In this document: piece after piece, positions 1 through 34,174 of the stretch
How positions within the stretch are numbered: the stretch's first letter is position 1
Layout of the letters: every line of letters starts with the position of its first letter
Source: Patescibacteria group bacterium
GTDB taxonomy: Bacteria > Patescibacteriota > Microgenomatia > Levybacterales > UBA12049
NCBI GenBank assembly: GCA_038062315.1
Contig: JBBTXK010000066.1
Span: 1-34,174 of the forward strand
Direction: 5' to 3'
Length of the DNA stretch: 34,174 nucleotides
The notes under the pieces: generated by a model
Database searches by the model: none
What the model saw: only the letters and a program-made list of their open reading frames with translations
What the model was told of the DNA's origin: nothing
Position numbers and translations under genes: made by a program

Positions 1-2
1 AG

Positions 3-1652
3 ATAAAAATATTACTTGTAATAATTTTTATTATTGGCATACTACTTCGTTTTTACCGTCTAGGCGATGTGCCTCTCGGATTTCATAGAGATGAGGCGTT
101 TTTGGGATATAATGCTTATTCCATTCTTCTTACAGGAAAAGACATAAGCGGAAATTTTTTGCCTTTGCATTTTAAGTCTTTTCTTTACTCTCCTTCTGGC
201 TATTCATATTTATCAATACCTTTTATAAAACTTTTTGACCTTAGCCCTTTTTCTGTTCGTTTTGCCTCTGCCTTTTTTGGCAGTTTAACTATCTTGACTA
301 CATTTTTCCTCACAAAACAACTTTTTAAGGACATTAGATACAAAAATCATCTTTCGACTGCTAGCGCTCTTCTGTTATCTATCTCTCCTTGGCATATTAA
401 CCTTTCAAGAACGGCTACGGAAAATACGGTTGTAGTTTTCTTTATTACGCTGGCAGTTTTAATATATCTTCTCCATTTTTATAGTAATAAATGGTATCTA
501 TTGCCGTTATCTTTCTTTTGCTTTTTTATTACCCTTTTTATATATCAAGCTCCTCGAGTCTTTCTTCCTTTTTTCATTCCTTTATTAACAGTGCTTTTGA
601 ACACTAAAAGTAAGAGCACCATGTTTAAAATAATAATTTTTTTCATTGGTATACTTCTTCCTTTGTTTATCATATTTAGCTCAAAAGATTTATCTCTAAG
701 AATAAGAACAGTAAGCATTTTTGCAACTTCTGAGACACAGCTTCTGATCGATGAGCAGATTCGTACAGATGGAATTTCCAAGACAGGAGTTTTTCTTACG
801 CGACTTTTCCATAACAAGCTTAGTATGTATACACAACATTTTTTAGAGAATTACTTTTCCCATTTTTCTTATAACTTCTTATTTTCAGATAAATCTCTTC
901 CAGAGAGGTACCGTATTCCTCTTGTTGGGCTGCTATATCTTTTGGAGCTGCCTCTACTTGTTGTTGGGATTTTTAGGGTTGTGAAAGAAGACAGGAGGTC
1001 GTCCATTTTCTTACTTGGCTGGATTGTGATTGCTCCTGTGGGGAGCGCTTTAACTTTCGATGATGTCCCAAATATTCAAAGAACTCTTATTATCTTCCCA
1101 GCTCTTTCTATGCTCGAAGCTTTTGGGTTGATTCAAATACTGAACTTTTTAAAAAAGAATTATTGGCTAAAAATATTAGGTAGTTTCTTAACCATAGTTT
1201 TTGCCTACAACGTTTCCTTTTATCTCCACCAATATTATACGCATGCCGTAAGATACAGACCTTGGTATAGGCAGGATGGATATAAAAAGTTGGTTGAGGA
1301 AGTTAATAAATATTTGGTAAAATATAATAAGGTAATAGTTACCGATAGAGAATCTGCACCAACTATTTTTTTCTTGTTCTACTCGTTGTATCCACCCGAC
1401 CGTTTTCAACAGGAAACGAAGCGCACGAAAATGAAGGATTTTGACAGGATATTCTTTGGTAGATATGAATTTTCTCAGGAAGAATGCCCTCTAAGATTAA
1501 TTGAAAAAAATGGGCAATTGGCTTCGACAGGAGAAAAGGATGTATTATACGTAGACAGTGGCTTATGTAAAATTCCACACAATGCTAGGGTTTTTAGCAC
1601 TATTAAAAGATCAGATAACTCGTTGGCATTTTTTATATTAGCGCCGTTTTAG
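3..1652 (+). CDS. GT-C fold polytopic membrane glycosyltransferase, PMT/ArnT-like (type-A paralog); 5' end cut by window edge
   Basis: The frame stays open from nt 3 (IKILLVIIFIIGILLRFYRLGDVPLGFHRDEAFLGYNAYS), so GTG-69 of the ORF track is internal. It shares TM1, a loop-1 acidic DE motif, the ISPWHINLSR motif, many hydrophobic segments and a C-terminal soluble domain (YRQDGYKKLVEE..FFLFYSLYPPD..GRYEF) with the ORFs at 5041, 8953, 10670 and 12349. Confidence 0.8.
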   Translation: MKILLVIIFIIGILLRFYRLGDVPLGFHRDEAFLGYNAYSILLTGKDISGNFLPLHFKSFLYSPSGYSYLSIPFIKLFDLSPFSVRFASAFFGSLTILTTFFLTKQLFKDIRYKNHLSTASALLLSISPWHINLSRTATENTVVVFFITLAVLIYLLHFYSNKWYLLPLSFFCFFITLFIYQAPRVFLPFFIPLLTVLLNTKSKSTMFKIIIFFIGILLPLFIIFSSKDLSLRIRTVSIFATSETQLLIDEQIRTDGISKTGVFLTRLFHNKLSMYTQHFLENYFSHFSYNFLFSDKSLPERYRIPLVGLLYLLELPLLVVGIFRVVKEDRRSSIFLLGWIVIAPVGSALTFDDVPNIQRTLIIFPALSMLEAFGLIQILNFLKKNYWLKILGSFLTIVFAYNVSFYLHQYYTHAVRYRPWYRQDGYKKLVEEVNKYLVKYNKVIVTDRESAPTIFFLFYSLYPPDRFQQETKRTKMKDFDRIFFGRYEFSQEECPLRLIEKNGQLASTGEKDVLYVDSGLCKIPHNARVFSTIKRSDNSLAFFILAPF

Positions 1653-1668
1653 TTAAGAATTGTTTTTT

Positions 1669-3174
1669 ATGGGAAAAGTTAGCAAGATTCTCCTTAGATA
1701 TAGATTTGAGATAATTAGTTTGCTCTTTGCCTTTTTTTTGTTCTTTGGCCTTCGCCTTTATGGCTTAAAATTCCTTCCCATCTTTGTTGATGAGGCTATT
1801 TATGCCCGTTGGGCACAGCAAGGCCTATATGATCCGAGCCTTCGCTTAATCTCTTTGGTAGACGGCAAACAACCTCTTTATATTTGGTTAGTTAGTATTT
1901 TGACAAGCTACATATATAATCCTTTAGTTGCGGGAAGACTCGTGTCGATATTTGCGGGTTTTATAACGTTTGTTGGTCTTTTTTTACTTAGTTTCGAATT
2001 ATTCCGCAGTAGATGGGTTAGTATAATTTCTGTAGTCTTATACGTTCTTTACCCATTTGCCCTTATATTAAACAGGATGGCAATTTACGAGAGTCTCATC
2101 GGAATGTTTGCTGTTTGGAGCCTTTATGTTGCAATACGCCTTGTACGTTATACGAATCTGGGAATGTCTTTAATGCTGGGATTGGTTCTAGGGGGAAGTC
2201 TTCTTACAAAATCAAGTGGTTTTATAAATATTTACCTACTCCCCACAGTTCTGTTATTGTTTAATTTTAAAAAAAGAAAGCTTCAAGCACTTCTCAGGTG
2301 TCTTTTTCTTGCATTATTAGCGATAATTCTTTCCTTTCTTTATTATTCAGTTTTAGCGCTTTCCAATAAATATTATATGATTTCCGAGAAAGACGCTTAT
2401 TTTATTTACCATCTTGCAGAGCTCGTCCCCTATCAGGCTTTTGATAAATGGATAGGAAACATTTTAGAACTTTCCCATTGGACATTTATCTATCTTACTT
2501 ATCCAGTAGGACTTATTCTTTTTTTAAATCTTAGAAAAAGCAGAAAAGAAAAATTTTTACTGCTTTTTTGGTTTGTAATTCCAATTATTGGCATAGCGCT
2601 GTTTGGGCGCCTGCTTAGCCCGCGGTATATATTTCCAATGACACTTTTCTTACTGCCAATAATTGCCGTTAACCTTAAAGACTTATATTTCTTTTTGAAA
2701 AGCAAAATAGTTTATAGTTTGATTGTTATTGTGGGCGTTAGTTTTTTAGCATTTAGTGACTACAAAATTCTCACCGACCTATCCCATGCTCCGATTCCGC
2801 AGAAAGACATACAGCAATATGCTAATAGTTTTTCTTCAGGGCAGGGGTTAAGGGAAATAATCACTTATCTTGCGGGTGAAGCAGAAAAACAACAAATAAT
2901 TATAGCATCAGAAGGCATTTATGGTAGTTTGCCTACAACTGTTGTTGAAATCTACTTTGTGCATAATACCCAAGTAGAAAGATATCCGTTTAATATTCGA
3001 CCGAAAAGACTGCCCGCAGATCTTTACAAGAAAGCAAAAAGAAAGCCTGTGTACGTTATTTTTAACGAAACTCAGTCGGTTTACAACTGGCCACTGGAGT
3101 TGGTAATGCAGTTTGGGAGAGGGTCAAGCAATCTAAACCTTAGCTTATATAGAGTTCATTCTCGTATAGATTGA
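1669..3174 (+). CDS. GT-C fold polytopic membrane glycosyltransferase, ArnT/PMT_2-like
   Basis: ATG 1669 is preferred over the in-frame TTG 1660 of the ORF track. Multi-TM protein with loop-1 motif FVDEAIYARWAQ, DGKQPLYIWL (KPPL-like) and a soluble C-terminal part. Its 3' end overlaps the convergent gene by 19 nt. Confidence 0.75.
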   Translation: MGKVSKILLRYRFEIISLLFAFFLFFGLRLYGLKFLPIFVDEAIYARWAQQGLYDPSLRLISLVDGKQPLYIWLVSILTSYIYNPLVAGRLVSIFAGFITFVGLFLLSFELFRSRWVSIISVVLYVLYPFALILNRMAIYESLIGMFAVWSLYVAIRLVRYTNLGMSLMLGLVLGGSLLTKSSGFINIYLLPTVLLLFNFKKRKLQALLRCLFLALLAIILSFLYYSVLALSNKYYMISEKDAYFIYHLAELVPYQAFDKWIGNILELSHWTFIYLTYPVGLILFLNLRKSRKEKFLLLFWFVIPIIGIALFGRLLSPRYIFPMTLFLLPIIAVNLKDLYFFLKSKIVYSLIVIVGVSFLAFSDYKILTDLSHAPIPQKDIQQYANSFSSGQGLREIITYLAGEAEKQQIIIASEGIYGSLPTTVVEIYFVHNTQVERYPFNIRPKRLPADLYKKAKRKPVYVIFNETQSVYNWPLELVMQFGRGSSNLNLSLYRVHSRID

Positions 3175-4979
3175 GTAATTTGATCCATGAGTTTTCTTGC
3201 TTCCAAGGAATTTTTCGTGCGGTACTGAGGGAAAAGATAGTAGTTGCGCAGCTTAACTAAATACGAATCGTTTTTTATGATAGCGGGGATTTTTTCTATT
3301 GGGATTACCGAAAGCGAGAAAATATAAGGACCGTTTTTTATTTTTATTTCTTGCTTACTAACATTTTCCTTTAAATTCCAGTCAGAAGGGTACTCGAGGA
3401 AAAATCCAAAAGTACTGCGGTACAATCTTTTTTTATTGTTTGTCAGATATTTTCTGTATGTCTCTTCATAGATATCTCCATATTCAGGGAATTTTTTATA
3501 CTTATTTCGTAAAAAAGAGACAGTAGATTTGGTTATCGGAGAAGACGTGTAATATGCAATCAATGCGTTTTGGATACGGGGATCTTGCGGATTTTCGTGT
3601 AAATTTTTTTCCAATAACGGAAGATCTTTTCTTATTTGATCAAATTTATATATCATTTTTGCAACTGGCAAATCTCCGTGAATAAGATATTTCGGTACAT
3701 AGTTTGTCAAGGTAACTTCTTCGTACTCTTTGCTGTTTTTGTACTTTGCGAACATTTTCTGATCGCCTTTTCTTGTAACAGCATATATGGTTCCATAATC
3801 TCCCTTTATTGTTTTTTGAGTTTTTACTACCTCAAAAAAAGCGTAGTTAAAAGTTATTGATATTATTATAAGCAGTAAGAAAATGAAAGAAAAAAAGTGC
3901 CGTACAGTTTGAATTTTATTTGTAAGATAAATAGAAAAAGAAAAGCCCAAAAAGAGAAATAACAACGGCATAAGAAGAATAAAATAATGCATGAATGGCT
4001 CGAAGCGAAGAACAAAATATAAAAGCGGTAAAGATAGAGCTGCGTATACTAAAAAACGGACTTTTCTCTCTTTTCTCCAAAATAAAAAAAGACCAAGAGG
4101 AATAAGTATGTATTCAATATATAAACCGACTCGCAAATAGTAAATCAACGGAAAATTTTTAGCAAATGTGAGCATATCGTCGCCCAAAACAAAATTAAAG
4201 TTCCCCTGGCTGAGAATTTGTAACGGTCTCGTAAATATTACAAGCGAGTATTGAGGGGATAATCGTTCGTTAATACCAAGGATAACTGCGCAGTCTGGAC
4301 AACCAGTAGTAGCCTCATAGAGAAAATAGGGAATAATTGGCAAAATTCCTATTAGGAAACCAATTGTCATATATTTTATGCTCATAATAATTTTCTGTCG
4401 GAATAAAAATAATGCAAGAAGAAATAAGAACAATATGCTAGACTGATGCATCTGTATGAGAAAAAGTGAACCCACAATACAGGGTACCCAGTAGGATATC
4501 TTTTTCTCAAAAATAATTTTATGTAGGCTGTATAAAACTAGAATGAAAAAGGGAATTAGTATATCTTGGGACCATATCTTGCGAGAAAAAAGAATTGCCC
4601 AAGGAGAGAAGGCAAAAAGAAGCGATGCAGAAAATGCTGTGAGAAAATTATAGTAGCGCTTTATTAACAGATAAAACAAGCCAATTGCGAAGGAATTAAT
4701 CAGTGCAATGCTTAGGGAAATCAGTTTGGGGTCTCTTGTTACAAAAATAAAAGGAAATAATATGTAGTTAAAAAGTGGCGGGTTTAAGATACCAACACTA
4801 GATGCAGTTCCTCCAGGGGGAAATCCATAACCGAAAAAAGGCCGCGATGCCAAGAAAAGATTAATTGCCTCATCTGCTTTAAATTCTATTAAATCAAGAT
4901 TTGTTACGCGAAAAAGGGCGGCACAAAAGATGATAAATAAAAAAATAAAGTTAGAGCGTAATAATCTTTTGAAAAACAT
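3156..4979 (-). CDS. GT-C fold polytopic membrane glycosyltransferase, PMT_2-like, with about 220-aa soluble C-terminal domain
   Basis: ATG at 4979 (minus strand). N-terminal TM followed by acidic loop motif EFKADEAINLF and GILNPPLFNY, then many hydrophobic segments and a hydrophilic C-terminal third. Confidence 0.75.
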   Translation of the reverse strand: MFFKRLLRSNFIFLFIIFCAALFRVTNLDLIEFKADEAINLFLASRPFFGYGFPPGGTASSVGILNPPLFNYILFPFIFVTRDPKLISLSIALINSFAIGLFYLLIKRYYNFLTAFSASLLFAFSPWAILFSRKIWSQDILIPFFILVLYSLHKIIFEKKISYWVPCIVGSLFLIQMHQSSILFLFLLALFLFRQKIIMSIKYMTIGFLIGILPIIPYFLYEATTGCPDCAVILGINERLSPQYSLVIFTRPLQILSQGNFNFVLGDDMLTFAKNFPLIYYLRVGLYIEYILIPLGLFLFWRKERKVRFLVYAALSLPLLYFVLRFEPFMHYFILLMPLLFLFLGFSFSIYLTNKIQTVRHFFSFIFLLLIIISITFNYAFFEVVKTQKTIKGDYGTIYAVTRKGDQKMFAKYKNSKEYEEVTLTNYVPKYLIHGDLPVAKMIYKFDQIRKDLPLLEKNLHENPQDPRIQNALIAYYTSSPITKSTVSFLRNKYKKFPEYGDIYEETYRKYLTNNKKRLYRSTFGFFLEYPSDWNLKENVSKQEIKIKNGPYIFSLSVIPIEKIPAIIKNDSYLVKLRNYYLFPQYRTKNSLEARKLMDQITQSIRE

Positions 4980-5008
4980 AACTTAAGACTAATTTTGTGC
5001 TTGAGATA

Positions 5009-5017
5009 TGGTATCAT
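5009..5017 (+). promoter_or_regulatory. candidate extended -10 element (TGGTATCAT) in the divergent 61-bp intergenic region
   Basis: 4980-5040 separates divergent genes. TGGTATCAT lies 23 nt before ATG 5041, and the same near-palindrome reads TATGAT on the minus strand. Confidence 0.25.
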
Positions 5018-5040
5018 AAGAATAAATAAATTGCCAAAGA

Positions 5041-6675
5041 ATGGAAAAGAAGTATTTATTGCTTTTAATTATCGTTATACTTGCTGCAATTTTGCGGTTT
5101 TGGCAGTTGGGGATTATTCCAACTGGTGTAACTCACGACGAACTGGGATACATTTACAATTCATACTCAATTGCAAAAACAGGAAGAAATGTATTCGGCG
5201 AGTTTCTACCCTTTCTTACATGGATGAATCAAGGAGGGTGGCCTTTTCTTCCGGTCCCAATTTATTTTTCTATTCCATTTTTTTGGTTGTTTGATTTATC
5301 GGCAACTGTAGGGAGATTGCCTTCTGCCATTCTTGGAGTGGCAGATGTTTTGTTGATTTATATATTAATAAAACAAATTTTTAATAAAACATCTCTTGCT
5401 TTATTGTCTGCTTTTTTTCTCGCTATTTCTCCTTGGCACCTGCATTTTAGTAGATCTGCTTATGATCCAAACTTCGCACTATTTTTTTATCTGCTTGGGA
5501 CTGTGATTTTCATATCGGAAATAAAGTCGAAAAGAATGCCTATTTTTTCAGCAGTATTTTTTTGGCTTGCAATTTTTAGCTATCGAGCTATGAATATCAT
5601 CTTTTTTCCTCTTGTTATTATTTTGATCTGGTACGGGATTGTTGCTCTTAAAGCAAAATATAAACAATTAATCATATTGCTTCTTGGGGTTTTTGTTGTG
5701 GTTGTCTCCTTGGTATTTGCGATTACTACAAATGGGAAAAGGTACATATCAGAAGCGTCGATTGTTAATCAAGCTAAAATGCAGGAGGAACTTGACAATC
5801 AAATTCGTGATGCGCAGGGGCCTCTTTTCCTTCGCCGGATATTTCTCAATAAGCCAGTTTACATAGTAAGTAAGCTTAGAGAAAATTATGTAAAAGCGTA
5901 TTCGCCAGAGTTCCTTTTCCTTTATACGGATCCAAGTAAAATATACTCTATTTGGTCAAGAGGAAGAATTTATTTTATAGATATAATTTTTATTGTTTTG
6001 GGAACTGTGTATTTGTATGCTATCAATAAAAAGGGAGCTTTTTTTATAACATCGCTTTTGCTTATTGGTGGCTTGCCCGGAATGATTGGCGGTACGCCGT
6101 ATTCGGCCCGAAACTTATTGCTATCTGCTGTTTTCCCAGTTTTTTCAGCGGGAGGCGTCTTTTTTTTACTGAATAACCCTTTTTTAATAAAATTCAAAAC
6201 TATAATTATTGCTACAGTTATTTTGACTTATGTTTATTTGTTGGGAAGTTATTTATTCGACTATTATGGTAGATATGCATTGTATGGCGGGGAGGCATGG
6301 GTAAAAAGCCTTAAAGATCTAAGTCTATTAATTACGGAAAATAAAAAGACGCACGATAAAATTATTGTAGGACAAACTTCATTTGGCGATCTAATTCAGT
6401 ATGCATTTTATACCAAGATTAAGCCATCTGATGTACAGAATGCTTGGCAGAAGAGACAGGCAGATATAGGTGAATCATTCTCGATAGATAACGTAATTTT
6501 TACGACACGATGTTTGGATAATAAGACCGGTGGCTTGCCGGCACTTAGGGAATATAAGTCAGTTTTGTATGTTGTGCGCGACGATTGCGCCAAAATGGCA
6601 ACGCCAAGCGCTTTAATTAAAGATTATCCTGGGAATACAATATGGAAAATCTATAATATTGGACATTTATTATGA
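5041..6675 (+). CDS. GT-C fold polytopic membrane glycosyltransferase, PMT/ArnT-like (type-A paralog)
   Basis: LAAILRFWQLG TM1, loop-1 THDELGYIYNSYS (DE motif) and ISPWHLHFSRSAYDPN. The C-terminal soluble domain (HDKIIVGQ..YAFYTKIKPSD) aligns with the other type-A paralogs. Confidence 0.8.
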   Translation: MEKKYLLLLIIVILAAILRFWQLGIIPTGVTHDELGYIYNSYSIAKTGRNVFGEFLPFLTWMNQGGWPFLPVPIYFSIPFFWLFDLSATVGRLPSAILGVADVLLIYILIKQIFNKTSLALLSAFFLAISPWHLHFSRSAYDPNFALFFYLLGTVIFISEIKSKRMPIFSAVFFWLAIFSYRAMNIIFFPLVIILIWYGIVALKAKYKQLIILLLGVFVVVVSLVFAITTNGKRYISEASIVNQAKMQEELDNQIRDAQGPLFLRRIFLNKPVYIVSKLRENYVKAYSPEFLFLYTDPSKIYSIWSRGRIYFIDIIFIVLGTVYLYAINKKGAFFITSLLLIGGLPGMIGGTPYSARNLLLSAVFPVFSAGGVFFLLNNPFLIKFKTIIIATVILTYVYLLGSYLFDYYGRYALYGGEAWVKSLKDLSLLITENKKTHDKIIVGQTSFGDLIQYAFYTKIKPSDVQNAWQKRQADIGESFSIDNVIFTTRCLDNKTGGLPALREYKSVLYVVRDDCAKMATPSALIKDYPGNTIWKIYNIGHLL

Positions 6676-7337
6676 ACAGAAAGTCAATATCGAATTTAGA
6701 AAAAGAGTTGGTGGAAATTTGGCACCAAGTTCCACCCGATTACTATCAAAAGGGAGTATCAAAAAATTTACTTCAGCGAATCTGGCATACGCAGAAATTG
6801 AAAACAGCTCTAGAACTTATTGAAAATAATGGGGTAAAACCAAAAAATATTCTTGATGTTGGTTGTGCCAGCGGTTGGATGTTATCCAAAATTTCAGAGC
6901 AATACCCCAAGGCGCAATGTGTAGGGATAGATGTGTATAAAAGAGCCATAGAGTATGGACAAAAACTTTATAAAAACTTAAGGCTTATTTCTGTAGATGC
7001 TCATAAGTTGCCATTCAAGGATAAATTCTTTGATCTTGTAATTTGTACAGAATTGCTAGAACATGTAGAAAATCCGCAAAAAGTATTGTCAGAAATTAAA
7101 AGAACTCTTGCGCCAAATGGAATAGCAGTTGTTGAGATGGATTCAGGAAATTTTTTGTTTCGAATGGTTTGGTATTGGTGGACTAATGTGAGACATGGGG
7201 TGTGGAGAGATTCCCACATTCACACTTTCAATACAAAAATTCTAGAAAACATGATTGCGGACTCCGGTTTTGTTATTACGCAAAAAAAGATATTTAATGT
7301 TACTATGGCGGTTGCATTTCTTCTCAGAAAAAAATGA
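6672..7337 (+). CDS. class I SAM-dependent methyltransferase (Methyltransf_11-like)
   Basis: Motif I ILDVGCASGWML, acidic motif II GIDVY, then HKLPFKDKFFDLVICTELLEHVENPQKVLSEIKRTLAPNGIAVV. ATGA start/stop overlaps at both ends (6672-6675, 7334-7337). Confidence 0.8.
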   Translation: MNRKSISNLEKELVEIWHQVPPDYYQKGVSKNLLQRIWHTQKLKTALELIENNGVKPKNILDVGCASGWMLSKISEQYPKAQCVGIDVYKRAIEYGQKLYKNLRLISVDAHKLPFKDKFFDLVICTELLEHVENPQKVLSEIKRTLAPNGIAVVEMDSGNFLFRMVWYWWTNVRHGVWRDSHIHTFNTKILENMIADSGFVITQKKIFNVTMAVAFLLRKK

Positions 7338-8926
7338 AAAAAATAATCAAAAGGGTAAATGTTAATCTAGTAGGTCGGTTTTTACCTCTTTTGCTTATCC
7401 TCCCAATTTACATAATTCTCTACAAGATCTATGCGCCGAAAGTGAACGCCTTTGGCTGTTTTGATGACTGTTTCAATATCGTTGCCGGTTATTTTATCGT
7501 GAGTGGCAAGAAATTGTATTCAGAAATTTTTTTCAATCACCAGCCTCTTATGGCGTATTTAAGTTTTATTATCCAGAAAATTTATAGCCCTATCAATATA
7601 TACGAACTTGTGCTTGTTCATAGACAGAGTCTTATGGCGTTTAGTTTTATTATGAACGCACTTATGGTTTTGAGGTTTGGTCTGCCAATGTTGGGCTTTG
7701 TTTTTCTTTACGAATTCAGCAAGTTTTATGTATTTGGAGACAGATTTCTTGCAGAAGGGGTAGTCGTATACCCACTTGTATATATGGTATGTTTGGTGTG
7801 GCAGAAATATACAAGTAAAAGACTGCATTGGTACGACTATATGCTTAGTGTATTGTTTGCGTGGTTTGTTATGTTTATGAGAGAGCCATATATTATTATT
7901 TCATTTTTTCTATTTTTTTTAATATTTTTTGGAAAACCTTTTTCTTATTTTAAAAAGATAGCATTGGGCTTATTCATTTTATTGGTCATTTTTTTTCTGG
8001 CATTTCTTCCTATTCCTGATTATTTCTTTAACGTAGTGACTGTGAATGGTCAAATTCTTCGTTCCGAAGGAGTGGAAAATAATTTGTTGGGGCAAGGCGC
8101 AGTAAAGCTATTTATCTATCCTATTCTTATTCTTTTTGGAGGAGAATGGAATATATTCAGATATTTTCTTGTGGGGCTTGATCTAATATTTTTGATATCG
8201 TTTTTATTTCTTTTGAAGATAGAAAGAAACAGACGAATTCTTGTTATGCTCTTTTTGATACTAGGCCTGGCAAATATCCGCATAGTTCCTCCAGGGAAAA
8301 TTTTTTATGCAGCATTTCACATGATAGTATGGTACGGTTTATTTATTGCCACAGTCACTTTGTTACTACGGGAACTTTTTTTATATAAGAAAAAAATAGC
8401 ATCCTTACTCTTAATTATTCTTATAATCTTATTTATCTATATTGTTGGTTCTCCAAAGTCGTTTGTTCGCGAAAGGGTTGACCCTCATTATGAATTCATA
8501 ACTAATTATGGAAAAGAATTGCAGGTAGGGGAAGTAGTGAGGCTGTTATCAAAACCTACAGACACCCTATATTTGGATGGTGCAGACGATCTTATTTATT
8601 GGCAAGCTAAACGTTTGTCTCCATATAAATATTCTTGGTATACTTCAGGAATGCCTAGATTTTCTCGTTATAGGCAGGCAAGGCTTGACATGTTTGCAAC
8701 TTCGCCGCCTGATTTTTATTACCGTTTTTGTACAAAGGAAATAGTGCCTGATTATTTTTTGCCCAAAGCTTACGAAAATGATTATCAAAATATACATTCT
8801 GCCGGAAAATCCACATGCCTGTATGTTAAGAAATCAAAATTAGAAAATATTCAGGAAGAAAGATGGAAAAAAGCAAAAGAATTTTTTTACGAACTGCCTA
8901 ACAATGCAAAAATTAAGTACCGTTAG
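7334..8926 (+). CDS. polytopic membrane protein, family not recognised (candidate GT-C)
   Basis: 530-aa ORF translationally coupled to the methyltransferase. N-terminal TM, then CFDDCFNIVAGYF and FFNHQPLMAYL (weakly DxD / PPL-like), many hydrophobic segments, and a soluble C-terminal domain (YLDGADDLIYWQAKRLSPYKYSWY). Confidence 0.55.
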   Translation: MKKIIKRVNVNLVGRFLPLLLILPIYIILYKIYAPKVNAFGCFDDCFNIVAGYFIVSGKKLYSEIFFNHQPLMAYLSFIIQKIYSPINIYELVLVHRQSLMAFSFIMNALMVLRFGLPMLGFVFLYEFSKFYVFGDRFLAEGVVVYPLVYMVCLVWQKYTSKRLHWYDYMLSVLFAWFVMFMREPYIIISFFLFFLIFFGKPFSYFKKIALGLFILLVIFFLAFLPIPDYFFNVVTVNGQILRSEGVENNLLGQGAVKLFIYPILILFGGEWNIFRYFLVGLDLIFLISFLFLLKIERNRRILVMLFLILGLANIRIVPPGKIFYAAFHMIVWYGLFIATVTLLLRELFLYKKKIASLLLIILIILFIYIVGSPKSFVRERVDPHYEFITNYGKELQVGEVVRLLSKPTDTLYLDGADDLIYWQAKRLSPYKYSWYTSGMPRFSRYRQARLDMFATSPPDFYYRFCTKEIVPDYFLPKAYENDYQNIHSAGKSTCLYVKKSKLENIQEERWKKAKEFFYELPNNAKIKYR

Positions 8927-8952
8927 GATATAATAAGTACCATCACTGAGTC

Positions 8953-10677
8953 ATGAACTTAGCCAAGCCAAAAATTATACTTACAATAATTGTTATGCTT
9001 GCCGCAATTTTGCGGTTTTGGCAGTTGGGAACAAATCCGCTATCTCTTACTTGGGATGAAGCCTCCTGGGGTTATAACGCATATTCTCTAGGAATTGATG
9101 GCCGGGATGAATTTGGAAGATTTCTGCCTTTTGATTATTTAGAATCGTTTGGTGATTTTAAGCCTCCGATGTACGCCTATTTGGATATTGTTCCTATTTG
9201 GATATTCGGGTTAAATGAATTTGCCGTTAGGTTCCCGTCGGCGCTTTTTGGGACATTGACTGTACTTGTTACTTATTTTTTAGTAAAGAGATTGTTTTTT
9301 TCAACGCGAATAAATACGAGTGCCTTGGCATTACTTTCAGCATTTATTTTAGCAATATCTCCTTGGCATATTAATCTTTCTCGGGCGGCATTCGAAGCAA
9401 ATATTGCGACATTTTTTTTGATTTGCGGAGTGTGGCTTTTTTTGTGCGGTGTTTACGAACGAAAATGGTGTCTTGTCTTGTCAATAGCCTCTTTCGTATT
9501 ATCTTTATATACTTTTAACAGCGCCAGGGTTGTTGCCCCTATTTTGGTTTTAATTTTAGGAATAGGCTTTAGAAAAGAGCTCCTAGAACAAAAAAAACAT
9601 GCAATGATAGCATTAGTTGTTGGTATTTTATTAATATTGCCATCACTAAAGTTCTTTCTATCTTCGGAAGCAAACCTTCGTTTTAGAGAGGTTAATATTT
9701 TCTCAGATCCAAAAGTTATTGAAATTGCAAATCAGGAAATTGCAAACGATGGTAATGAATGGTGGTCAAAGATAATTCATAATAGACGATTTGCATATAC
9801 AGTCGCGTATCTAAGACACTATTTTGACAATTTTAACCCCAGCTTTCTTTTTATTAAAGGGGATGGGAATCCTAAATTCTCAACTCAAGATGTCGGACAG
9901 ATGTACTTATGGGATCTGCCGTTTTTAGTCGCTGGAGCATTTGTGCTGCTGCGAAAACGGGAAGGTTGCTGGTGGATAATATCTTTATGGTTGATAATTG
10001 GTATTATTCCGGCTGCTACCGCTCGTGAAACACACCATGCGTTACGAATAGAGGCCGCCTTGCCCACTTTCCAGATTTTGACCGCATATGGAGTTTTCAT
10101 TTTTGTTAATACAATATCAAATATCAATCGCCGATTGAATCTGGGACAAATAGCAAAAATACCTGCTTTGCCGGCAGGCAGGCAGATTAAATATTTAGTA
10201 TTGTCTTTGTGTTTTTTGTTTTTGATCTTTAATTTTTTATATTATTATCATGGTTATTATGCTCATTATCCAAGGGAGTTTTCCGGTGAATGGCAGTATG
10301 GATATAAAGACTCTATAGAATTTGTAGAAACTATCAAGGATGATTTTGATCAAATTAATGTAACGACACTCCTAGGGAGGCCTTATATATATTATCTTTT
10401 TTATACCAAAACCCATCCAGAGGATTTTAGGAGAACTGCGATTGTGCGAGAAGATCCATATGGCTTTACTCATGTAGATGGTTTTGGCGCTTACAAATTT
10501 GGAGATGATTTAAGTAAACTTGACAATGGAAATAAAAGAATTCTCTATGTGAATGTATCAGGCCGTTCTCCAAGAAAGGCAAATATATTTAAAACGGTAA
10601 AGCTATTAAACAATGATCCAGTGTTTACCATTTATGAGATAGTCCACATGCCAGAGGAGGAAAAGAAGAATGAATAA
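8953..10677 (+). CDS. GT-C fold polytopic membrane glycosyltransferase, PMT/ArnT-like (type-A paralog, first of tandem triplet)
   Basis: LAAILRFWQLG, TWDEASWGYNAYS, ISPWHINLSRAAFEAN, ETHHALRIEAALP and a C-terminal domain WQYGYKDSIEF..YYLFYTKTHPEDF..YKFG. Confidence 0.85.
   Translation: MNLAKPKIILTIIVMLAAILRFWQLGTNPLSLTWDEASWGYNAYSLGIDGRDEFGRFLPFDYLESFGDFKPPMYAYLDIVPIWIFGLNEFAVRFPSALFGTLTVLVTYFLVKRLFFSTRINTSALALLSAFILAISPWHINLSRAAFEANIATFFLICGVWLFLCGVYERKWCLVLSIASFVLSLYTFNSARVVAPILVLILGIGFRKELLEQKKHAMIALVVGILLILPSLKFFLSSEANLRFREVNIFSDPKVIEIANQEIANDGNEWWSKIIHNRRFAYTVAYLRHYFDNFNPSFLFIKGDGNPKFSTQDVGQMYLWDLPFLVAGAFVLLRKREGCWWIISLWLIIGIIPAATARETHHALRIEAALPTFQILTAYGVFIFVNTISNINRRLNLGQIAKIPALPAGRQIKYLVLSLCFLFLIFNFLYYYHGYYAHYPREFSGEWQYGYKDSIEFVETIKDDFDQINVTTLLGRPYIYYLFYTKTHPEDFRRTAIVREDPYGFTHVDGFGAYKFGDDLSKLDNGNKRILYVNVSGRSPRKANIFKTVKLLNNDPVFTIYEIVHMPEEEKKNE
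10113..10185 (+). repeat. in-frame mini-element E1: 2x AATATCA, a 15-bp palindrome, a GC hairpin and (GGCA)3
   Basis: AATATCA at 10113-10119 and 10120-10126. TCAATCG-C-CGATTGA at 10124-10138. CCTGC (10162-10166) pairs with GCAGG (10174-10178). GGCA x3 at 10173-10184. Translated as ISNINRRLNLGQIAKIPALPAGRQ; this loop is 12-15 aa longer than in the paralogs at 10670 and 12349. Confidence 0.65.
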
Positions 10678-12352
10678 AAAAAATATTGTTTTCTTAACCC
10701 TGATAGTAATAATAGCGTCTATCTTGAGACTATGGCAGTTAGGCAAAGTTCCTTCATCCCCTGACTGGGATGAGGTTGCATTGGGCTACAATGCGTATTC
10801 GATCATAGAGACAGGTCGGGATGAATATGGCAAGTTTATGCCTCTGTTACTTCGTTCCTTTGATGACTATAAACCGGCACTTTATACATACTTTTCGATT
10901 CCGTTCATAAGCATTTTGGGTTTAAATATCTTTGCTGTTCGTCTGCCCTCTGCTATTTTTGGCATACTGACGGTCGTCGTGACGTACTTTTTAGTGCGAG
11001 AATTATTTAAAGACTCGCGATTTAAATTGGAAGTTGGAAATTGGAAATTGGAAATTCCAGAAGTAACCAGTCTACTTCTGGCTATTTCTCCATGGCATAT
11101 TCAATTTTCTCGTATCGCCTTTGAGTCAAATGTTGCCATGGGGCTTAATGCGATTTCTATCTTGCTTTTTTTAAAAAGTTTTAAAAGACCATTTTTGCTA
11201 CTTTTTGCTGCAATTAGCATGGGGGTAAGTTTTTACATGTACCAAAGCGAGAAAGTATTTGTTCCGCTCCTTCTTATTATTTTAATACTTGTATTTAGAA
11301 AAGAACTTTTTATGATTCCTAAAAAATACAAAGTTGCTTCTGTCGCGATTATATTTTTCATAGCAATACCTATGATATATTATACTTTAACCAATTCCGA
11401 TGCGTTGGCTCGGGCAAAAGGAGTCAGTATCTTTTCTGATCTTACACCCTTTCTGAAAAGGAACGTAGAGAAACTCATAGAAGATAATAACAATAAAGAT
11501 TATTTAGGATTGTTTTTAGACAATAGGAGAATTGAGTTTGCTAAATCTGTAGTATCAGGTTATATTTCGCATTTTGACTTAAATTGGCTGTTTGTTACTG
11601 GCGATATAGAAAGACATCATGCCCCCAATATGGGGCTTTTATATCTATGGGAGCTACCATTTTTATTGATAGGCATGTATAGCCTATTGTTTGGGCCATT
11701 TGATAAGAAAATAAAAATTTTTATCATTTCATGGTTTTTGATAGTGCCTATTCCTGCTTCGGTAACAAGCGGAGTTCCCCATGCTGTACGAGCTCTTAAT
11801 TTTTTGCCGATCTTTCAAATATTTACAGCAATTGGGGTTATTAGTTTTGTAGTATTTATGTCAAATGTAAAATATAAAATAGCAAATATACGAATAGAAT
11901 ATTTGATATTTTATATGTATATTCTATTTTTAACTTTTAATATTTTATACTATCTTAACCAGTATTTTATCCAGCAAAACTACTTTTATTCACAAGCGTG
12001 GCAATACGGCTATAAAGATGCGATTGATTATTTAAACGAAAATCAAGACAAATACGATAAAATTATTGTTTCAAACCAGCCTCATTTAGACCAATCATAT
12101 ATGTTTTTCCTTTTTTATCTTAAATATCCACCGAGCTTATATCAGATAGAGGCAAAAAATTCATCGGGAGGTTTCAGGGAAAATCATAAATTCGGAAAGT
12201 TTGAGTTTAGGCCGATTGTTTGGGATAACGAAATCAAAAGATCAGATATTCTTTATGTAGGCAGACCTCAGGACTTTACAGGCGGTGTGGAAGCAATTAA
12301 AACTATAAATTTTCTCAATGGTAAACCTGCTATTCTAATAGTTACGGGATGA
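10670..12352 (+). CDS. GT-C fold polytopic membrane glycosyltransferase, PMT/ArnT-like (type-A paralog, second of triplet)
   Basis: ILRLWQLG, DWDEVALGYNAYS, ISPWHIQFSRIAFESN, GVPHAVRALNFLP, WQYGYKDAIDY..MFFLFYLKYPPSLYQ..HKFGKFEFRPIVW. The start overlaps the upstream stop by 8 nt. This is the only start in the window with a good upstream GAGGAGG. Confidence 0.85.
   Translation: MNKKNIVFLTLIVIIASILRLWQLGKVPSSPDWDEVALGYNAYSIIETGRDEYGKFMPLLLRSFDDYKPALYTYFSIPFISILGLNIFAVRLPSAIFGILTVVVTYFLVRELFKDSRFKLEVGNWKLEIPEVTSLLLAISPWHIQFSRIAFESNVAMGLNAISILLFLKSFKRPFLLLFAAISMGVSFYMYQSEKVFVPLLLIILILVFRKELFMIPKKYKVASVAIIFFIAIPMIYYTLTNSDALARAKGVSIFSDLTPFLKRNVEKLIEDNNNKDYLGLFLDNRRIEFAKSVVSGYISHFDLNWLFVTGDIERHHAPNMGLLYLWELPFLLIGMYSLLFGPFDKKIKIFIISWFLIVPIPASVTSGVPHAVRALNFLPIFQIFTAIGVISFVVFMSNVKYKIANIRIEYLIFYMYILFLTFNILYYLNQYFIQQNYFYSQAWQYGYKDAIDYLNENQDKYDKIIVSNQPHLDQSYMFFLFYLKYPPSLYQIEAKNSSGGFRENHKFGKFEFRPIVWDNEIKRSDILYVGRPQDFTGGVEAIKTINFLNGKPAILIVTG
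11024..11081 (+). repeat. in-frame mini-element E2: heptamer array (AAATTGG)4.7 plus a 9-bp-stem hairpin
   Basis: AAATTGG AAGTTGG AAATTGG AAATTGG AAATT at 11024-11056. This is followed by CCAGAAGTA (11057-11065), loop ACCAGTC, and TACTTCTGG (11073-11081). Translated as KLEVGNWKLEIPEVTSLL. Confidence 0.9.
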
Positions 12353-14088
12353 TAAAAGAATTTAGAATTAGGAATTTAGAATTAAGAGTTATTGTGTTTG
12401 TAATATGTATTCTTGCAGTGGCTTTGTTTTTACGAATATACTCACTTGATAAAGTTCCGCCCAGTGCTTCATTAGATGAGGTTTCAATTGGTTACAATGC
12501 CTATTCAATCCTCAAGACTGGAGGCGATGAATACGGAAATAAGTTTCCACCGCTTCTGCGCGCGTATGATGATTGGCGGCCAGCATTGTATGTATATTTG
12601 GTGATTCCCTTTATAAAGTTTTTCGACCTTACTGTACTATCTGTTCGTTTGCCTTCAGTTATTCTTTCGGTTTTTACAATTCTTGCTGTTTATTTTTTAG
12701 TAAAAGAAATGTTTAGACGGGAGTTCAAAGCTCAATTCCCGATTCAGTCGGGAACAAAACTCAAAACTGCAGCTCAAAATTCAAAAGTCGAAATAATTGC
12801 GCTTTTTTCTATGTTTTTGCTAGCTATTTCACCTTGGCATATTTATATATCAAGACTTGGACATGAGGTAAATGCCGGCCTTTCTTTTATTGTTTTTGCA
12901 ATTTTATTTTTTATAAAAGCAATCAATAATGCAGGGAAAGGATGGTTTTTAATTTTATCATCTATATTCTTCAGTCTTTCGTTATATACATATCAAAGTG
13001 AAAAAGTTTTTTTTCCCTTAGCGATATTGGTCCTTGGGCTTGTCTATAGAGATAGATTAGTTAAAATTATGAAGTCACTATTAATAGCTGTTATTTTAGC
13101 AGTTATACTTGTTATTCCTATAACGGTATCAACCCTAACTCCGGAAGGTTTAATTCGTTTTAAAGGCACCTCTGCTTTTTTGGAAAATTCTCTCTATCAG
13201 GAAAGCGCCGAGAAAGTTTTAAAATACAAAAATGAGAAAAACGTGTTGGGGCAGATTATTTACAATCGTAGACTAGTGCCTTTGAAAATATTCTCTACAA
13301 ATTATTTATCTCATTTTAGTCCTAAATTTCTTTTTTTCAACAGCGGAAACGAGAGCTTTAAGGCTCCAAGCCTCGGGTTACTCTATATCTGGGAGTTTCC
13401 TTTTTTAATTATTGGATTTATCTATTTGCTTAAATCATTCGGCAAAAAAATTAAACTAATACTTATTCTTTGGGTATTAATTGCCTTTGTTGCGCCTTCT
13501 TTAACAATTGGTTCTCCTCATGCAATGAGAGCGTTTAATGTTTTGCCTGTTCCTCAGATTTTTACAGCTCTTGGTATTTTTTTGTCGATTAATTTTATTA
13601 AAAAATATAAAATTAACCGTTATTTGTTGATCTGTTTTTATGTCTTAGGGCATATTGTTGTTATTTATTTTTTGGGAAGTTTTTATAGGCAGTATTTCTA
13701 TTCCTTCCCAAAAAACCAATCCTCTTCTTTTCAATATTCTTTGAGTAGTTCAATCAGATATGTTCTAGGTATTGAAAAATCCTATGACAAAATCGTTTTT
13801 TCGAATAAGGAAAATCTCTATCAGTCTTATATGTTTTATTTATTTTACAGCAAGTACGATGCTTATCTTTATCAAAAACAAGGCGGAACAGAGTCCGGAG
13901 GATTTGCACAAGAACATAAATTTGGGAAATATGAATTCAGACCAGTTGTCTGGAGCAAAGACCAGCTTATGTCTAACGCTTTGTTTATTGGAAATGTTTC
14001 AGACTTCCCCGGTGATGTGAATTCTGCAAAGAATTTTGCTAACTTGGATGGAAAGGAGGCAATTAAAGTTGTCCATAATAAAGAATAA
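12349..14088 (+). CDS. GT-C fold polytopic membrane glycosyltransferase, PMT/ArnT-like (type-A paralog, third of triplet)
   Basis: SLDEVSIGYNAYS, ISPWHIYISRLGHEVN, GSPHAMRAFNVLP, MFYLFYSKYDAYLYQ..HKFGKYEFRPVVW. ATGA overlap with the upstream gene. Confidence 0.85.
   Translation: MIKEFRIRNLELRVIVFVICILAVALFLRIYSLDKVPPSASLDEVSIGYNAYSILKTGGDEYGNKFPPLLRAYDDWRPALYVYLVIPFIKFFDLTVLSVRLPSVILSVFTILAVYFLVKEMFRREFKAQFPIQSGTKLKTAAQNSKVEIIALFSMFLLAISPWHIYISRLGHEVNAGLSFIVFAILFFIKAINNAGKGWFLILSSIFFSLSLYTYQSEKVFFPLAILVLGLVYRDRLVKIMKSLLIAVILAVILVIPITVSTLTPEGLIRFKGTSAFLENSLYQESAEKVLKYKNEKNVLGQIIYNRRLVPLKIFSTNYLSHFSPKFLFFNSGNESFKAPSLGLLYIWEFPFLIIGFIYLLKSFGKKIKLILILWVLIAFVAPSLTIGSPHAMRAFNVLPVPQIFTALGIFLSINFIKKYKINRYLLICFYVLGHIVVIYFLGSFYRQYFYSFPKNQSSSFQYSLSSSIRYVLGIEKSYDKIVFSNKENLYQSYMFYLFYSKYDAYLYQKQGGTESGGFAQEHKFGKYEFRPVVWSKDQLMSNALFIGNVSDFPGDVNSAKNFANLDGKEAIKVVHNKE
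12358..12385 (+). repeat. in-frame mini-element E3: four heptamers (14-nt unit GAATTTAGAATTA x2)
   Basis: GAATTTA GAATTAG GAATTTA GAATTAA, translated as EFRIRNLEL at codons 4-12 of the 12349 gene. The paralogs lack these roughly 9 N-terminal residues. Confidence 0.7.
12722..12795 (+). repeat. in-frame mini-element E4: heptamers flanking a 7-bp-stem GC hairpin
   Basis: AGTTCAA AGCTCAA (12722-12735). TTCCCGA-TTCAG-TCGGGAA (12736-12754). CAAAACT x2 (12755-12768), GCAGCT, then CAAAATT CAAAAGT CGAAATA (12775-12795). Translated as EFKAQFPIQSGTKLKTAAQNSKVEI. Confidence 0.75.
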
Positions 14089-15583
14089 TAAGCGGAAGTT
14101 TCTTTTTATTTTTGTTTTATTCACTGGAATTGCCTTGCGCTCGCAAGAACTCATATCTCACAATTTTTTGTTTCTTTTGGATCAGGGCAGGGATATGATC
14201 GCGGTTAAGGGCATTTTGTACGATCAGCACTTGACTCTTATAGGGCCTTCTACGAGTTTGCGGGGAGTATTTCAGGGGCCTTTATGGTATTACTTGTTAG
14301 CCTTATCAACAGGATTTTTAGGCGGTGATCCGTGGGGAGGAATAGTTTTAATGTTTGTTATAAGTATTGCTGTTCTTATTACGATATGCCTTTGGATGGG
14401 GAAGCTTTTTGGTTATAGAGCAGCCCTTATCACTCTTTTCCTTTTTTCCGTATCTCCTGAGGCAGTTTCTGCTGCAACTTATGCTTGGAATCCTCATCCA
14501 ATGTGGCTTCTAATAGTGGTATATGTTTTTACTTTTTATAGTCTTATCTATAAATCAAAAAAGTTCAATATAATTTTGTGGCCGTTGATTGGCTTGATGT
14601 TTCACTTCCAAACAGCACTAGCGGTTTTTATTCTAATGTCTACCGCTATCTATATTCTGATTTTTGAAAGAGCAGTAATCCAAAATAAAAATTTTCTAAT
14701 AGGAGCTGCCCTATTTTTGCTTACATTTATGCCTCAAATACTGTTTGATCTAAGACATGATTTTTTGATGTCTAAATCCGCACTAAGTCTTTTGGGAGGA
14801 TCGGAGCGGGGATTGTTCGTAGGCGGAGAAAAAAGCAGTTATTTAGATTTGATGAAGAGTCATACATTTTCTTTTTACAGCAATTTTAGATCGGCTTTTA
14901 CAGACGATGGCGTTCTTAAAAATATATCCTCCTTATTCATAGTACTGATTCTTTCATCAATATTGCTTATGAAGAAAAAAACAAATAAAATCTTGAAAAA
15001 TGGGTCTAATCTTATTCTGTTGATATCTAAATTATTATTGATCATTTTCTTGTTGACCTTTGCATATCCTTTTCCACTGCGTTTCTGGTTTTTGACGGGG
15101 TTTCAATCATTTTATCTAATTATTTTAGGATTGTTGTTAAGTATGCTTTTAACTCATAGATTGGGTAAAGCCTTTGTTATTTTTATTTTTGTAGTTTTTA
15201 CTTCTTATTCTTGGCAAAGGATTAACTCTTTGTATATCCATCCCCCAAATGATGGAGGGTTTGCCAAGATTAAGGGTAAGCTGTCCGCAATAAACTATCT
15301 CTATAAAGATGCAGGAGAAAAAGAATTTGGTCTTTTGGTTTTTACGCCTTATGTATTAACAGATCCGTACGATTATTTAATTTGGTGGCACGGTAAAAAA
15401 AATTATAATTACATTCCTTATCAAGACAAGAAGGGCACATTTTATTTGTTAATTGAACCAGATTCATCGAAGCCCTGGAGTTATAAAGGTTGGCTTGAGA
15501 CAGTAATAAAAAATGGAGATATAATATATACAAAGGCGTTACCAAGCGGGCATATAGTGCAAAAACGTTTTGAGAGAATTTGA
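14048..15583 (+). CDS. GT-C-like polytopic membrane protein (PMT_2/ArnT-like)
   Basis: The ORF is open from TTG 14036; the first ATG is at 14048, and the start is uncertain (it overlaps the upstream gene by about 41 nt). Motifs are LLDQGRDMIAVKGIL..LIGPSTSLRGVFQGPLWYYLLA, many TM segments, and a C-terminal soluble part YDYLIWWHGKKNYNY. Confidence 0.65.
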   Translation: MERRQLKLSIIKNNKRKFLFIFVLFTGIALRSQELISHNFLFLLDQGRDMIAVKGILYDQHLTLIGPSTSLRGVFQGPLWYYLLALSTGFLGGDPWGGIVLMFVISIAVLITICLWMGKLFGYRAALITLFLFSVSPEAVSAATYAWNPHPMWLLIVVYVFTFYSLIYKSKKFNIILWPLIGLMFHFQTALAVFILMSTAIYILIFERAVIQNKNFLIGAALFLLTFMPQILFDLRHDFLMSKSALSLLGGSERGLFVGGEKSSYLDLMKSHTFSFYSNFRSAFTDDGVLKNISSLFIVLILSSILLMKKKTNKILKNGSNLILLISKLLLIIFLLTFAYPFPLRFWFLTGFQSFYLIILGLLLSMLLTHRLGKAFVIFIFVVFTSYSWQRINSLYIHPPNDGGFAKIKGKLSAINYLYKDAGEKEFGLLVFTPYVLTDPYDYLIWWHGKKNYNYIPYQDKKGTFYLLIEPDSSKPWSYKGWLETVIKNGDIIYTKALPSGHIVQKRFERI

Positions 15584-15584
15584 A

Positions 15585-17234
15585 ATGAATTATAGGAATT
15601 TTACTATTCCATTTGCTATAGCATTAATGTCTCTTATTCCTCTTTTGGATCTTTTTCATCCCGGTTTGCCTATAACTCATGACGGGGAAGATCATGTAAT
15701 TCGTGTTGCCAATTTTTATCGAAATCTGGAAGAGGGAAATATGATTCCTCGATGGTCACAAAACCTGAACTACGGATTTGGCCATCCAGTGCTTATGTTT
15801 TTTTATCCTTTGCCATATTATACGGCCTCAGTTTTTCATTTTTTAGGTTTTTCCTTCATTGATAGTACCAAACTTTTTTTTGGAATAACTTACATATTAA
15901 GCGGTATTTTTATGTTTCTTTTTATTAGAAAACTTTATGGAGAAACAGCGGGTATTTTTTCTTCTATGTTGTATCTTTTAGCGCCCTACAGATTTGTTGA
16001 TTTTTATGTGCGAGGGGCGATTGGAGAACACGCGGCATTTCTCTTTGTGCCCCTTACCCTCTACTTTTTAGTAAAGTTTTCTAAGTGTTTTACATTGGGA
16101 AGCTTTATTGGAGCAAGTTTATCTATGGCAGGATTGGTTCTGACGCATAACGCTGTCAGCTTAATGTTTTTACCATTCCTTTTCTTGTATGTAGGTTATT
16201 TAGTGTTAGTATCAAAAGCAAGAAAATCACTCATTTTCACCATGATATGCGTTATGTTGATTGGATTTGGAGTCAGCGCTTTTTTTTGGGTGCCGGGAGT
16301 TTTTGAGGCAAAGTATACTCTTCGCAATATTGTTACGTCTGGAGAATACTCTGCAAGATTTATAAAAGATGTAGCCTCTTTTGCATATGGACATTGGAGT
16401 TATGGTGGCAGCGGCGAATTTAGCGTTCAGATAGGCATAGTGCATTTGTTAAGCGCGCTATCAGTATTGACCGTTTTAATATTTTTGCCTAAAAAAAACA
16501 AGCCCGTTAGGTTAATAGTGCTAAGTTTATGGCTTTATTCGCTTGTCGCTTTATTTCTAATGTTACCAATGTCATCGTTTATATGGCAGCAATTCATTAT
16601 TTTGCAAAACTTTCAATTTCCCTGGAGATTTTTATCGGTCATCGTTTTTACCACGTCTTTCCTTGGCGGCATATTTATCTACGTTATTCCTACACGATAT
16701 AGGGTTTTTATTGTTGTAGCTCTTGGTGTTTCGCTTTTATTAATTAGCAAAGATTACTGGCATGCAAAAGGATATCTAATAAAGAATGACGATTACTTTA
16801 GAGGAGTAAAAAAAACTACAACAAACGATACAGGCGAAAGCTCTCCTATCTGGTCTGTTAGATTTATGGAACATAAACCCAAAGCCTATATAGAAGTAAT
16901 TGATGGAAAAGCGATGATTAGTACAATAAAAAGATCATTAACAGTTCATAGATACAGGTTAACAGCAGTGGAAAAATCACGAATTAGAGAAAATACCTTA
17001 TATTTTCCAGGATGGGAAGTTTTTGTAGACGGCATAAAGCAGGATATAGAATTTCAGGATCCGCAGAATAGGGGGCTTATGACATTTATGGTTGAAAAAG
17101 GAAAACATGCAGTTGACGTACGATTCACGGAGACAAAGTTAAGAATGTTTGCGGATATTGTTAGTTTGGTAAGTATAGTGTTTATAATTGGGCTTTCAGG
17201 TTTTTCAATTGTGAGAAGAAGGCGATCTAATTAA
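15585..17234 (+). CDS. GT-C-like polytopic membrane protein, PTPS-related (COG5617) / YfhO-like (type-B paralog)
   Basis: ATG 15585 lies 1 nt after the upstream stop. It gives an N-terminus co-linear with the paralog at 22122, whereas TTG 15570 of the ORF track does not. Motifs THDGEDHVIRVANF, IPRWSQNLNYGFGHPVLMFFYPLPYY, FQFPWRFLS and C-terminal YFPGWEVFVDG..KGKHAVDVRF. Confidence 0.7.
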   Translation: MNYRNFTIPFAIALMSLIPLLDLFHPGLPITHDGEDHVIRVANFYRNLEEGNMIPRWSQNLNYGFGHPVLMFFYPLPYYTASVFHFLGFSFIDSTKLFFGITYILSGIFMFLFIRKLYGETAGIFSSMLYLLAPYRFVDFYVRGAIGEHAAFLFVPLTLYFLVKFSKCFTLGSFIGASLSMAGLVLTHNAVSLMFLPFLFLYVGYLVLVSKARKSLIFTMICVMLIGFGVSAFFWVPGVFEAKYTLRNIVTSGEYSARFIKDVASFAYGHWSYGGSGEFSVQIGIVHLLSALSVLTVLIFLPKKNKPVRLIVLSLWLYSLVALFLMLPMSSFIWQQFIILQNFQFPWRFLSVIVFTTSFLGGIFIYVIPTRYRVFIVVALGVSLLLISKDYWHAKGYLIKNDDYFRGVKKTTTNDTGESSPIWSVRFMEHKPKAYIEVIDGKAMISTIKRSLTVHRYRLTAVEKSRIRENTLYFPGWEVFVDGIKQDIEFQDPQNRGLMTFMVEKGKHAVDVRFTETKLRMFADIVSLVSIVFIIGLSGFSIVRRRRSN

Positions 17235-17242
17235 GAATTTAA

Positions 17243-18670
17243 ATGAAAAGAAGAATATTAAGTCAGGAGTTTTTTATTTTAGTTTTTATGATTACTTCTA
17301 TTGCCTTTTTACTTTTTTGGGATTTGGGAACAAATTATTTAAACAATTGGGACGAAGCATGGTATGCAGATATCTCCCGCACTATGGCAAAAACAGGTAA
17401 CTTTCTAACCCCTTTCTGGAACAGAGAACCCTTTTTCGAAAAACCACCCTTGTATTTTTGGTCTTCGGTATTGTTCTTTAAGCTATTTAGTATTTCGGAA
17501 TTTTCTGTTCGGCTTACCTCTGCTATTGCCGCTTTTGGCATAGCGTTTGTGACTTATTTTTTAGCTTCGGAGTTTCTTACGAAGAAAACGGGATTAGTGT
17601 CATTAGTTATTTTATTTTCTTCTATTGAATTTTTATACAGAAGTAGAACCGGTAACCTAGATACTCTTTTGACTTTCTTTATGACATCTTCTATTTTTTT
17701 CTTTTTTAAGGCAATAAATACCAACAAAAGATGGTTTAGCGCATTGGGTGTATCTTTGGGTTTGGGATTTCTCGCCAAAGGATTTATAGGCTTTTATCCC
17801 TTGGTGATTATCTTATTATTCTTATGGCTTAATAAGAAATTAGACATACTTTATGATAAACGGTTTCTGCTTGGTATTTTAGTTGCCGTTATTATAGCAG
17901 GAGGATGGCTTTTGTTATATTTTTTGGCAAATGGAGAACCATTTATCAATCAGTTTTTGCTGGCCAATACCGAGAAGTTTGGTTTTAACTCAAATCTATT
18001 GAATAATTTTTCAATAGATTACTTAGGTTATTTAAAAAGCGGTTTGAAAATTTGGTTTCTTTTTGCAGTTTTTAGTTTTGTATACTTATTTACAAAGATA
18101 AAAAATCAAGCAGTATTTTTTCTTTTGATGTATGTTGCGGTTTTTTTGCTTGTTGTGAGTTTTTCTCATGAAAAAAGCAATTGGTTTATTTTACCTTTGT
18201 ATCCTATTCTTTCCCTGACAACAGCTTATGGAATATTATCATTTGCGAAATTCAAAATAAAAAGACTTAAGGCGCTGCTTTTTATTTTTCTCTTTATTAT
18301 TGCGTTATTCCAACTATTTGTATACAGGAAAAGCTATATTGTCCCAAATGTTTCCGCAGATGAGGCAAAGTCCGCTCTTTACGCTAAGAATTTAACAAAG
18401 GAAAATCAACCAATATATTTAACAAATTATTATTATCCAACCGCTGTTTATTATAGTGAGCGTAAAGTTTATGCACTTTATAGTGACCAGGAGAGTAACG
18501 CTTCATGGTGGATAAAATCTAAAAGCCATTGGCTGTATGTTTTTGGGAATAAAAATATAATTATAATCACGACAAAACAGGAGCTCGAAGAACTAAAAGA
18601 AAGATTCCCGCAATATAGAATAAATATATTATTTGTTTCTGGGGATAAAGTTGTCGCAAAAAAGGTATAA
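17243..18670 (+). CDS. ArnT-like GT-C glycosyltransferase (GT83/GT39 type, PMT_2)
   Basis: This is the most canonical member. It carries NNWDEAWYADISRTMAKTGNFLTPFWNREPFFEKPPLYFW, the typical ArnT/PMT_2 N-terminal signature, followed by multiple TM segments and a short soluble C-terminus. Confidence 0.8.
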   Translation: MKRRILSQEFFILVFMITSIAFLLFWDLGTNYLNNWDEAWYADISRTMAKTGNFLTPFWNREPFFEKPPLYFWSSVLFFKLFSISEFSVRLTSAIAAFGIAFVTYFLASEFLTKKTGLVSLVILFSSIEFLYRSRTGNLDTLLTFFMTSSIFFFFKAINTNKRWFSALGVSLGLGFLAKGFIGFYPLVIILLFLWLNKKLDILYDKRFLLGILVAVIIAGGWLLLYFLANGEPFINQFLLANTEKFGFNSNLLNNFSIDYLGYLKSGLKIWFLFAVFSFVYLFTKIKNQAVFFLLMYVAVFLLVVSFSHEKSNWFILPLYPILSLTTAYGILSFAKFKIKRLKALLFIFLFIIALFQLFVYRKSYIVPNVSADEAKSALYAKNLTKENQPIYLTNYYYPTAVYYSERKVYALYSDQESNASWWIKSKSHWLYVFGNKNIIIITTKQELEELKERFPQYRINILFVSGDKVVAKKV

Positions 18671-18680
18671 TTATAACTGT

Positions 18681-19472
18681 ATGCAGACTATTTCGGTGGT
18701 TTTGGCAACGTATAACGAGGAGAAGAATTTGCCATTGTGTTTGAATTCGGTTAGGGATTTGGCAGATGAAATAATAATTGTTGATGGGTCATCGACAGAT
18801 AAAACTGTTGAGATTGCAACAAAGCATGGGGCAAAGGTCAAAGTTGCTGATAATCCTCCGATATTTCACATTAACAAACAAAAGGCCATAGATATGGCAA
18901 CAAAAGATTGGATATTGCAATTAGATGCTGACGAACGCATTACGCCAGAGCTCTCGGAAGAAATAAAAAAAATAATTGGAAATTGGAAATTGGAAATTGG
19001 AAATTCCGACGTAGTCGGCTATTGGGTTCCGAGGAAGAATTGGTTTTTAGGAAGATTTTTAATGAAGGGCGGGCAGTATCCAGATTACACTCTGCGGCTT
19101 TACAAAAGAGGCAAGGGAGGACTTCCTCAGAAAAGTGTTCATGAGCAAGCAGTGGTGAGAGGAAAAGTTGGTTATCTTAAAAATCCCTTGCTTCACTACC
19201 CTTATCAAAACTTCTGGGGATATCTTATTAAATGGAATCGATATAATGGTTTGCTCGCATATGAAATAAAAGAAAAGATGAAAGATAAAAATACCGCTTC
19301 GAAAATTTTATACTCAATGGGATATCTTTTGATAAAACCCTTGCATTGGTTTTTGATAACCTACATTAGGCACAAAGGCTTTTTGGACTCCTGGCAGGGA
19401 TTTTTGTTTTCAGTGTTTTCTGCTTTAAGGTTCCCTGTAGCGTATATAAAGTATTTAAGACTTAAGTCTTAA
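18681..19472 (+). CDS. GT2 family glycosyltransferase
   Basis: ATG 18681 (MQTISVVLATYNEEKNL) is preferred over the ORF-track start 18633, which overlaps the upstream gene. Motifs IIVDGSSTDKT, LQLDADE (DxD) and FLGRFLMKGGQYPDYTLRLYKRG. Contains the in-frame heptamer array at 18973-19005. Confidence 0.85.
   Translation: MQTISVVLATYNEEKNLPLCLNSVRDLADEIIIVDGSSTDKTVEIATKHGAKVKVADNPPIFHINKQKAIDMATKDWILQLDADERITPELSEEIKKIIGNWKLEIGNSDVVGYWVPRKNWFLGRFLMKGGQYPDYTLRLYKRGKGGLPQKSVHEQAVVRGKVGYLKNPLLHYPYQNFWGYLIKWNRYNGLLAYEIKEKMKDKNTASKILYSMGYLLIKPLHWFLITYIRHKGFLDSWQGFLFSVFSALRFPVAYIKYLRLKS
18973..19018 (+). repeat. in-frame mini-element E5: heptamer array (AAATTGG)4.7 plus a short hairpin
   Basis: TAATTGG AAATTGG AAATTGG AAATTGG AAATT at 18973-19005, then CCGAC-GTA-GTCGG at 19006-19018. 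The 35 nt 18973-19007 match 11024-11058 at 33/35 positions. Translated as IGNWKLEIGNSDVVG in the GT2 gene. Confidence 0.9.
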
Positions 19473-19493
19473 AAATTTAAAAGCTTATAAACT

Positions 19494-20492
19494 ATGAAAA
19501 TACTTGTTACCGGTGGGGCGGGGTATATTGGAAGTTTTATGACCAAGCGTCTTCTTGATGATGGGTATGATGTTGTAGTTTTTGACAGTTTAGAAAGAGG
19601 GTACAAAGAGGTGGTTGATCCGAGAGCAAACTTTGTTCAGGGAGATATTAAAAATAATGAGGGTCTTGAGAAACTATTTCGCAATGAAATAATTGACGTT
19701 GTAATGCACTTTGCGGGATACATATCTGTTGAGGAATCGACAAAAAATCCTATGAGATACTATCGGAATAATACTATTGGCTCAGCAAACCTTCTTAGAG
19801 CGATGGAGTTGGGAGATGCTAATAAAATAATTTTCTCCTCAAGTGCTGCTGTATATGGAAATCCGATTAAAATTCCAATTCCTGAAGATCACCCGAAAAA
19901 TCCTACTAGTCCTTATGGTAAAAGCAAGCTTGAAGTCGAAAAAATGCTTAAGTCTTTTCAAAAAGACAGGAAGCTAAGCTTTGTAAGTCTTCGCTATTTT
20001 AATGCCGCTGGAGCAGCTGTTGATGGTTCGATGGGGGAAGCCCATGTGCCAGAAACTCACATAATCCCTTTGGCAATTAAAGCAGCAATTGCAGGAGAGC
20101 AGTTTAGTTTGTATGGAAAAGACTATAATACTCCTGATAAAACATGTATTCGCGATTATATTCATGTCGCAGACCTTGTTGAAGCGCATGTTCTTGCCAT
20201 TGAGAAACTTAAAAACGATAGGAGTTTGCCTGTTCGTAGCCAGGGGTTTTTTTATAATGTTGGGACGGGAAAAGGTTGCTCAAATAAAGAGGTTATAGAA
20301 ATGGTAAAACGAGTTTCAGGGAAGGATTTGAAAGTTGAAGTTGAGAACAAAAGACCTGGAGACGCAGAGATTTTAATAGCTGATCCTGCAAAGATTCAGA
20401 AAGAGCTGGGATTTAAACCTCGATACTCGGATCTTGAGACTATTGTTAGAACTGCATTCAATTGGCACAAAAAAAACTCAAAATTGCAATGA
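19494..20492 (+). CDS. galE: UDP-glucose 4-epimerase
   Basis: MKILVTGGAGYIGS Rossmann motif, SSSAAVYG / YGKSK (S-Y-K triad), RYFNAAGA, CIRDYIHVADL, length 332 aa. Confidence 0.9.
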   Translation: MKILVTGGAGYIGSFMTKRLLDDGYDVVVFDSLERGYKEVVDPRANFVQGDIKNNEGLEKLFRNEIIDVVMHFAGYISVEESTKNPMRYYRNNTIGSANLLRAMELGDANKIIFSSSAAVYGNPIKIPIPEDHPKNPTSPYGKSKLEVEKMLKSFQKDRKLSFVSLRYFNAAGAAVDGSMGEAHVPETHIIPLAIKAAIAGEQFSLYGKDYNTPDKTCIRDYIHVADLVEAHVLAIEKLKNDRSLPVRSQGFFYNVGTGKGCSNKEVIEMVKRVSGKDLKVEVENKRPGDAEILIADPAKIQKELGFKPRYSDLETIVRTAFNWHKKNSKLQ

Positions 20493-21013
20493 AGTTCTGT
20501 TTATGGATGCTCTTTTTGATAAATTTCCTTTTTTTTAAGACTACTGCCTCTTTTGCAGAATCAGGTTATGTTCTGCCGTACCCTCCGCAAATGCCTGGGA
20601 GTTTTATGTATAAATTGAGGCTCGCTTCAGAGGAGATACAAAAGTACTGGTATTTTGGTGATTTTGGGCAGTTTACATATAGTCTCAAACAGGCAGATAA
20701 GTATTTGGTAGAAGCAAAAACGCTTTTTGAGTATAAGCAATATTTACTTGGGATTCAAGCATTAAAAAAATCAGATACATATTTTACTAATACTTTTTCC
20801 TGGATGATAAAAGCGAAGAAAAAGCATAAAGATATTGTTCAGAAACAAAAAGTACTCAAAAGCGCAACTTTGAAGCATATCGAACTTCTTAATCAATTAA
20901 AGCTGAATGTTCCCGAAACTTTTGTTTGGCGACCCGAAAAACTATCACCAACAGTTCTCAACCTTAAAAAAGCAATTGATGAATCAATTCCTGTAAGAAA
21001 CAAATATCTATGA
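20489..21013 (+). CDS. small exported or membrane-anchored helical protein (hypothetical; resembles DUF5667-type proteins)
   Basis: ATG 20489 forms an ATGA overlap with the galE stop; TTG 20462 of the ORF track lies inside galE. It has an N-terminal hydrophobic signal or anchor (MKFCLWMLFLINFLFF) followed by YVLPYPPQMPGSFMYKLRLASEEI and a helical remainder. The family assignment is from memory only. Confidence 0.55.
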   Translation: MKFCLWMLFLINFLFFKTTASFAESGYVLPYPPQMPGSFMYKLRLASEEIQKYWYFGDFGQFTYSLKQADKYLVEAKTLFEYKQYLLGIQALKKSDTYFTNTFSWMIKAKKKHKDIVQKQKVLKSATLKHIELLNQLKLNVPETFVWRPEKLSPTVLNLKKAIDESIPVRNKYL

Positions 21014-22146
21014 AAAAATTACTATTTCTTATTTATTCACTTTTTTTAGTATGCTTAACTTTTTTTTCTTATTTATTTGTTGACCAAAACCTTAGCTATC
21101 TTCACGGATTATATTCAGGTGCAGCTTCTAACTATAGGAGTCAAGTCACTTTTTTGTACATTTTAATTATTTTTTTATTTTTTACTTTTTATTTTTTACT
21201 TTTATGGTTGATAAAAAAAAGGCATCTAGTGGGTAAAGAAGTAGTTTCGTTGATTTTTATCACGGTGATTTTTACATTCTTTTCTTATCCCTCCATGCTT
21301 TCTTATGACATCTTCAATTACATAACAACCGCAAAAGTTCTATTTAATTATCATGAAAATCCGTACATTATTATGCCGATTGAATTTGTAAATGATCCAT
21401 ACCTTTTGTTTACTCATGCTGCTAACAAAATAGCGTTGTATGGTCCTTTTTGGACTCTTCTTTCAGGTATTCCATATTTGTTGGGTTTTGGGAATTTTTT
21501 GCTTGCTCTTTTTAATTTTAAGCTTATGACTGTTCTTTTTTATATTGGAGTAAACTATTTTGTTTGGAAGATTTCAAAGAATATGTTTTCTGTCGCGCTG
21601 TTTTCTCTGAATCCGCTGGTTGTCATAGAAACACTTGTTTCAGGACACAATGATATTGTGATGATGTTTTTTACAATTTCGTCTTTTTTCTTTTTAACAA
21701 AAAAAAAATTTCGTCTTTCGGTTATATTTTTTGTTATGTCTATTTTTATTAAATACACGACTATTGTTCTAATCCCAGTTTTTATTTATATCTTTTGGCA
21801 AACACTAAGAAAAAAAACAGTCGATTGGAAAAAAACTTTTTATCTTTCGTCACTTTTGATGCTTGCAGCATTTTTTCTTTCTTCCATTCGAGAAGAAATT
21901 TATCCTTGGTATGCAATATGGTTTTTGGTGTTTGTAAACCTTATTCCTCAAAAGAGAATATTATTGTATCTCTCATTTGCTCTTTCTTTTGGTTTGCTCT
22001 TAAGGTACGTGCCCTTTATGTTGTTTGGTACTCATTTTGGCGTAACGCCCTTTGTAAAGACTGCTTTGACTTTTACTCCTACATTTTTTGTTTTAATATA
22101 CATATTCTTCAAAGATAAATTATGGTTAAAAATATTTTCCCGATAA
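21010..22146 (+). CDS. GT-C-like polytopic membrane protein, GT87/DUF2029-like (polyprenyl-phosphate-sugar dependent mannosyltransferase type)
   Basis: ATGA overlap with the upstream gene. Motifs SYDIFNYITTAKVLFNYHENPY, YGPFWTLLS and SGHNDIVMMFF, reminiscent of PimE/MptA-type GT-C enzymes; about 10 TM segments. Confidence 0.55.
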   Translation: MKKLLFLIYSLFLVCLTFFSYLFVDQNLSYLHGLYSGAASNYRSQVTFLYILIIFLFFTFYFLLLWLIKKRHLVGKEVVSLIFITVIFTFFSYPSMLSYDIFNYITTAKVLFNYHENPYIIMPIEFVNDPYLLFTHAANKIALYGPFWTLLSGIPYLLGFGNFLLALFNFKLMTVLFYIGVNYFVWKISKNMFSVALFSLNPLVVIETLVSGHNDIVMMFFTISSFFFLTKKKFRLSVIFFVMSIFIKYTTIVLIPVFIYIFWQTLRKKTVDWKKTFYLSSLLMLAAFFLSSIREEIYPWYAIWFLVFVNLIPQKRILLYLSFALSFGLLLRYVPFMLFGTHFGVTPFVKTALTFTPTFFVLIYIFFKDKLWLKIFSR

Positions 22147-23780
22147 TAATAGTTGGAGTGTTTGGTTTTATCGCTGGGTTAAGCCTTCTCCATAAAGGAT
22201 TGCCTCCAACTCATGATGGTGAGTATCATGTTGTAAGATTTTATGAATTCAACAAAGCTTTTTTAGATGGAAACTGGTATCCGCGATGGGCGCAAGATCT
22301 TAATAATGGATATGGGATTCCTCTTTTTAATTTTGTTTATCCTTTCCCAAACTACGTGGCAGTTATTTTTCATTCATTTGGAATAAGTTTTATTGATGCT
22401 TTTAAGTACGAAATGTTTATGGCCATAATGCTCGGCGGATTATTTTTCTATCTTTGGACTAAAGATTTTTGGGGGAAATTGGGGGCAATGGTATCTTCTG
22501 TTTTTTATACTTTTTCTCCTTATCATTTTTTAGATATTTATATTAGAGGATCAGTAGGAGAGGTATGGGCCCTAGCATTTTTTCCAGCATTTTTGTGGTC
22601 AATCACAGAGTTTATAAAATATCATCAGAGAACATTCCTTGTTCTTTCTTCGATTTCTCTAAGCCTTATTATTTTCTCTCATAATATTTTGGCGCTAATG
22701 TTCTTGCCTTTTTCTGTGACATACATTTATTTTTTAATTTATCATTCAAAAGATAAGAAGCAATTAATACTTAATACTTTTTACGTAATACTTCTAGGGT
22801 TTGGTTTGTCGGCGATTTTTTGGTTACCTGCTCTTTTGGAAAGACAATATGTAGCCGGGCTTCAGATATTTGACGTTTTAGCTCATTTTCCAGAATTTTA
22901 TGAGCTAATTGTTCCTTCTTGGGGTTCTGGGTTTTCGGCCGGAGGCCTACAGAATCAGCTCTCTTTTCAGATAGGAATTGCCAATTTGACTGCGGTATTT
23001 ATATCGCTACTCATTTTTTTATCTGGTAAGAAAAAGGATAAAAATCGTTTAATTTTGTTGTTTTTTCTTGTTTGGTTTGTCCTTATAGTTTTTTTGATGC
23101 TCAAAATTTCCAGTTCAATCTGGCAATACATTCCTTTCATGAACTATTTTCAATTTCCATGGCGGTTACTAAGTCTCGAAATACTTATCGCATCATTTCT
23201 GGCTGGAGGCGTTGTTTATCATTGGAAAAAAATACTGCTGGTGATATGTTTAATAACTTTTTCTTTTCTCTTGGGAATAGGATACACAAACCCTGCGTAT
23301 TATCATTATAGAAATGACAATTATTACTTAGCAAGAGCTAATTTTATTGATGGAACAAATAGTCCTGGAAATTCTTTTAATACGATCTGGATGAAAAGAA
23401 GTTTGGGGAGAGAAAAAGAGAAGATAAAATTTTTAAAGGGAGAAGGAGAAGTTAACGCATTATCAGCAATATCGACACACTATAAATTTAATGTTGTTGC
23501 ACGCAAACCTTCAGAAATGGTTGTCAATATTGCTTATTTTCCTGGATGGACAGTGTTTGTTGATAGACAAAAGAAAAAGATAAAATACAACAGCGACGGG
23601 CTGATTAATTTTTTGATTCCTGCAGGCAAACATTCAATAGATGTAATATTGTTAGACACGGATATTCGAAAATTGGCATCTCTTGTTACTATTATTTCAG
23701 CGTTATATAGCATTGTAGTTTTGACAAACCCCTTAATGGGTGTTTTATGGAGAAAATGGAGATCACAAAATAAGTATTAA
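22122..23780 (+). CDS. GT-C-like polytopic membrane protein, PTPS-related/YfhO-like (type-B paralog)
   Basis: Full-length paralog of 15585-17234 with THDGEYHVVRFYEF, YPRWAQDLNNGYGIPLFNFVYPFPNY, FQFPWRLLS and YFPGWTVFVD..AGKHSIDVIL. Overlaps the upstream gene by 25 nt. Confidence 0.7.
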   Translation: MVKNIFPIIIVGVFGFIAGLSLLHKGLPPTHDGEYHVVRFYEFNKAFLDGNWYPRWAQDLNNGYGIPLFNFVYPFPNYVAVIFHSFGISFIDAFKYEMFMAIMLGGLFFYLWTKDFWGKLGAMVSSVFYTFSPYHFLDIYIRGSVGEVWALAFFPAFLWSITEFIKYHQRTFLVLSSISLSLIIFSHNILALMFLPFSVTYIYFLIYHSKDKKQLILNTFYVILLGFGLSAIFWLPALLERQYVAGLQIFDVLAHFPEFYELIVPSWGSGFSAGGLQNQLSFQIGIANLTAVFISLLIFLSGKKKDKNRLILLFFLVWFVLIVFLMLKISSSIWQYIPFMNYFQFPWRLLSLEILIASFLAGGVVYHWKKILLVICLITFSFLLGIGYTNPAYYHYRNDNYYLARANFIDGTNSPGNSFNTIWMKRSLGREKEKIKFLKGEGEVNALSAISTHYKFNVVARKPSEMVVNIAYFPGWTVFVDRQKKKIKYNSDGLINFLIPAGKHSIDVILLDTDIRKLASLVTIISALYSIVVLTNPLMGVLWRKWRSQNKY

Positions 23781-23791
23781 ATTACAATTGA

Positions 23792-23800
23792 TGATATAAT
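23792..23800 (+). promoter_or_regulatory. candidate extended -10 promoter element (TGATATAAT) upstream of the GT4 gene
   Basis: TGATATAAT lies in the 35-bp gap, 15 nt before ATG 23816. The 11-mer GATGATATAAT is identical to 32832-32842. No convincing -35. Confidence 0.35.
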
Positions 23801-23815
23801 CAAACCTCTAAGAAT

Positions 23816-24886
23816 ATGAGAATTGCAATTGATGTTTCACCGTTAACAAGTAAGAAGTCTTTGCAGCATAGGGTAAGGGGAACAGGTTTTTATATAGAAT
23901 ATCTAAAGAAGCATCTAGTAAGTTATTATCCTAATAATCAGTATATTTTTTTTACTCGAGGAGAAAAAATACCCGAAAATGTTGACTTGGTACACTATCC
24001 TTATTTCGAGCCATTCTTTCTAACACTTCCTTTTGCCAGAAAATATAAGGCAGCGGTAACAGTTCATGATCTTACTCCTCTTGTATTTCCGAGGAATTTT
24101 CCATCAGGATTACGAGGAATAATAAAATGGAAAATTCAAAAATTTCTTTTAGAAAAAATAGATGCACTTATTGCCGATTCAGAGTCTTCAAAAAATGATA
24201 TATTGAAATTTACAAATATTCCTGAAAATAAAATTCATGTAGTTTATCTTGCGGCATCGCCTTCTTTCAAAAAGATAAATACCTCAGCACTTCAAAGCAT
24301 TAAGCAGAAATATAAATTGCCTGATAAATTTGTTCTCTATGTTGGTGATGTAACGTGGAATAAAAATCTGCCAAGACTTGTTGAGGCTATTAAAAAAATT
24401 AACTTAACAATGGTAATGATTGGAGCGGCTTTAGTTCGGAAGGATTTTGATTGGACTAATCCCTGGAATCAAGATTTGTTTAGCGTTATAAAATCAATAG
24501 GAAACGATAGGAGATTTATAAGGCATGGGTTTATTCCAGCAAAAGATTTGGTCGTTATTTATAACCTAGCAACAGTTTTTGCGATGCCCTCTCTTTATGA
24601 GGGATTTGGTTTACCAATTTTAGAAGCAATGTCTTGCGGATGTCCTGTCGTCGCGTCTAAGAACGGATCAATTCCTGAAGTGGCAGGAGGCGGAGTATAT
24701 TATGTTGATCCGTATGATATTAACGAACTTGCAAACGGCATTGGTGAGGTTTATTTTAATCAAAAACTGCGAAAGGAACTTGCTTTGAAAGGTCTTGCTC
24801 AAGCCAAAAAGTTTTCATGGGAAAAAACAACAAAAAAAACCATAGATGTCTACCGATCAGTAGTAAATCATTCTAGCATTAGTTAG
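23816..24886 (+). CDS. GT4 family (GT-B fold) glycosyltransferase
   Basis: MRIAIDVSPL, VHDLTPLVFP, FVLYVGDVTWNKN, MPSLYEGFGLPILEAMSCGCPVVASKNGSIPEV (EX7E region). Confidence 0.85.
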   Translation: MRIAIDVSPLTSKKSLQHRVRGTGFYIEYLKKHLVSYYPNNQYIFFTRGEKIPENVDLVHYPYFEPFFLTLPFARKYKAAVTVHDLTPLVFPRNFPSGLRGIIKWKIQKFLLEKIDALIADSESSKNDILKFTNIPENKIHVVYLAASPSFKKINTSALQSIKQKYKLPDKFVLYVGDVTWNKNLPRLVEAIKKINLTMVMIGAALVRKDFDWTNPWNQDLFSVIKSIGNDRRFIRHGFIPAKDLVVIYNLATVFAMPSLYEGFGLPILEAMSCGCPVVASKNGSIPEVAGGGVYYVDPYDINELANGIGEVYFNQKLRKELALKGLAQAKKFSWEKTTKKTIDVYRSVVNHSSIS

Positions 24887-24924
24887 CAATATTTGGTAAC
24901 ATTGTTTTGATGTTGGAATTTTAA

Positions 24925-24953
24925 TTGAACATTGCATGATTTTTTTGTATCTT
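24925..24953 (+). promoter_or_regulatory. candidate sigma70-type promoter (TTGAAC-17 nt-TATCTT) upstream of the GT2 gene
   Basis: Located in the largest + strand gap (72 bp). The -10 ends 5 nt before ATG 24959, which would imply a leaderless or near-leaderless mRNA. Confidence 0.3.
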
Positions 24954-24958
24954 CGTAA

Positions 24959-25723
24959 ATGCAAAACATAAACTTATTATCCCTTGTTGTTCCAGCCTAC
25001 AAGCAAGAAAGGACGATCTTAAAAAATATAGAAAGCCTTGACAAAGTTTTGTCTGAAACTCCTTATAAGTATGAGATAATTGTTGTTGTTGATGGGTTTA
25101 TGGATAACACTTTCGAAAATGCGAAAAGAATTAATAAAAAAAATATTAAAGTTCTGGGGTATGAAAAAAATCAGGGAAAAGGACACGCTGTAAGATACGG
25201 CATGCTAAGAGCAAAAGGAGATGTTATCGGATTTATGGATTCAGGAATGGATATAAATGCGACAGGAATTTCTATTCTCTTAGATTATATGTTATGGCAG
25301 GATGCGGATATCATGATTGGGAGCAAGCTGCATCCCGAATCAAAGGTAAATTATCCAATATTTAGGAAAGTATTGTCTTGGGGCTACAGAACCTTGACTC
25401 ATTTATTTTTTGGGTTTAAGGTTCGCGATACTCAGGTAGGTTTAAAATTTTTCAAAAGAGATGTAGTTGAGAAAATATTCCCAATGCTTTTAGTTAAAGC
25501 TTTCGCTTTTGATGTGGAGGTTTTGGCTGTTTCAAGCGCTTACGGGTATAAAAAAATTTATGAAGGACCTGTACAGCTCAATTTCAATAAGATTAGCAGC
25601 ATTACGACTAAAAATTTTTGGGTAATAGTATTTCTTATGCTTTGGGATACATTGGCAATTTTTTACAGATTAAAAATTCTCAGGTTTTATAAGATAAAAG
25701 ATATGAGAAATGTTAGAAAATGA
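24959..25723 (+). CDS. GT2 family, polyprenyl-phosphate glycosyltransferase type (Dpm1/GtrB-like)
   Basis: LSLVVPAYKQE, YEIIVVVDGFMDNT, NQGKGHAVRYGMLRAKGDVIGFMDSGMD and RDTQVGLKFFKR (equivalent to the D-x-Q-x-GFK motif of this subgroup). Confidence 0.75.
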   Translation: MQNINLLSLVVPAYKQERTILKNIESLDKVLSETPYKYEIIVVVDGFMDNTFENAKRINKKNIKVLGYEKNQGKGHAVRYGMLRAKGDVIGFMDSGMDINATGISILLDYMLWQDADIMIGSKLHPESKVNYPIFRKVLSWGYRTLTHLFFGFKVRDTQVGLKFFKRDVVEKIFPMLLVKAFAFDVEVLAVSSAYGYKKIYEGPVQLNFNKISSITTKNFWVIVFLMLWDTLAIFYRLKILRFYKIKDMRNVRK

Positions 25724-26991
25724 GAAAAATAATTAATTTGGCATTTAGACATCCTTTGATTTCCGGAAGCACTGTTATTTTTTTTGGCTCAATGACAGCC
25801 AACATACTTAACTATGTTTTTAATTTAGGCACGGGAAGACTTCTCTCGCACTCCGACTACGGCACACTAATATCTCTTGTTTCCGTATTTAATATTTTTT
25901 CTGTTTTTTCAATTACGATTTCTACTGTTTTCGCGAAGTTTTCTGCCGTGTACGTAGGCCAAAAGAAGGAACAATTGCTCTTGCCTCTTTTTGTTTCTGG
26001 AAGTATGTGGATTGGAATAATATCTGTCTTTGTAGCCATGATAATGATTATTTTTTCTTCACAAATATCACAATTCCTCAATATCAGTTCCGTATTCCTA
26101 GTTAATATTGTAGCTCTTTCTTTGTTTTTTTCGTATTTATCTTCTGTTGGGGTTGGAATTTTACAGGGGTTATTAAAATTTGGATATTACTCTTTCATCA
26201 ATATATTTTCTTCTTTAGTAAAACTTGCACTAGGTATGTTTCTTATTTTCTTTGGGCTCAAGGTTTTAGGGGGAATAGCTGCATTTTTTATATCCATCTT
26301 AGTTGCCTATCTTCTTACCCTTCCTCCAATTTATAGGTTGATGAAAAGAAAAAGCGGAAGTCTTTCTATTCAAAATTTGTTTAGCAAACTTTCTCTTTAC
26401 GGTCTTCCGGTTTTTTTGTCAAATATTGGTATTACTGCATTTATAACTATCGACATCATCTTAGTTAAACATTTTTTTGATCCCGCAGTCGCAGGACAAT
26501 ATTCAGCCATTTCAATTATGGGAAGATCTATTTTTTTTGTAGTTTCTCCAATCACGCTAGTTTTGTTTCCTCTAGTTGCCCAAAAAAAGGAAAGAAAAGA
26601 AGATTTAACAGGGATAGTTTTATTATCACTTTTTCTTGTTGCTGTTCCTGCGGTTCTACTTAGTTTTATTTATTTTATTTTTCCAGAGATAGTTCGCAAT
26701 GTGTTTTACCCTTCTTATGAGGCAAGACTTCTAAATCCATATCTTGGACAGTTTTCGATTTTTATATTGTTTTATGCTTTTATCTATCTTTTGAATTTAT
26801 TTTATCTTTCGATTGGCAAGACTAAGGTTTATATTTTAACTATTTTGGGGTCGGTTTTGGAGATCGTTCTCATTTATTTTTTCCATAAGGATATTGGGCA
26901 GATCATAAATAGCTTGATAACAAGCTCTTTTTTACTTCTTGTTAGTCTTTTGTTGTATTTGCCAAAGGCTACAAAAGATTCTAAAGATTAA
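25720..26991 (+). CDS. MOP/Wzx-type oligosaccharide or polysaccharide flippase
   Basis: 423 aa, hydrophobic throughout (about 12 or more TM segments). The N-terminal pattern ANILNYVFNLGTGRLLSHSDYGTLISLVS is typical of polysaccharide-biosynthesis (Wzx/MurJ superfamily) proteins. ATGA overlap with the GT2 gene. Confidence 0.6.
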   Translation: MRKIINLAFRHPLISGSTVIFFGSMTANILNYVFNLGTGRLLSHSDYGTLISLVSVFNIFSVFSITISTVFAKFSAVYVGQKKEQLLLPLFVSGSMWIGIISVFVAMIMIIFSSQISQFLNISSVFLVNIVALSLFFSYLSSVGVGILQGLLKFGYYSFINIFSSLVKLALGMFLIFFGLKVLGGIAAFFISILVAYLLTLPPIYRLMKRKSGSLSIQNLFSKLSLYGLPVFLSNIGITAFITIDIILVKHFFDPAVAGQYSAISIMGRSIFFVVSPITLVLFPLVAQKKERKEDLTGIVLLSLFLVAVPAVLLSFIYFIFPEIVRNVFYPSYEARLLNPYLGQFSIFILFYAFIYLLNLFYLSIGKTKVYILTILGSVLEIVLIYFFHKDIGQIINSLITSSFLLLVSLLLYLPKATKDSKD

Positions 26992-27001
26992 TTTGTTTAT
27001 T

Positions 27002-28138
27002 ATGCGTATTTTAATTTTTAATTGGAGAGACATAAAGAACCCAGCCTCTGGAGGAGCTGAGATTTTAACCCACGAAATGGCGAAGCGTTGGGTTGGGCAA
27101 AAACATCAAGTAACCCTTTTTACTTCGAAGTTTGATGATGGTAAAGAGACAGAGGTTGTAGATGGTGTAAAGATTATCCGCAAGGGAACATGGTGGACGG
27201 TGCATATATACGCATTTTTCTACTACACAATATATTTAAAAAAAAATACAGATATAATAATTGACGAAGTACATTTTTTTCCTTTTTTTTGTGTCCTTTA
27301 TGCGAGGAAAAAAACCATTGCCTTAGTATGTGAGGTTGCAAACAAACTCTTCTTTACGCTCTTTCCTTATCCTATTGCATTATTGGGAAGAGCGGCTGAA
27401 AAAATATATCTTTGGATGTATAGAAATGTCCCAACGATGGTAATTTCTCCATCAACAGAAAAGGATTTAATAAAAGAAGGACAGAGAAAAGACATAATTC
27501 GTGTTTTGACCTTAGGCATCTCTTATCCTAAAGGCTTAAAAATTCACAAGAAAGAAAATAAACAAACAATTATTTATCTGGCAAGAATAAATAAGCAAAA
27601 AGGAGCGCTGGAAGCAATTGAAGCATTTTCCATTGTTGAAAAAGAAATTGCAAATTGCCAGTTATGGATTGTAGGTTCAGGAGTCTCAGATTATATTACG
27701 ATGTTACGCAAAAAAATCAGTGATTATAAAATTGTTCATTCCGTAAAATTCTTAGGTTTTGTTTCAGAGAAACGAAAGTTCGAGCTTTTATCAAAGGCTC
27801 ATATACTTATTGTTCCGTCAGTACATGAGGGCTGGGGATTGACTGTTCCCGAAGCAGGGTCAGTGGGTACACCAGCAATTGTATATGATGTTCCCGGTCT
27901 TCGTGATGTGGTTAGAGATGGAATAAATGGCATTATTGTAAATAAGACCCCTGCACATCTTGCGGAAGGAATTAGAGAAGTTTTTACAAATAAAAGTAAA
28001 TATCAAGCATTATGCAATGGCGCAAAGAAAGAAAGCGAGAAATATAATTGGGACAAGACAGCAGAAGTCGCATTAGAAGTATTAAATTCGAAGTTAGAAT
28101 TTCCCGCTTCGCAGCGAGGCAAGGGAAATCCGAAATAA
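27002..28138 (+). CDS. GT4 family (GT-B fold) glycosyltransferase
   Basis: ATG 27002 (MRILIFNWRDIKNPASGGAE) is preferred; the ORF-track start 26939 lies inside the flippase gene. VPSVHEGWGLTVPEAGSVGTPAIVYDVPGLRDVV (EX7E region). The last 16 codons are formed by repeat element E6. Confidence 0.85.
   Translation: MRILIFNWRDIKNPASGGAEILTHEMAKRWVGQKHQVTLFTSKFDDGKETEVVDGVKIIRKGTWWTVHIYAFFYYTIYLKKNTDIIIDEVHFFPFFCVLYARKKTIALVCEVANKLFFTLFPYPIALLGRAAEKIYLWMYRNVPTMVISPSTEKDLIKEGQRKDIIRVLTLGISYPKGLKIHKKENKQTIIYLARINKQKGALEAIEAFSIVEKEIANCQLWIVGSGVSDYITMLRKKISDYKIVHSVKFLGFVSEKRKFELLSKAHILIVPSVHEGWGLTVPEAGSVGTPAIVYDVPGLRDVVRDGINGIIVNKTPAHLAEGIREVFTNKSKYQALCNGAKKESEKYNWDKTAEVALEVLNSKLEFPASQRGKGNPK
28084..28129 (+). 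repeat. in-frame mini-element E6: heptamers plus a composite GC hairpin, forming the C-terminal tail of the GT4 gene
   Basis: AAATTCG AAGTTAG AATTT (compare AAATTGG AAGTTGG AAATT in E2). Outer stem ATTTCCC (28099-28105) pairs with GGGAAAT (28123-28129). Inner stem GCTTCGC (28106-28112) pairs with GCGAGGC (28114-28120), with one G-T pair. Translated as NSKLEFPASQRGKGN. Confidence 0.75.
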
Positions 28139-28155
28139 TAAAAGTTAAAATTTAA

Positions 28156-29469
28156 ATGTTCAAAAAGAATAAGTCACAGTTTTTTATCTTACTGTTTGTT
28201 ATTTCTCTTGGTTTTTTGCTTCGATACCATAATTACGCAATATATCCGCGGCATGGAGCTACATTTGATGAATTCGCGTGGACTTGGCTTGGTATAAATC
28301 TTATACAGAAAGGAGTGCCAATTTCCTGGTCTCCGCACCCTCAGTATAAAGAAAGAAAAGAAATCAGATATCAAGGCGCGGCTTTTTTAATCGTCAAGCC
28401 ATATCTTGAACATCCGCCCCTATTTGGTATTGTTGCTGGTACATCGGCACTTCTGAGCGGCGCAAAGGATATGTATAGCGTTACCTTAACGAATATGAGG
28501 GGACTTTCTGCTGTATTGGGTATATTATCGATAGTTGCGCTGTTTATTTTTACCAATTCGCTTTATGGGAAAACAATTGCATATGTAAGTACAATTCTTT
28601 ATGCAACTGTACCGACAATTGTTATAGGATCTAGAATCGTTCAGAATGAAAACTTTCTTATTCCTTTTTGGCTTTTTTCTCTATATTTAATTAACAAATA
28701 CTTACAGACTAAGAAACTCTGGATGAGGAATATTGCATCAGTTATTGGCGGTTTATTAATTCTGGCAAAAGTTCCCTGGATTGTCGTACCTCTATCTCTT
28801 GGGATGATTTTATTTTATAAAGGAAAATGGAAAGATGCATTATTTGTAGGCGGTGTTGCTGCGGGATTTTTTTCGTTATTTATAGCGTATGGTTTATATT
28901 TCGACAAAGAGTTGTTCGTTAATTTATTTCAGCTGCAAGTAGCGCGGTACGATATATCTTTTGATGGATTATTCTCAATTTTTACTCATCCGCTTCTTGT
29001 AGATAGATATTACCTTGATGGGTGGATTTTATTTGGATGGGTAAGTATATTCTATATCTCAAAAGATATAAAAAAACATTTATTTGTTTTGTTGCCTTTT
29101 ATTTCTTATTTCGTCCTTTACGTTTTCGCCATTCCTAATGAGCCAGGTCATGGTTGGTATAGATATCCATTCTATCCGTTTTTGATTAGTGCATTAGCCT
29201 TTGTATTGGAAGAAGAACGAAAAAAACTATCATTTTTGACTTTATTTTTTGCATTGATAGTTGGATTTGCGCTTTTGCAAAACGTCTGGAAAGAAGCATT
29301 CGGTTTTTCGTTTGTCGTCTATAGATCGTTCATTCTTGTTGTTATCGTACCAATGCTTTATTTTATATGGAAAAACAGAAAAGATAGAATGCCACAGCTT
29401 TTCCTATGTCTCTTGGTCACTATTTTTATTATTTTTAATATATTTTCTGTTATAGTATATGTTGAATAA
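28156..29469 (+). CDS. GT-C-like polytopic membrane protein (PMT_2-like)
   Basis: N-terminal TM, TFDEFAWTWLGINL (loop-1 DE motif), YLEHPPLFGIV (PPL motif), hydrophobic to the C-terminus. Confidence 0.65.
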   Translation: MFKKNKSQFFILLFVISLGFLLRYHNYAIYPRHGATFDEFAWTWLGINLIQKGVPISWSPHPQYKERKEIRYQGAAFLIVKPYLEHPPLFGIVAGTSALLSGAKDMYSVTLTNMRGLSAVLGILSIVALFIFTNSLYGKTIAYVSTILYATVPTIVIGSRIVQNENFLIPFWLFSLYLINKYLQTKKLWMRNIASVIGGLLILAKVPWIVVPLSLGMILFYKGKWKDALFVGGVAAGFFSLFIAYGLYFDKELFVNLFQLQVARYDISFDGLFSIFTHPLLVDRYYLDGWILFGWVSIFYISKDIKKHLFVLLPFISYFVLYVFAIPNEPGHGWYRYPFYPFLISALAFVLEEERKKLSFLTLFFALIVGFALLQNVWKEAFGFSFVVYRSFILVVIVPMLYFIWKNRKDRMPQLFLCLLVTIFIIFNIFSVIVYVE

Positions 29470-29477
29470 TCCTGTTT

Positions 29478-30968
29478 ATGGATATAATTGAATTATTTAT
29501 TTATGCTTTGCCAATCTCCGTTCTTGGGTTTATTTTCGAAGCATACCCACGATTCTTAAATAGGGGCTTTGGTGTTGACATTTGGACGCACCTCTTGTAC
29601 CTTCGTGAGTACCATAGACAAAAAGGAATACCAAAAAGAATTGAGAATGGTTTTCTTGTATCTGGGAAATACGATTATCCGCCCGCATTTATCCTTATTC
29701 TTTCTAGGTTTCCCCAGCGTCTTGTTGAACGATATGAGTTTGTCTTTTCTCCGTTTTTCGATTTTATTCATTTACTGATTATTTTCTTTATTTCTTTTCA
29801 GTTAACAAATAGTCTTTTTATTGCGCTTATTACGCAGTCTCTTTATATACTGACTCCAATTATTGTGCTTGAAAATTCTAGCGCCACCCCGCGATCGCTT
29901 GGTTATACATTATTTACGATCATGCTTATGTCTCTTTTCATTTATACCCAGCAGGGAAATATGGTTTACTTTCTTGTTTCTATTTTTTCCGGTTCATTTA
30001 TCTTTTTATCTCATCGGCTCACAACTCAAGGATTATTATTTTTTCTGCTATTCTTTACATTGTATGGTAGAAATATTATTTATATCGGTGTATTCTTTCT
30101 GTCATTTTTTCTTGCTCTTTTGTTTTCTAAAGGATTTTATTTGAGGGTTTTACAAGGACATGTAGGCAATTTAAAATTTTGGTACAAAAATATTGAATAT
30201 CGTTTTGCGCATCAAATTAGAGGCAATTACAGGGAGTATAAAACTCAAGATTTTGTATTTAGTGTTTACAATCAATTCCTAAAATTTCCTCCTTTTGTTC
30301 TTGCCGTTACCAATACATGGACACTACCTGTGTTTTACATTTTCTTTTTTCTTATGCCATCGGACCCTTTAATGCAAAAAATGGTATTGTGGGTAATATT
30401 TTCGTATGCCCTTGCCTTATCTACAACGTGGGTTCCTCGACTTCGTTTTCTGGGAGAAGGACAGCGATATCTTGAGCTTTCTGCTTTTCCTACAGCATTT
30501 CTATCGGCTTGGCTATTGAATCATTGGCTTACAACTCCCTATTCTCTAACCGTTGCTTCCGGATATATTTTTGTGGGTATTTGCGCGCTGATTACGATTG
30601 TCGTAATACAAAAAAAGGCAATTATTAAGGACAAGCTTCGTACCCTAACTCCAAGCTTACAGAAAATGTATGACTATCTGAGATCGCTGAAACAGAAACC
30701 AAAGCTTCTTTGCATTCCGCATCAAATAACCACAAATACTATTTACCATACTGGTTGCCCAGTATTGGTTAATGCTGATTATACCAATATCGAAAAAATC
30801 TCAGACATTTATCCATTTTTAAGAAAACCAGTAAAAGAGATTATGAGGGAGTATGGTTTGGATGCGATACTCCTGAACGAAGATTATGCTGCGATACAAG
30901 ATTTGCGGTTGAAGAACTATCATATACTAAAACGTTATAATAATTATGTATTGCTAAAAACAATATGA
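29478..30968 (+). CDS. polytopic membrane protein, family not recognised (candidate GT-C or polymerase/ligase-like)
   Basis: 496-aa ORF with many hydrophobic segments. It has a short N-terminal loop GFGVDIWTHLLYLREYH and a soluble C-terminal part of about 110 aa (LCIPHQITTNTIYHTGCPVLVNADY). I could not match it to any signature. Confidence 0.5.
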   Translation: MDIIELFIYALPISVLGFIFEAYPRFLNRGFGVDIWTHLLYLREYHRQKGIPKRIENGFLVSGKYDYPPAFILILSRFPQRLVERYEFVFSPFFDFIHLLIIFFISFQLTNSLFIALITQSLYILTPIIVLENSSATPRSLGYTLFTIMLMSLFIYTQQGNMVYFLVSIFSGSFIFLSHRLTTQGLLFFLLFFTLYGRNIIYIGVFFLSFFLALLFSKGFYLRVLQGHVGNLKFWYKNIEYRFAHQIRGNYREYKTQDFVFSVYNQFLKFPPFVLAVTNTWTLPVFYIFFFLMPSDPLMQKMVLWVIFSYALALSTTWVPRLRFLGEGQRYLELSAFPTAFLSAWLLNHWLTTPYSLTVASGYIFVGICALITIVVIQKKAIIKDKLRTLTPSLQKMYDYLRSLKQKPKLLCIPHQITTNTIYHTGCPVLVNADYTNIEKISDIYPFLRKPVKEIMREYGLDAILLNEDYAAIQDLRLKNYHILKRYNNYVLLKTI

Positions 30969-30986
30969 TGCATTTCGGGACACTTT

Positions 30987-32762
30987 TTACTTCCCAACCT
31001 CTTTTAAAATCTCGACAAATTTTAATTCCATTTTTTTTAATTCTTCTTGTTTTACTTCTTTTTTCTTTTTAAATACCGTAACTTCGCTACTATCTTGATT
31101 TATCCATATTTTAGCCCTTTCTTCGTAATAATTTTTGATATCAAGATAATTATCAAAGAAAATAATTATAGCTTTTAATGTTTTGTAATTAATCTCTGCA
31201 AAATAGTTGTCGGTTTTTTGGCCACTTTTAGTTAATATATAGTCTGATTTCAAGACATTATCTATAAGAATAACTCCTTCTTTATCTGGATCATTAATTA
31301 CAGTTCCAACAAAATTATTTATAGTTAAGGGTTTTTCTTGATTGTAAAGATTGTACGTCATAAGGGGTTCATCTAAAGGCCGATAATAAAATAAGGATAG
31401 GATTTGGGGATCTGCTATTCTATTACTTTTGCTGTCTTTTGCAATAAAATCTAGAATTTCTCTTCCGCTAATTTTATAAATATATGGCGGGCGAGAAATA
31501 GAAGTAAGATATATTTTGTCCAATTGACCAAAGGGAAGTTTAACAGGAAGTGTATATAGACTTTGTTTCATAGGGCCTTTTCCCCATACGCTTCCAAGAA
31601 ACGTAAGTATGGATATTATTATGGTAAGAGCTATCAATATTGTTTTGTAACGGATAGTTTTGATTGCGTAGAATACAGAGGCAGACAAAATAGCTAGATA
31701 CGGAAAATTAGGAATTATATGTCGTTCTGCTTTTAGTAAGGCATAGCAAGAAAATGCATACGATATAATAACAGCAAGTAAAATAGGTTTTAATTTGCTT
31801 TTTTTTCTGAAAGCTAAGATAAATCCTGCAATAAATATCAAAAACTGGACAATACCAAGCTGCGCAAATGAATTAAGATAAAATGTAAGAGAGTACGCAG
31901 AGAGAGGATTTCTTTCTTCTCCTGAAACTATTTGCCACATTGGACCACCGACTCTATGTCCTCTAAAATATTCTATTATCCAATAGAAATTTTGATAATA
32001 TGGGTAGAAAGAGACAAGGAATGCAATCAAGAATGAAAGCGTCGCATGTAATAATACTCTTTTTTTCGTAAACAAGCGCCTCTTTAAAATTTGGTACAAA
32101 ACATACAAGAGTGGCCCGAAAACGTAAACAATTACTATCCATTTAATCAAAAGCCCCAAGCCCAAAGATAAGCCAAAAAGAATAGAGTATTTTCTGCTTT
32201 GAAAATAATTTGATTTTATTAAAAACAAAATGATTAATATACAAAACGCAGATGTGGCTGTTTCTGAATATGTTAGGTGGACATGAAGAAGAGTCCAGCC
32301 ATAAAAAGCAAAAATAAAAGCTGCCATAAATGAAGCCAATTTGCTTACAAAGTTTCTTGCGAGGAAATATATCCCAAAAATACTAACAATATACAACAGG
32401 CCATTTGTAAAAATTCCCCAAAAGTAAGAATTTGATAAGCCGAAAGCAAAAAGAAATGGCACAATAAGTAGTGGATAGCCTATTTGTCTAAAGGGTACTA
32501 CTTGCAACATTTCATGGAGAGTATTGGGTGATAAGTTATATTTAATTAATCTATAAAACTCAGTTGCCATGCGCATGTAGTGCTGCTCATCCCACTCAGG
32601 AATCTTAAAAGTTCGCAGACCGTAACGCACAACACTTACTAAAAATACAACTGAAAGAATTGTTAATAGAAAAAGATATTTATCAAATCTCAACTTTTTA
32701 ATAATCGGAGTTTTCTTCCAGATAAGTAGAATATTCCTATGAATACTTTTTTTGATTTTCAT
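30987..32762 (-). CDS. GT-C fold polytopic membrane glycosyltransferase, PMT_2-like, with about 200-aa soluble C-terminal domain
   Basis: ATG at 32762 is preferred over the adjacent TTG at 32765. TM1, then FKIPEWDEQHYMRMATEFY (DE motif), many TM segments and a hydrophilic C-terminal third. Confidence 0.7.
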   Translation of the reverse strand: MKIKKSIHRNILLIWKKTPIIKKLRFDKYLFLLTILSVVFLVSVVRYGLRTFKIPEWDEQHYMRMATEFYRLIKYNLSPNTLHEMLQVVPFRQIGYPLLIVPFLFAFGLSNSYFWGIFTNGLLYIVSIFGIYFLARNFVSKLASFMAAFIFAFYGWTLLHVHLTYSETATSAFCILIILFLIKSNYFQSRKYSILFGLSLGLGLLIKWIVIVYVFGPLLYVLYQILKRRLFTKKRVLLHATLSFLIAFLVSFYPYYQNFYWIIEYFRGHRVGGPMWQIVSGEERNPLSAYSLTFYLNSFAQLGIVQFLIFIAGFILAFRKKSKLKPILLAVIISYAFSCYALLKAERHIIPNFPYLAILSASVFYAIKTIRYKTILIALTIIISILTFLGSVWGKGPMKQSLYTLPVKLPFGQLDKIYLTSISRPPYIYKISGREILDFIAKDSKSNRIADPQILSLFYYRPLDEPLMTYNLYNQEKPLTINNFVGTVINDPDKEGVILIDNVLKSDYILTKSGQKTDNYFAEINYKTLKAIIIFFDNYLDIKNYYEERAKIWINQDSSEVTVFKKKKEVKQEELKKMELKFVEILKEVGK

Positions 32763-32791
32763 CAATATCGAAAAAATTAACTAATGCGTTG

Positions 32792-32800
32792 ATTATAACA
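32792..32800 (-). promoter_or_regulatory. candidate extended -10 promoter element (TGTTATAAT on the minus strand) for the 30987-32762 gene
   Basis: The reverse complement of 32792-32800 reads TGTTATAAT, about 30 nt upstream of ATG 32762. Confidence 0.3.
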
Positions 32801-32833
32801 CGAGCCTTCTGCCCCGTTTTTAAAACAGATAGA

Positions 32834-32842
32834 TGATATAAT
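32834..32842 (+). promoter_or_regulatory. candidate extended -10 promoter element (TGATATAAT) upstream of the PP2C-like gene
   Basis: Lies in the divergent intergenic region, 12 nt before ATG 32855. Same 11-mer as at 23790-23800. Confidence 0.35.
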
Positions 32843-32854
32843 ATTGCTAATACG

Positions 32855-33895
32855 ATGGAACAATCTAATAAGAATCCCCTTATAATAGTAGGTCAAGAAG
32901 TGACTTTAAAACCATTGGCAGAAACTATTATTCTATTGAGTACAAAAGACATACTCGATGGTCAACCAGTAACTAAAAAAATCGAATTCGGCGATAAATT
33001 AGTCATTATAGAAGCAATGACGAGGATCGGAGGACCAAATAAAAAGGCGAACGAAGACGGATTTGTTGCTATTTCCGACGGAGAGAATTTGCAAATAATT
33101 CTTGTTGACGGTGGAACACAAATTGCAAAAGTTGAAAGCCTTGACAAAGAAGGATTAAGCGGCGGAAAGTATATTTCCAATAAAGTAGAAGAGTATGGTT
33201 CTACCCTTGATACCCAAGCCAGCGTCGTTACAAATCTACGCAGACGCAATCAGTTTATTGGAGAAGACGAAAAAAGAAATCATCCAGAAATAACTCACAC
33301 AGAGGAATCCATGAATATTCCGTATGGAAGCATTGCGGCAGTCAAATTTGACAGCAAGAACCACAGGCTAGAGGTTGCAAACGCCGGTGATGTATATGTA
33401 GTTACTATTGACAGTTCTGGAAAAGCAACATTACGTACCGTTGACGATGTCTATAAAAAGGATCAACAAACATTCGCAACAGCAAAAAAAGTAGCTGAAC
33501 AATATGGATTAACCGTGCGGCAAGTAATGGAACAAATAGGAAAAGATCCAAGAACGCAGCCAGTTTTGGAAGAGGAATATGAATGCATGAGACAAGGTAA
33601 TAAAGGAGATATACGAAGGATTACAGGGGCATCAAATTTTGACGTGACTTCTTCTGTTGTTATCAGTACAGATATTGTAAAACAAGTTCTTTTATTCTCC
33701 GATGGAGGAGTTCCAGGAGGAATAGATATTCATACAGAAAAAGGTCTTCGTCAGTTTGTTGAGATAGTAAATGAGTCAGGCTTGGAAGGATTAAATACAA
33801 CAATCAAACAGAACGCAATTGCTGATCCAAATTTTAATGCGCATCCTCGTTTTAGAGATATTGATGACTTTTCAATTGTTCGCATAAAGCTCTAA
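32855..33895 (+). CDS. divergent PP2C-like (PPM/SpoIIE-fold) protein, putative Ser/Thr phosphatase
   Basis: The PPM motifs appear in the expected order but degenerate: NEDGFVA (motif 1), ILVDGGTQ (DGxGG-like), LEVANAGDVYVV (in place of GDSR), LLFSDGG, and terminal DIDDFSIVRI (DN-I-T-VV-like). Confidence 0.5.
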   Translation: MEQSNKNPLIIVGQEVTLKPLAETIILLSTKDILDGQPVTKKIEFGDKLVIIEAMTRIGGPNKKANEDGFVAISDGENLQIILVDGGTQIAKVESLDKEGLSGGKYISNKVEEYGSTLDTQASVVTNLRRRNQFIGEDEKRNHPEITHTEESMNIPYGSIAAVKFDSKNHRLEVANAGDVYVVTIDSSGKATLRTVDDVYKKDQQTFATAKKVAEQYGLTVRQVMEQIGKDPRTQPVLEEEYECMRQGNKGDIRRITGASNFDVTSSVVISTDIVKQVLLFSDGGVPGGIDIHTEKGLRQFVEIVNESGLEGLNTTIKQNAIADPNFNAHPRFRDIDDFSIVRIKL

Positions 33896-33901
33896 TGATA
33901 T

Positions 33902-34174
33902 ATGGGAAATCCGAAGAAAATGTTATTTTCTAAAAACGTTGATACAACCGAAGCAAAAGGAGAGCATAAATTTTATTTTTCTTTTTCTAAAGATTTTATT
34001 CAGGGTAAAAAAATATTAAATATCGGTTCTTGGACAGGGCCATATGAATTACTTATATATCAATATGCTTCATCGATTACCTCAACCGATATCGAAGAGG
34101 AGGCGTTAAAAACGCTTAAGAAAAATTTACCAAAAGTTAGAACTATTCGTTGTTTTTCTCACAAACTTCCCTTT
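33902..34174 (+). CDS. class I SAM-dependent methyltransferase, 3' end cut by window edge
   Basis: Not in the ORF track, but the frame is open for 91 codons from ATG 33902 to the window end: MGNPKKMLFSKN..KKILNIGSWTGPYE (motif I-like), STDIEEEAL (motif II acidic), FSHKLPF (compare HKLPF in the 6672 methyltransferase). Confidence 0.55.
   Translation, partial: MGNPKKMLFSKNVDTTEAKGEHKFYFSFSKDFIQGKKILNIGSWTGPYELLIYQYASSITSTDIEEEALKTLKKNLPKVRTIRCFSHKLPF

Follow-up and report, generated by a model that had tools for sequence, protein, structure and literature searches.

A densely packed GT-C glycosyltransferase cluster, conserved among related Microgenomates, probably builds a surface glycan in a Levybacteria-type CPR bacterium

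What would an uncultured member of the Levybacteria (CPR, Microgenomates), with its tiny genome, make with a long row of large membrane proteins? The question is raised by a stretch of 34 kb at the start of a Levybacteria contig (34,174 nucleotides, henceforth referred to as the window), in which 16 of the 25 ORFs that reach 150 aa encode large polytopic proteins (378–607 aa, a Wzx-like flippase being left out of the count). Together they take up 74.3% of the sequence, in agreement with the original prediction of sixteen such proteins over some 70% of it. The reading frame of the first, g01, is open from base 3 and runs off the left end of the contig, as had been assumed. From 5041 to 30968, 20 co-directional genes follow one another with overlapping stop and start codons or gaps of at most 72 nt, a packing that is operon-like; terminator-like sites are not in excess in the window and none falls between genes. 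GC content is even throughout, the coding density leaves no space for further genes, and directly outside lie genes for another methyltransferase and for a GNAT acetyltransferase. What the window shows is the greater part of a long, densely packed gene cluster from a Levybacteria-type CPR bacterium, whose genome is probably smaller than 1 Mb (the complete chromosome of a relative has 762,565 bp). We found no publication in the literature describing this cluster.

All sixteen large polytopic proteins are of the GT-C type, as judged by Pfam, by predicted fold (g06 and g23) and by an acidic motif in the first loop:

g01, 3..1652, plus strand: family A paralogue (PMT_2/PMT; PMT_2 28.2 bits), HRDEA motif; N-terminus lost at the contig end, 33% identity to g08
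g02, 1660..3174, plus strand: PMT_2 (29.5 bits), singleton, VDEA motif; NCBI lists its homologues as 'glycosyltransferase family 39 protein'
g03, 3156..4979, minus strand: PMT_2-like (25.5 against 26.1 bits, E 1.7e-5), ADEA motif; C-terminal tail of 227 aa, BLAST to g07 E 7e-8
g04, 5041..6675, plus strand: family A paralogue (PMT_2), HDEL motif
g06, 7334..8926, plus strand: recognised as GT-C solely from its fold; no match to a Pfam or NCBIfam family
g07, 8953..10677, plus strand: family A core member (PMT and PMT_2), WDEA motif
g08, 10670..12352, plus strand: family A core member (PMT and PMT_2), WDEV motif
g09, 12349..14088, plus strand: family A paralogue (PMT_2), LDEV motif
g10, 14036..15583, plus strand: PMT_2 (31.2 bits), LLDQGRD motif
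g11, 15570..17234, plus strand: family B (PTPS_related), THDGEDH motif, C-terminal TM anchor; 35% identity to g17
g12, 17243..18670, plus strand: ArnT-like (PMT_2 80 bits, PMT, weak STT3), WDEA motif
g16, 21010..22146, plus strand: GT87/MptA-like (GT87 23.4 against 25 bits, E 6e-5), VDQN motif
g17, 22122..23780, plus strand: family B (PTPS_related and YfhO), THDGEYH motif, C-terminal TM anchor
g22, 28156..29469, plus strand: PMT_2 and PMT (51.2 bits), FDEF motif
g23, 29478..30968, plus strand: recognised as GT-C solely from its fold; no match to a Pfam family
g24, 30987..32765, minus strand: PMT_2 (32.8 bits), WDEQ motif; C-terminal tail of 199 aa

The original prediction had credited fourteen of them with a GT-C signature; the identity stood, while the number rises to sixteen. 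Twelve lie above Pfam gathering cut-offs (ten PMT_2/PMT, two PTPS_related/YfhO) and two slightly under (g03 for PMT_2, g16 as GT87/MptA-like), so that the PMT/ArnT-like, PTPS-related/YfhO-like and GT87-like classes named beforehand are borne out by Pfam. With g03 included, 11 proteins match PMT_2 and several of these also match PMT. PMT_2 scores are low (25–51 bits except g12, for a gathering score of 26.1 bits), and all sixteen stay below the curated NCBIfam cut-offs. The set comprises nine or more distinct sequence types. Only g12 is a clear sequence relative of a solved structure (ArnT), and the family-A profile found a single match in the PDB, again ArnT (E 0.087). g16 also weakly matches MptA (TIGR03459, E 2e-5), and its orthologue in the relative L082 matches PF26314 (MptA_B_family). 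The acidic motif is found 3–17 residues past TM1 in every one of the sixteen (DE in ten, DD in one, HDGE in two, a single D or D..D in three), and the N-terminus is positively charged in 15; unlike them, the flippase g20 has no acidic loop-1 motif.

The two proteins lacking any Pfam match are predicted to be GT-C by fold on the strength of confident AF2 models (pLDDT 86.8 for g06, 89.4 for g23). Foldseek placed STT3, AftA (two chains), DPY19, PglB and ALG3 as the best six PDB matches of g06 at probability 0.82–1.0, the seventh falling to 0.10, and its FGCFDDC motif past TM1 is invariant. For g23 the best 34 PDB matches all have the GT-C fold (STT3 at E 3e-7, AglB, DPY19, PglB, ArnT, AftA/B/D, ALG9/12, Pmt4). 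The oligosaccharyltransferases STT3/AglB/PglB rank highest for g23 (E 3e-7 to 1e-4, TM-score 0.53–0.61 on the query) and are also among those of g06, but g23 has no WWDYG motif in its whole sequence, its C-terminal domain comprises only about 110 aa, and searching the PDB by sequence retrieves nothing; the top rank of STT3 may reflect the mere abundance of STT3 entries in the PDB. g23 is the most conserved GT-C of the set, with 60–82% identity among the matches listed and invariant GVD34, YDYPP, ENSSATPRS and GEGQRYLE motifs, in a family of 1151 representatives of which none of ten sampled has a Pfam match.

Between these genes lie the accessory functions:

g05, 6672..7337, plus strand: class I SAM-dependent methyltransferase, soluble (Methyltransf_11, E 2e-23)
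g13, 18633..19472, plus strand: soluble GT2
g14, 19494..20492, plus strand: UDP-glucose 4-epimerase GalE, equivalog level (TIGR01179, 399 bits against a cut-off of 262)
g15, 20462..21013, plus strand: DUF5667-like (E 4.6e-5, under the gathering score), one N-terminal hydrophobic segment
g18, 23816..24886, plus strand: GT4 (GT-B fold), soluble
g19, 24959..25723, plus strand: DPMS/GtrB-like GT2, C-terminal hydrophobic segment (residues 220–241)
g20, 25720..26991, plus strand: MOP/Wzx-type flippase (Polysacc_synt, 46.2 against 28.2 bits), about 11 TM segments
g21, 26939..28138, plus strand: GT4 (GT-B fold), soluble; start at about 27002 in the public record

GalE, the Dpm1/GtrB-like GT2, the Wzx-like flippase and both GT4 had been anticipated, and the second GT2, g13, is an addition. 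By homology g19 is a candidate polyprenyl-phosphate hexose synthase: its best solved relative is the P. furiosus DPMS (5mlz, E 9.4e-13, residues 7–189), followed by GtrB (5ekp, sll0501, E 1.2e-4) and ArnC (9hwj, E 4.7e-3), all its NCBIfam matches being sub-threshold. As also foreseen, ORFs of at least 150 aa gave no Pfam match (E <= 0.01) to MraY/WecA, Bac_transf, Wzy_C, Wzz or ABC transporter families, and neither the window nor the flanks sampled in relatives contain a priming phosphoglycosyltransferase, Wzy, Wzz, ligase or ABC exporter. The typical marks of a Wzx/Wzy or ABC-type O-antigen or capsule cluster are missing, in keeping with the suggestion that this is something other than a standard locus of that kind, and these absences fit a pathway in which repeat units on polyprenyl diphosphate are not polymerised. 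A Wzx flippase is a hint of a polyprenyl-diphosphate-linked intermediate, at odds with the absent priming enzyme, which could be encoded elsewhere in the genome.

To what extent the cluster is shared was assessed with 80 related loci from Levy-, Roizman- and Woesebacteria and other Microgenomates, chosen through g08, so that conservation is measured only among genomes carrying this gene. Across these 80 loci, from several candidate phyla, the backbone (g07-g08, g11, g13-g21) keeps its order: g07-g08-(g09)-(g10)-g11-g13-g14-g15-g16-g17-g18-g20-g19-g21. A g07 orthologue with at least 40% identity occurs in 77 of 80 (g08, the selection criterion, in all 80) and always adjoins g08, g15 keeps its place between galE and g16, and g13 is the best-conserved accessory gene (identity up to 72%). 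Variation between relatives is confined to the 5' part (g01-g06) and to the g10-like genes, of which some relatives have several copies. The g03 orthologues found in relatives (43–49% identity) are on the minus strand too. Downstream, relatives add dTDP-sugar and aminosugar genes. The cluster backbone is vertically inherited across the sampled Microgenomates lineages and its 5' end varies, which, together with the uniform GC, does not sustain the picture of a strain-specific island. The density had been called extreme: it is high for the lineage, yet not unique, relatives carrying 3–11 GT-C genes per 21.6 kb (median 7) against a maximum of 11 over an equal span of the window. In a neighbor-joining tree, built with no bootstrap support values, g01, g07, g08 and g09 each have an orthologue clade, and the latter three span Levy-, Roizman- and Woesebacteria, so these paralogues are old and non-redundant. 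That family-A clades are older than the lineage split points to a distinct fixed role for each enzyme and speaks against the free combinatorial decoration proposed originally. Given that the 5' part differs even among close relatives, part of the set may consist of decorating rather than assembly-line enzymes.

The cluster probably builds an elaborate surface glycan outside the cell membrane. More specifically, we give about an even chance to an operon-encoded assembly line that works mainly at the outer side of the cytoplasmic membrane and uses polyprenyl-phosphate sugars to make an envelope glycan (polysaccharide or lipoglycan). GalE, whose enzymatic identity is firm, would provide UDP-hexose epimers, and g19, acting at the inner face, would place a hexose on polyprenyl phosphate. 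From nucleotide sugars, the soluble enzymes g18 and g21 (GT4) and g13 (GT2) would make a lipid-linked primer, and a lipid-linked intermediate would cross the membrane via g20. Outside, the sixteen GT-Cs, each with its catalytic acidic loop right after TM1 on that side, would extend and branch the glycan in a presumed order, on putative acceptors, from polyprenyl-phosphate sugars as likely donors, each paralogue probably making one linkage. Methyltransferase g05, with the methyltransferase and GNAT acetyltransferase beyond the window, may modify the product.

By analogy, this logic would match that of mycobacterial LM/LAM and arabinogalactan assembly, or of a much enlarged GtrB/GT-C 'three-component' system. 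In the former, arrays of GT-C enzymes work outside the membrane with GT2-made polyprenyl-phosphate sugars (for LM/LAM, polyprenyl-phosphate mannose from Ppm1) on a primer from cytoplasmic GT4s (PMC3485146, PMC3123699, PMC2157549). The mycobacterial and corynebacterial members are the GT4 PimA/PimB', the GT2 Ppm1 and the GT-Cs PimE, MptA-D, EmbA-C and AftA-D; here their counterparts are the GT87/MptA-like g16, the DPMS-like g19 and two GT4, and AftA, AftB and AftD turn up among the fold matches of g06 and g23. The mycobacterial genes are dispersed over several loci, whereas here they form one operon-like block in a CPR bacterium, sequence similarity is remote, and there are no Emb-size (>1000 aa) enzymes or decaprenyl-phosphate arabinose genes. 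Another partial likeness is to the ArnT/ArnC lipid A aminoarabinose system (GT83): g12 matches C. metallidurans ArnT (5ezm, E 1.1e-16, residues 14–327), but with the NCBIfam ArnT model it scores 95 bits, far under the equivalog cut-off of 567, the ArnC match of g19 is weak, and ArnA, ArnB and ArnD genes are absent. CPR bacteria are believed to have no Gram-negative envelope (PMC6744442).

Protein O-glycosylation, which we consider rather unlikely yet a rival to be reckoned with, would have the PMT-like GT-Cs each use polyprenyl-phosphate hexose to put a sugar on Ser/Thr residues in different secreted proteins (pilins, S-layer or adhesin-like surface proteins), with other GT-Cs elongating these O-glycans outside. 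The PMT/PMT_2 matches with their DE loop-1 motif, as in the GT39 protein O-mannosyltransferases (eukaryotic Pmt1/2/4, actinobacterial Pmt), fit this route as well as they fit an envelope glycan, and it can do without a priming transferase, polymerase or ligase. The fold matches of g23 include Pmt4, the best solved relatives of g13, GmaR (E 3.5e-12) and SunS (E 5e-11), are protein or peptide glycosyltransferases, and the invariable g07-g08 pair, translationally overlapping by 8 nt, recalls the heterodimer that Pmt1 and Pmt2 form. Yet PMT_2 also spans ArnT and many lipid- or glycan-directed enzymes, scores are low, MIR domains are absent, and searching the PDB with the family-A profile yields no PMT. 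The cluster holds no candidate acceptor protein except the small DUF5667 protein, its sixteen GT-Cs, two GT4 and Wzx flippase far exceed known protein O-mannosylation systems, and studied MptA/GT87-like and YfhO-like proteins act on glycans or polymers.

Independent three-component systems (GtrB-like GT2, flippase and GT-C), each adding one sugar, in changing combinations, to a polymer synthesised elsewhere (teichoic-acid-like polymers or peptidoglycan-linked glycans) and so varying the surface against phages or for host recognition, appear unlikely to us. This reading corresponds to the combinatorial decoration of the original prediction. Known systems (GtrA/GtrB/GtrC; CsbB-YfhO and relatives for teichoic acids) pass a sugar from the GT2 synthase through the flippase to one GT-C each. 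Their likeness is seen in g11 and g17 (PTPS_related/YfhO), in the GtrB match of g19 and in relatives' additional upstream YfhO genes, each beside a short GT2; the varying 5' region and g10-like copy number, and a g02 orthologue outside the cluster in another Levybacterium, point the same way. Most paralogues, however, are old orthologue groups in fixed order, unexpected under diversifying selection on surface variation; one clear donor synthase serves sixteen GT-Cs in the window, the flippase is MOP/Wzx-type rather than GtrA-type, teichoic acid genes are absent from the window, and neither phase-variation repeats nor mobile-element genes are apparent among its ORFs. It is highly improbable that these are transporters or other membrane proteins matching GT-C models through hydrophobic composition alone: several Pfam scores lie a few bits from the cut-off and hhalign gives no significant alignment of g06 or g23 with family A, but fourteen proteins match specific GT-C models at E 1e-5 to 1e-22, the high-probability Foldseek matches of g06 and g23 are GT-C only (transporters rank lower, probability <= 0.1, TM-score about 0.1), loop 1 has invariant acidic residues where they are expected, and soluble glycosylation enzymes share the locus.

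Sixteen GT-C enzymes in 33 kb of a tiny-genome CPR bacterium belong to a cluster common to the related lineages sampled. If the assembly-line reading is true, a single linkage in the envelope glycan for every single paralogue is probable.

Sixteen of the 25 ORFs of at least 150 aa in the window (g01 to g25 in window order), the flippase excluded, encode large polytopic proteins (378–607 aa) that cover 74.3% of its length and have the family signatures or the fold of GT-C glycosyltransferases. By an exact protein match, the window corresponds to bases 1–34174 of contig CAYIAJ010000002.1 (GCA_964361395.1; 36,676 nt). GC content is uniform and low (0.32–0.36 across the 34,174 nt), hardly any of the DNA is non-coding and 23 of the 25 ORFs lie on the forward strand, the first (g01) being cut at the left edge, which is the end of the contig. 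Twenty co-directional ORFs fill positions 5041–30968, no more than 72 nt apart or with overlapping stop and start codons. Scans for intrinsic terminators and sigma-70 promoters gave counts no higher than expected from shuffled sequence, with no site between genes, and were uninformative beyond weak support for long transcripts; combined with the tight co-directional packing, this suggests that the stretch is transcribed as one or a few long messages. An Rfam scan of the entire window gave no match. Several mechanically called starts (14036, 18633, 20462, 22122 and 26939, mostly TTG) overlap the upstream gene by 25–53 nt; this and the lengths of g21 and g24 in the public record (378 and 591 aa) make it probable that several genes really begin further downstream. 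The exact g02 protein, as delimited by the ORF finder, is absent from the public record, where a different start was probably called. The genes discussed individually by position are as follows.

7334–8926, forward strand: g06, GT-C protein
8953–10677, forward strand: g07, GT-C protein of paralogue family A
10670–12352, forward strand: g08, GT-C protein of paralogue family A
18633–19472, forward strand: g13, soluble GT2
20462–21013, forward strand: g15, small DUF5667-like protein with one N-terminal hydrophobic segment
29478–30968, forward strand: g23, GT-C protein
30987–32765, reverse strand: g24, GT-C protein
32855–33895, forward strand: g25, soluble protein of 346 aa, divergent from g24 and 89 nt from it, no Pfam or NCBIfam match
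35331–36674 of the contig record (L001:12477–13820, past the window), reverse strand: a 17th GT-C gene, cut by the contig end

GT-C enzymes are polytopic (8–13 TM), share a conserved N-terminal membrane module, use sugars carried on polyprenyl phosphate and have an acidic catalytic motif (DxD, DE, DD or D) in the first loop outside the membrane. A crude hydropathy scan gave 7–11 hydrophobic peaks in each of the 16 proteins, and the N-terminus is positively charged in 15. All carry an acidic motif 3–17 residues past the first transmembrane segment (DE in ten, HDGE in two, DD in one, D or D..D in three); the Wzx flippase, g20, has none. The acidic residues are invariant in alignments (D34 and E35 in family A, D44 and D45 in g06 homologues, D34 in g23 homologues). 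The original prediction of sixteen large GT-C-like membrane proteins is thus borne out by Pfam, AF2 folds and these loop-1 motifs; it was right about the signature as well and conservative in counting it in only 14. PMT_2 or PMT is matched at or above the Pfam gathering score by g01, g02, g04, g07, g08, g09, g10, g12, g22 and g24, with g03 falling 0.6 bits short of the PMT_2 cut-off. Both g11 (31.9 bits) and g17 (48.0 bits) pass the PTPS_related cut-off of 26.4, and g17 also matches YfhO (46.1 bits, cut-off 28.5), 12 of the 16 qualifying for PMT_2 or PTPS_related. For the GT87 class, which had also been expected, g16 scores just below the cut-off (23.4 bits versus 25, E 6e-5); this protein has in addition a weak match to NCBIfam MptA (23.7 bits, E 2e-5, cut-off 439), and its orthologue in a related locus (L082) has a PF26314 MptA_B_family match on record. 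Curated NCBIfam cut-offs were reached by none of the 16. In public annotation several of these genes are named 'glycosyltransferase family 39 protein'. By all-against-all BLAST, g01, g04, g07, g08 and g09 form paralogue family A (26–42% identity), g11 and g17 form family B (35%) and the other nine are singletons, making at least 11 sequence types. A clear solved sequence relative exists only for g12 (ArnT, E 1.1e-16); the family-A profile reached ArnT in the PDB only at E 0.087, and profile searches of the PDB with g16 and g17 found nothing.

Two of the sixteen, g06 and g23, have no Pfam or NCBIfam match. AF2 models built from alignments of 34–35 homologues are helical bundles with a mean pLDDT of 86.8 (g06) and 89.4 (g23). 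The 34 best PDB matches of the g23 model all have the GT-C fold (TM-scores up to 0.61) and include STT3 (E 3e-7), AglB, DPY19, PglB, ArnT, AftA/B/D, ALG9/12 and Pmt4, transporters coming next with a probability below 0.1. The g06 model has STT3, AftA (two chains), DPY19, PglB and ALG3 as its six best matches (probability 0.82–1.0), after which the probability falls as for g23, so that in this fold search, a check that the original prediction had proposed, only GT-C structures match either model with high probability. It is the fold and not the sequence that links the two to the PMT-like set, since hhalign showed no significant similarity between their homologue alignments and that of family A (probability 14% for g06, 0.6% for g23); alignment-profile searches of the PDB by sequence also gave nothing meaningful. 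At E ≤ 1e-3 the g23 type comprises 1151 cluster representatives, and none of ten diverse members has a Pfam match; for the g06 type, 496 homologues were found at E ≤ 1e-5 which, where named, are always 'hypothetical protein'. By predicted fold, both types are GT-C families so far undescribed in Pfam. Identification of g23 as an oligosaccharyltransferase, STT3 being its top fold match, was rejected, as it has neither WWDYG nor a large C-terminal domain; WWDYG is absent from g06 as well, neither protein has an STT3 Pfam match, and the C-terminal tails measure ~119 aa (g23) and ~157 aa (g06). The 17th GT-C gene, past the window, is paralogous to g23 (38.7% identity over 444 aa, E 5e-94); another SAM methyltransferase and a GNAT acetyltransferase are encoded between it and the window end.

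Among the remaining genes, g14 passes the equivalog cut-off for GalE (399 bits versus 262), g18 and g21 are GT4 enzymes, g20 is a Polysacc_synt/Wzx-type flippase and g05 a SAM methyltransferase (Pfam). Encoded within the same operon-like block as the GT-C genes, g19 is a GT2 that has a hydrophobic segment (residues 220–241) towards its C-terminus; its best solved relative is the Pyrococcus dolichol-phosphate mannose synthase 5mlz (E 9.4e-13 over residues 7–189, the full catalytic domain), followed by GtrB (E 1.2e-4) and ArnC (E 4.7e-3). By homology g19 is therefore a putative polyprenyl-phosphate sugar synthase of the DPM1/GtrB/ArnC type; it reaches no NCBIfam equivalog cut-off. The supporting parts originally named (a Dpm1/GtrB-like GT2, GalE, a Wzx-like flippase and two GT4) were all recovered by Pfam, NCBIfam and PDB searches, and the expected absences hold too, the Pfam scan giving no match to priming phosphoglycosyltransferase, Wzy, Wzz, O-antigen ligase or ABC transporter families in any window ORF. 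Neither the window nor the sampled flanks of relatives have a match to Glycos_transf_4, Bac_transf, Wzy_C or Wzz and, unlike in a Wzx/Wzy-dependent O-antigen or capsule locus, Wzx (g20) stands alone there. The second GT2, g13, is the accessory gene best conserved in relatives (up to 72% identity), and its closest solved relatives, GmaR (E 3.5e-12) and SunS (E 5e-11), are protein or peptide glycosyltransferases and not polymer synthases. In relatives from several candidate phyla the small g15 is likewise flanked by galE and the GT87/MptA-like gene, and it could be a non-enzymatic partner or acceptor.

A search with the family-A alignment, covering a single genome of each GTDB species, turned up more than 580 relatives. 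The top 80 loci, with 46–64% identity to g08, come nearly all from Candidatus Levybacteria/Levyibacteriota, Roizmanbacteria, Woesebacteria or 'Microgenomates/Patescibacteria' MAGs. When every ORF in them was blasted against the window proteins, a recurrent order emerged: (g01)-(g03)-g07-g08-(g09)-(g10 x n)-g11-g13-g14-g15-g16-g17-g18-g20-g19-g21-(g22). Of the 80 loci, which were themselves selected via g08, 77 have the g07-g08 pair. The 49 loci longer than 20 kb have 3–11 GT-C-like ORFs per 21.6 kb (median 7); the window, with a maximum of 11 over the same length, is at the upper end of the density normal for the lineage. A neighbour-joining tree of family A (without bootstrap) groups the proteins by orthologue (g01, g07, g08, g09) and not by genome, with Levy-, Roizman- and Woesebacteria in each of the g07, g08 and g09 clades. 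Taken with the recurrent gene order, this grouping shows the cluster to be an ancient feature of this CPR lineage, passed on vertically, and not a strain-specific island. The 'island' framing of the original prediction did not survive the comparison; a horizontally acquired island was rejected on uniform GC, conserved synteny and orthologue clades.

The choice that it had posed between a conserved and a strain-variable locus has a divided answer, the backbone being conserved and the 5′ part variable. In a close relative (g06 orthologue 74% identical) YfhO-GT2-DUF2079-GT2-X-YfhO replaces g01-g05, other relatives have YfhO-GT2-GT2-X-X upstream, and downstream, relatives have an extra GT-C gene and genes for dTDP-sugar and aminosugar synthesis. 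Another Levybacterium has a g02 orthologue (63% identical) outside the cluster (L085:10001–11512), neighboured by two genes of GH130, a family annotated as mannoside phosphorylases, by metK, by a gene for a GT4-GT2 fusion protein and by dnaA/dnaN. Membrane-protein types found in relatives' clusters and missing from the window are DUF2079, a weak Mannosyl_trans2 (PIG-V-like) match, and proteins of 414 and 497 aa without Pfam match; they are at the following positions.

L084:3368–4810
L082:4278–5402
L020:3836–6573

Levybacteria-type clusters with unchanged gene order also occur, at 46–61% identity to g08, in dozens of TPA MAG records whose title is 'uncultured Gammaproteobacteria bacterium' (L012, L013, L017, L018, L020 and many further CAY*/CAZ* loci), and one is likewise found in a 4.9-kb contig labelled 'Pacearchaeota archaeon' (L005); placeholder naming or faulty binning probably accounts for these labels. 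One MAG, H52-bin050_1, has two copies of the g07-g08...g13-g14 cluster on separate contigs (L007, L019), which could reflect a real duplication, a strain mixture or a chimeric bin.

In mycobacteria, GT-C enzymes add the sugars of LM/LAM and arabinogalactan outside the membrane (PMC3485146, PMC3123699, PMC2157549). The logic of the present cluster, GT-C-based work outside the membrane, is like that of LM/LAM/AG synthesis and also of the GtrB-GtrC/YfhO, PMT and ArnT systems. It differs from ArnT proper, for which NF009784 demands at least 567 bits and an Arn operon: g12 scores 95 bits, and Pfam found no Arn genes in the window. In the pathway that we propose, GalE and the soluble GT4 and GT2 enzymes would use nucleotide sugars inside the cell, g19, a DPMS homologue, would charge polyprenyl phosphate with a hexose, and g20 would flip a lipid-linked intermediate. 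The GT-C enzymes would then add sugars outside the membrane, in the manner of LM/LAM and arabinogalactan, with a donor, acceptor, order and product that we infer, and the variable 5′ block may supply decorations. Old, non-redundant paralogues in a fixed order argue for linkage-specific assembly-line enzymes, and we regard the chances of the extracytoplasmic model as a whole as evenly balanced.

Protein O-glycosylation by PMT-like enzymes would accord with the PMT and PMT_2 matches. Protein O-mannosyltransferases transfer mannose to Ser/Thr of proteins, and the eukaryotic ones have a luminal MIR domain; unlike a strict GT39 enzyme of this kind, none of the window proteins matches MIR, and the family-A profile found no PMT structure in the PDB by sequence. 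We consider protein O-glycosylation as the main role fairly unlikely. A battery of independent three-component decoration systems would share the GtrB-GtrC/YfhO logic, and the fixed order of non-redundant paralogues points instead to the assembly line; we hold such a battery to be unlikely. That most of these are non-glycosyltransferase membrane proteins, transporters or other folds, the outcome named at the start as fatal to the prediction, is very improbable and already disfavoured by the fold searches, which like the HMM searches point to GT-C.

Carried further, the extracytoplasmic assembly line leads to a reading that we offer tentatively: Microgenomates-type CPR may make a large mycobacterial-style lipoglycan or heteropolysaccharide, nearly all of it outside the membrane, from a single operon of at least 40 kb with at least 17 GT-C genes, the g06 and g23 types lying outside Pfam, and its product would be a surface structure for host attachment. 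If so, this would be, to our knowledge, the densest GT-C gene cluster seen; it would take up ~3–5% of a genome below 1 Mb, and ultra-small cells would attach to their hosts through its product. The GT-C genes of the window amount to 25.4 kb, ~3.3% of the 762-kb chromosome of a relative.

Literature searches on GT-C, PMT, GT39, GT83, ArnT and YfhO in CPR, Patescibacteria and Microgenomates found no description of such a cluster or GT-C expansion, and central CPR papers that were consulted say nothing of glycosyl- or mannosyltransferases. CPR bacteria, whose genomes are much reduced, are believed to live in attachment to other cells, and little is known of their surface chemistry. The cluster offers concrete targets (the candidate donor synthase g19, the conserved g07-g08 pair and the two GT-C families outside Pfam) and guidance for glycomics, lectin probes, cryo-ET interpretation and heterologous reconstitution, and it widens the known sequence space of a class still poorly catalogued. 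The enzyme class and the pathway logic are familiar; what is striking is the conserved investment for a genome below 1 Mb, which is a handle on CPR surface chemistry. Its share of the genome and an order kept across several candidate phyla point to a surface glycan that is costly, conserved and central to CPR biology.

Follow-up and report, generated by a model that had tools for sequence, protein, structure and literature searches.

Heptamer arrays, adjoining hairpins and small GC palindromes inserted in frame in genes of a Patescibacteria contig

Six short segments (E1–E6) in a 34-kb contig from a Patescibacteria (Levybacteria-like) MAG, analysed here over its whole length of 34,174 nt (the window) and carrying a glycosyltransferase cluster, are genuine DNA-level insertions, but they are of several kinds and form no single element family. 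Three components recur in them: tandem heptamers, perfect hairpins 3′ of (AAATTGG)n, and small dispersed GC palindromes. We lean, with slightly better than even confidence, towards reading E1–E6 as products of three linked DNA-level processes acting throughout these CPR genomes rather than as copies of one element. An unselected survey of the window against the syntenic locus L173 gave 13 indels of at least 2 aa, at least nine of which were judged heptamer-periodic or palindromic; by this judgement, such insertions account for most protein length differences between the contig and this close relative.

Results

A sequence-only reading of the window had described E1–E6 as one dispersed family of heptamer arrays joined to GC hairpins. 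All six segments were present at their coordinates and lay inside open frames. Orthologues without E1, E2, E3 and E4 also bore out the proposal that these four are frame-preserving, lineage-specific insertions, a proposal for which paralogue alignments within the window (30–39% identity) are weak evidence alone; the orthologues in L002, L173 and L174 lacked E1a, E1b, E2 and E3. E1, previously taken as one segment, proved to be a pair of inserts (18 and 21 nt) independent of each other. E1a (10120–10137, + strand) is an in-frame insert (NINRRL) in a TRF array, in which a duplicated heptamer unit (AATATCA ×2, 10113–10127) runs into the perfect palindrome TCAATCG-C-CGATTGA (10124–10138; stem 7, loop 1). 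E1b (10162–10182, + strand) is a clean GC-rich palindromic insert, CCTGCTTTGCCGGCAGGCAGG (PALPAGR), and L173 has near-identical flanks (CAA ATA GCA AAA ATA / CAG ATT AAA TAT TTA) without these 21 nt. Folding of the E1 segment was not significant against 200 dinucleotide shuffles (z = −0.1), and the E1b 21-mer was absent elsewhere in the fetched loci. By eye only, this 21-mer resembles the E6-type palindrome.

E2 lies in the GT-C paralogue p2 (gene 10670–12352) and consists of an (AAATTGG) ×4.7 array (11024–11056, + strand) followed by a hairpin with a 9-bp stem, CCAGAAGTA-accagtc-TACTTCTGG (11057–11081, + strand), which none of 200 dinucleotide shuffles matched in folding (z = −4.7). Compared to L002, the insert spans 33 nt (~11030–11062, EVGNWKLEIPE); the left arm of the hairpin (CCAGAA) is in inserted DNA, and native codons (VTSLLLA) of the conserved LLAISPWH helix supply its loop and right arm. 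The E2 cassette was also found in a different paralogue, p3, of L173 and L174, with synonymous differences only and substitutions confined to the loop, indicating that whole cassettes also move, by gene conversion or transposition. A further heptamer-periodic segment (ATGTAAA/AAATATA; 11858–11893, + strand), missing from the sequence-only list, holds a 5-aa insert, IANIR (11879–11893), relative to L173. E3 (12356–12393, + strand) comprises about five GAATTTA/GAATTAG units at the junction of the p2 stop and p3 start and adds ~33 nt in frame behind the third codon of gene 12349–14088; the segment has no hairpin and folds no better than shuffles. E4 (12715–12792, + strand) is a decayed heptamer tract (AGTTCAA AGCTCAA ... 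CAAAACT CAAAACT ...) in the loop before LLAISPWH of p3, interrupted by a 19-nt hairpin, TTCCCGA-ttcag-TCGGGAA (12736–12754; z = −4.2, 0/200 dinucleotide shuffles). The REFKAQFPIQSGTKLKTAAQNSKVE peptide of E4 occurred in 0 of the 29 closest orthologues (identities 55–72%), two of which (P0128 and P0131) carry an E2-type array cassette at this loop instead. The E4 hairpin has the same look as the E6 core, yet it was not found elsewhere.

E5 is a perfect (AATTGGA) ×4.6 array (18974–19005, + strand) in a GT2 gene (18633/18681–19472). It encodes GNWKLEIGN, a peptide in a loop where AlphaFold2 gave pLDDT <50 at residues 102–106, between helix 89–100 and strand 111–120, a placement that we count in favour of tolerance. 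The earlier reading had left E5 unjudged for want of a paralogue; its array is common to many orthologues, so that E5 is not lineage-specific. At this site L170 has one unit, L002 has that unit plus exactly three more, and the window adds a hairpin to that array; L172 carries the array with 2 point mutations, and L171 a different perfect heptamer, (CAATCGT) in ~4.6 units. Third-codon identity of the GT2 orthologues to the window was 0.41–0.49, yet the 35-nt array was identical in L002, and a hand estimate from codon-position identities puts the chance of neutral retention at ~4e-7. The adjoining hairpin, CCGAC-gta-GTCGG (19006–19018, + strand), folded marginally better than dinucleotide shuffles (z = −2.8; 2/200), and the arm nearer the array repeats the native GTC GG(C) codons in inverted orientation. 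This hairpin is common to the window and L172, is replaced by CCCAT-gtca-ATGGG in L006 and is missing from L002 and L170; this variation among lineages sharing the array suggests that the hairpin arose after the array. GC hairpins interrupt the array in other orthologues (L004, L006).

E6 (28084–28164, + strand) is a decayed heptamer tract (AAATTCG AAGTTAG AATTT ... GAAATCC GAAATAA TAAAAGT ...) covering the 3′ end of a GT4 gene, its stop codon (28136–28138) and the spacer before the next gene. The closest GT4 orthologue stops 14–17 aa earlier and lacks the E6 tail, evidence of insertion here too. The E6 hairpin was marginal in folding (z = −2.1; 6/200 dinucleotide shuffles). Its core (28103–28125, + strand), the 23-nt GC palindrome CCCGCTTCGCAGCGAGGCAAGGG, belongs to a dispersed mini-repeat family: the pattern CCCGCTTCGCNGCGAGGCNAGGG was found in 23 metagenome stretches, which with the window make 16 sequence contexts. 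Most of these are coding, and both strands and several frames are represented; some copies are nested inside other hairpins, and one interrupts the orthologous E5 array in L004. Within E1–E6, only this palindrome type acts as a dispersed repeat. Hairpins had been proposed for every segment except E3; those of E2 and E4 are strong, those of E5 and E6 marginal, and that of E1 no better than shuffles. E1–E6 have an architecture in common without extended common sequence, and no fixed AATTCC junction unites them (GGAAATTCC occurred three times against 0.5 expected; 2/100 shuffles reached three).

Heptamers are specifically enriched. TRF found period-7 arrays at 10113–10127, 11024–11056, 12356–12391 and 18974–19005 and a decayed one at 28139–28164, and AAATTGGAAATT (≤1 mismatch) occurred 10 times in the window versus 2.3 ± 1.5 times in shuffles, with 0/100 shuffles reaching 10. 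Perfect arrays of at least three units in the window and the GT2 loci L002, L004 and L006 numbered six for period 7, none for periods 5, 6 and 8–12, and four for period 4; in a second sample that, like this one, was not selected for heptamers (186 kb of loci), the count was five for period 7 and zero for the other periods of 5–12. Further copies lie outside the window: the AAATTGG array was present in at least 120 contig stretches of GTDB species-representative genomes. By a rough estimate, a 19-mer should match by chance ~4 times over both strands of these 596 Gb. Another 19 IMG/VR contigs also carry the array. Among the matches listed, 46 of 53 CPR arrays fell within open frames of at least 200 aa, and CPR hosts include the housekeeping genes for LeuRS, PolA, TopA, MnmA, TsaD, Fmt, KsgA and MurE. 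Also among the matches listed, CPR arrays were biased in strand relative to the gene (38:8, p = 9e-6), and arrays occurred in 65%-GC Nitrospirae, Planctomycetota and other MAGs, a spread that slippage from local seeds fits poorly. Array size was rather uniform (~4–4.7 units) with a fixed end phase (74 of the 120 matches listed end in GGAAATT), features that could equally mean insertion of a preformed block.

Closely related loci showed how arrays vary. L002 and L003 represent one population in two samples, differing by 20 substitutions in 20.8 kb, and their only internal indel is one AAATTCA unit, which alters the C-terminus of an epimerase (331 to 347 aa) and, in the gene that follows, the start (188 to 140 aa). 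Copy number at intragenic GT2 arrays was constant within the pairs L002/L003, L004/L005 and L006/L007. Between L084 and L128, the TopA array replaces native residues with length almost unchanged, which is not simple slippage. At one KsgA site (L046/L047), and likewise at p2 in L173, the unit sequence and even the orientation of the array differ. Independent samples (JGI, ENA and Logan assemblies) yielded identical structures.

Among the matches listed, a perfect stem of at least 8 bp adjoined the 3′ edge in 12.1% of 124 AAATTGG arrays, compared to 2.4% at the 5′ edge and 1.5% at random positions (3′ edge against controls, Fisher p = 3e-7). Stems began exactly after GGAAATT in 18 of 41 cases; all were perfect, without G-T pairs or mismatches, and their sequence changed from locus to locus. 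The non-native arm was the array-proximal one in E2, E5, L006, the GT2 gene of L070 (native DNASTDDS) and the LeuRS gene of L123 (native WIGKSEG), and in MnmA L009 and L097 have unlike hairpins at one site, each of which is the complement of the HYxR codons in that locus. The hairpins beside AAATTGG arrays are inverted copies of adjacent native codons that differ at every locus, and are not part of a transposing unit; the idea of a single array-plus-hairpin family fails on this point. The significance of the hairpins comes from their co-location with arrays and not from their number, since perfect hairpins were not in excess window-wide (47 versus 53 ± 10 in shuffles). No hairpin adjacency was seen at 61 arrays of other heptamer units, which hints at something specific to AAATTGG.

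Discussion

The enzymology that we infer from these observations, namely slippage, template switching and a copying route for GC palindromes, would comprise three linked processes. In one, STRR-like heptamer microsatellites would arise and vary in copy number through replication slippage. AAATTGG has zero stop codons in all six frames and any frame of a heptamer array encodes one same 7-residue peptide, so that gains of three units (21 nt) or of compensated lengths could survive in permissive loops, protein termini and gene junctions, and repeated slippage or conversion would keep arrays perfect by concerted evolution as unit sequence turns over at a fixed site. In the second, a replicating strand would switch template at the 3′ boundary of (AAATTGG)n (...GGAAATT/) and make an inverted copy of the unique sequence alongside, between a few and 13 nt long, creating or overwriting a perfect local hairpin with the new copy as array-proximal arm. 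In the third, GC-rich palindromes of 19–23 nt would gain copies within arrays and within other hairpins' loops, with mutual nesting; the E6 core is the clear case. Host-protein function would not be needed, and selection would only filter for reading-frame integrity and tolerant positions. This three-process reading gives no mechanism for the 7-nt unit length, and a generic promotion of template switching at SSR boundaries fails to predict the lack of hairpins at other heptamers.

The strongest alternative, which we regard as rather unlikely, is a mobile mini-element: a preformed (AAATTGG) block of ~4.5 units ending in GGAAATT, inserted by a dedicated ssDNA-acting enzyme such as an HUH/Y1 transposase (as in IS200/IS605-REP), a target-primed polymerase or a reverse transcriptase. 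Insertion would make a one-sided inverted target duplication, and the same enzyme, or one like it, would serve a second non-autonomous family, the GC palindromes. Such an element would suit the uniform size and end phase of the arrays, the strict polarity of the hairpins and their tie to AAATTGG, the occurrence of the array in many phyla and in IMG/VR contigs, the identical 23-nt palindromes in unrelated contexts, the cassette common to different paralogues, and the strand bias, as expected if insertion targets one replication strand. However, no associated gene, terminal repeats or direct target duplications were seen in any locus, many other heptamer units form arrays at the same sites, the L002/L003 polymorphism shows in-situ slippage, the one-unit state of L170 fits seed expansion, and hairpins at the GT2 site vary among lineages with a common array.

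We hold it improbable that the tracts are contingency loci, in which heptamers in or between surface-glycosylation genes would switch them on and off through frameshifting slippage, a reading modelled on the tetranucleotide tracts of Haemophilus LOS glycosyltransferases. The window is a glycosyltransferase cluster, five of six elements are in genes of the GT-C, GT2 or GT4 type, among them E3 and E6 at the start or end of a gene, and the L002/L003 unit difference alters two gene products' termini; but OFF states should be lethal in the generally essential housekeeping genes that carry arrays in other CPR, the three strain pairs show no intragenic copy-number difference, the arrays are short (~4 units), and the hairpins and GC palindromes are left unexplained. 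Simple-sequence contingency loci such as the Haemophilus tracts (PMC12721329) vary between strains by unit slippage, as does one tract here that touches glycosylation-cluster genes. Our tracts differ in being short, in occurring in essential genes and in their constant intragenic copy number within the three strain pairs.

No greater probability attaches to a selected cis-acting signal, in which selection would keep array and hairpin perfect because they function as a DNA or RNA structure. This structure could be a signal for replication, segregation or uptake, a site of mRNA pausing or processing, or a weak two-tetrad G-quadruplex built on the four GG tracts. Perfect conservation of the array where synonymous sites are saturated would be explained, as would its place in the same loop of deeply diverged orthologues, stems that change in sequence and keep pairing (L009, L097), loop-only substitutions in the E2 cassette, the strand bias, and a four-unit preference like that of the G4-forming heptamers of Xanthomonas and Nostoc (PMC4692102). 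Against it, the elements are wholly missing from many close orthologues, arrays at one site (KsgA, p2 in L173) differ in unit and even in orientation, uniformly perfect stems fit recent templating better than long-term selection, and no Rfam family matched in the window. That nothing special is involved, only low-complexity coding sequence, chance hairpins or assembly artefacts at repeats, is scarcely credible: the window-wide hairpin count, the folding of E1 and E3 and the weak paralogue alignments allow it, but clean empty sites with near-identical flanks, exclusive period-7 enrichment, the excess of AAATTGG stretches over chance (by the rough estimate), the hairpin adjacency and the independent samples tell against it, and orthologue comparisons already contradict it.

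The three-process reading recalls known mutational events. Quasipalindrome-templated mutagenesis, or intramolecular template switching, was reportedly worked out by Ripley and by the Lovett laboratory, and short-patch double illegitimate recombination is said to have been described by Harms and colleagues in 2016. As proposed here, those events create or perfect inverted repeats by copying a complementary arm, replace short segments without net length change and copy short ectopic sequences, guided by microhomology; they are rare events at individual loci of E. coli and Acinetobacter, whereas here the products abound, are linked to a single end of one particular heptamer array and have become fixed in many genes.

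Our literature search found no description of such repeats in CPR/Patescibacteria. The claim of 'no described equivalent' was nevertheless too strong, and the closest precedents are cyanobacterial STRR/SDR repeats (heptamers with nested repeats), heptameric SSRs of Xanthomonas and Nostoc, and REP/RPE insertions in ORFs. Mazel in 1990 and Elhai and colleagues in 2008 reportedly described the STRR heptanucleotide arrays with nested small dispersed repeats SDR4–6, and we know of no associated transposase there, as here. In organisation the CPR repeats appear to resemble these: in both, 7-nt units in tandem are scattered over the genome, repeats of 21–27 nt able to form hairpins lie inside heptamer arrays and inside each other, and orthologous loci differ in presence or absence. 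The hosts here are Patescibacteria and other uncultivated phyla, not Nostocaceae; the units, such as AAATTGG, are rich in A+T, long open frames hold most of the CPR copies, housekeeping genes included, and a locally templated unique hairpin abuts one array end. STRR arrays or SDRs are mentioned in PMC5861425 and PMC3116915. Over-represented heptameric SSRs with a four-unit preference are GGGAATC in Xanthomonas and GGGGA(T/C)T in Nostoc (Rehm et al., 2015, PMC4692102, which cites Mrazek 2007). Like our arrays, they have a 7-nt unit, similar in shape (G-run, A-run, T), clearly favour lengths of about four units, form inverted pairs now and then and are in excess across a wide phylogenetic range; they are G-rich and G4-forming, whereas GG tracts here make at best weak two-tetrad structures and the listed CPR arrays lie mostly in open frames. 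Rickettsia palindromic elements (RPE) and GTAG/CGTC-tagged REPs occur inside ORFs (Di Nocera et al., 2013, PMC3733652), likewise as in-frame palindromic repeats in functional genes, including tRNA synthetase and DNA-repair genes, where extra peptide segments are tolerated and inactivating insertions purged. RPEs are sequence families of ~100–150 bp and REPs are 20–40 bp with a conserved GTAG or CGTC tag, many with RAYT transposases; the palindromes here are 19–23 nt and untagged (as read from the E6 core and flanks), most hairpins are unique local copies, and heptamer arrays are integral. In-frame STRR-like insertions are now seen in genes of an uncultivated ultra-small CPR bacterium.

Period-7 arrays and hairpins in a glycosyltransferase cluster

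The sequence-only reading had described six segments, E1 to E6, as one family of heptamer arrays within coding sequence, all but E3 joined to GC-rich hairpins. All six were located at their coordinates: E1 (E1a, 10120–10137; E1b, 10162–10182), E2 (11024–11081) in p2, E3 (12356–12393) and E4 (12715–12792) in p3, E5 (18974–19018) in a GT2 gene, and E6 (28084–28164) in a GT4 gene, where p1, p2 and p3 are GT-C paralogues. TRF confirmed the tandem heptamers as period-7 arrays at E1, E2, E3 and E5 and as a decayed array following E6, and also reported unlisted period-7 arrays, for example at 11858–11890. In the window, AAATTGGAAATT with at most one mismatch occurred 10 times, compared to 2.3 ± 1.5 in shuffles. 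Perfect tandem arrays of at least three units, counted at periods 5–12, comprised six of period 7 and none of any other period in the window plus the GT2 loci, and five versus none in 186 kb of loci unselected for heptamers. Period-7 tracts also occur in membrane-protein genes at 21171–21203 (TTTTTTA, or the 14-mer TTTTTATTTTTTAC × 2.3) and 22764–22793 (TTAATAC × 4.3); the former has no indel relative to the syntenic locus L173, so nothing more than T-rich codons of a transmembrane stretch may be involved.

The proposed hairpins fared unevenly. In DNA folding against dinucleotide shuffles, E2 (z = −4.7) and E4 (z = −4.2) stood apart, each with 0 of 200 shuffles matching, E5 (z = −2.8) and E6 (z = −2.1) were marginal, E1 was indistinguishable (z = −0.1), and E3 is without a hairpin. 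Perfect hairpins were not in excess over the whole window (47 versus 53 ± 10), so the signal lies in hairpins co-located with arrays. A GC-spike scan of the window was uninformative.

The nearest named relatives of the contig are Candidatus Levybacteria. The window, 34,174 bp, is a whole contig of a Patescibacteria MAG. It has 29–37% G+C and is nearly all coding, on the + strand; by Pfam its products include many paralogous membrane glycosyltransferases of the GT-C type (PMT_2), alongside a DUF5667 protein, an epimerase, GT2 and GT4. Positions 69–18670 hold nine ORFs with GT-C families (PMT_2/PMT) and a tenth with PTPS_related, one of the ten on the minus strand, interspersed with a methyltransferase and one Pfam-less ORF. 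No Rfam family matched anywhere in the window, and no transposase family, RAYT and Y1 included, was found among the 20 ORFs of this contig scanned with Pfam. The GT4 ORF listed as TTG 26939–28138 probably begins at ATG 27002 (MRILIFNWRD...), like all its orthologues, and the database copy of the GT2 protein begins downstream of the TTG start.

In-frame insertions relative to orthologues

We compared the window with syntenic stretches of related metagenomes (L002/L003, L004/L005, L006/L007 and L170–L174), whose proteins are 54–81% identical to those of the window; GT-C gene order is kept in L002, L171, L173 and L174. These comparisons bear out in-frame insertion into ORFs that stay intact. The elements span 18–78 nt, with inserts of 18–33 nt (less than 80 nt for E4). 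Comparison with L173 (75% identity) splits E1 into two inserts, independent of each other and 18 and 21 nt long: in the first, an ATATCAA unit is duplicated and leads into a perfect palindrome, TCAATCG-C-CGATTGA, and E1b is a clean 21-nt GC palindrome, CCTGCTTTGCCGGCAGGCAGG, with flanks near-identical in L173. E2 is a 33-nt insert that L002 lacks. E3 adds ~33 nt in frame behind codon 3 and is missing from L173, L174 and 29 further orthologues. The E4 peptide is carried by 0 of the 29 closest orthologues, and the E6 tail makes the GT4 protein 14–17 residues longer than its closest orthologue. The proposal of lineage-specific insertion therefore holds for E1–E4 and the E6 tail, all missing from the orthologues compared, and does not extend to E5, whose translated array, GNWKLEIGN, is found in many GT2 orthologues at 67–78% identity. 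In the AlphaFold2 model of GT2 (mean pLDDT 82), the E5 peptide lies between helix 89–100 and strand 111–120, with pLDDT below 50 at residues 102–106, a predicted placement consistent with a surface loop.

In an unselected survey of ten gene pairs between the window and L173, we counted 13 indels of at least 2 aa and judge at least nine of them to be heptamer-periodic and/or palindromic. Micro-insertions of this kind account for most protein length change between the two contigs. Empty-site comparisons revealed no TIR plus TSD structure of the MITE type, and the MITE size of 70–300 bp does not fit either.

Probable slippage and array replacement at shared sites

L002 and L003, the same population in two samples, differ by 20 substitutions in 20.8 kb and by a sole internal indel, one AAATTCA unit (L002 13257–13263) where the epimerase 3′ end meets the DUF5667 gene start. 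This unit alters both ORFs (331 to 347 aa and 188 to 140 aa). The same junction carries (AAAAATG)5 in L004 and an AAAAATT-type array in L173. Intragenic arrays did not vary in three strain pairs.

The GT2 site of E5 shows a graded series. L170 has AAAATTGG AAATTCC, that is, one unit, and L002 has exactly three units more. The window has L002's array plus GAC GTA, giving the hairpin CCGAC-gta-GTCGG; L172 shares this hairpin, with two point changes within the array. In L006, a 36-nt nested GC hairpin interrupts the array and the junction hairpin is another one, CCCAT-gtca-ATGGG; in L004 the array is interrupted by CCCGCTTCGCCGCGAGGCGAGGG; and in L171 the position is taken by ~4.6 perfect units of another heptamer, CAATCGT. 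At third codon positions, identity of the window GT2 gene to its orthologues is 0.41–0.49, effectively saturated, and yet the 35-nt array is identical between the window and L002; by a hand calculation from codon-position identities, the chance of neutral retention is ~4e-7. These arrays are thus either regenerated and homogenised, or else constrained at the DNA level.

A second hotspot is the loop before the conserved LLAISPWH helix, which holds E2 in window p2 and E4 in window p3 and is repeatedly remodelled in L002, L171, L173 and L174. The E2 array-plus-hairpin cassette occurs in p3 of L173 and L174, differing from the window at synonymous positions only, and p2 and p3 are just ~32–40% identical; gene conversion or insertion therefore also carries cassettes from one paralogue to another. 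L173 p2 has an (AATTTTC)n array at this loop, and L173 p1 has an AAATTGG array where window p1 has none.

AAATTGG arrays beyond the lineage

A scan for AAATTGGAAATTGGAAATT in one genome per GTDB species (596 Gb) matched at least 120 stretches, compared to a rough estimate of about four chance matches for a 19-mer. The matches listed come from dozens of CPR lineages and also from MAGs labelled Acidobacteriota, Planctomycetota, Nitrospirae (65% G+C), Gemmatimonadota, Bacteroidota and archaea. Nineteen IMG/VR contigs classed as viral (L151–L169), three giant-virus MAG bins among them, carry an AAATTGG array; they may be genuine viruses or cellular DNA binned wrongly. The sole IMG/VR match to the E2 junction, L175, has no array and was set aside as a chance match.

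Among CPR-labelled loci in the matches listed, 46 of 53 arrays lie within open frames of at least 200 aa, and the gene is on the opposite strand (CCAATTT, read as PISNFQF) in 38 of these 46 (p = 9e-6); the window arrays have the minority orientation relative to the gene. Local GC skew is confounded with gene orientation, so either replication or transcription may cause this bias. For MnmA, PolA, LeuRS and other aminoacyl-tRNA synthetases, Fmt, KsgA, TsaD, TopA, MurE, GT2 and GT4, orthologues that have diverged deeply hold their arrays in one and the same loop. A heptamer array encodes an identical peptide from every frame, and among the 192 heptamer classes with five A/T, AAATTGG is one of the 35 without a stop on either strand. 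The end phase ...GGAAATT occurs in 74 of 120 perfect AAATTGG arrays among the matches listed. In CPR, the flanks gave no signal of phased decay of AAATTGG units (0.25 on either side); the 5′ flank keeps period-7 self-similarity.

In KsgA/RsmA orthologues L046 and L047, the same loop holds the array in opposite orientations (IENWKLIENCKLEIGN versus FSIFNFQFSNNFQFPISN), which suggests in-situ inversion or independent insertions. Some non-CPR MAGs (Deltaproteobacteria-like or unclassified) carry a palindromic module consisting of gccgttcacggctt, an array, ~25 nt, an inverted array and ccgtgaacgg, compact in L018, L051, L062, L068, L094 and L103 and expanded in L028, L056, L080 and L102, with 170–400 nt between the arrays in some copies. 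A small ORF lies directly downstream of the L056 array; its tentative identification as a four-helix-bundle, 23S-IVS protein was withdrawn, as neither Pfam nor NCBIfam gave a match.

One-sided hairpins at the array edge

A perfect stem of at least 8 bp begins at the 3′ edge of 12.1% of AAATTGG arrays, compared to 2.4% at the 5′ edge and 1.5% at control positions (Fisher p = 3e-7). Stems are 7–13 bp with loops of 3–7 nt and vary in sequence between loci; 18 of 41 begin exactly after GGAAATT. Arrays of other heptamers showed no hairpin association, so a general link between hairpins and heptamers was rejected.

Wherever conserved motifs or empty sites show which arm is native, the foreign arm is the one next to the array. 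In E2, the CCAGAA arm copies native TTCTGG, and the array-proximal arm is likewise foreign in E5 and the L006 GT2 gene. The native arm encodes DNASTDDS in the GT2 gene of L070 and WIGKSEG in the LeuRS gene of L123, where the copy overwrites variable residues and leaves length unchanged. At one MnmA site, L009 and L097 carry different hairpins, each complementary to its own HYxR codons. Template switching, by snap-back or cross-fork copying, would produce such one-sided hairpins, and continual arm-to-arm correction would also keep the stems perfect.

Dispersed GC palindromes

The 23-nt GC core of E6 (28103–28125), CCCGCTTCGC(N)GCGAGGC(N)AGGG, was sought as CCCGCTTCGCNGCGAGGCNAGGG and found in 23 metagenome stretches. 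Including the window copy, it occurs in 16 sequence contexts, nearly all on CPR-like contigs of 33–49% G+C and inside ORFs. Both strands and several frames are represented (PASPRGEG, PSPRGEAG, LASLRSGE, RLAAKRV, PLRREARA), so what is conserved is the DNA, not the peptide. Two further GC hairpins, cccgccNNNNggcga ... ctcgccNNNNggcgg, enclose about half of the copies, and some of the remainder, including those in the window and L004, have a heptamer-like context. The E1b and E4 hairpins were rejected as dispersed families, there being no other exact copy of either in 150 fetched loci; a generic TCCCG(N7)CGGGA pattern matched in just five loci. By eye, the E1b 21-mer looks similar to E6-type palindromes. 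At the site where LeuRS carries the array in L106 and L123, L021 has instead a long GC-rich insertion whose translation is CHCEESEGRRSNPVGNDNNSGSPRPDGARDDGG and which resembles a string of several GC palindromes from another family.

Relation to known repeats

STRR arrays are known from heterocystous cyanobacteria, with units CCCCAGT, TTGGTCA and CAACAGT. Dispersed tandem 7-nt arrays with several unit types per genome are shared with the window, whereas the host here is a Patescibacteria MAG and the units are AAATTGG, AATATCA, GAATTTA and others. Elhai reportedly described in 2008, as SDR4–6, 21–27-nt hairpin-forming repeats nested within Nostocaceae heptamer arrays. Occurrence of such a repeat at many unrelated loci is matched by the E6 core only (16 contexts), and location inside heptamer arrays with mutual nesting by window E6 and E4, the L004/L006 GT2 site and the cccgccNNNNggcga/ctcgccNNNNggcgg hairpins. 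In architecture, the STRR/SDR system of Nostocaceae would be the closest analogue. We know of no explanation for the origin of heptamer repeats offered since 1990.

Heptameric SSRs are over-represented in many bacteria; those of Xanthomonas and Nostoc are G-rich, prefer four units and lie between genes, with too few copies in coding DNA (PMC4692102). REPs and RPEs include palindromes in-frame within ORFs, among them tRNA synthetase genes (PMC3733652), but are longer than the window elements or form tagged sequence families. Like RPEs, the window elements sit in-frame in intact ORFs; unlike that ~100–150 bp conserved sequence family, they measure 18–78 nt and their array-adjacent hairpins differ at each locus. 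By eye, the E6 core and 16 flank sets lack the GTAG or CGTC end tag of the 20–40 bp imperfect REP/REPIN palindrome. Literature searches, including the literal repeat sequence, returned no heptamer arrays or in-frame palindromes described for CPR; the earlier statement that no equivalent had been described survives for CPR, with STRR/SDR, heptameric SSRs and REP/RPE as comparable systems elsewhere.

Candidate explanations

The best-supported account, which we hold with somewhat better than even confidence, is that three processes act at the DNA level and that selection for an intact frame filters what they produce. Heptamer microsatellites would slip and homogenise; templated inverted duplications would arise, one-sided, at the AAATTGG array boundary; and small GC palindromes would be copy-pasted into arrays and hairpin loops. 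Our confidence goes no higher because the 7-nt period is unexplained, the hairpin association is AAATTGG-specific, block size is uniform and end phase fixed, a strand bias exists, and the AAATTGG unit also occurs in high-GC phyla. Each of these observations fits equally well with arrays made by a dedicated insertion activity, which we nevertheless consider unlikely. A selected cis-signal would account for perfect conservation and pair-preserving stem differences, but leaves frequent absence and unit turnover unaccounted for, and appears quite improbable. Phase variation draws on the one L002/L003 polymorphism, in keeping with contingency SSRs whose tract length varies between close populations, a trait seen here in a relative of the window, but is equally improbable, given that contingency tracts are confined to the dispensable niche-adaptive genes they switch and the arrays here are constant within genes in three strain pairs and recur in essential genes (LeuRS, PolA, TopA, MnmA, TsaD, MurE).

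A broader reading, which we consider unlikely, is that (AAATTGG)n with its one-sided, target-derived hairpin is the trace left by an undescribed activity that synthesises or inserts DNA in a sequence-specific way, or that the arrays are a selected genomic signal. Such an activity would work on one replication strand in many bacterial phyla, continually writing and rewriting short peptide-coding blocks in essential CPR genes; a target-primed polymerase or RT that adds repeats might supply it, as might an HUH nuclease directed by hairpins. If true in either form, heptamer repeats become mechanistically tractable.

Returning to the three-process account, the perfect arrays spanning saturated synonymous divergence would represent either concerted evolution within coding DNA or DNA-level constraint. 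Complementary as they are to native codons of their own lineage, the one-sided hairpins would amount to a natural record of past template switches, and the L002/L003 one-unit polymorphism is usable as a population marker. The glycosyltransferases acquire extra peptides (KLEIGNW or PISNFQF, and GC-palindrome translations such as PASPRGEG), and in other CPR genomes aminoacyl-tRNA synthetases, PolA, TopA and MnmA gain peptides in the same way. CPR annotation, alignment and phylogenomics are affected, as these segments could pass for lineage-specific protein features. That Nostocaceae and CPR, which are unrelated, both show 7-nt periodicity exclusively reopens the question of heptamer-repeat origin and supplies many independent loci at which to test it.

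Follow-up and report, generated by a model that had tools for sequence, protein, structure and literature searches.

Heptameric AAATTGG arrays set flush against hairpins in two glycosyltransferase genes from a groundwater Levybacterium

Two arrays and their host genes

The window, by which we mean the whole 34,174-nt stretch of DNA analyzed here, comes from a groundwater Levybacterium and encodes about ten GT-C paralogues. One of these, host gene 1, contains an array of the heptamer AAATTGG that runs directly into a hairpin, and a GT2 glycosyltransferase gene further downstream contains a second array with a hairpin of its own (Table 1). The product of host gene 1 matches Pfam PMT and PMT_2, its AlphaFold model (pTM 0.83) matches the structures of AglB, STT3, ArnT and PglB, and its orthologues in Levybacteria are named GT39. 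Residues W33, D34 and E35 are invariant; with a multi-pass membrane fold and the DE motif of the first external loop both present, this protein is a GT-C glycosyltransferase.

Table 1. Coordinates of arrays, hairpins and host genes in the window
Feature	Position	Strand	Description	Basis
Host gene 1	10670-12352	+	GT-C-fold membrane glycosyltransferase, GT39/PMT_2-like, 560 aa	ORF list, Pfam, AlphaFold
Array 1	11024-11056	+	(AAATTGG)x4.7, 33 nt, in frame, codes KLEVGNWKLEI	
Extended quasi-palindrome	11051-11088	+	GAAAT 11051-11055 pairs with ATTTC 11084-11088	
Hairpin 1	11057-11081	+	CCAGAAGTA / 7-nt loop ACCAGTC / TACTTCTGG, flush with end of array 1	
Degenerate period-7 array	12356-12391	+	GAATTTA GAATTAG GAATTTA GAATTAA, first codons of next GT-C paralogue	
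Host gene 2	18681-19472	+	GT2 glycosyltransferase, 263 aa from ATG 18681	Glycos_transf_2, E = 8.5e-21
Array 2	18974-19005	+	(AATTGGA)x4.6, 32 nt, perfect, in frame, codes (I)GNWKLEIGN	
Hairpin 2	19006-19018	+	CCGAC / GTA / GTCGG, flush with array 2	

Read directly, array 1 consists of AAATTGG AAGTTGG AAATTGG AAATTGG AAATT, with a sole mismatch (A>G at 11033); Tandem Repeats Finder reports period 7, 4.7 copies, 92% matches and a score of 59. Matches to the unit pattern number 10 in the window, where 1.6 would be expected, and none of 100 shuffles reaches that number. The two 9-nt arms of hairpin 1 (11057-11065 and 11073-11081) are 100% complementary, and the array and hairpin together translate as ...FKDSRFKLEVGNWKLEIPEVTSLLLAISPWH.... 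Both elements had been described in an initial annotation of this DNA, and sequence and repeat searches confirm them. That annotation missed that the hairpin continues into an outer stem, in which the last unit of array 1 supplies one arm and conserved A-I-S codons supply the other. The predicted fold of the DNA from 11050 to 11088 has an energy of -9.5 kcal/mol (z = -5.7), and none of 200 shuffles folds equally well. A hairpin of this size is unremarkable by itself, as the initial annotation had cautioned: perfect stems of at least 9 bp with loops of 3-8 nt number 3 in the window against 2.5 expected. What stands out is its position, also as proposed, since stem counts in the window put the chance that a 9-bp hairpin begins no more than 2 nt from any given point at about 4e-4, and the adjacency recurs across genomes.

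The same 57 nt of array 1 and hairpin 1 are found in three assemblies, the window and two independent ones from wells H32 and H51 that differ from it by 5-7 SNPs; the array and hairpin are thus not an assembly artefact. In the AlphaFold model of the protein, the array-encoded residues 119-128 (KLEV-GN-WKLE) form a predicted β-hairpin with a pLDDT of about 81-84, within a loop that joins helices three and four and, by canonical GT-C topology, presumably faces the cell exterior.

The second array escaped the initial annotation. Its unit is identical to that of array 1, both arrays end in GGAAATTCC, and Tandem Repeats Finder assigns it period 7, 4.6 copies and 100% matches. Hairpin 2 is weak when taken alone (-4.0 kcal/mol, z = -2.2 by DNA folding), and 5-bp stems such as this are common, at about 0.9% per base. 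The mechanical ORF of host gene 2 begins upstream of the ATG, at TTG 18633.

Alleles of the array-bearing loops

In orthologue alignments both arrays stand out as insertions, each in a variable loop for which empty, short and long alleles exist. Around half of 120 orthologues of host gene 1 are empty at the segment, with FLVKELFKRx joined directly to DIALLSSFLLAISPWH, while others have KLEIGNWKLEIPEV; the initial annotation's view of the segment as an insertion relative to paralogues is borne out. Its related statement that the paralogue loops are shorter holds for most of them (a shortfall of 6-11 residues) and fails for one, the closest paralogue at 12349-14088, whose longer loop it had missed. 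Among the orthologues aligned, none has a loop of equal length devoid of repeat structure, the counterexample that the annotation had named.

Length differences between array-bearing alleles come in multiples of 21 nt. The short GT-C allele, KLEIPEV, is exactly 21 nt shorter, and where the orthologue in L127 has AAATTGGAAATC, the window and L129 are longer by 21 nt. The GT2 orthologue in L209 has AAAATTGGAAATTCC, or 1.6 units, and that in L210 is longer by exactly 21 nt; at the flush position of hairpin 2, the short L209 allele carries the palindrome CCGTTAACGG. A quantum of 21 nt, or three units, is therefore seen twice, once in each loop. These short alleles resemble precursors but could be contractions. 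Out-of-frame alleles are absent among the orthologues, which differ by multiples of 21 nt, and array 1 shows no length difference among the three assemblies, a thin sample. A metagenome scan that used flank anchors and a variable gap around array 1 gave 23 matches, all of them unrelated and due to chance, and recovered no allele.

The same loops also hold arrays of other heptamers. In other orthologues, the GT-C loop contains (AATTTTC)n, coding FSIFNFQFSI, and the GT2 loop reads NRQSSIVNRQS or NHKSSIINHKS, which on back-translation correspond to units AATCGTC and AATCATM. The presence of different heptamers at one site fits local seeding, rather than the spread of one mobile sequence. GAAAATT contains TGA, and its array in L126 occurs only in the stop-free orientation.

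The alleles also bear on how hairpin 1 is built. Its right arm lies within the conserved LLLA(ISPWH) codons, and its left arm is the complement of this native sequence, as first described. The left-arm codons PEV replace ALL with length unchanged, and PEV-like codons occur only together with an array or an array remnant; this replacement needs around five coordinated base changes. Orthologues L129 and L127 both retain the stem, each with a single G.T pair. The empty allele in L125 is unstructured at the hairpin site (z = +1.7 by DNA folding). The empty GT-C allele reads GCA ATT TCC where the ATTTC of the outer stem lies, and AATTTCC is an exact inverted copy of the array unit.

AAATTGG arrays across genomes

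The architecture of array 1 extends beyond its own gene and genome and exemplifies a widespread combination of heptamer array and adjacent hairpin. The exact (AAATTGG)x3 21-mer occurs in at least 120 species from many phyla, including genomes with 60-69% GC; the approximately 120 loci that we compared were chosen by this query unit, and prevalence figures drawn from them are biased accordingly. About 80% of the arrays (98 of 123) lie in open spans of at least 150 aa, the same share as random positions, so that AAATTGG arrays have no intergenic bias; both arrays in the window are intragenic. The hosts are mostly housekeeping genes, including class I aminoacyl-tRNA synthetases (11), GT4 glycosyltransferases (8) and MnmA (3), with two cases each for LigA, UvrD, Mur ligases, Fmt and PolA. 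GatA is also among them, and essential hosts include LeuRS, IleRS and LigA. In LeuRS the array takes the place of a variable loop, and in the LeuRS genes of four Saccharibacteria, as elsewhere, arrays stay perfect while their flanks diverge. Arrays favor the strand antisense to their host gene by 76:22, a bias inseparable from gene orientation, and the antisense reading of most arrays gives the peptide PISNFQF. Possible frame breaks coincide with only 3 of 123 arrays and are ambiguous, the clearest being gatA in L051.

Array length peaks at around 4-4.6 units in coding and non-coding positions alike, with modes at 25-27 and 30-32 nt. Period 7 itself is strongly preferred: in 836 kb we count 189 perfect arrays of at least three copies, of which 63 have other units, against 1, 3, 8 and 1 perfect arrays of periods 5, 6, 8 and 9, in a sample biased by its origin from loci picked with the AAATTGG query. 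Viral contigs contain AAATTGG at 11 loci, along with AAAATTG (37), AAAGTTG (15), AAATCCC (10) and AATATGG (6). Since other heptamers are equally or more common there, we reject a special status for AAATTGG as a uniquely abundant sequence. Of the 30 unit classes that share its base composition (complementary strand included), AAATTGG and AATATGG alone lack stop codons on both strands, as do 35 of the 192 classes with five A/T.

The arrays are polar with respect to their surroundings. The end phase is ...GGAAATT in 68 of 123 arrays (55%) while the start phase varies, and the junction GGAAATTCC is enriched 3-fold. Flush stems of at least 8 bp adjoin 12 of 123 arrays (9.8%) and 0.53% of control positions, an enrichment of about 18-fold. 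Of 116 arrays, 20 have an exact inverted unit in the 70 nt that follow them and only one has it upstream, and full inverted arrays are found at five loci (L029, L038, L040, L058 and L084). Hairpin sequences and flanks are specific to each locus, leaving the unit alone common to all arrays, and hairpin-like inserts (PASPRGE) are nested within some arrays. Hairpin enrichment for arrays of other units is not significant (n = 63). On the distal side, period-7 signal is in weak excess (0.367 vs 0.314) and shows no in-register decay; we do not claim growth of the array at one end. Analysis of GC and AT skew does not separate replication bias from transcription bias.

Origin and significance of the arrays

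The odd abundance of heptamer repeats in bacteria has been known since 1990 and 2007, and we know of no established mechanism for it. The present arrays belong to this known class of over-abundant heptamers, but are intragenic and lie directly against a hairpin. With moderate confidence, we favor a model in which each array is a heptameric simple-sequence repeat that arose next to a hairpin when a proto-repeat expanded by slippage, and that was kept because its unit is stop-free. Growth would start from a chance proto-repeat of around 1.6 units (AAATTGGAAATT), translated as KLEI in host gene 1 and as KIGN in host gene 2, directly against hairpin-forming sequence. During replication, a nascent strand ending ...GGAAATT at the foot of the hairpin would slip back 7 nt and be re-extended. 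Within coding sequence, only gains of three units (21 nt, 7 residues) would preserve the reading frame, which would be why only such alleles are seen, and AAATTGG arrays may persist in gene-dense, AT-rich genomes because the unit is stop-free in all six frames. The extra residues probably form a small surface β-hairpin, as modeled, that is close to neutral. We infer the slippage itself, the stalling at the hairpin and any link to the lagging strand; the unexpanded short GT2 allele, which already has a flush palindrome, counts in favor of this sequence of events.

This model fits with earlier work. Heptameric repeats are over-represented in bacteria, among them GGGAATC in Xanthomonas, GGGGA(T/C)T in Nostoc and the cyanobacterial STRR; the Xanthomonas and Nostoc heptamers prefer arrays of four units, frequently form convergent inverted pairs, and have been hypothesized to arise by polymerase slippage favored at period 7 (PMC4692102). 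AAATTGG arrays share with them the head-to-tail 7-nt unit, the many dispersed arrays of preferentially about four units, the inverted or convergent partners capable of forming stem-loops, and the lack of any particular functional class of host. The unit is likewise built from a G run, an A run and a T run, with an ATTGG core in common with Nostoc ATTGGGG. The Xanthomonas and Nostoc arrays have a strong non-coding bias and are discussed as G-quadruplex formers (PMC4692102), whereas some 80% of AAATTGG arrays lie in ORFs, in frame, in genomes with little non-coding DNA, and with only GG per unit they are unlikely to form quadruplexes. In the literature searched, we find no description of a flush, locus-specific hairpin or of a fixed end phase for published heptamer arrays, no paper on Patescibacteria or CPR that uses a heptamer-repeat term, and no mechanistic paper on STRR and small dispersed repeats; searches with the AAATTGG unit itself return only eukaryotic NF-kB-type sites.

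Slippage leaves several observations to be accommodated. The three assemblies show no variation in array length that would reveal slippage directly. Arrays in essential genes imply that several units are added in one event, and classical single-unit slippage predicts neither this multi-unit gain nor the length peak near four units. The antisense bias is likewise not explained by slippage. Stalling alone also does not account for the left hairpin arm, whose coordinated changes occur only together with arrays and suggest a templated fold-back event. Template switching in a quasi-palindrome, as in the Ripley model, would explain an arm that complements downstream codons with length unchanged; length-neutral arm substitutions are seen both in PEV for ALL and in IleRS (KTITD/AVIVK). 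Such template switching is not known to generate tandem heptamers, and may be linked to the arrays here. These features together raise the tentative and rather unlikely possibility that the arrays are the footprint of a polar, hairpin-anchored process that adds about three units plus an inverted copy of the adjacent native sequence per event, in many bacterial phyla and within essential genes as well.

A rival explanation invokes a dedicated agent, be it a reverse transcriptase, a snap-back polymerase, a telomerase-like enzyme or a tiny mobile element, that adds around three GGAAATT units and an inverted neighboring copy at hairpins, genome-wide and in many phyla. The breadth of species and GC content, the fixed end phase and its enriched junction, the length peak near 30 nt, the polar order of array, hairpin and inverted unit, and the nested PASPRGE inserts would all fit such an agent, as would the proximal arm that is tied to arrays and replaces native codons, and the one-step multi-unit gain that essential genes demand. 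Nothing beyond the unit is conserved, however: hairpins are locus-specific, and there are no terminal inverted repeats or target duplications. Short 1.6-unit alleles with a flush palindrome exist, many other heptamers are equally frequent in viral contigs, no candidate enzyme has been identified, and an Rfam scan of the whole window matched no family. We consider a dedicated agent improbable. Rickettsia palindromic elements, which are 100-150 bp long, conserved in sequence, palindromic and inserted in frame in protein-coding genes, offer a partial parallel. They too are repeat DNA tolerated in frame in surface loops of conserved or essential genes with a hairpin-forming component, but AAATTGG arrays have only their 7-nt unit in common.

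A programmed contingency locus, in which hypermutable 7-nt tracts are selected for switching glycosyltransferase paralogues off and on to vary a surface glycan, is in our view less probable still. Phase variation in Haemophilus classically relies on repeats within glycosyltransferase genes and on heptamers in hmw promoters, and contingency repeats lie in LOS glycosyltransferase genes of Haemophilus and Neisseria. As in those loci, the window arrays are tandem repeats, with a unit that is not a multiple of 3, inside surface-glycan glycosyltransferase genes, such that a one-unit change would shift the frame; both lie in a large glycosylation island with its many GT-C paralogues, and GT4, GT2 and PMT_2 genes recur as hosts elsewhere. 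Unlike in contingency loci, identical arrays occur in essential genes, and the hosts are not restricted to dispensable, surface-structure functions; an off state would probably be lethal for LeuRS, IleRS, LigA, Mur ligases, Fmt and GatA. Copy number, at 4.7, is low for a fast switch, array length is identical in the three assemblies, and orthologues differ solely by in-frame steps, with no length polymorphism among the assemblies or out-of-frame allele among the orthologues. Of the three possible frame breaks, that in gatA comes from a presumed long-read MAG in which indel errors in repeats are plausible. A dedicated role in phase variation is therefore unlikely.

We find it very improbable that the arrays are selected as functional elements, whether for the KLEIGNW peptide as a β-hairpin or for an RNA or DNA structure made of GGA-rich repeats and a stem-loop. 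The modeled β-hairpin is ordered (pLDDT above 80), the stem is kept in orthologues through G.T (G.U) pairs, the DNA fold is stable relative to shuffled sequence, and arrays stay perfect amid diverging flanks. Yet the segment is missing from half of the orthologues, in others the same site holds unrelated units or an array in reverse orientation, most arrays lie antisense and so yield a different peptide, the host proteins are unrelated, no Rfam family matches in the window, and the two stem substitutions are too few to call covariation. Finally, an assembly or sequencing artefact deserves almost no credence despite the low coverage of MAG contigs (2-4x in ENA contigs) and a mosaic breakpoint near array 2, given the identical sequence in assemblies from two wells, the in-frame placement of both arrays between conserved protein segments, and the same architecture in MAGs from many studies and assemblers.

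The heptamer phenomenon can be seen with unusual clarity in these small, gene-dense genomes. Since the arrays lie inside conserved genes, alleles in the empty, short and expanded states can be compared at single-base resolution. The 21-nt quantum, fixed end phase, flush hairpin and inverted partner place concrete and testable constraints on mechanism. The arrays account for the KLEIGNW and PISNFQF-type segments that recur among predicted proteins from uncultured bacteria; such segments are best annotated as repeat-derived loop insertions and not as motifs. Tandem repeats of Borgs are reported to create disordered regions (PMC9879509). Both those repeats and the present ones are perfect tandem repeats that arise de novo in ORFs, independently at each site and with rapid evolution, and add peptide segments; the arrays described here differ in their 7-nt unit, in keeping frame through three-unit steps, and in a product modeled as an ordered β-hairpin. 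In-ORF repeat units of Borgs are multiples of 3 nt. Were the arrays to slip in vivo, they would act as switches for the many glycosyltransferase paralogues of the locus, and hairpin-anchored writing, if true, would represent an unrecognized mutational mechanism or enzyme activity that creates new peptide segments.

Some further features of the window are worth recording. An exact-protein look-up of the upstream neighbor gave no match. Compared with contig L208, the window shows its mosaic breakpoint 45 nt upstream of array 2. The degenerate period-7 array that opens the next GT-C paralogue codes KEFRIRNLELR, an N-terminal extension relative to the other paralogues, and is detected by Tandem Repeats Finder both at period 7 (5.1 copies, 75% matches) and at period 14 (1.9 copies, 100% matches).

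Arrays and hairpins in a glycosylation island

The window is a Levybacterium (CPR/Patescibacteria) glycosylation island, with about ten PMT_2/GT-C paralogues alongside GT2, GT4, one epimerase and one flippase-like gene; nearly all genes in 1-34174 are + strand, with positive GC skew along the whole length. The initial annotation described a heptamer array with an abutting 9-bp hairpin inside one GT-C paralogue, and sequence reading, Tandem Repeats Finder (TRF) and an inverted-repeat search all recover it, in an ORF (10670-12352) whose product reads KLEVGNWKLEIPEVTSLL directly upstream of LAISPWH. The hairpin arms are 9 nt long, 100% complementary and 7 nt apart. As the annotation also held, the stem by itself is unremarkable (3 such stems in the window versus 2.5 expected); the 39-nt segment 11050-11088 folds far better than shuffled sequences (-9.5 kcal/mol, z = -5.7), because ATTTC in the conserved A-I-S codons offers a further pairing partner to GAAAT, the last array unit. 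The AAATTGG unit pattern occurs 10 times in the window against 1.6 expected, and the 57-nt array and hairpin recur unchanged in two further assemblies, which come from two groundwater wells. A second array, in the GT2 gene, terminates in GGAAATTCC as the first does.

Repeat arrays and abutting hairpins in the window
Feature	Coordinates	Sequence	Basis or context
Array 1 (GT-C gene)	11024-11056	AAATTGG AAGTTGG AAATTGG AAATTGG AAATT	TRF: period 7, 4.7 copies, score 59
Hairpin 1	11057-11081	left arm CCAGAAGTA, loop ACCAGTC, right arm TACTTCTGG	directly 3' of array 1
Array 2 (GT2 gene)	18974-19005	perfect (AATTGGA)x4.6	TRF; product IGNWKLEIGN
Hairpin 2	19006-19018	CCGAC-GTA-GTCGG	small, immediately 3' of array 2

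The AlphaFold model of the GT-C protein (pTM 0.83) matches AglB, STT3, ArnT and PglB, and predicts a short beta-hairpin, flanked by two helices, for array-encoded residues 119-128. Period 7 or 14 appears in 16 of the 28 TRF rows for the window (1-34174). The next GT-C paralogue opens with a degenerate period-7 array at 12356-12391 (GAATTTA GAATTAG GAATTTA GAATTAA); as its first codons (KEFRIRNLELR), this array extends the protein at the N terminus relative to the other paralogues.

Alleles of the two loops

Both arrays are insertions in variable loops. Array 1 had been read as an insertion, and the GT-C orthologues agree: about half of 120 run FLVKELFKRx-DIALLSSFLLAISPWH uninterrupted, KLEIGNWKLEIPEV is present in P0019, P0034, P0056 and P0071, P0020 has KLEIPEV only, and others carry degenerate versions of the insert or FSIFNFQFSI. 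The DNA of the short allele L127 (P0020) reads AAA TTG GAA ATC and falls exactly 21 nt short of the window and L129; in L126 the loop is occupied by (AATTTTC)n, with a total length equal to theirs. At the array's place the empty allele, L125, has GAC ATA GCA TTA TTA, and further downstream its conserved codons GCA ATT TCC contain AATTTCC, which is the unit in reverse complement. PEV, encoded by the left hairpin arm, substitutes for ALL with length unchanged, and among the 120 orthologues this arm is confined to alleles with an array or array remnant; the stem is preserved in L129 and L127, with one G.T pair each.

The GT2 gene offers a parallel series. Its short allele L209 (KIGN-SVNGYW; DNA AAAATTGGAAATTCC) already has the palindrome CCGTTAACGG abutting the ATT, and L210 (KIGNWKLEIGNSVNGYW) is longer by exactly 21 nt. 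Other GT2 orthologues have NRQSSIVNRQS or NHKSSIINHKS at the equivalent loop, which by back-translation can be read back as putative arrays of other heptamer units.

Both loops hold further inserts. Eight GT-C orthologues (P0014, P0023, P0029, P0036, P0041, P0078, P0087, P0101; loop equivalent to window 11010-11070) carry non-heptamer inserts encoding FDSAQDK, LRLRSGQA, PFDFAQGK, TSEVF or SKQIQNT...YKILNT; these resemble GC-rich palindromic repeat elements in translation, and the loop seems generally prone to small insertions. In GT2 orthologues P0133, P0144, P0135, P0209, P0219 and P0232 (loop equivalent to window 18970-19020), hairpin-like PASPRGE, PKPGTGGQ or VSRRNGIPQAAG lies inside the heptamer array (for example, NWRL-PASPRGE-EIRN), and may represent a second layer of insertion. 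Contig L208 (1-2822; Hain_H51_02um_R2, same well, coverage 2), aligned with window 16625-19458, is 100% identical from 16625 to ~18928, then falls abruptly to ~60-70% identity at the conserved LQLDADE codons of the GT2 gene, 45 nt before array 2 begins; the GT2 of L208 (DIKNQSI) lacks an array. The break reflects either genuine recombination, making a mosaic, or a between-strain chimera in one of the two assemblies.

AAATTGG arrays and their host genes across genomes

An exact 21-mer, (AAATTGG)x3, searched in one genome per species, gave at least 120 loci, a sample picked by the query unit. Most of those listed are Patescibacteria; the others are Nitrospira/Nitrospirae, Acidobacteriota, Gemmatimonadota, Planctomycetes, Bacteroidota, Bdellovibrionales, Chloroflexia and uncultured Gammaproteobacteria, some at loci of 60-69% GC. 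Among the matches listed, 98 of 123 arrays lie in open spans of at least 150 aa, a share equal to that of random positions, with 76 antisense to the gene versus 22 sense, and array lengths have modes at 25-27 and 30-32 nt.

The 3' end sets these arrays apart. Among the matches listed, 68 of 123 end exactly in ...GGAAATT (expectation one in seven), followed by CC in 21% versus 7% background; in 12/123 (9.8%, versus 0.53% of controls) a perfect stem of at least 8 bp begins between -2 and +3 nt of the 3' end, and in 21% (versus 3.9% of control positions) one of at least 6 bp. This hairpin enrichment is shown for AAATTGG arrays only. An exact inverted unit lies within 70 nt downstream of 20/116 listed arrays and upstream of 1/116, and the downstream AATTTCC of the empty GT-C allele follows this pattern. 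In non-coding DNA of several non-CPR MAGs, arrays are paired in inverted orientation about a spacer, and in a subset a conserved AGCCGTTCACGGCT-like hairpin abuts the opposite (5') side (loci entered for inverted pairs or this subset: L029, L038, L040, L058, L084, L086; also L038, L049, L066, L088, L116); the latter may be a distinct subfamily.

Host ORFs among the matches listed are mainly housekeeping: class I aminoacyl-tRNA synthetases (11), GT4 (8), MnmA (3), and LigA, UvrD, Mur ligases, Fmt and PolA (2 each). Within LeuRS, the array stands in for the variable loop that follows SSWYYLRY; this conserved motif forms the array-distal hairpin arm, the proximal arm lying in the variable part. 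In IleRS, compared with the canonical protein, both arms lie over native positions with length unchanged. The first LeuRS array and hairpin occupy an equivalent site in four species (L015, L052, L102, L095), and the LeuRS of one Saccharibacterium (L015 2178-3287, - strand) has heptamer-derived segments at two separate places: ISNFQFPIS follows SSWYYLAY, and ISNFQFSI...SKQRQNSKIQNQ comes later in the protein.

Origin of the arrays and the role of the period

In the best-supported reading, the window arrays are heptameric simple-sequence repeats (SSRs) expanded from a 1.6-unit proto-repeat abutting a hairpin. Expansion would start from that proto-repeat, only 3-unit gains would be retained, and arrays would be visible mainly where the unit lacks stops. 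Short and long alleles differ by 21 nt in GT-C and GT2 alike, a change readable as expansion or contraction. AAATTGG has no stop codon in any of the six frames, a property of 2/30 unit classes of its base composition and 35/192 classes with 5 A/T; GAAAATT includes TGA and in L126 is present only in the stop-free orientation.

Many bacterial genomes are enriched in heptameric SSRs (Mrazek et al. 2007, as cited in Rehm et al. 2015, PMC4692102). Xanthomonas GGGAATC and Nostoc GGGGA(T/C)T prefer four units, frequently form convergent inverted pairs, favor no particular gene class and show a non-coding bias (Rehm et al. 2015, PMC4692102). The window arrays resemble these in unit length, dispersal, number of units and inverted partners, but are intragenic, in frame and unlikely to form quadruplexes; they differ further in their flush hairpin and fixed end phase, of which we found no description for heptamer arrays in the literature searched.

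We leave room for a process more specific than simple slippage: essential genes need multi-unit gains, the length distribution is peaked, the end phase is fixed and the architecture polar, and native codons have become, in linkage with the array, a perfect hairpin arm. If most genes run in the direction of replication, the 76:22 antisense bias would be in keeping with hairpins that form on the lagging-strand template, which we only infer, since skew cannot separate replication from gene-orientation effects. A dedicated phase-variation role is disfavored because AAATTGG arrays are also seen in essential genes, array length is identical across assemblies and every orthologue difference is in frame. 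A search of JGI metagenomes recovered no allele of this locus. At L051 5928-6593 (- strand), gatA, encoding the amidase subunit of Glu-tRNA(Gln) amidotransferase, occupies two reading frames that part exactly where an AAATTGG array lies (5994-6023). Either a genuine frameshift in this essential gene or an erroneous indel may explain the split; the MAG (MFD04408) is, from its name, presumably a long-read assembly.

Period 7 is special; the AAATTGG unit is not. Across 836 kb of fetched loci, picked by the AAATTGG query, perfect arrays of at least 3 copies number 189 at period 7 and 1, 3, 8, 1 and 2 at periods 5, 6, 8, 9 and 12, and 63 of the 189 are built from ~40 other units. We rejected AAATTGG as an outstandingly frequent heptamer: in viral contigs it is no commoner than others (11 loci, versus AAAATTG 37, AAAGTTG 15, AAATCCC 10 and AATATGG 6). 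Blocks of different heptamer units, ~4-5 copies each, abut at L038 4764-4822, L055 4577-4640, L036 750-820 and L077 347-431; some neighbors differ at a single base (AACCTAC followed by AACTTAC), a pattern suggestive of block-wise re-amplification of a mutated unit.

Follow-up and report, generated by a model that had tools for sequence, protein, structure and literature searches.

Results

Two heptanucleotide arrays in unrelated glycosyltransferase genes

The window, by which we mean the whole 34,174-nucleotide stretch of DNA that was analysed, carries two seven-base tandem arrays within the open reading frames (ORFs) of two glycosyltransferase genes, a family-2 enzyme (GT2) and a GT-C enzyme. 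The features at these loci are as follows.

10670-12352, forward strand: host gene 2, GT-C / PMT_2 glycosyltransferase P0121, 560 aa (PF13231/PF02366)
11024-11056, forward strand: GT-C-gene array (AAATTGG)x4.7 with one A-to-G mismatch, encoding K-L-E-V-G-N-W-K-L-E-I
11057-11081, forward strand: perfect 9-bp hairpin with arms CCAGAAGTA and TACTTCTGG and 7-nt loop ACCAGTC (RNA fold z = -1.87)
18681-19472, forward strand: host gene 1, family-2 glycosyltransferase P0001, 263 aa (PF00535, Glycos_transf_2)
18973-19005, forward strand: GT2-gene array (AATTGGA)x4.6, a perfect heptanucleotide repeat encoding I-G-N-W-K-L-E-I-G-N(S)
19006-19018, forward strand: short inverted repeat CCGAC-GTA-GTCGG abutting the GT2 array, with codons S-D-V-V-G

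An earlier note on this DNA had pointed to near-identical 35-nucleotide blocks in unrelated genes, and both parts of that statement hold. The blocks TAATTGGAAATTGGAAATTGGAAATTGGAAATTCC (18973-19007) and AAATTGGAAGTTGGAAATTGGAAATTGGAAATTCC (11024-11058) differ at 2 of 35 positions (33/35 match), and their hosts belong to different families (PF00535 vs PF13231/PF02366). A 21-mer search allowing at most three mismatches returned six overlapping matches, all within the two arrays, as compared to 0.02 expected from shuffles. TRF assigned period 7 to both, with 4.6 copies at 100% for the GT2 array (18974-19005) and 4.7 copies at 92% for the GT-C array (11024-11056). The two are read in different frames, giving IGNWKLEIGN in GT2 and KLEVGNWKLEI in GT-C, and they nevertheless encode the same cyclic heptapeptide because three 7-nt units make 21 nucleotides, or seven codons. 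Similarly, their equal length is explained by 1.7 units plus three units, the smallest in-frame step. The two window arrays are more plausibly relatives within a single family than a copy and its original. As an observation against purely local slippage, the AAATTGG unit together with the 14-nt AAATTGGAAATTCC is present in two unrelated genes in different frames.

Within P0001 the DxD motif comprises residues 82-84 and the array encodes residues 99-108, which in an AlphaFold2 model form the end of a helix and the next loop (helix 89-103, loop 104-110), with a pLDDT of about 71 in this segment vs at least 90 nearby. The array extends the helix end and loop, approximately 15 residues past the DxD. 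As had been proposed, the block is extra in this enzyme: most orthologues lack the loop or have a shorter one, and the GT2 family alignment has a consensus without conserved residues across the array segment. The GT2 array is most likely a neutral passenger. In P0121 the array occupies a variable loop between YFLVRELF and LLLAISPWH; the array-side arm of its hairpin encodes P-E-V and the far arm consists of the conserved L-L-L-A codons of a transmembrane helix. An inverted repeat does follow each array, with 9 perfect bp at GT-C and 5 bp at GT2, and the latter is, as had been judged from the letters, weak by itself (not significant alone; RNA fold z = 0.02).

Period 7 is the sole enriched tandem period in the window, with seven regions vs 0.05 expected; periods 4-6 and 8-12 gave no enriched tandem regions there. 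Altogether the window holds two intact and at least three decayed copies of heptamer arrays, and its other period-7 features, with one adjoining hairpin element, are as follows.

12356-12391, forward strand: period-7 run (AAGAATT / GAATTTAGAATTAG) at the N-terminus of the next GT-C paralogue (MIKEFRIRNLELRV)
12726-12795, forward strand: decayed CAAAACT-type heptamer run in the same loop of the next GT-C paralogue
28072-28102, forward strand: decayed array belonging to the same repeat family, with ATTAGAA-type units, close to the 3' end of ORF 26939-28138
28103-28125, forward strand: GC-rich hairpin element of 23 nt, CCCGCTTCGCAGCGAGGCAAGGG, directly beside the decayed array and encoding PASQRGK

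The CAAAACT-type run is broken by a hairpin, TTCCCGA-TTCAG-TCGGGAA (12736-12754). The decayed array at 28072-28102 was assigned to family D4 (74% identity), and a near-identical form of the element beside it, CCCGCTTCGCCGCGAGGCGAGGG, interrupts the GT2 array in another genome (L196).

A dispersed AAATTGG family

AAATTGG arrays were found at no fewer than 120 genome loci. Patescibacteria account for about half of the listed array records, and other loci, at 59-67% GC, belong to Acidobacteriota, Planctomycetota, Verrucomicrobiota, Nitrospirae, Gemmatimonadota and Caulobacteraceae. Carriers also include relatives of the Saccharibacteria that are amenable to genetics (PMC10633639), at L024, L031, L042, L054, L076 and L079. 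AT-rich arrays in genomes of 60-67% GC are a further observation against purely local slippage. Long arrays are also carried by cultured Moraxella and Tychonema, as revealed by a short-peptide search that recovers long arrays only, mostly as spurious short ORFs, and is no census of short coding arrays.

About 70% of the arrays (89/126) fall within, or at the margin of, ORFs that have at least 150 aa. The 84 array-host ORFs span at least 142 Pfam families and include class I tRNA synthetases (8), Mur ligases, TsaD, MnmA, KsgA and Fmt. Among the essential-gene hosts, comparison with solved structures showed the array-bearing loop to be 11 aa longer in LeuRS and 12 aa longer in EF4. In MurE it is longer by just 1 aa, such that the array there swaps the loop at nearly equal length rather than being inserted. 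Arrays in ORFs are antisense in 57 cases vs 19 sense, and the antisense-read arrays, roughly three quarters of those in ORFs, encode PISNFQF. Only 35 of the 192 heptamer classes with five A/T bases, AAATTGG included, are open in all six frames. Because the unit is stop-free in six frames and all three frames give GNWKLEI, it fits any gene, frame and orientation.

For viral contigs, the control used here in place of cellular genomes, the proposition that AAATTGG is uniquely favoured was rejected: 19 carry AAATTGG arrays and 14, 16 and 22 carry arrays of permuted heptamers.

These arrays share the head-to-tail 7-nt units in at least three copies, the dispersal over many loci and genomes, and the excess of period 7 over neighbouring periods that characterize the STRR / LSSR (long simple sequence repeat) class, the last of these both in the window and in 861 kb of loci; a predominantly intergenic location was not found, but that trait describes the earlier examples and does not define the class. 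The 861 kb contained 70 further period-7 arrays (45 other units), and 0, 2, 25, 15 and 10 arrays for periods 5, 6, 8, 9 and 10, respectively. The block is an in-frame heptanucleotide array of the STRR / LSSR class and a member of the dispersed AAATTGG family. Of the earlier suggestion of a copy-paste element, the part that survives is a dispersed repeat recurring in unrelated genes, of which the two window arrays are not a private pair.

Array states at orthologous sites

At the corresponding loop, orthologues of either host gene show no array, 1.7 units, 4.7 units, heptamers of another sequence, or an array interrupted by a GC-rich hairpin. For example, the GT2 site encodes KIGNS in L197 (AAATTGGAAATTCC) and reads KIGNWKLEIGNS in the window, L121 and others. 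Single-unit steps from 1.7 to 4.7 would traverse two frameshifted states, a difficulty for slippage. The GT2 array of L195 is composed of AAATTAG units in which the in-frame TAG has become TCG, and that of L200 of AAATTGA units in which the in-frame TGA has become TGC; in other clades the loop is the heptamer-coded NHKSSIINHKS or NRQSSIVNRQS. The unit type shifts in several units together, save where an in-frame stop would result. Among GT-C orthologues the array is nucleotide-perfect in L191 and L192, L193 has 1.6 units, and L194 has an (ATTTTCA)n array at this site. Filled and empty orthologous sites both exist, and among these hypervariable loops many are in an intermediate or decayed state. 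Upon neighbour-joining of the GT2 orthologues, array-bearing and array-free sequences are interspersed, in a tree too weakly resolved for counts of gain and loss.

A length-agnostic DNA pattern recovered GT2 arrays of 4.7 units in 9/9 loci (seven distinct sequences beside the window); a fixed cassette fits this constancy as well as frame selection does. The 99.95% identical contig L198, found through a neighbouring gene, has the same GT2 array length as the window and is the one independent check of length among near-identical contigs, since L123 and L121/L122 were retrieved by exact protein identity and are circular as evidence of stability. The orthologue P0030 was left out of the DNA comparison.

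The arrays of L121, L191 and L192, which were found through protein similarity (62-74% aa identity), are nucleotide-perfect. Flanking identical residues use the same codon just 47-49% of the time, a statistic that is partly biased because most loci were fished with the array pattern. Perfect arrays amid diverged flanking codons therefore point to homogenisation at the DNA level. The GT2 genes of the window, L153 and L163 share an identical 51 nucleotides (array, hairpin and GGYTATTGG) amid saturated flanking synonymous sites, and this identity in three different GT2 genes is again an observation against purely local slippage.

Hairpins beside the arrays

Perfect stems of at least 8 bp were found within 8 nucleotides of an array end for 14% of arrays vs 1.4% of control positions, an approximately tenfold enrichment, and for 22% of arrays that are antisense in ORFs. 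The arrangement that had been noticed at the two window loci, in which an array is kept next to a hairpin while the stems differ, is thereby statistically real across the family. In all five genes inspected, conserved native codons make up the far arm, namely LLLA (window GT-C), KSE and YLAY (LeuRS), QILL (MurE) and KLQP (EF4), and the near arm lies at variable positions. L153 and L163 carry the GT2 repeat CCGAC-GTA-GTCGG unchanged; L135, L147 and L189 have another hairpin, CYCGY-NNNN-GCGGG, at that position, and L121, L124 and L130 have none. As CCGAC/GTCGG and CYCGY/GCGGG are in different registers, no formal claim of covariation is made for the GT2 hairpin, and changes within a register are one-sided C-to-T only. 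All three imperfect stems (L193, L010, L189) result from G-T wobbles on the AAATTGG strand. A conserved element with shared termini or hairpin arms was not found; the stems differ at every locus and only the heptamer is shared.

Neither the window nor nine further loci gave an Rfam match over the arrays at the gathering threshold, and a known RNA family, CRISPR or tRNA was rejected on this basis. A programmed -1 frameshift site was likewise rejected, given that AAATTGG does not fit the slippery pattern X XXY YYZ and the reading frame is kept throughout the ORF.

Discussion

We demonstrate here a dispersed array family with hot spots in protein loops. Its arrays occur in 1.7- and 4.7-unit states, change several units in concert while avoiding stops, and are enriched for adjacent hairpins. 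The closest relatives of this family are the STRR heptanucleotide repeats described by Mazel et al. 1990 in Calothrix and by Mrazek, Guo and Shah 2007 (PMC4692102, PMC4679880). In the passages cited, heptamers are the most abundant class of long SSR and slippage is proposed as the cause (Mrazek 2007; PMC4679880, PMC4692102). As those passages portray them, STRR / LSSR repeats resemble the present arrays in their head-to-tail 7-nt units, their many loci per genome, the over-representation of period 7 and the occasional arrangement as inverted pairs, and their function and origin are unexplained, with polymerase slippage proposed. The same passages place them mostly in intergenic regions of cyanobacteria, Xanthomonas and Burkholderia. 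In contrast, AAATTGG arrays lie mostly in ORFs, including those of essential genes, and in Patescibacteria; their unit is open in six frames and they abut perfect palindromes. The TAACTGA direct repeats of Beggiatoaceae, Cyanobacteria and Bacteroidetes (MacGregor 2015, PMC4679880) offer a similar case of one heptamer spread across distant phyla with no known transfer mechanism, in sets of 2-6 copies and with occasional in-ORF copies at protein peripheries (PMC4679880). TAACTGA, however, contains stops in three forward frames and is thus limited to intergenic positions ahead of start codons, where a role in translational regulation was proposed (PMC4679880), whereas AAATTGG is stop-free and found in internal protein loops. 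No match to the array sequence or peptide was found in the papers searched, nor any paper tying heptamer repeats to Patescibacteria.

Tiny selfish repeats tolerated in frame at surface-exposed protein positions have reportedly been described before, as the palindromic elements of Rickettsia by Ogata et al. in 2000 and as the small dispersed repeats of cyanobacteria by Elhai et al. in 2008. The likeness includes small hairpin elements nested in other repeats, of which the 23-nt GC hairpin, present in L196 and at position 28103 of the window, is an example. Those elements are, however, said to be conserved over 21-150 nt with conserved hairpin arms, whereas the conserved part here is the tandem heptamer and the arms are locus-specific and partly native coding sequence.

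The earlier note had raised the possibility of a contingency locus, in which slipped-strand gain or loss of 7-nt units would toggle the GT2 and GT-C genes and so vary surface glycans. It was right that the unit is not a multiple of three and lies inside both glycosyltransferase ORFs. Moreover, the arrays are pure, their hosts sit in a glycosylation gene cluster, and concerted unit change implies that slippage occurs on evolutionary time scales. There is also a precedent in the (ATCTTTC)n tract between the hmwA promoters of Haemophilus influenzae, a tandem 7-nt unit at surface-structure genes where a one-unit change would alter expression. That tract, however, sits in a promoter and has 13-24 units, varying between and within strains (PMC8262952), as compared to a short 4.7 units whose count is invariant across the GT2 orthologues recovered. 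The comparison of array lengths in related genomes that the note had called for revealed no out-of-frame variation, whether in the nine GT2 loci or in L198: alleles of 2.7, 3.7 or 5.7 units and frameshifted alleles were not found, 1.7 and 4.7 units being the only states among orthologues. Nor are the arrays confined to dispensable surface genes, as housekeeping genes for LeuRS, MurE, EF4, TsaD, KsgA and Fmt carry them, and in the essential LeuRS, MurE and EF4 on/off switching makes no sense. Phase variation is accordingly highly improbable, and sequence comparisons gave no support for an on/off switch of surface sugars. Even harder to credit is selection of the heptad GNWKLEI for a peptide function such as a beta-hairpin or binding epitope. 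In its favour, WKLEI alternates hydrophobic with polar residues and could, with the GN turn after it, fold into a hairpin, and the AlphaFold2 model places the loop at the surface. Yet for three quarters of the arrays in ORFs the coding strand is the opposite one and the peptide is PISNFQF, conservation reaches synonymous sites, many orthologues lack the heptad, and W freely gives way to S, P, L or C at just those points where the variant unit would encode a stop.

Three further readings act on the DNA or RNA itself. Array and hairpin might together be a nucleotide-selected signal, for example tandem sites for cold-shock, S1-type or CsrA-type proteins or a pause site for replication or transcription; binding proteins of this kind were suggested by MacGregor for the TAACTGA repeats (PMC4679880). 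The nucleotide-perfect arrays beside saturated synonymous flanks would suit such a signal, as would hairpins kept at the same place with different sequences and the wobble pairs in 3/3 imperfect stems. But hosts, positions and orientations are heterogeneous, many orthologues have no array or a decayed one, no Rfam family covers the element, the GT2 hairpin is thermodynamically unremarkable, and the different registers leave no true covariation to score; we regard this reading as quite unlikely. A dedicated process might instead insert modules of inverted flank copy plus heptamer array that spread horizontally, with template-directed repeat addition, snap-back repair synthesis at hairpin-stalled forks or breaks, and a hairpin-targeting element as candidates. 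This would accommodate the polar order of array, near arm, loop and native far arm, the in-ORF stems of 9-13 perfect bp that are hard to reach by point mutation, the sharp boundaries of the common 51 nucleotides, the AAATTGG unit in high-GC phyla and the orientation bias. However, the hairpins have no conserved termini or common sequence, target-site duplications were not seen, the same loci hold many other heptamer units, AAATTGG is no commoner than its permutations in viral contigs, the MurE array replaces a loop at near-equal length, and no candidate enzyme was found. Furthermore, as the arrays sit in variable loops, every model would predict a near arm in variable sequence. Such a process is unlikely. 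Doubtful too is the related idea that modules of native arm, loop, inverted arm copy and (AAATTGG)n are scars of an unrecognised templated DNA synthesis or repair shared across phyla. In this idea, snap-back priming would be followed by reiterated seven-base addition, much as in telomerase-like repeat addition or in templated insertions of the polymerase-theta type, and essential genes would thereby receive cassettes that are stop-free and frame-neutral.

The explanation that we prefer, with a probability of about 0.58, is a seven-base satellite generated by replication slippage and template switching and filtered by selection to in-frame lengths. Arrays would colonise structurally tolerant surface loops of proteins, and would arise and turn over by replication misalignment, that is, by slippage between direct repeats and by strand or template switching at polymerase-stalling hairpins. 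Selection would keep only frame-preserving lengths, in steps of three units (21 nt, 7 aa), and would repair units that create an in-frame stop. Quasipalindrome template-switch mutagenesis and slipped misalignment are known in E. coli from the work of Ripley and of the Lovett laboratory, and they would explain perfect palindromes, through copying from arm to arm, as well as tandem duplications at stall sites. Those processes, however, were reportedly shown for single events in reporter genes and are not known to be a genome-wide source of heptamer arrays.

For the GT2 gene, annotation as phase-variable is unwarranted on sequence grounds alone. If the satellite explanation is true, many of the odd insertions that lengthen proteins in Patescibacteria (Candidate Phyla Radiation) would be seven-base satellites rather than adaptive domains, which would bear on annotation, alignment, phylogeny and structure prediction in this group. 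The adjacent perfect palindromes hint at a specific and testable misalignment mechanism. Moreover, because coding arrays record their own dynamics in the way units change together, in the avoidance of stops and in the size of in-frame steps, they may provide a tractable system for the old puzzle of why heptamers dominate the long SSRs of bacteria.

Heptamer arrays in two unrelated glycosyltransferase genes

The earlier note had described two near-identical 35-nt blocks in unrelated genes, and both points were borne out: the blocks mismatch at 2/35 positions and their ORFs match PF00535 (GT2) and PMT_2 (GT-C), respectively.

Arrays, hosts and adjoining hairpins in the window
10670-12352 (+): GT-C / PMT_2 glycosyltransferase, 560 aa
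11024-11058: array in GT-C, AAATTGGAAGTTGG(AAATTGG)2AAATTCC
11057-11081: GT-C hairpin, CCAGAAGTA-N7-TACTTCTGG
18681-19472 (+): family-2 glycosyltransferase (GT2), 263 aa
18973-19007: array in GT2, TAATTGG(AAATTGG)3AAATTCC
19006-19018: GT2 hairpin, CCGAC-GTA-GTCGG

Tandem Repeats Finder reported 4.6 copies at period 7 for the GT2 array (100%) and 4.7 for the GT-C array (92%). Within the window, matches to a repeat 21-mer with at most 3 mismatches were confined to these arrays (shuffle expectation 0.02), and at a relaxed threshold period 7 was the sole enriched tandem period (7 regions versus 0.05 expected), periods 4-6 and 8-12 giving no tandem regions. The reading frame differs between the arrays (KLEVGNWKLEI in GT-C, IGNWKLEIGN in GT2), and every frame gives the same cyclic heptapeptide because 3 x 7 = 21 nt.

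The 34-kb window, a Levybacteria-like Patescibacteria contig of Hainich groundwater origin, is a glycosylation island with at least 10 tandem GT-C / PMT_2-like paralogues (475-607 aa), accompanied by GT2, GT4, epimerase/dehydratase and GT87/MptA-like genes and a Polysacc_synt flippase; nearly all genes in 1-34174 lie on the + strand, and cumulative GC skew rises over the full 34174 nt. The arrays at 11024-11056 and 18973-19005 are direct repeats spaced 7.9 kb apart. A crossover joining the two, whatever the 7-nt register, could remove six genes and yield a GT-C N-terminus fused to a GT2 C-terminus; no trace of it appeared in the two near-identical contigs, which are colinear. In the GT-C paralogue that follows (12349-14088), a period-7 run occupies the N-terminus (12356-12391, MIKEFRIRNLELRV), and the loop that holds the array in GT-C here contains a decayed run of CAAAACT-type heptamers (12726-12795), broken by the hairpin TTCCCGA-TTCAG-TCGGGAA (12736-12754).

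Arrays occupy hypervariable loops

Among 120 aligned GT2 orthologues (67-78% identity), the segment from EIKxxI to NGYW varies in length between about 5 and about 25 residues, and the family consensus holds zero conserved residues across the array segment; therefore the claim that this segment is extra relative to the family was correct. GT-C orthologues show the same kind of state series between YFLVKELF and LLLAISPWH, and in both protein families the block is extra sequence at a hypervariable loop.

States of the two sites among orthologues
GT2, without array: e.g. KKVVDGGSEYNGYW
GT2, short: KIGN-SV
GT2, array: KIGNWKLEIGNSV
GT2, variants: IRNSKLEIRNS, IENCKLKIENC
GT2, array interrupted by GC-rich insert: e.g. 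NWKLPASPRGEGIRTS
GT2, other clades, different 7-residue period: NHKSSIINHKS, NRQSSIVNRQS
GT-C: empty
GT-C: FKLEIPEV
GT-C: LKLEIGNWKLEIPEV
GT-C: FSIFNFQFSI
GT-C: KLEIGPPAGGLKLEI
GT-C: long GC-rich inserts

In an AlphaFold2 model of GT2 (mean pLDDT 87.9), the array encodes the end of helix 89-103 and loop 104-110, about 15 residues past the DxD (residues 82-84), with pLDDT near 71 in a neighbourhood of at least 90.

Array DNA in orthologues

The GT2 site of L197 (KIGNS) reads AAA ATT GGA AAT TCC, or 1.7 units, and the GT-C site of L193 has 1.6 units; the window, L121 and seven more GT2 genes carry AAAATTGG(AAATTGG)3AAATTC, or 4.7 units. In L191 and L192, whose GT-C proteins are only 62-63% identical to that of the window, the 4.7-unit array is nucleotide-perfect and the CCAGAAGTA arm identical. 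Across nine GT2 genes, codons at identical residues were shared at 98% within the array versus 47-49% over 60 flanking codons, a figure partly biased because the array pattern was used to retrieve most of these loci; arrays were perfect in 3/3 unbiased loci (L121, L191, L192), which were retrieved via protein similarity. The GT-C site of L194 has another array, (ATTTTCA)4.6. Two loci carry a lineage-specific base in three units each: L195 reads AAATTAG AAATTCG AAATTAG AAATTAG AAATTCA, and L200 reads AAATTGA AAATTGC AAATTGA GAATTGA AAATTGC. In both, that base is changed precisely at the unit where an in-frame TAG or TGA would arise. This concerted change with stop avoidance argues that the arrays evolve as DNA repeats, probably through turnover or homogenisation, with selection only for an open frame.

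We searched metagenomes with a length-agnostic pattern (any GT2 array of at least 2.3 units, then GGNTAYTGG within 5-14 nt), and this search recovered GT2 genes at nine loci, with seven distinct sequences between them and two subfamilies represented, all with 4.7 units; among these loci the length variation expected under phase variation was not seen. L198 (CAYIAJ010000002.1), 99.95% identical to the window and retrieved via the neighbouring epimerase gene, has the same array; lengths in L123 and L121/L122 agree and were not counted, these loci having been retrieved by exact protein identity. L198 differs from the window by just two substitutions over the 4 kb compared, and its GT2 (688-1497) is called at 269 aa versus 263 aa (...LKSYKFKSL*); judging from the translations, one substitution probably removes the window's GT2 stop codon.

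The AAATTGG family

Exact matching of 2.7 units against one genome per species found AAATTGG arrays at no fewer than 120 genome loci. Among the matches listed, about half of the records are Patescibacteria of many classes, and others, with local GC of 59-67%, come from Acidobacteriota, Planctomycetota, Verrucomicrobiota, Nitrospirae, Gemmatimonadota and Caulobacteraceae. A peptide search added long arrays (maximum 18 units), which came from cultured Moraxella sp. K1664 and Tychonema, from Terriglobia and from a Caudoviricetes record. With ORFs of at least 150 aa, 76/126 listed arrays lie well inside ORFs, 13/126 at ORF edges and 37/126 in intergenic DNA. The 84 host ORFs among the matches listed hit 142 Pfam families, including class I aminoacyl-tRNA synthetases (8), GT4 (7), Mur ligases (3), TsaD, MnmA, KsgA, Fmt and UvrD. 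Set against solved structures, LeuRS, MurE and EF4 have variable loops that the arrays either lengthen or replace.

Array sites compared with solved structures
LeuRS site 1: +11 aa, between GRSEG and VFTTRPDT
LeuRS site 2: after SWYYLRY
MurE: +1 aa, ISNFQFPIF replacing IDKRKPYLV
EF4: +12 aa

One leucyl-tRNA synthetase, in a Saccharibacteria MAG (L024, 1848-3287, -), holds two separate arrays, ISNFQFPIS after SWYYLAY and ISNFQFSIS in its C-terminal half; the first adjoins a perfect 9-bp palindrome, CCTCGCATA/TATGCGAGG, on conserved YLAY codons.

The same loci contain 70 additional perfect arrays of period 7, made up of 45 other units, many of them with an AAAT(T) core, and 0, 2, 25, 15 and 10 perfect arrays at periods 5, 6, 8, 9 and 10. 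Of the 192 heptamer classes that contain 5 A/T bases, 35 are stop-free in all six frames, AAATTGG among them; in viral contigs AAATTGG arrays are not commoner (19 contigs) than those of three permuted heptamers (14, 16 and 22). The heptamer period is demonstrably special; the AAATTGG unit itself is not necessarily so. Back-to-back runs of differing heptamer units flank arrays in five loci (L015, L112, L103, L030, L008), for example (GTTAAGG)n (AAATTAG)5 (AAATTGG)2.7 (CGCAATC)n in a Bacteroidales MAG, and L011, L028, L087 and L096 form array-loop-inverted-array hairpins.

Antisense arrays, coding PISNFQF, outnumber sense arrays in ORFs 57 : 19 among the matches listed, and GC skew on the AAATTGG strand is negative at 78/118 loci, replication and transcription direction being confounded in these data. 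Both window arrays have the minority, sense orientation.

Palindromes beside the arrays

In both window arrays the terminal CC opens an inverted repeat, as claimed. The GT2 hairpin is indeed weak alone (5 bp, fold z = 0.02); the GT-C hairpin has 9 perfect bp (fold z = -1.87). Counting on the AAATTGG strand, 14% of 124 arrays have a perfect stem of at least 8 bp that starts no more than 8 nt from the array's 3' end; the rate is 1.4% at random positions in these loci and 4% at the arrays' other side; for stems of at least 9 bp the values are 11% versus 0.7%. By orientation, stems adjoin 22% of antisense-in-ORF, 7% of intergenic and 5% of sense arrays. The array-adjacent hairpins have no common sequence among their stems. 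In 5/5 cases placeable on conserved proteins, the array-distal arm consists of native codons that are conserved and the array-proximal arm lies in variable positions, so the proximal arm must be the copied or adapted one; its position is partly expected because arrays occupy variable loops.

Conserved residues on array-distal arms
Window GT-C: LLLA
LeuRS: GKSE, WYYLAY
MurE: QILL
EF4: GITIKLQP

Perfect 9-13-bp palindromes within coding DNA probably arose by templated copying (snap-back or quasipalindrome template switching), point mutation being the less plausible source. Three hairpin states occur at the GT2 site. The window, L153 and L163 share CCGAC-GTA-GTCGG, within a 51-nt stretch identical across three different genes; L135, L147 and L189 have CYCGY-N4-GCGGG; L121, L124 and L130 lack a hairpin and read SVNGYW. 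Because the two hairpins differ in register, they do not amount to formal covariation.

Other small elements were also seen. A 23-nt GC-rich hairpin, CCCGCTTCGC(A/C)GCGAGGC(A/G)AGGG, adjoins a decayed heptamer array at window 28103-28125 (end of ORF 26939-28138; PASQRGK) and is nested mid-GT2 array in another Levybacteria genome (L196, 628-650; PASPRGE); it may be a second very small dispersed element that prefers heptamer arrays. Another conserved element, CTTGGAAATTGGAAATTCCTTGTTGGATATTGGAYATT, is about 38 nt long and, its flanks being unrelated, was seen repeatedly in metagenome contigs with a GC content of 42-62% (L134, L136 in two copies, L143, L155, L159-L162, L164-L167, L170, L174, L183, L190), as an inverted pair in L161 and opposite complementary CCAACAAGGAATATCCAAGG in L164; six loci (L136, L143, L159, L161, L164, L183) gave no Rfam match.

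Discussion

The window block belongs to the heptanucleotide long-SSR / STRR class, which, according to PMC4679880 and PMC4692102, has been known since 1990 and was noted in 2007 as the dominant long-SSR class, slippage being the proposed cause. The TAACTGA repeat of that class is common to several phyla with no known mechanism (PMC4679880, PMC4692102), and the AAATTGG family is alike in placing one heptamer in distant phyla.

We consider it most likely (probability roughly 0.58) that the arrays arise when replication misaligns at stalling hairpins and that selection for frame then acts on the products. A dedicated process that writes the arrays as cassettes is unlikely, and a cis-acting signal slightly less likely still. 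The earlier note had raised a contingency switch, in which gain or loss of units would frameshift the glycosyltransferase. The heptanucleotide switch on record at hmwA, (ATCTTTC)n, works with 13-24 units (PMC8262952), whereas the GT2 array has a constant 4.7 at all nine loci, and arrays also lie in essential genes; the contingency reading is therefore unsupported, and we hold it improbable. A function of the encoded peptide is the most doubtful of these explanations.

Our literature search found no paper describing the features of these coding arrays. What is new is their coding location, essential genes of Patescibacteria included; a six-frame-open unit giving the same peptide from every frame, with an in-frame step of three units; the concerted change of units with stop avoidance; and the polar association between arrays and perfect palindromes that incorporate native codons.
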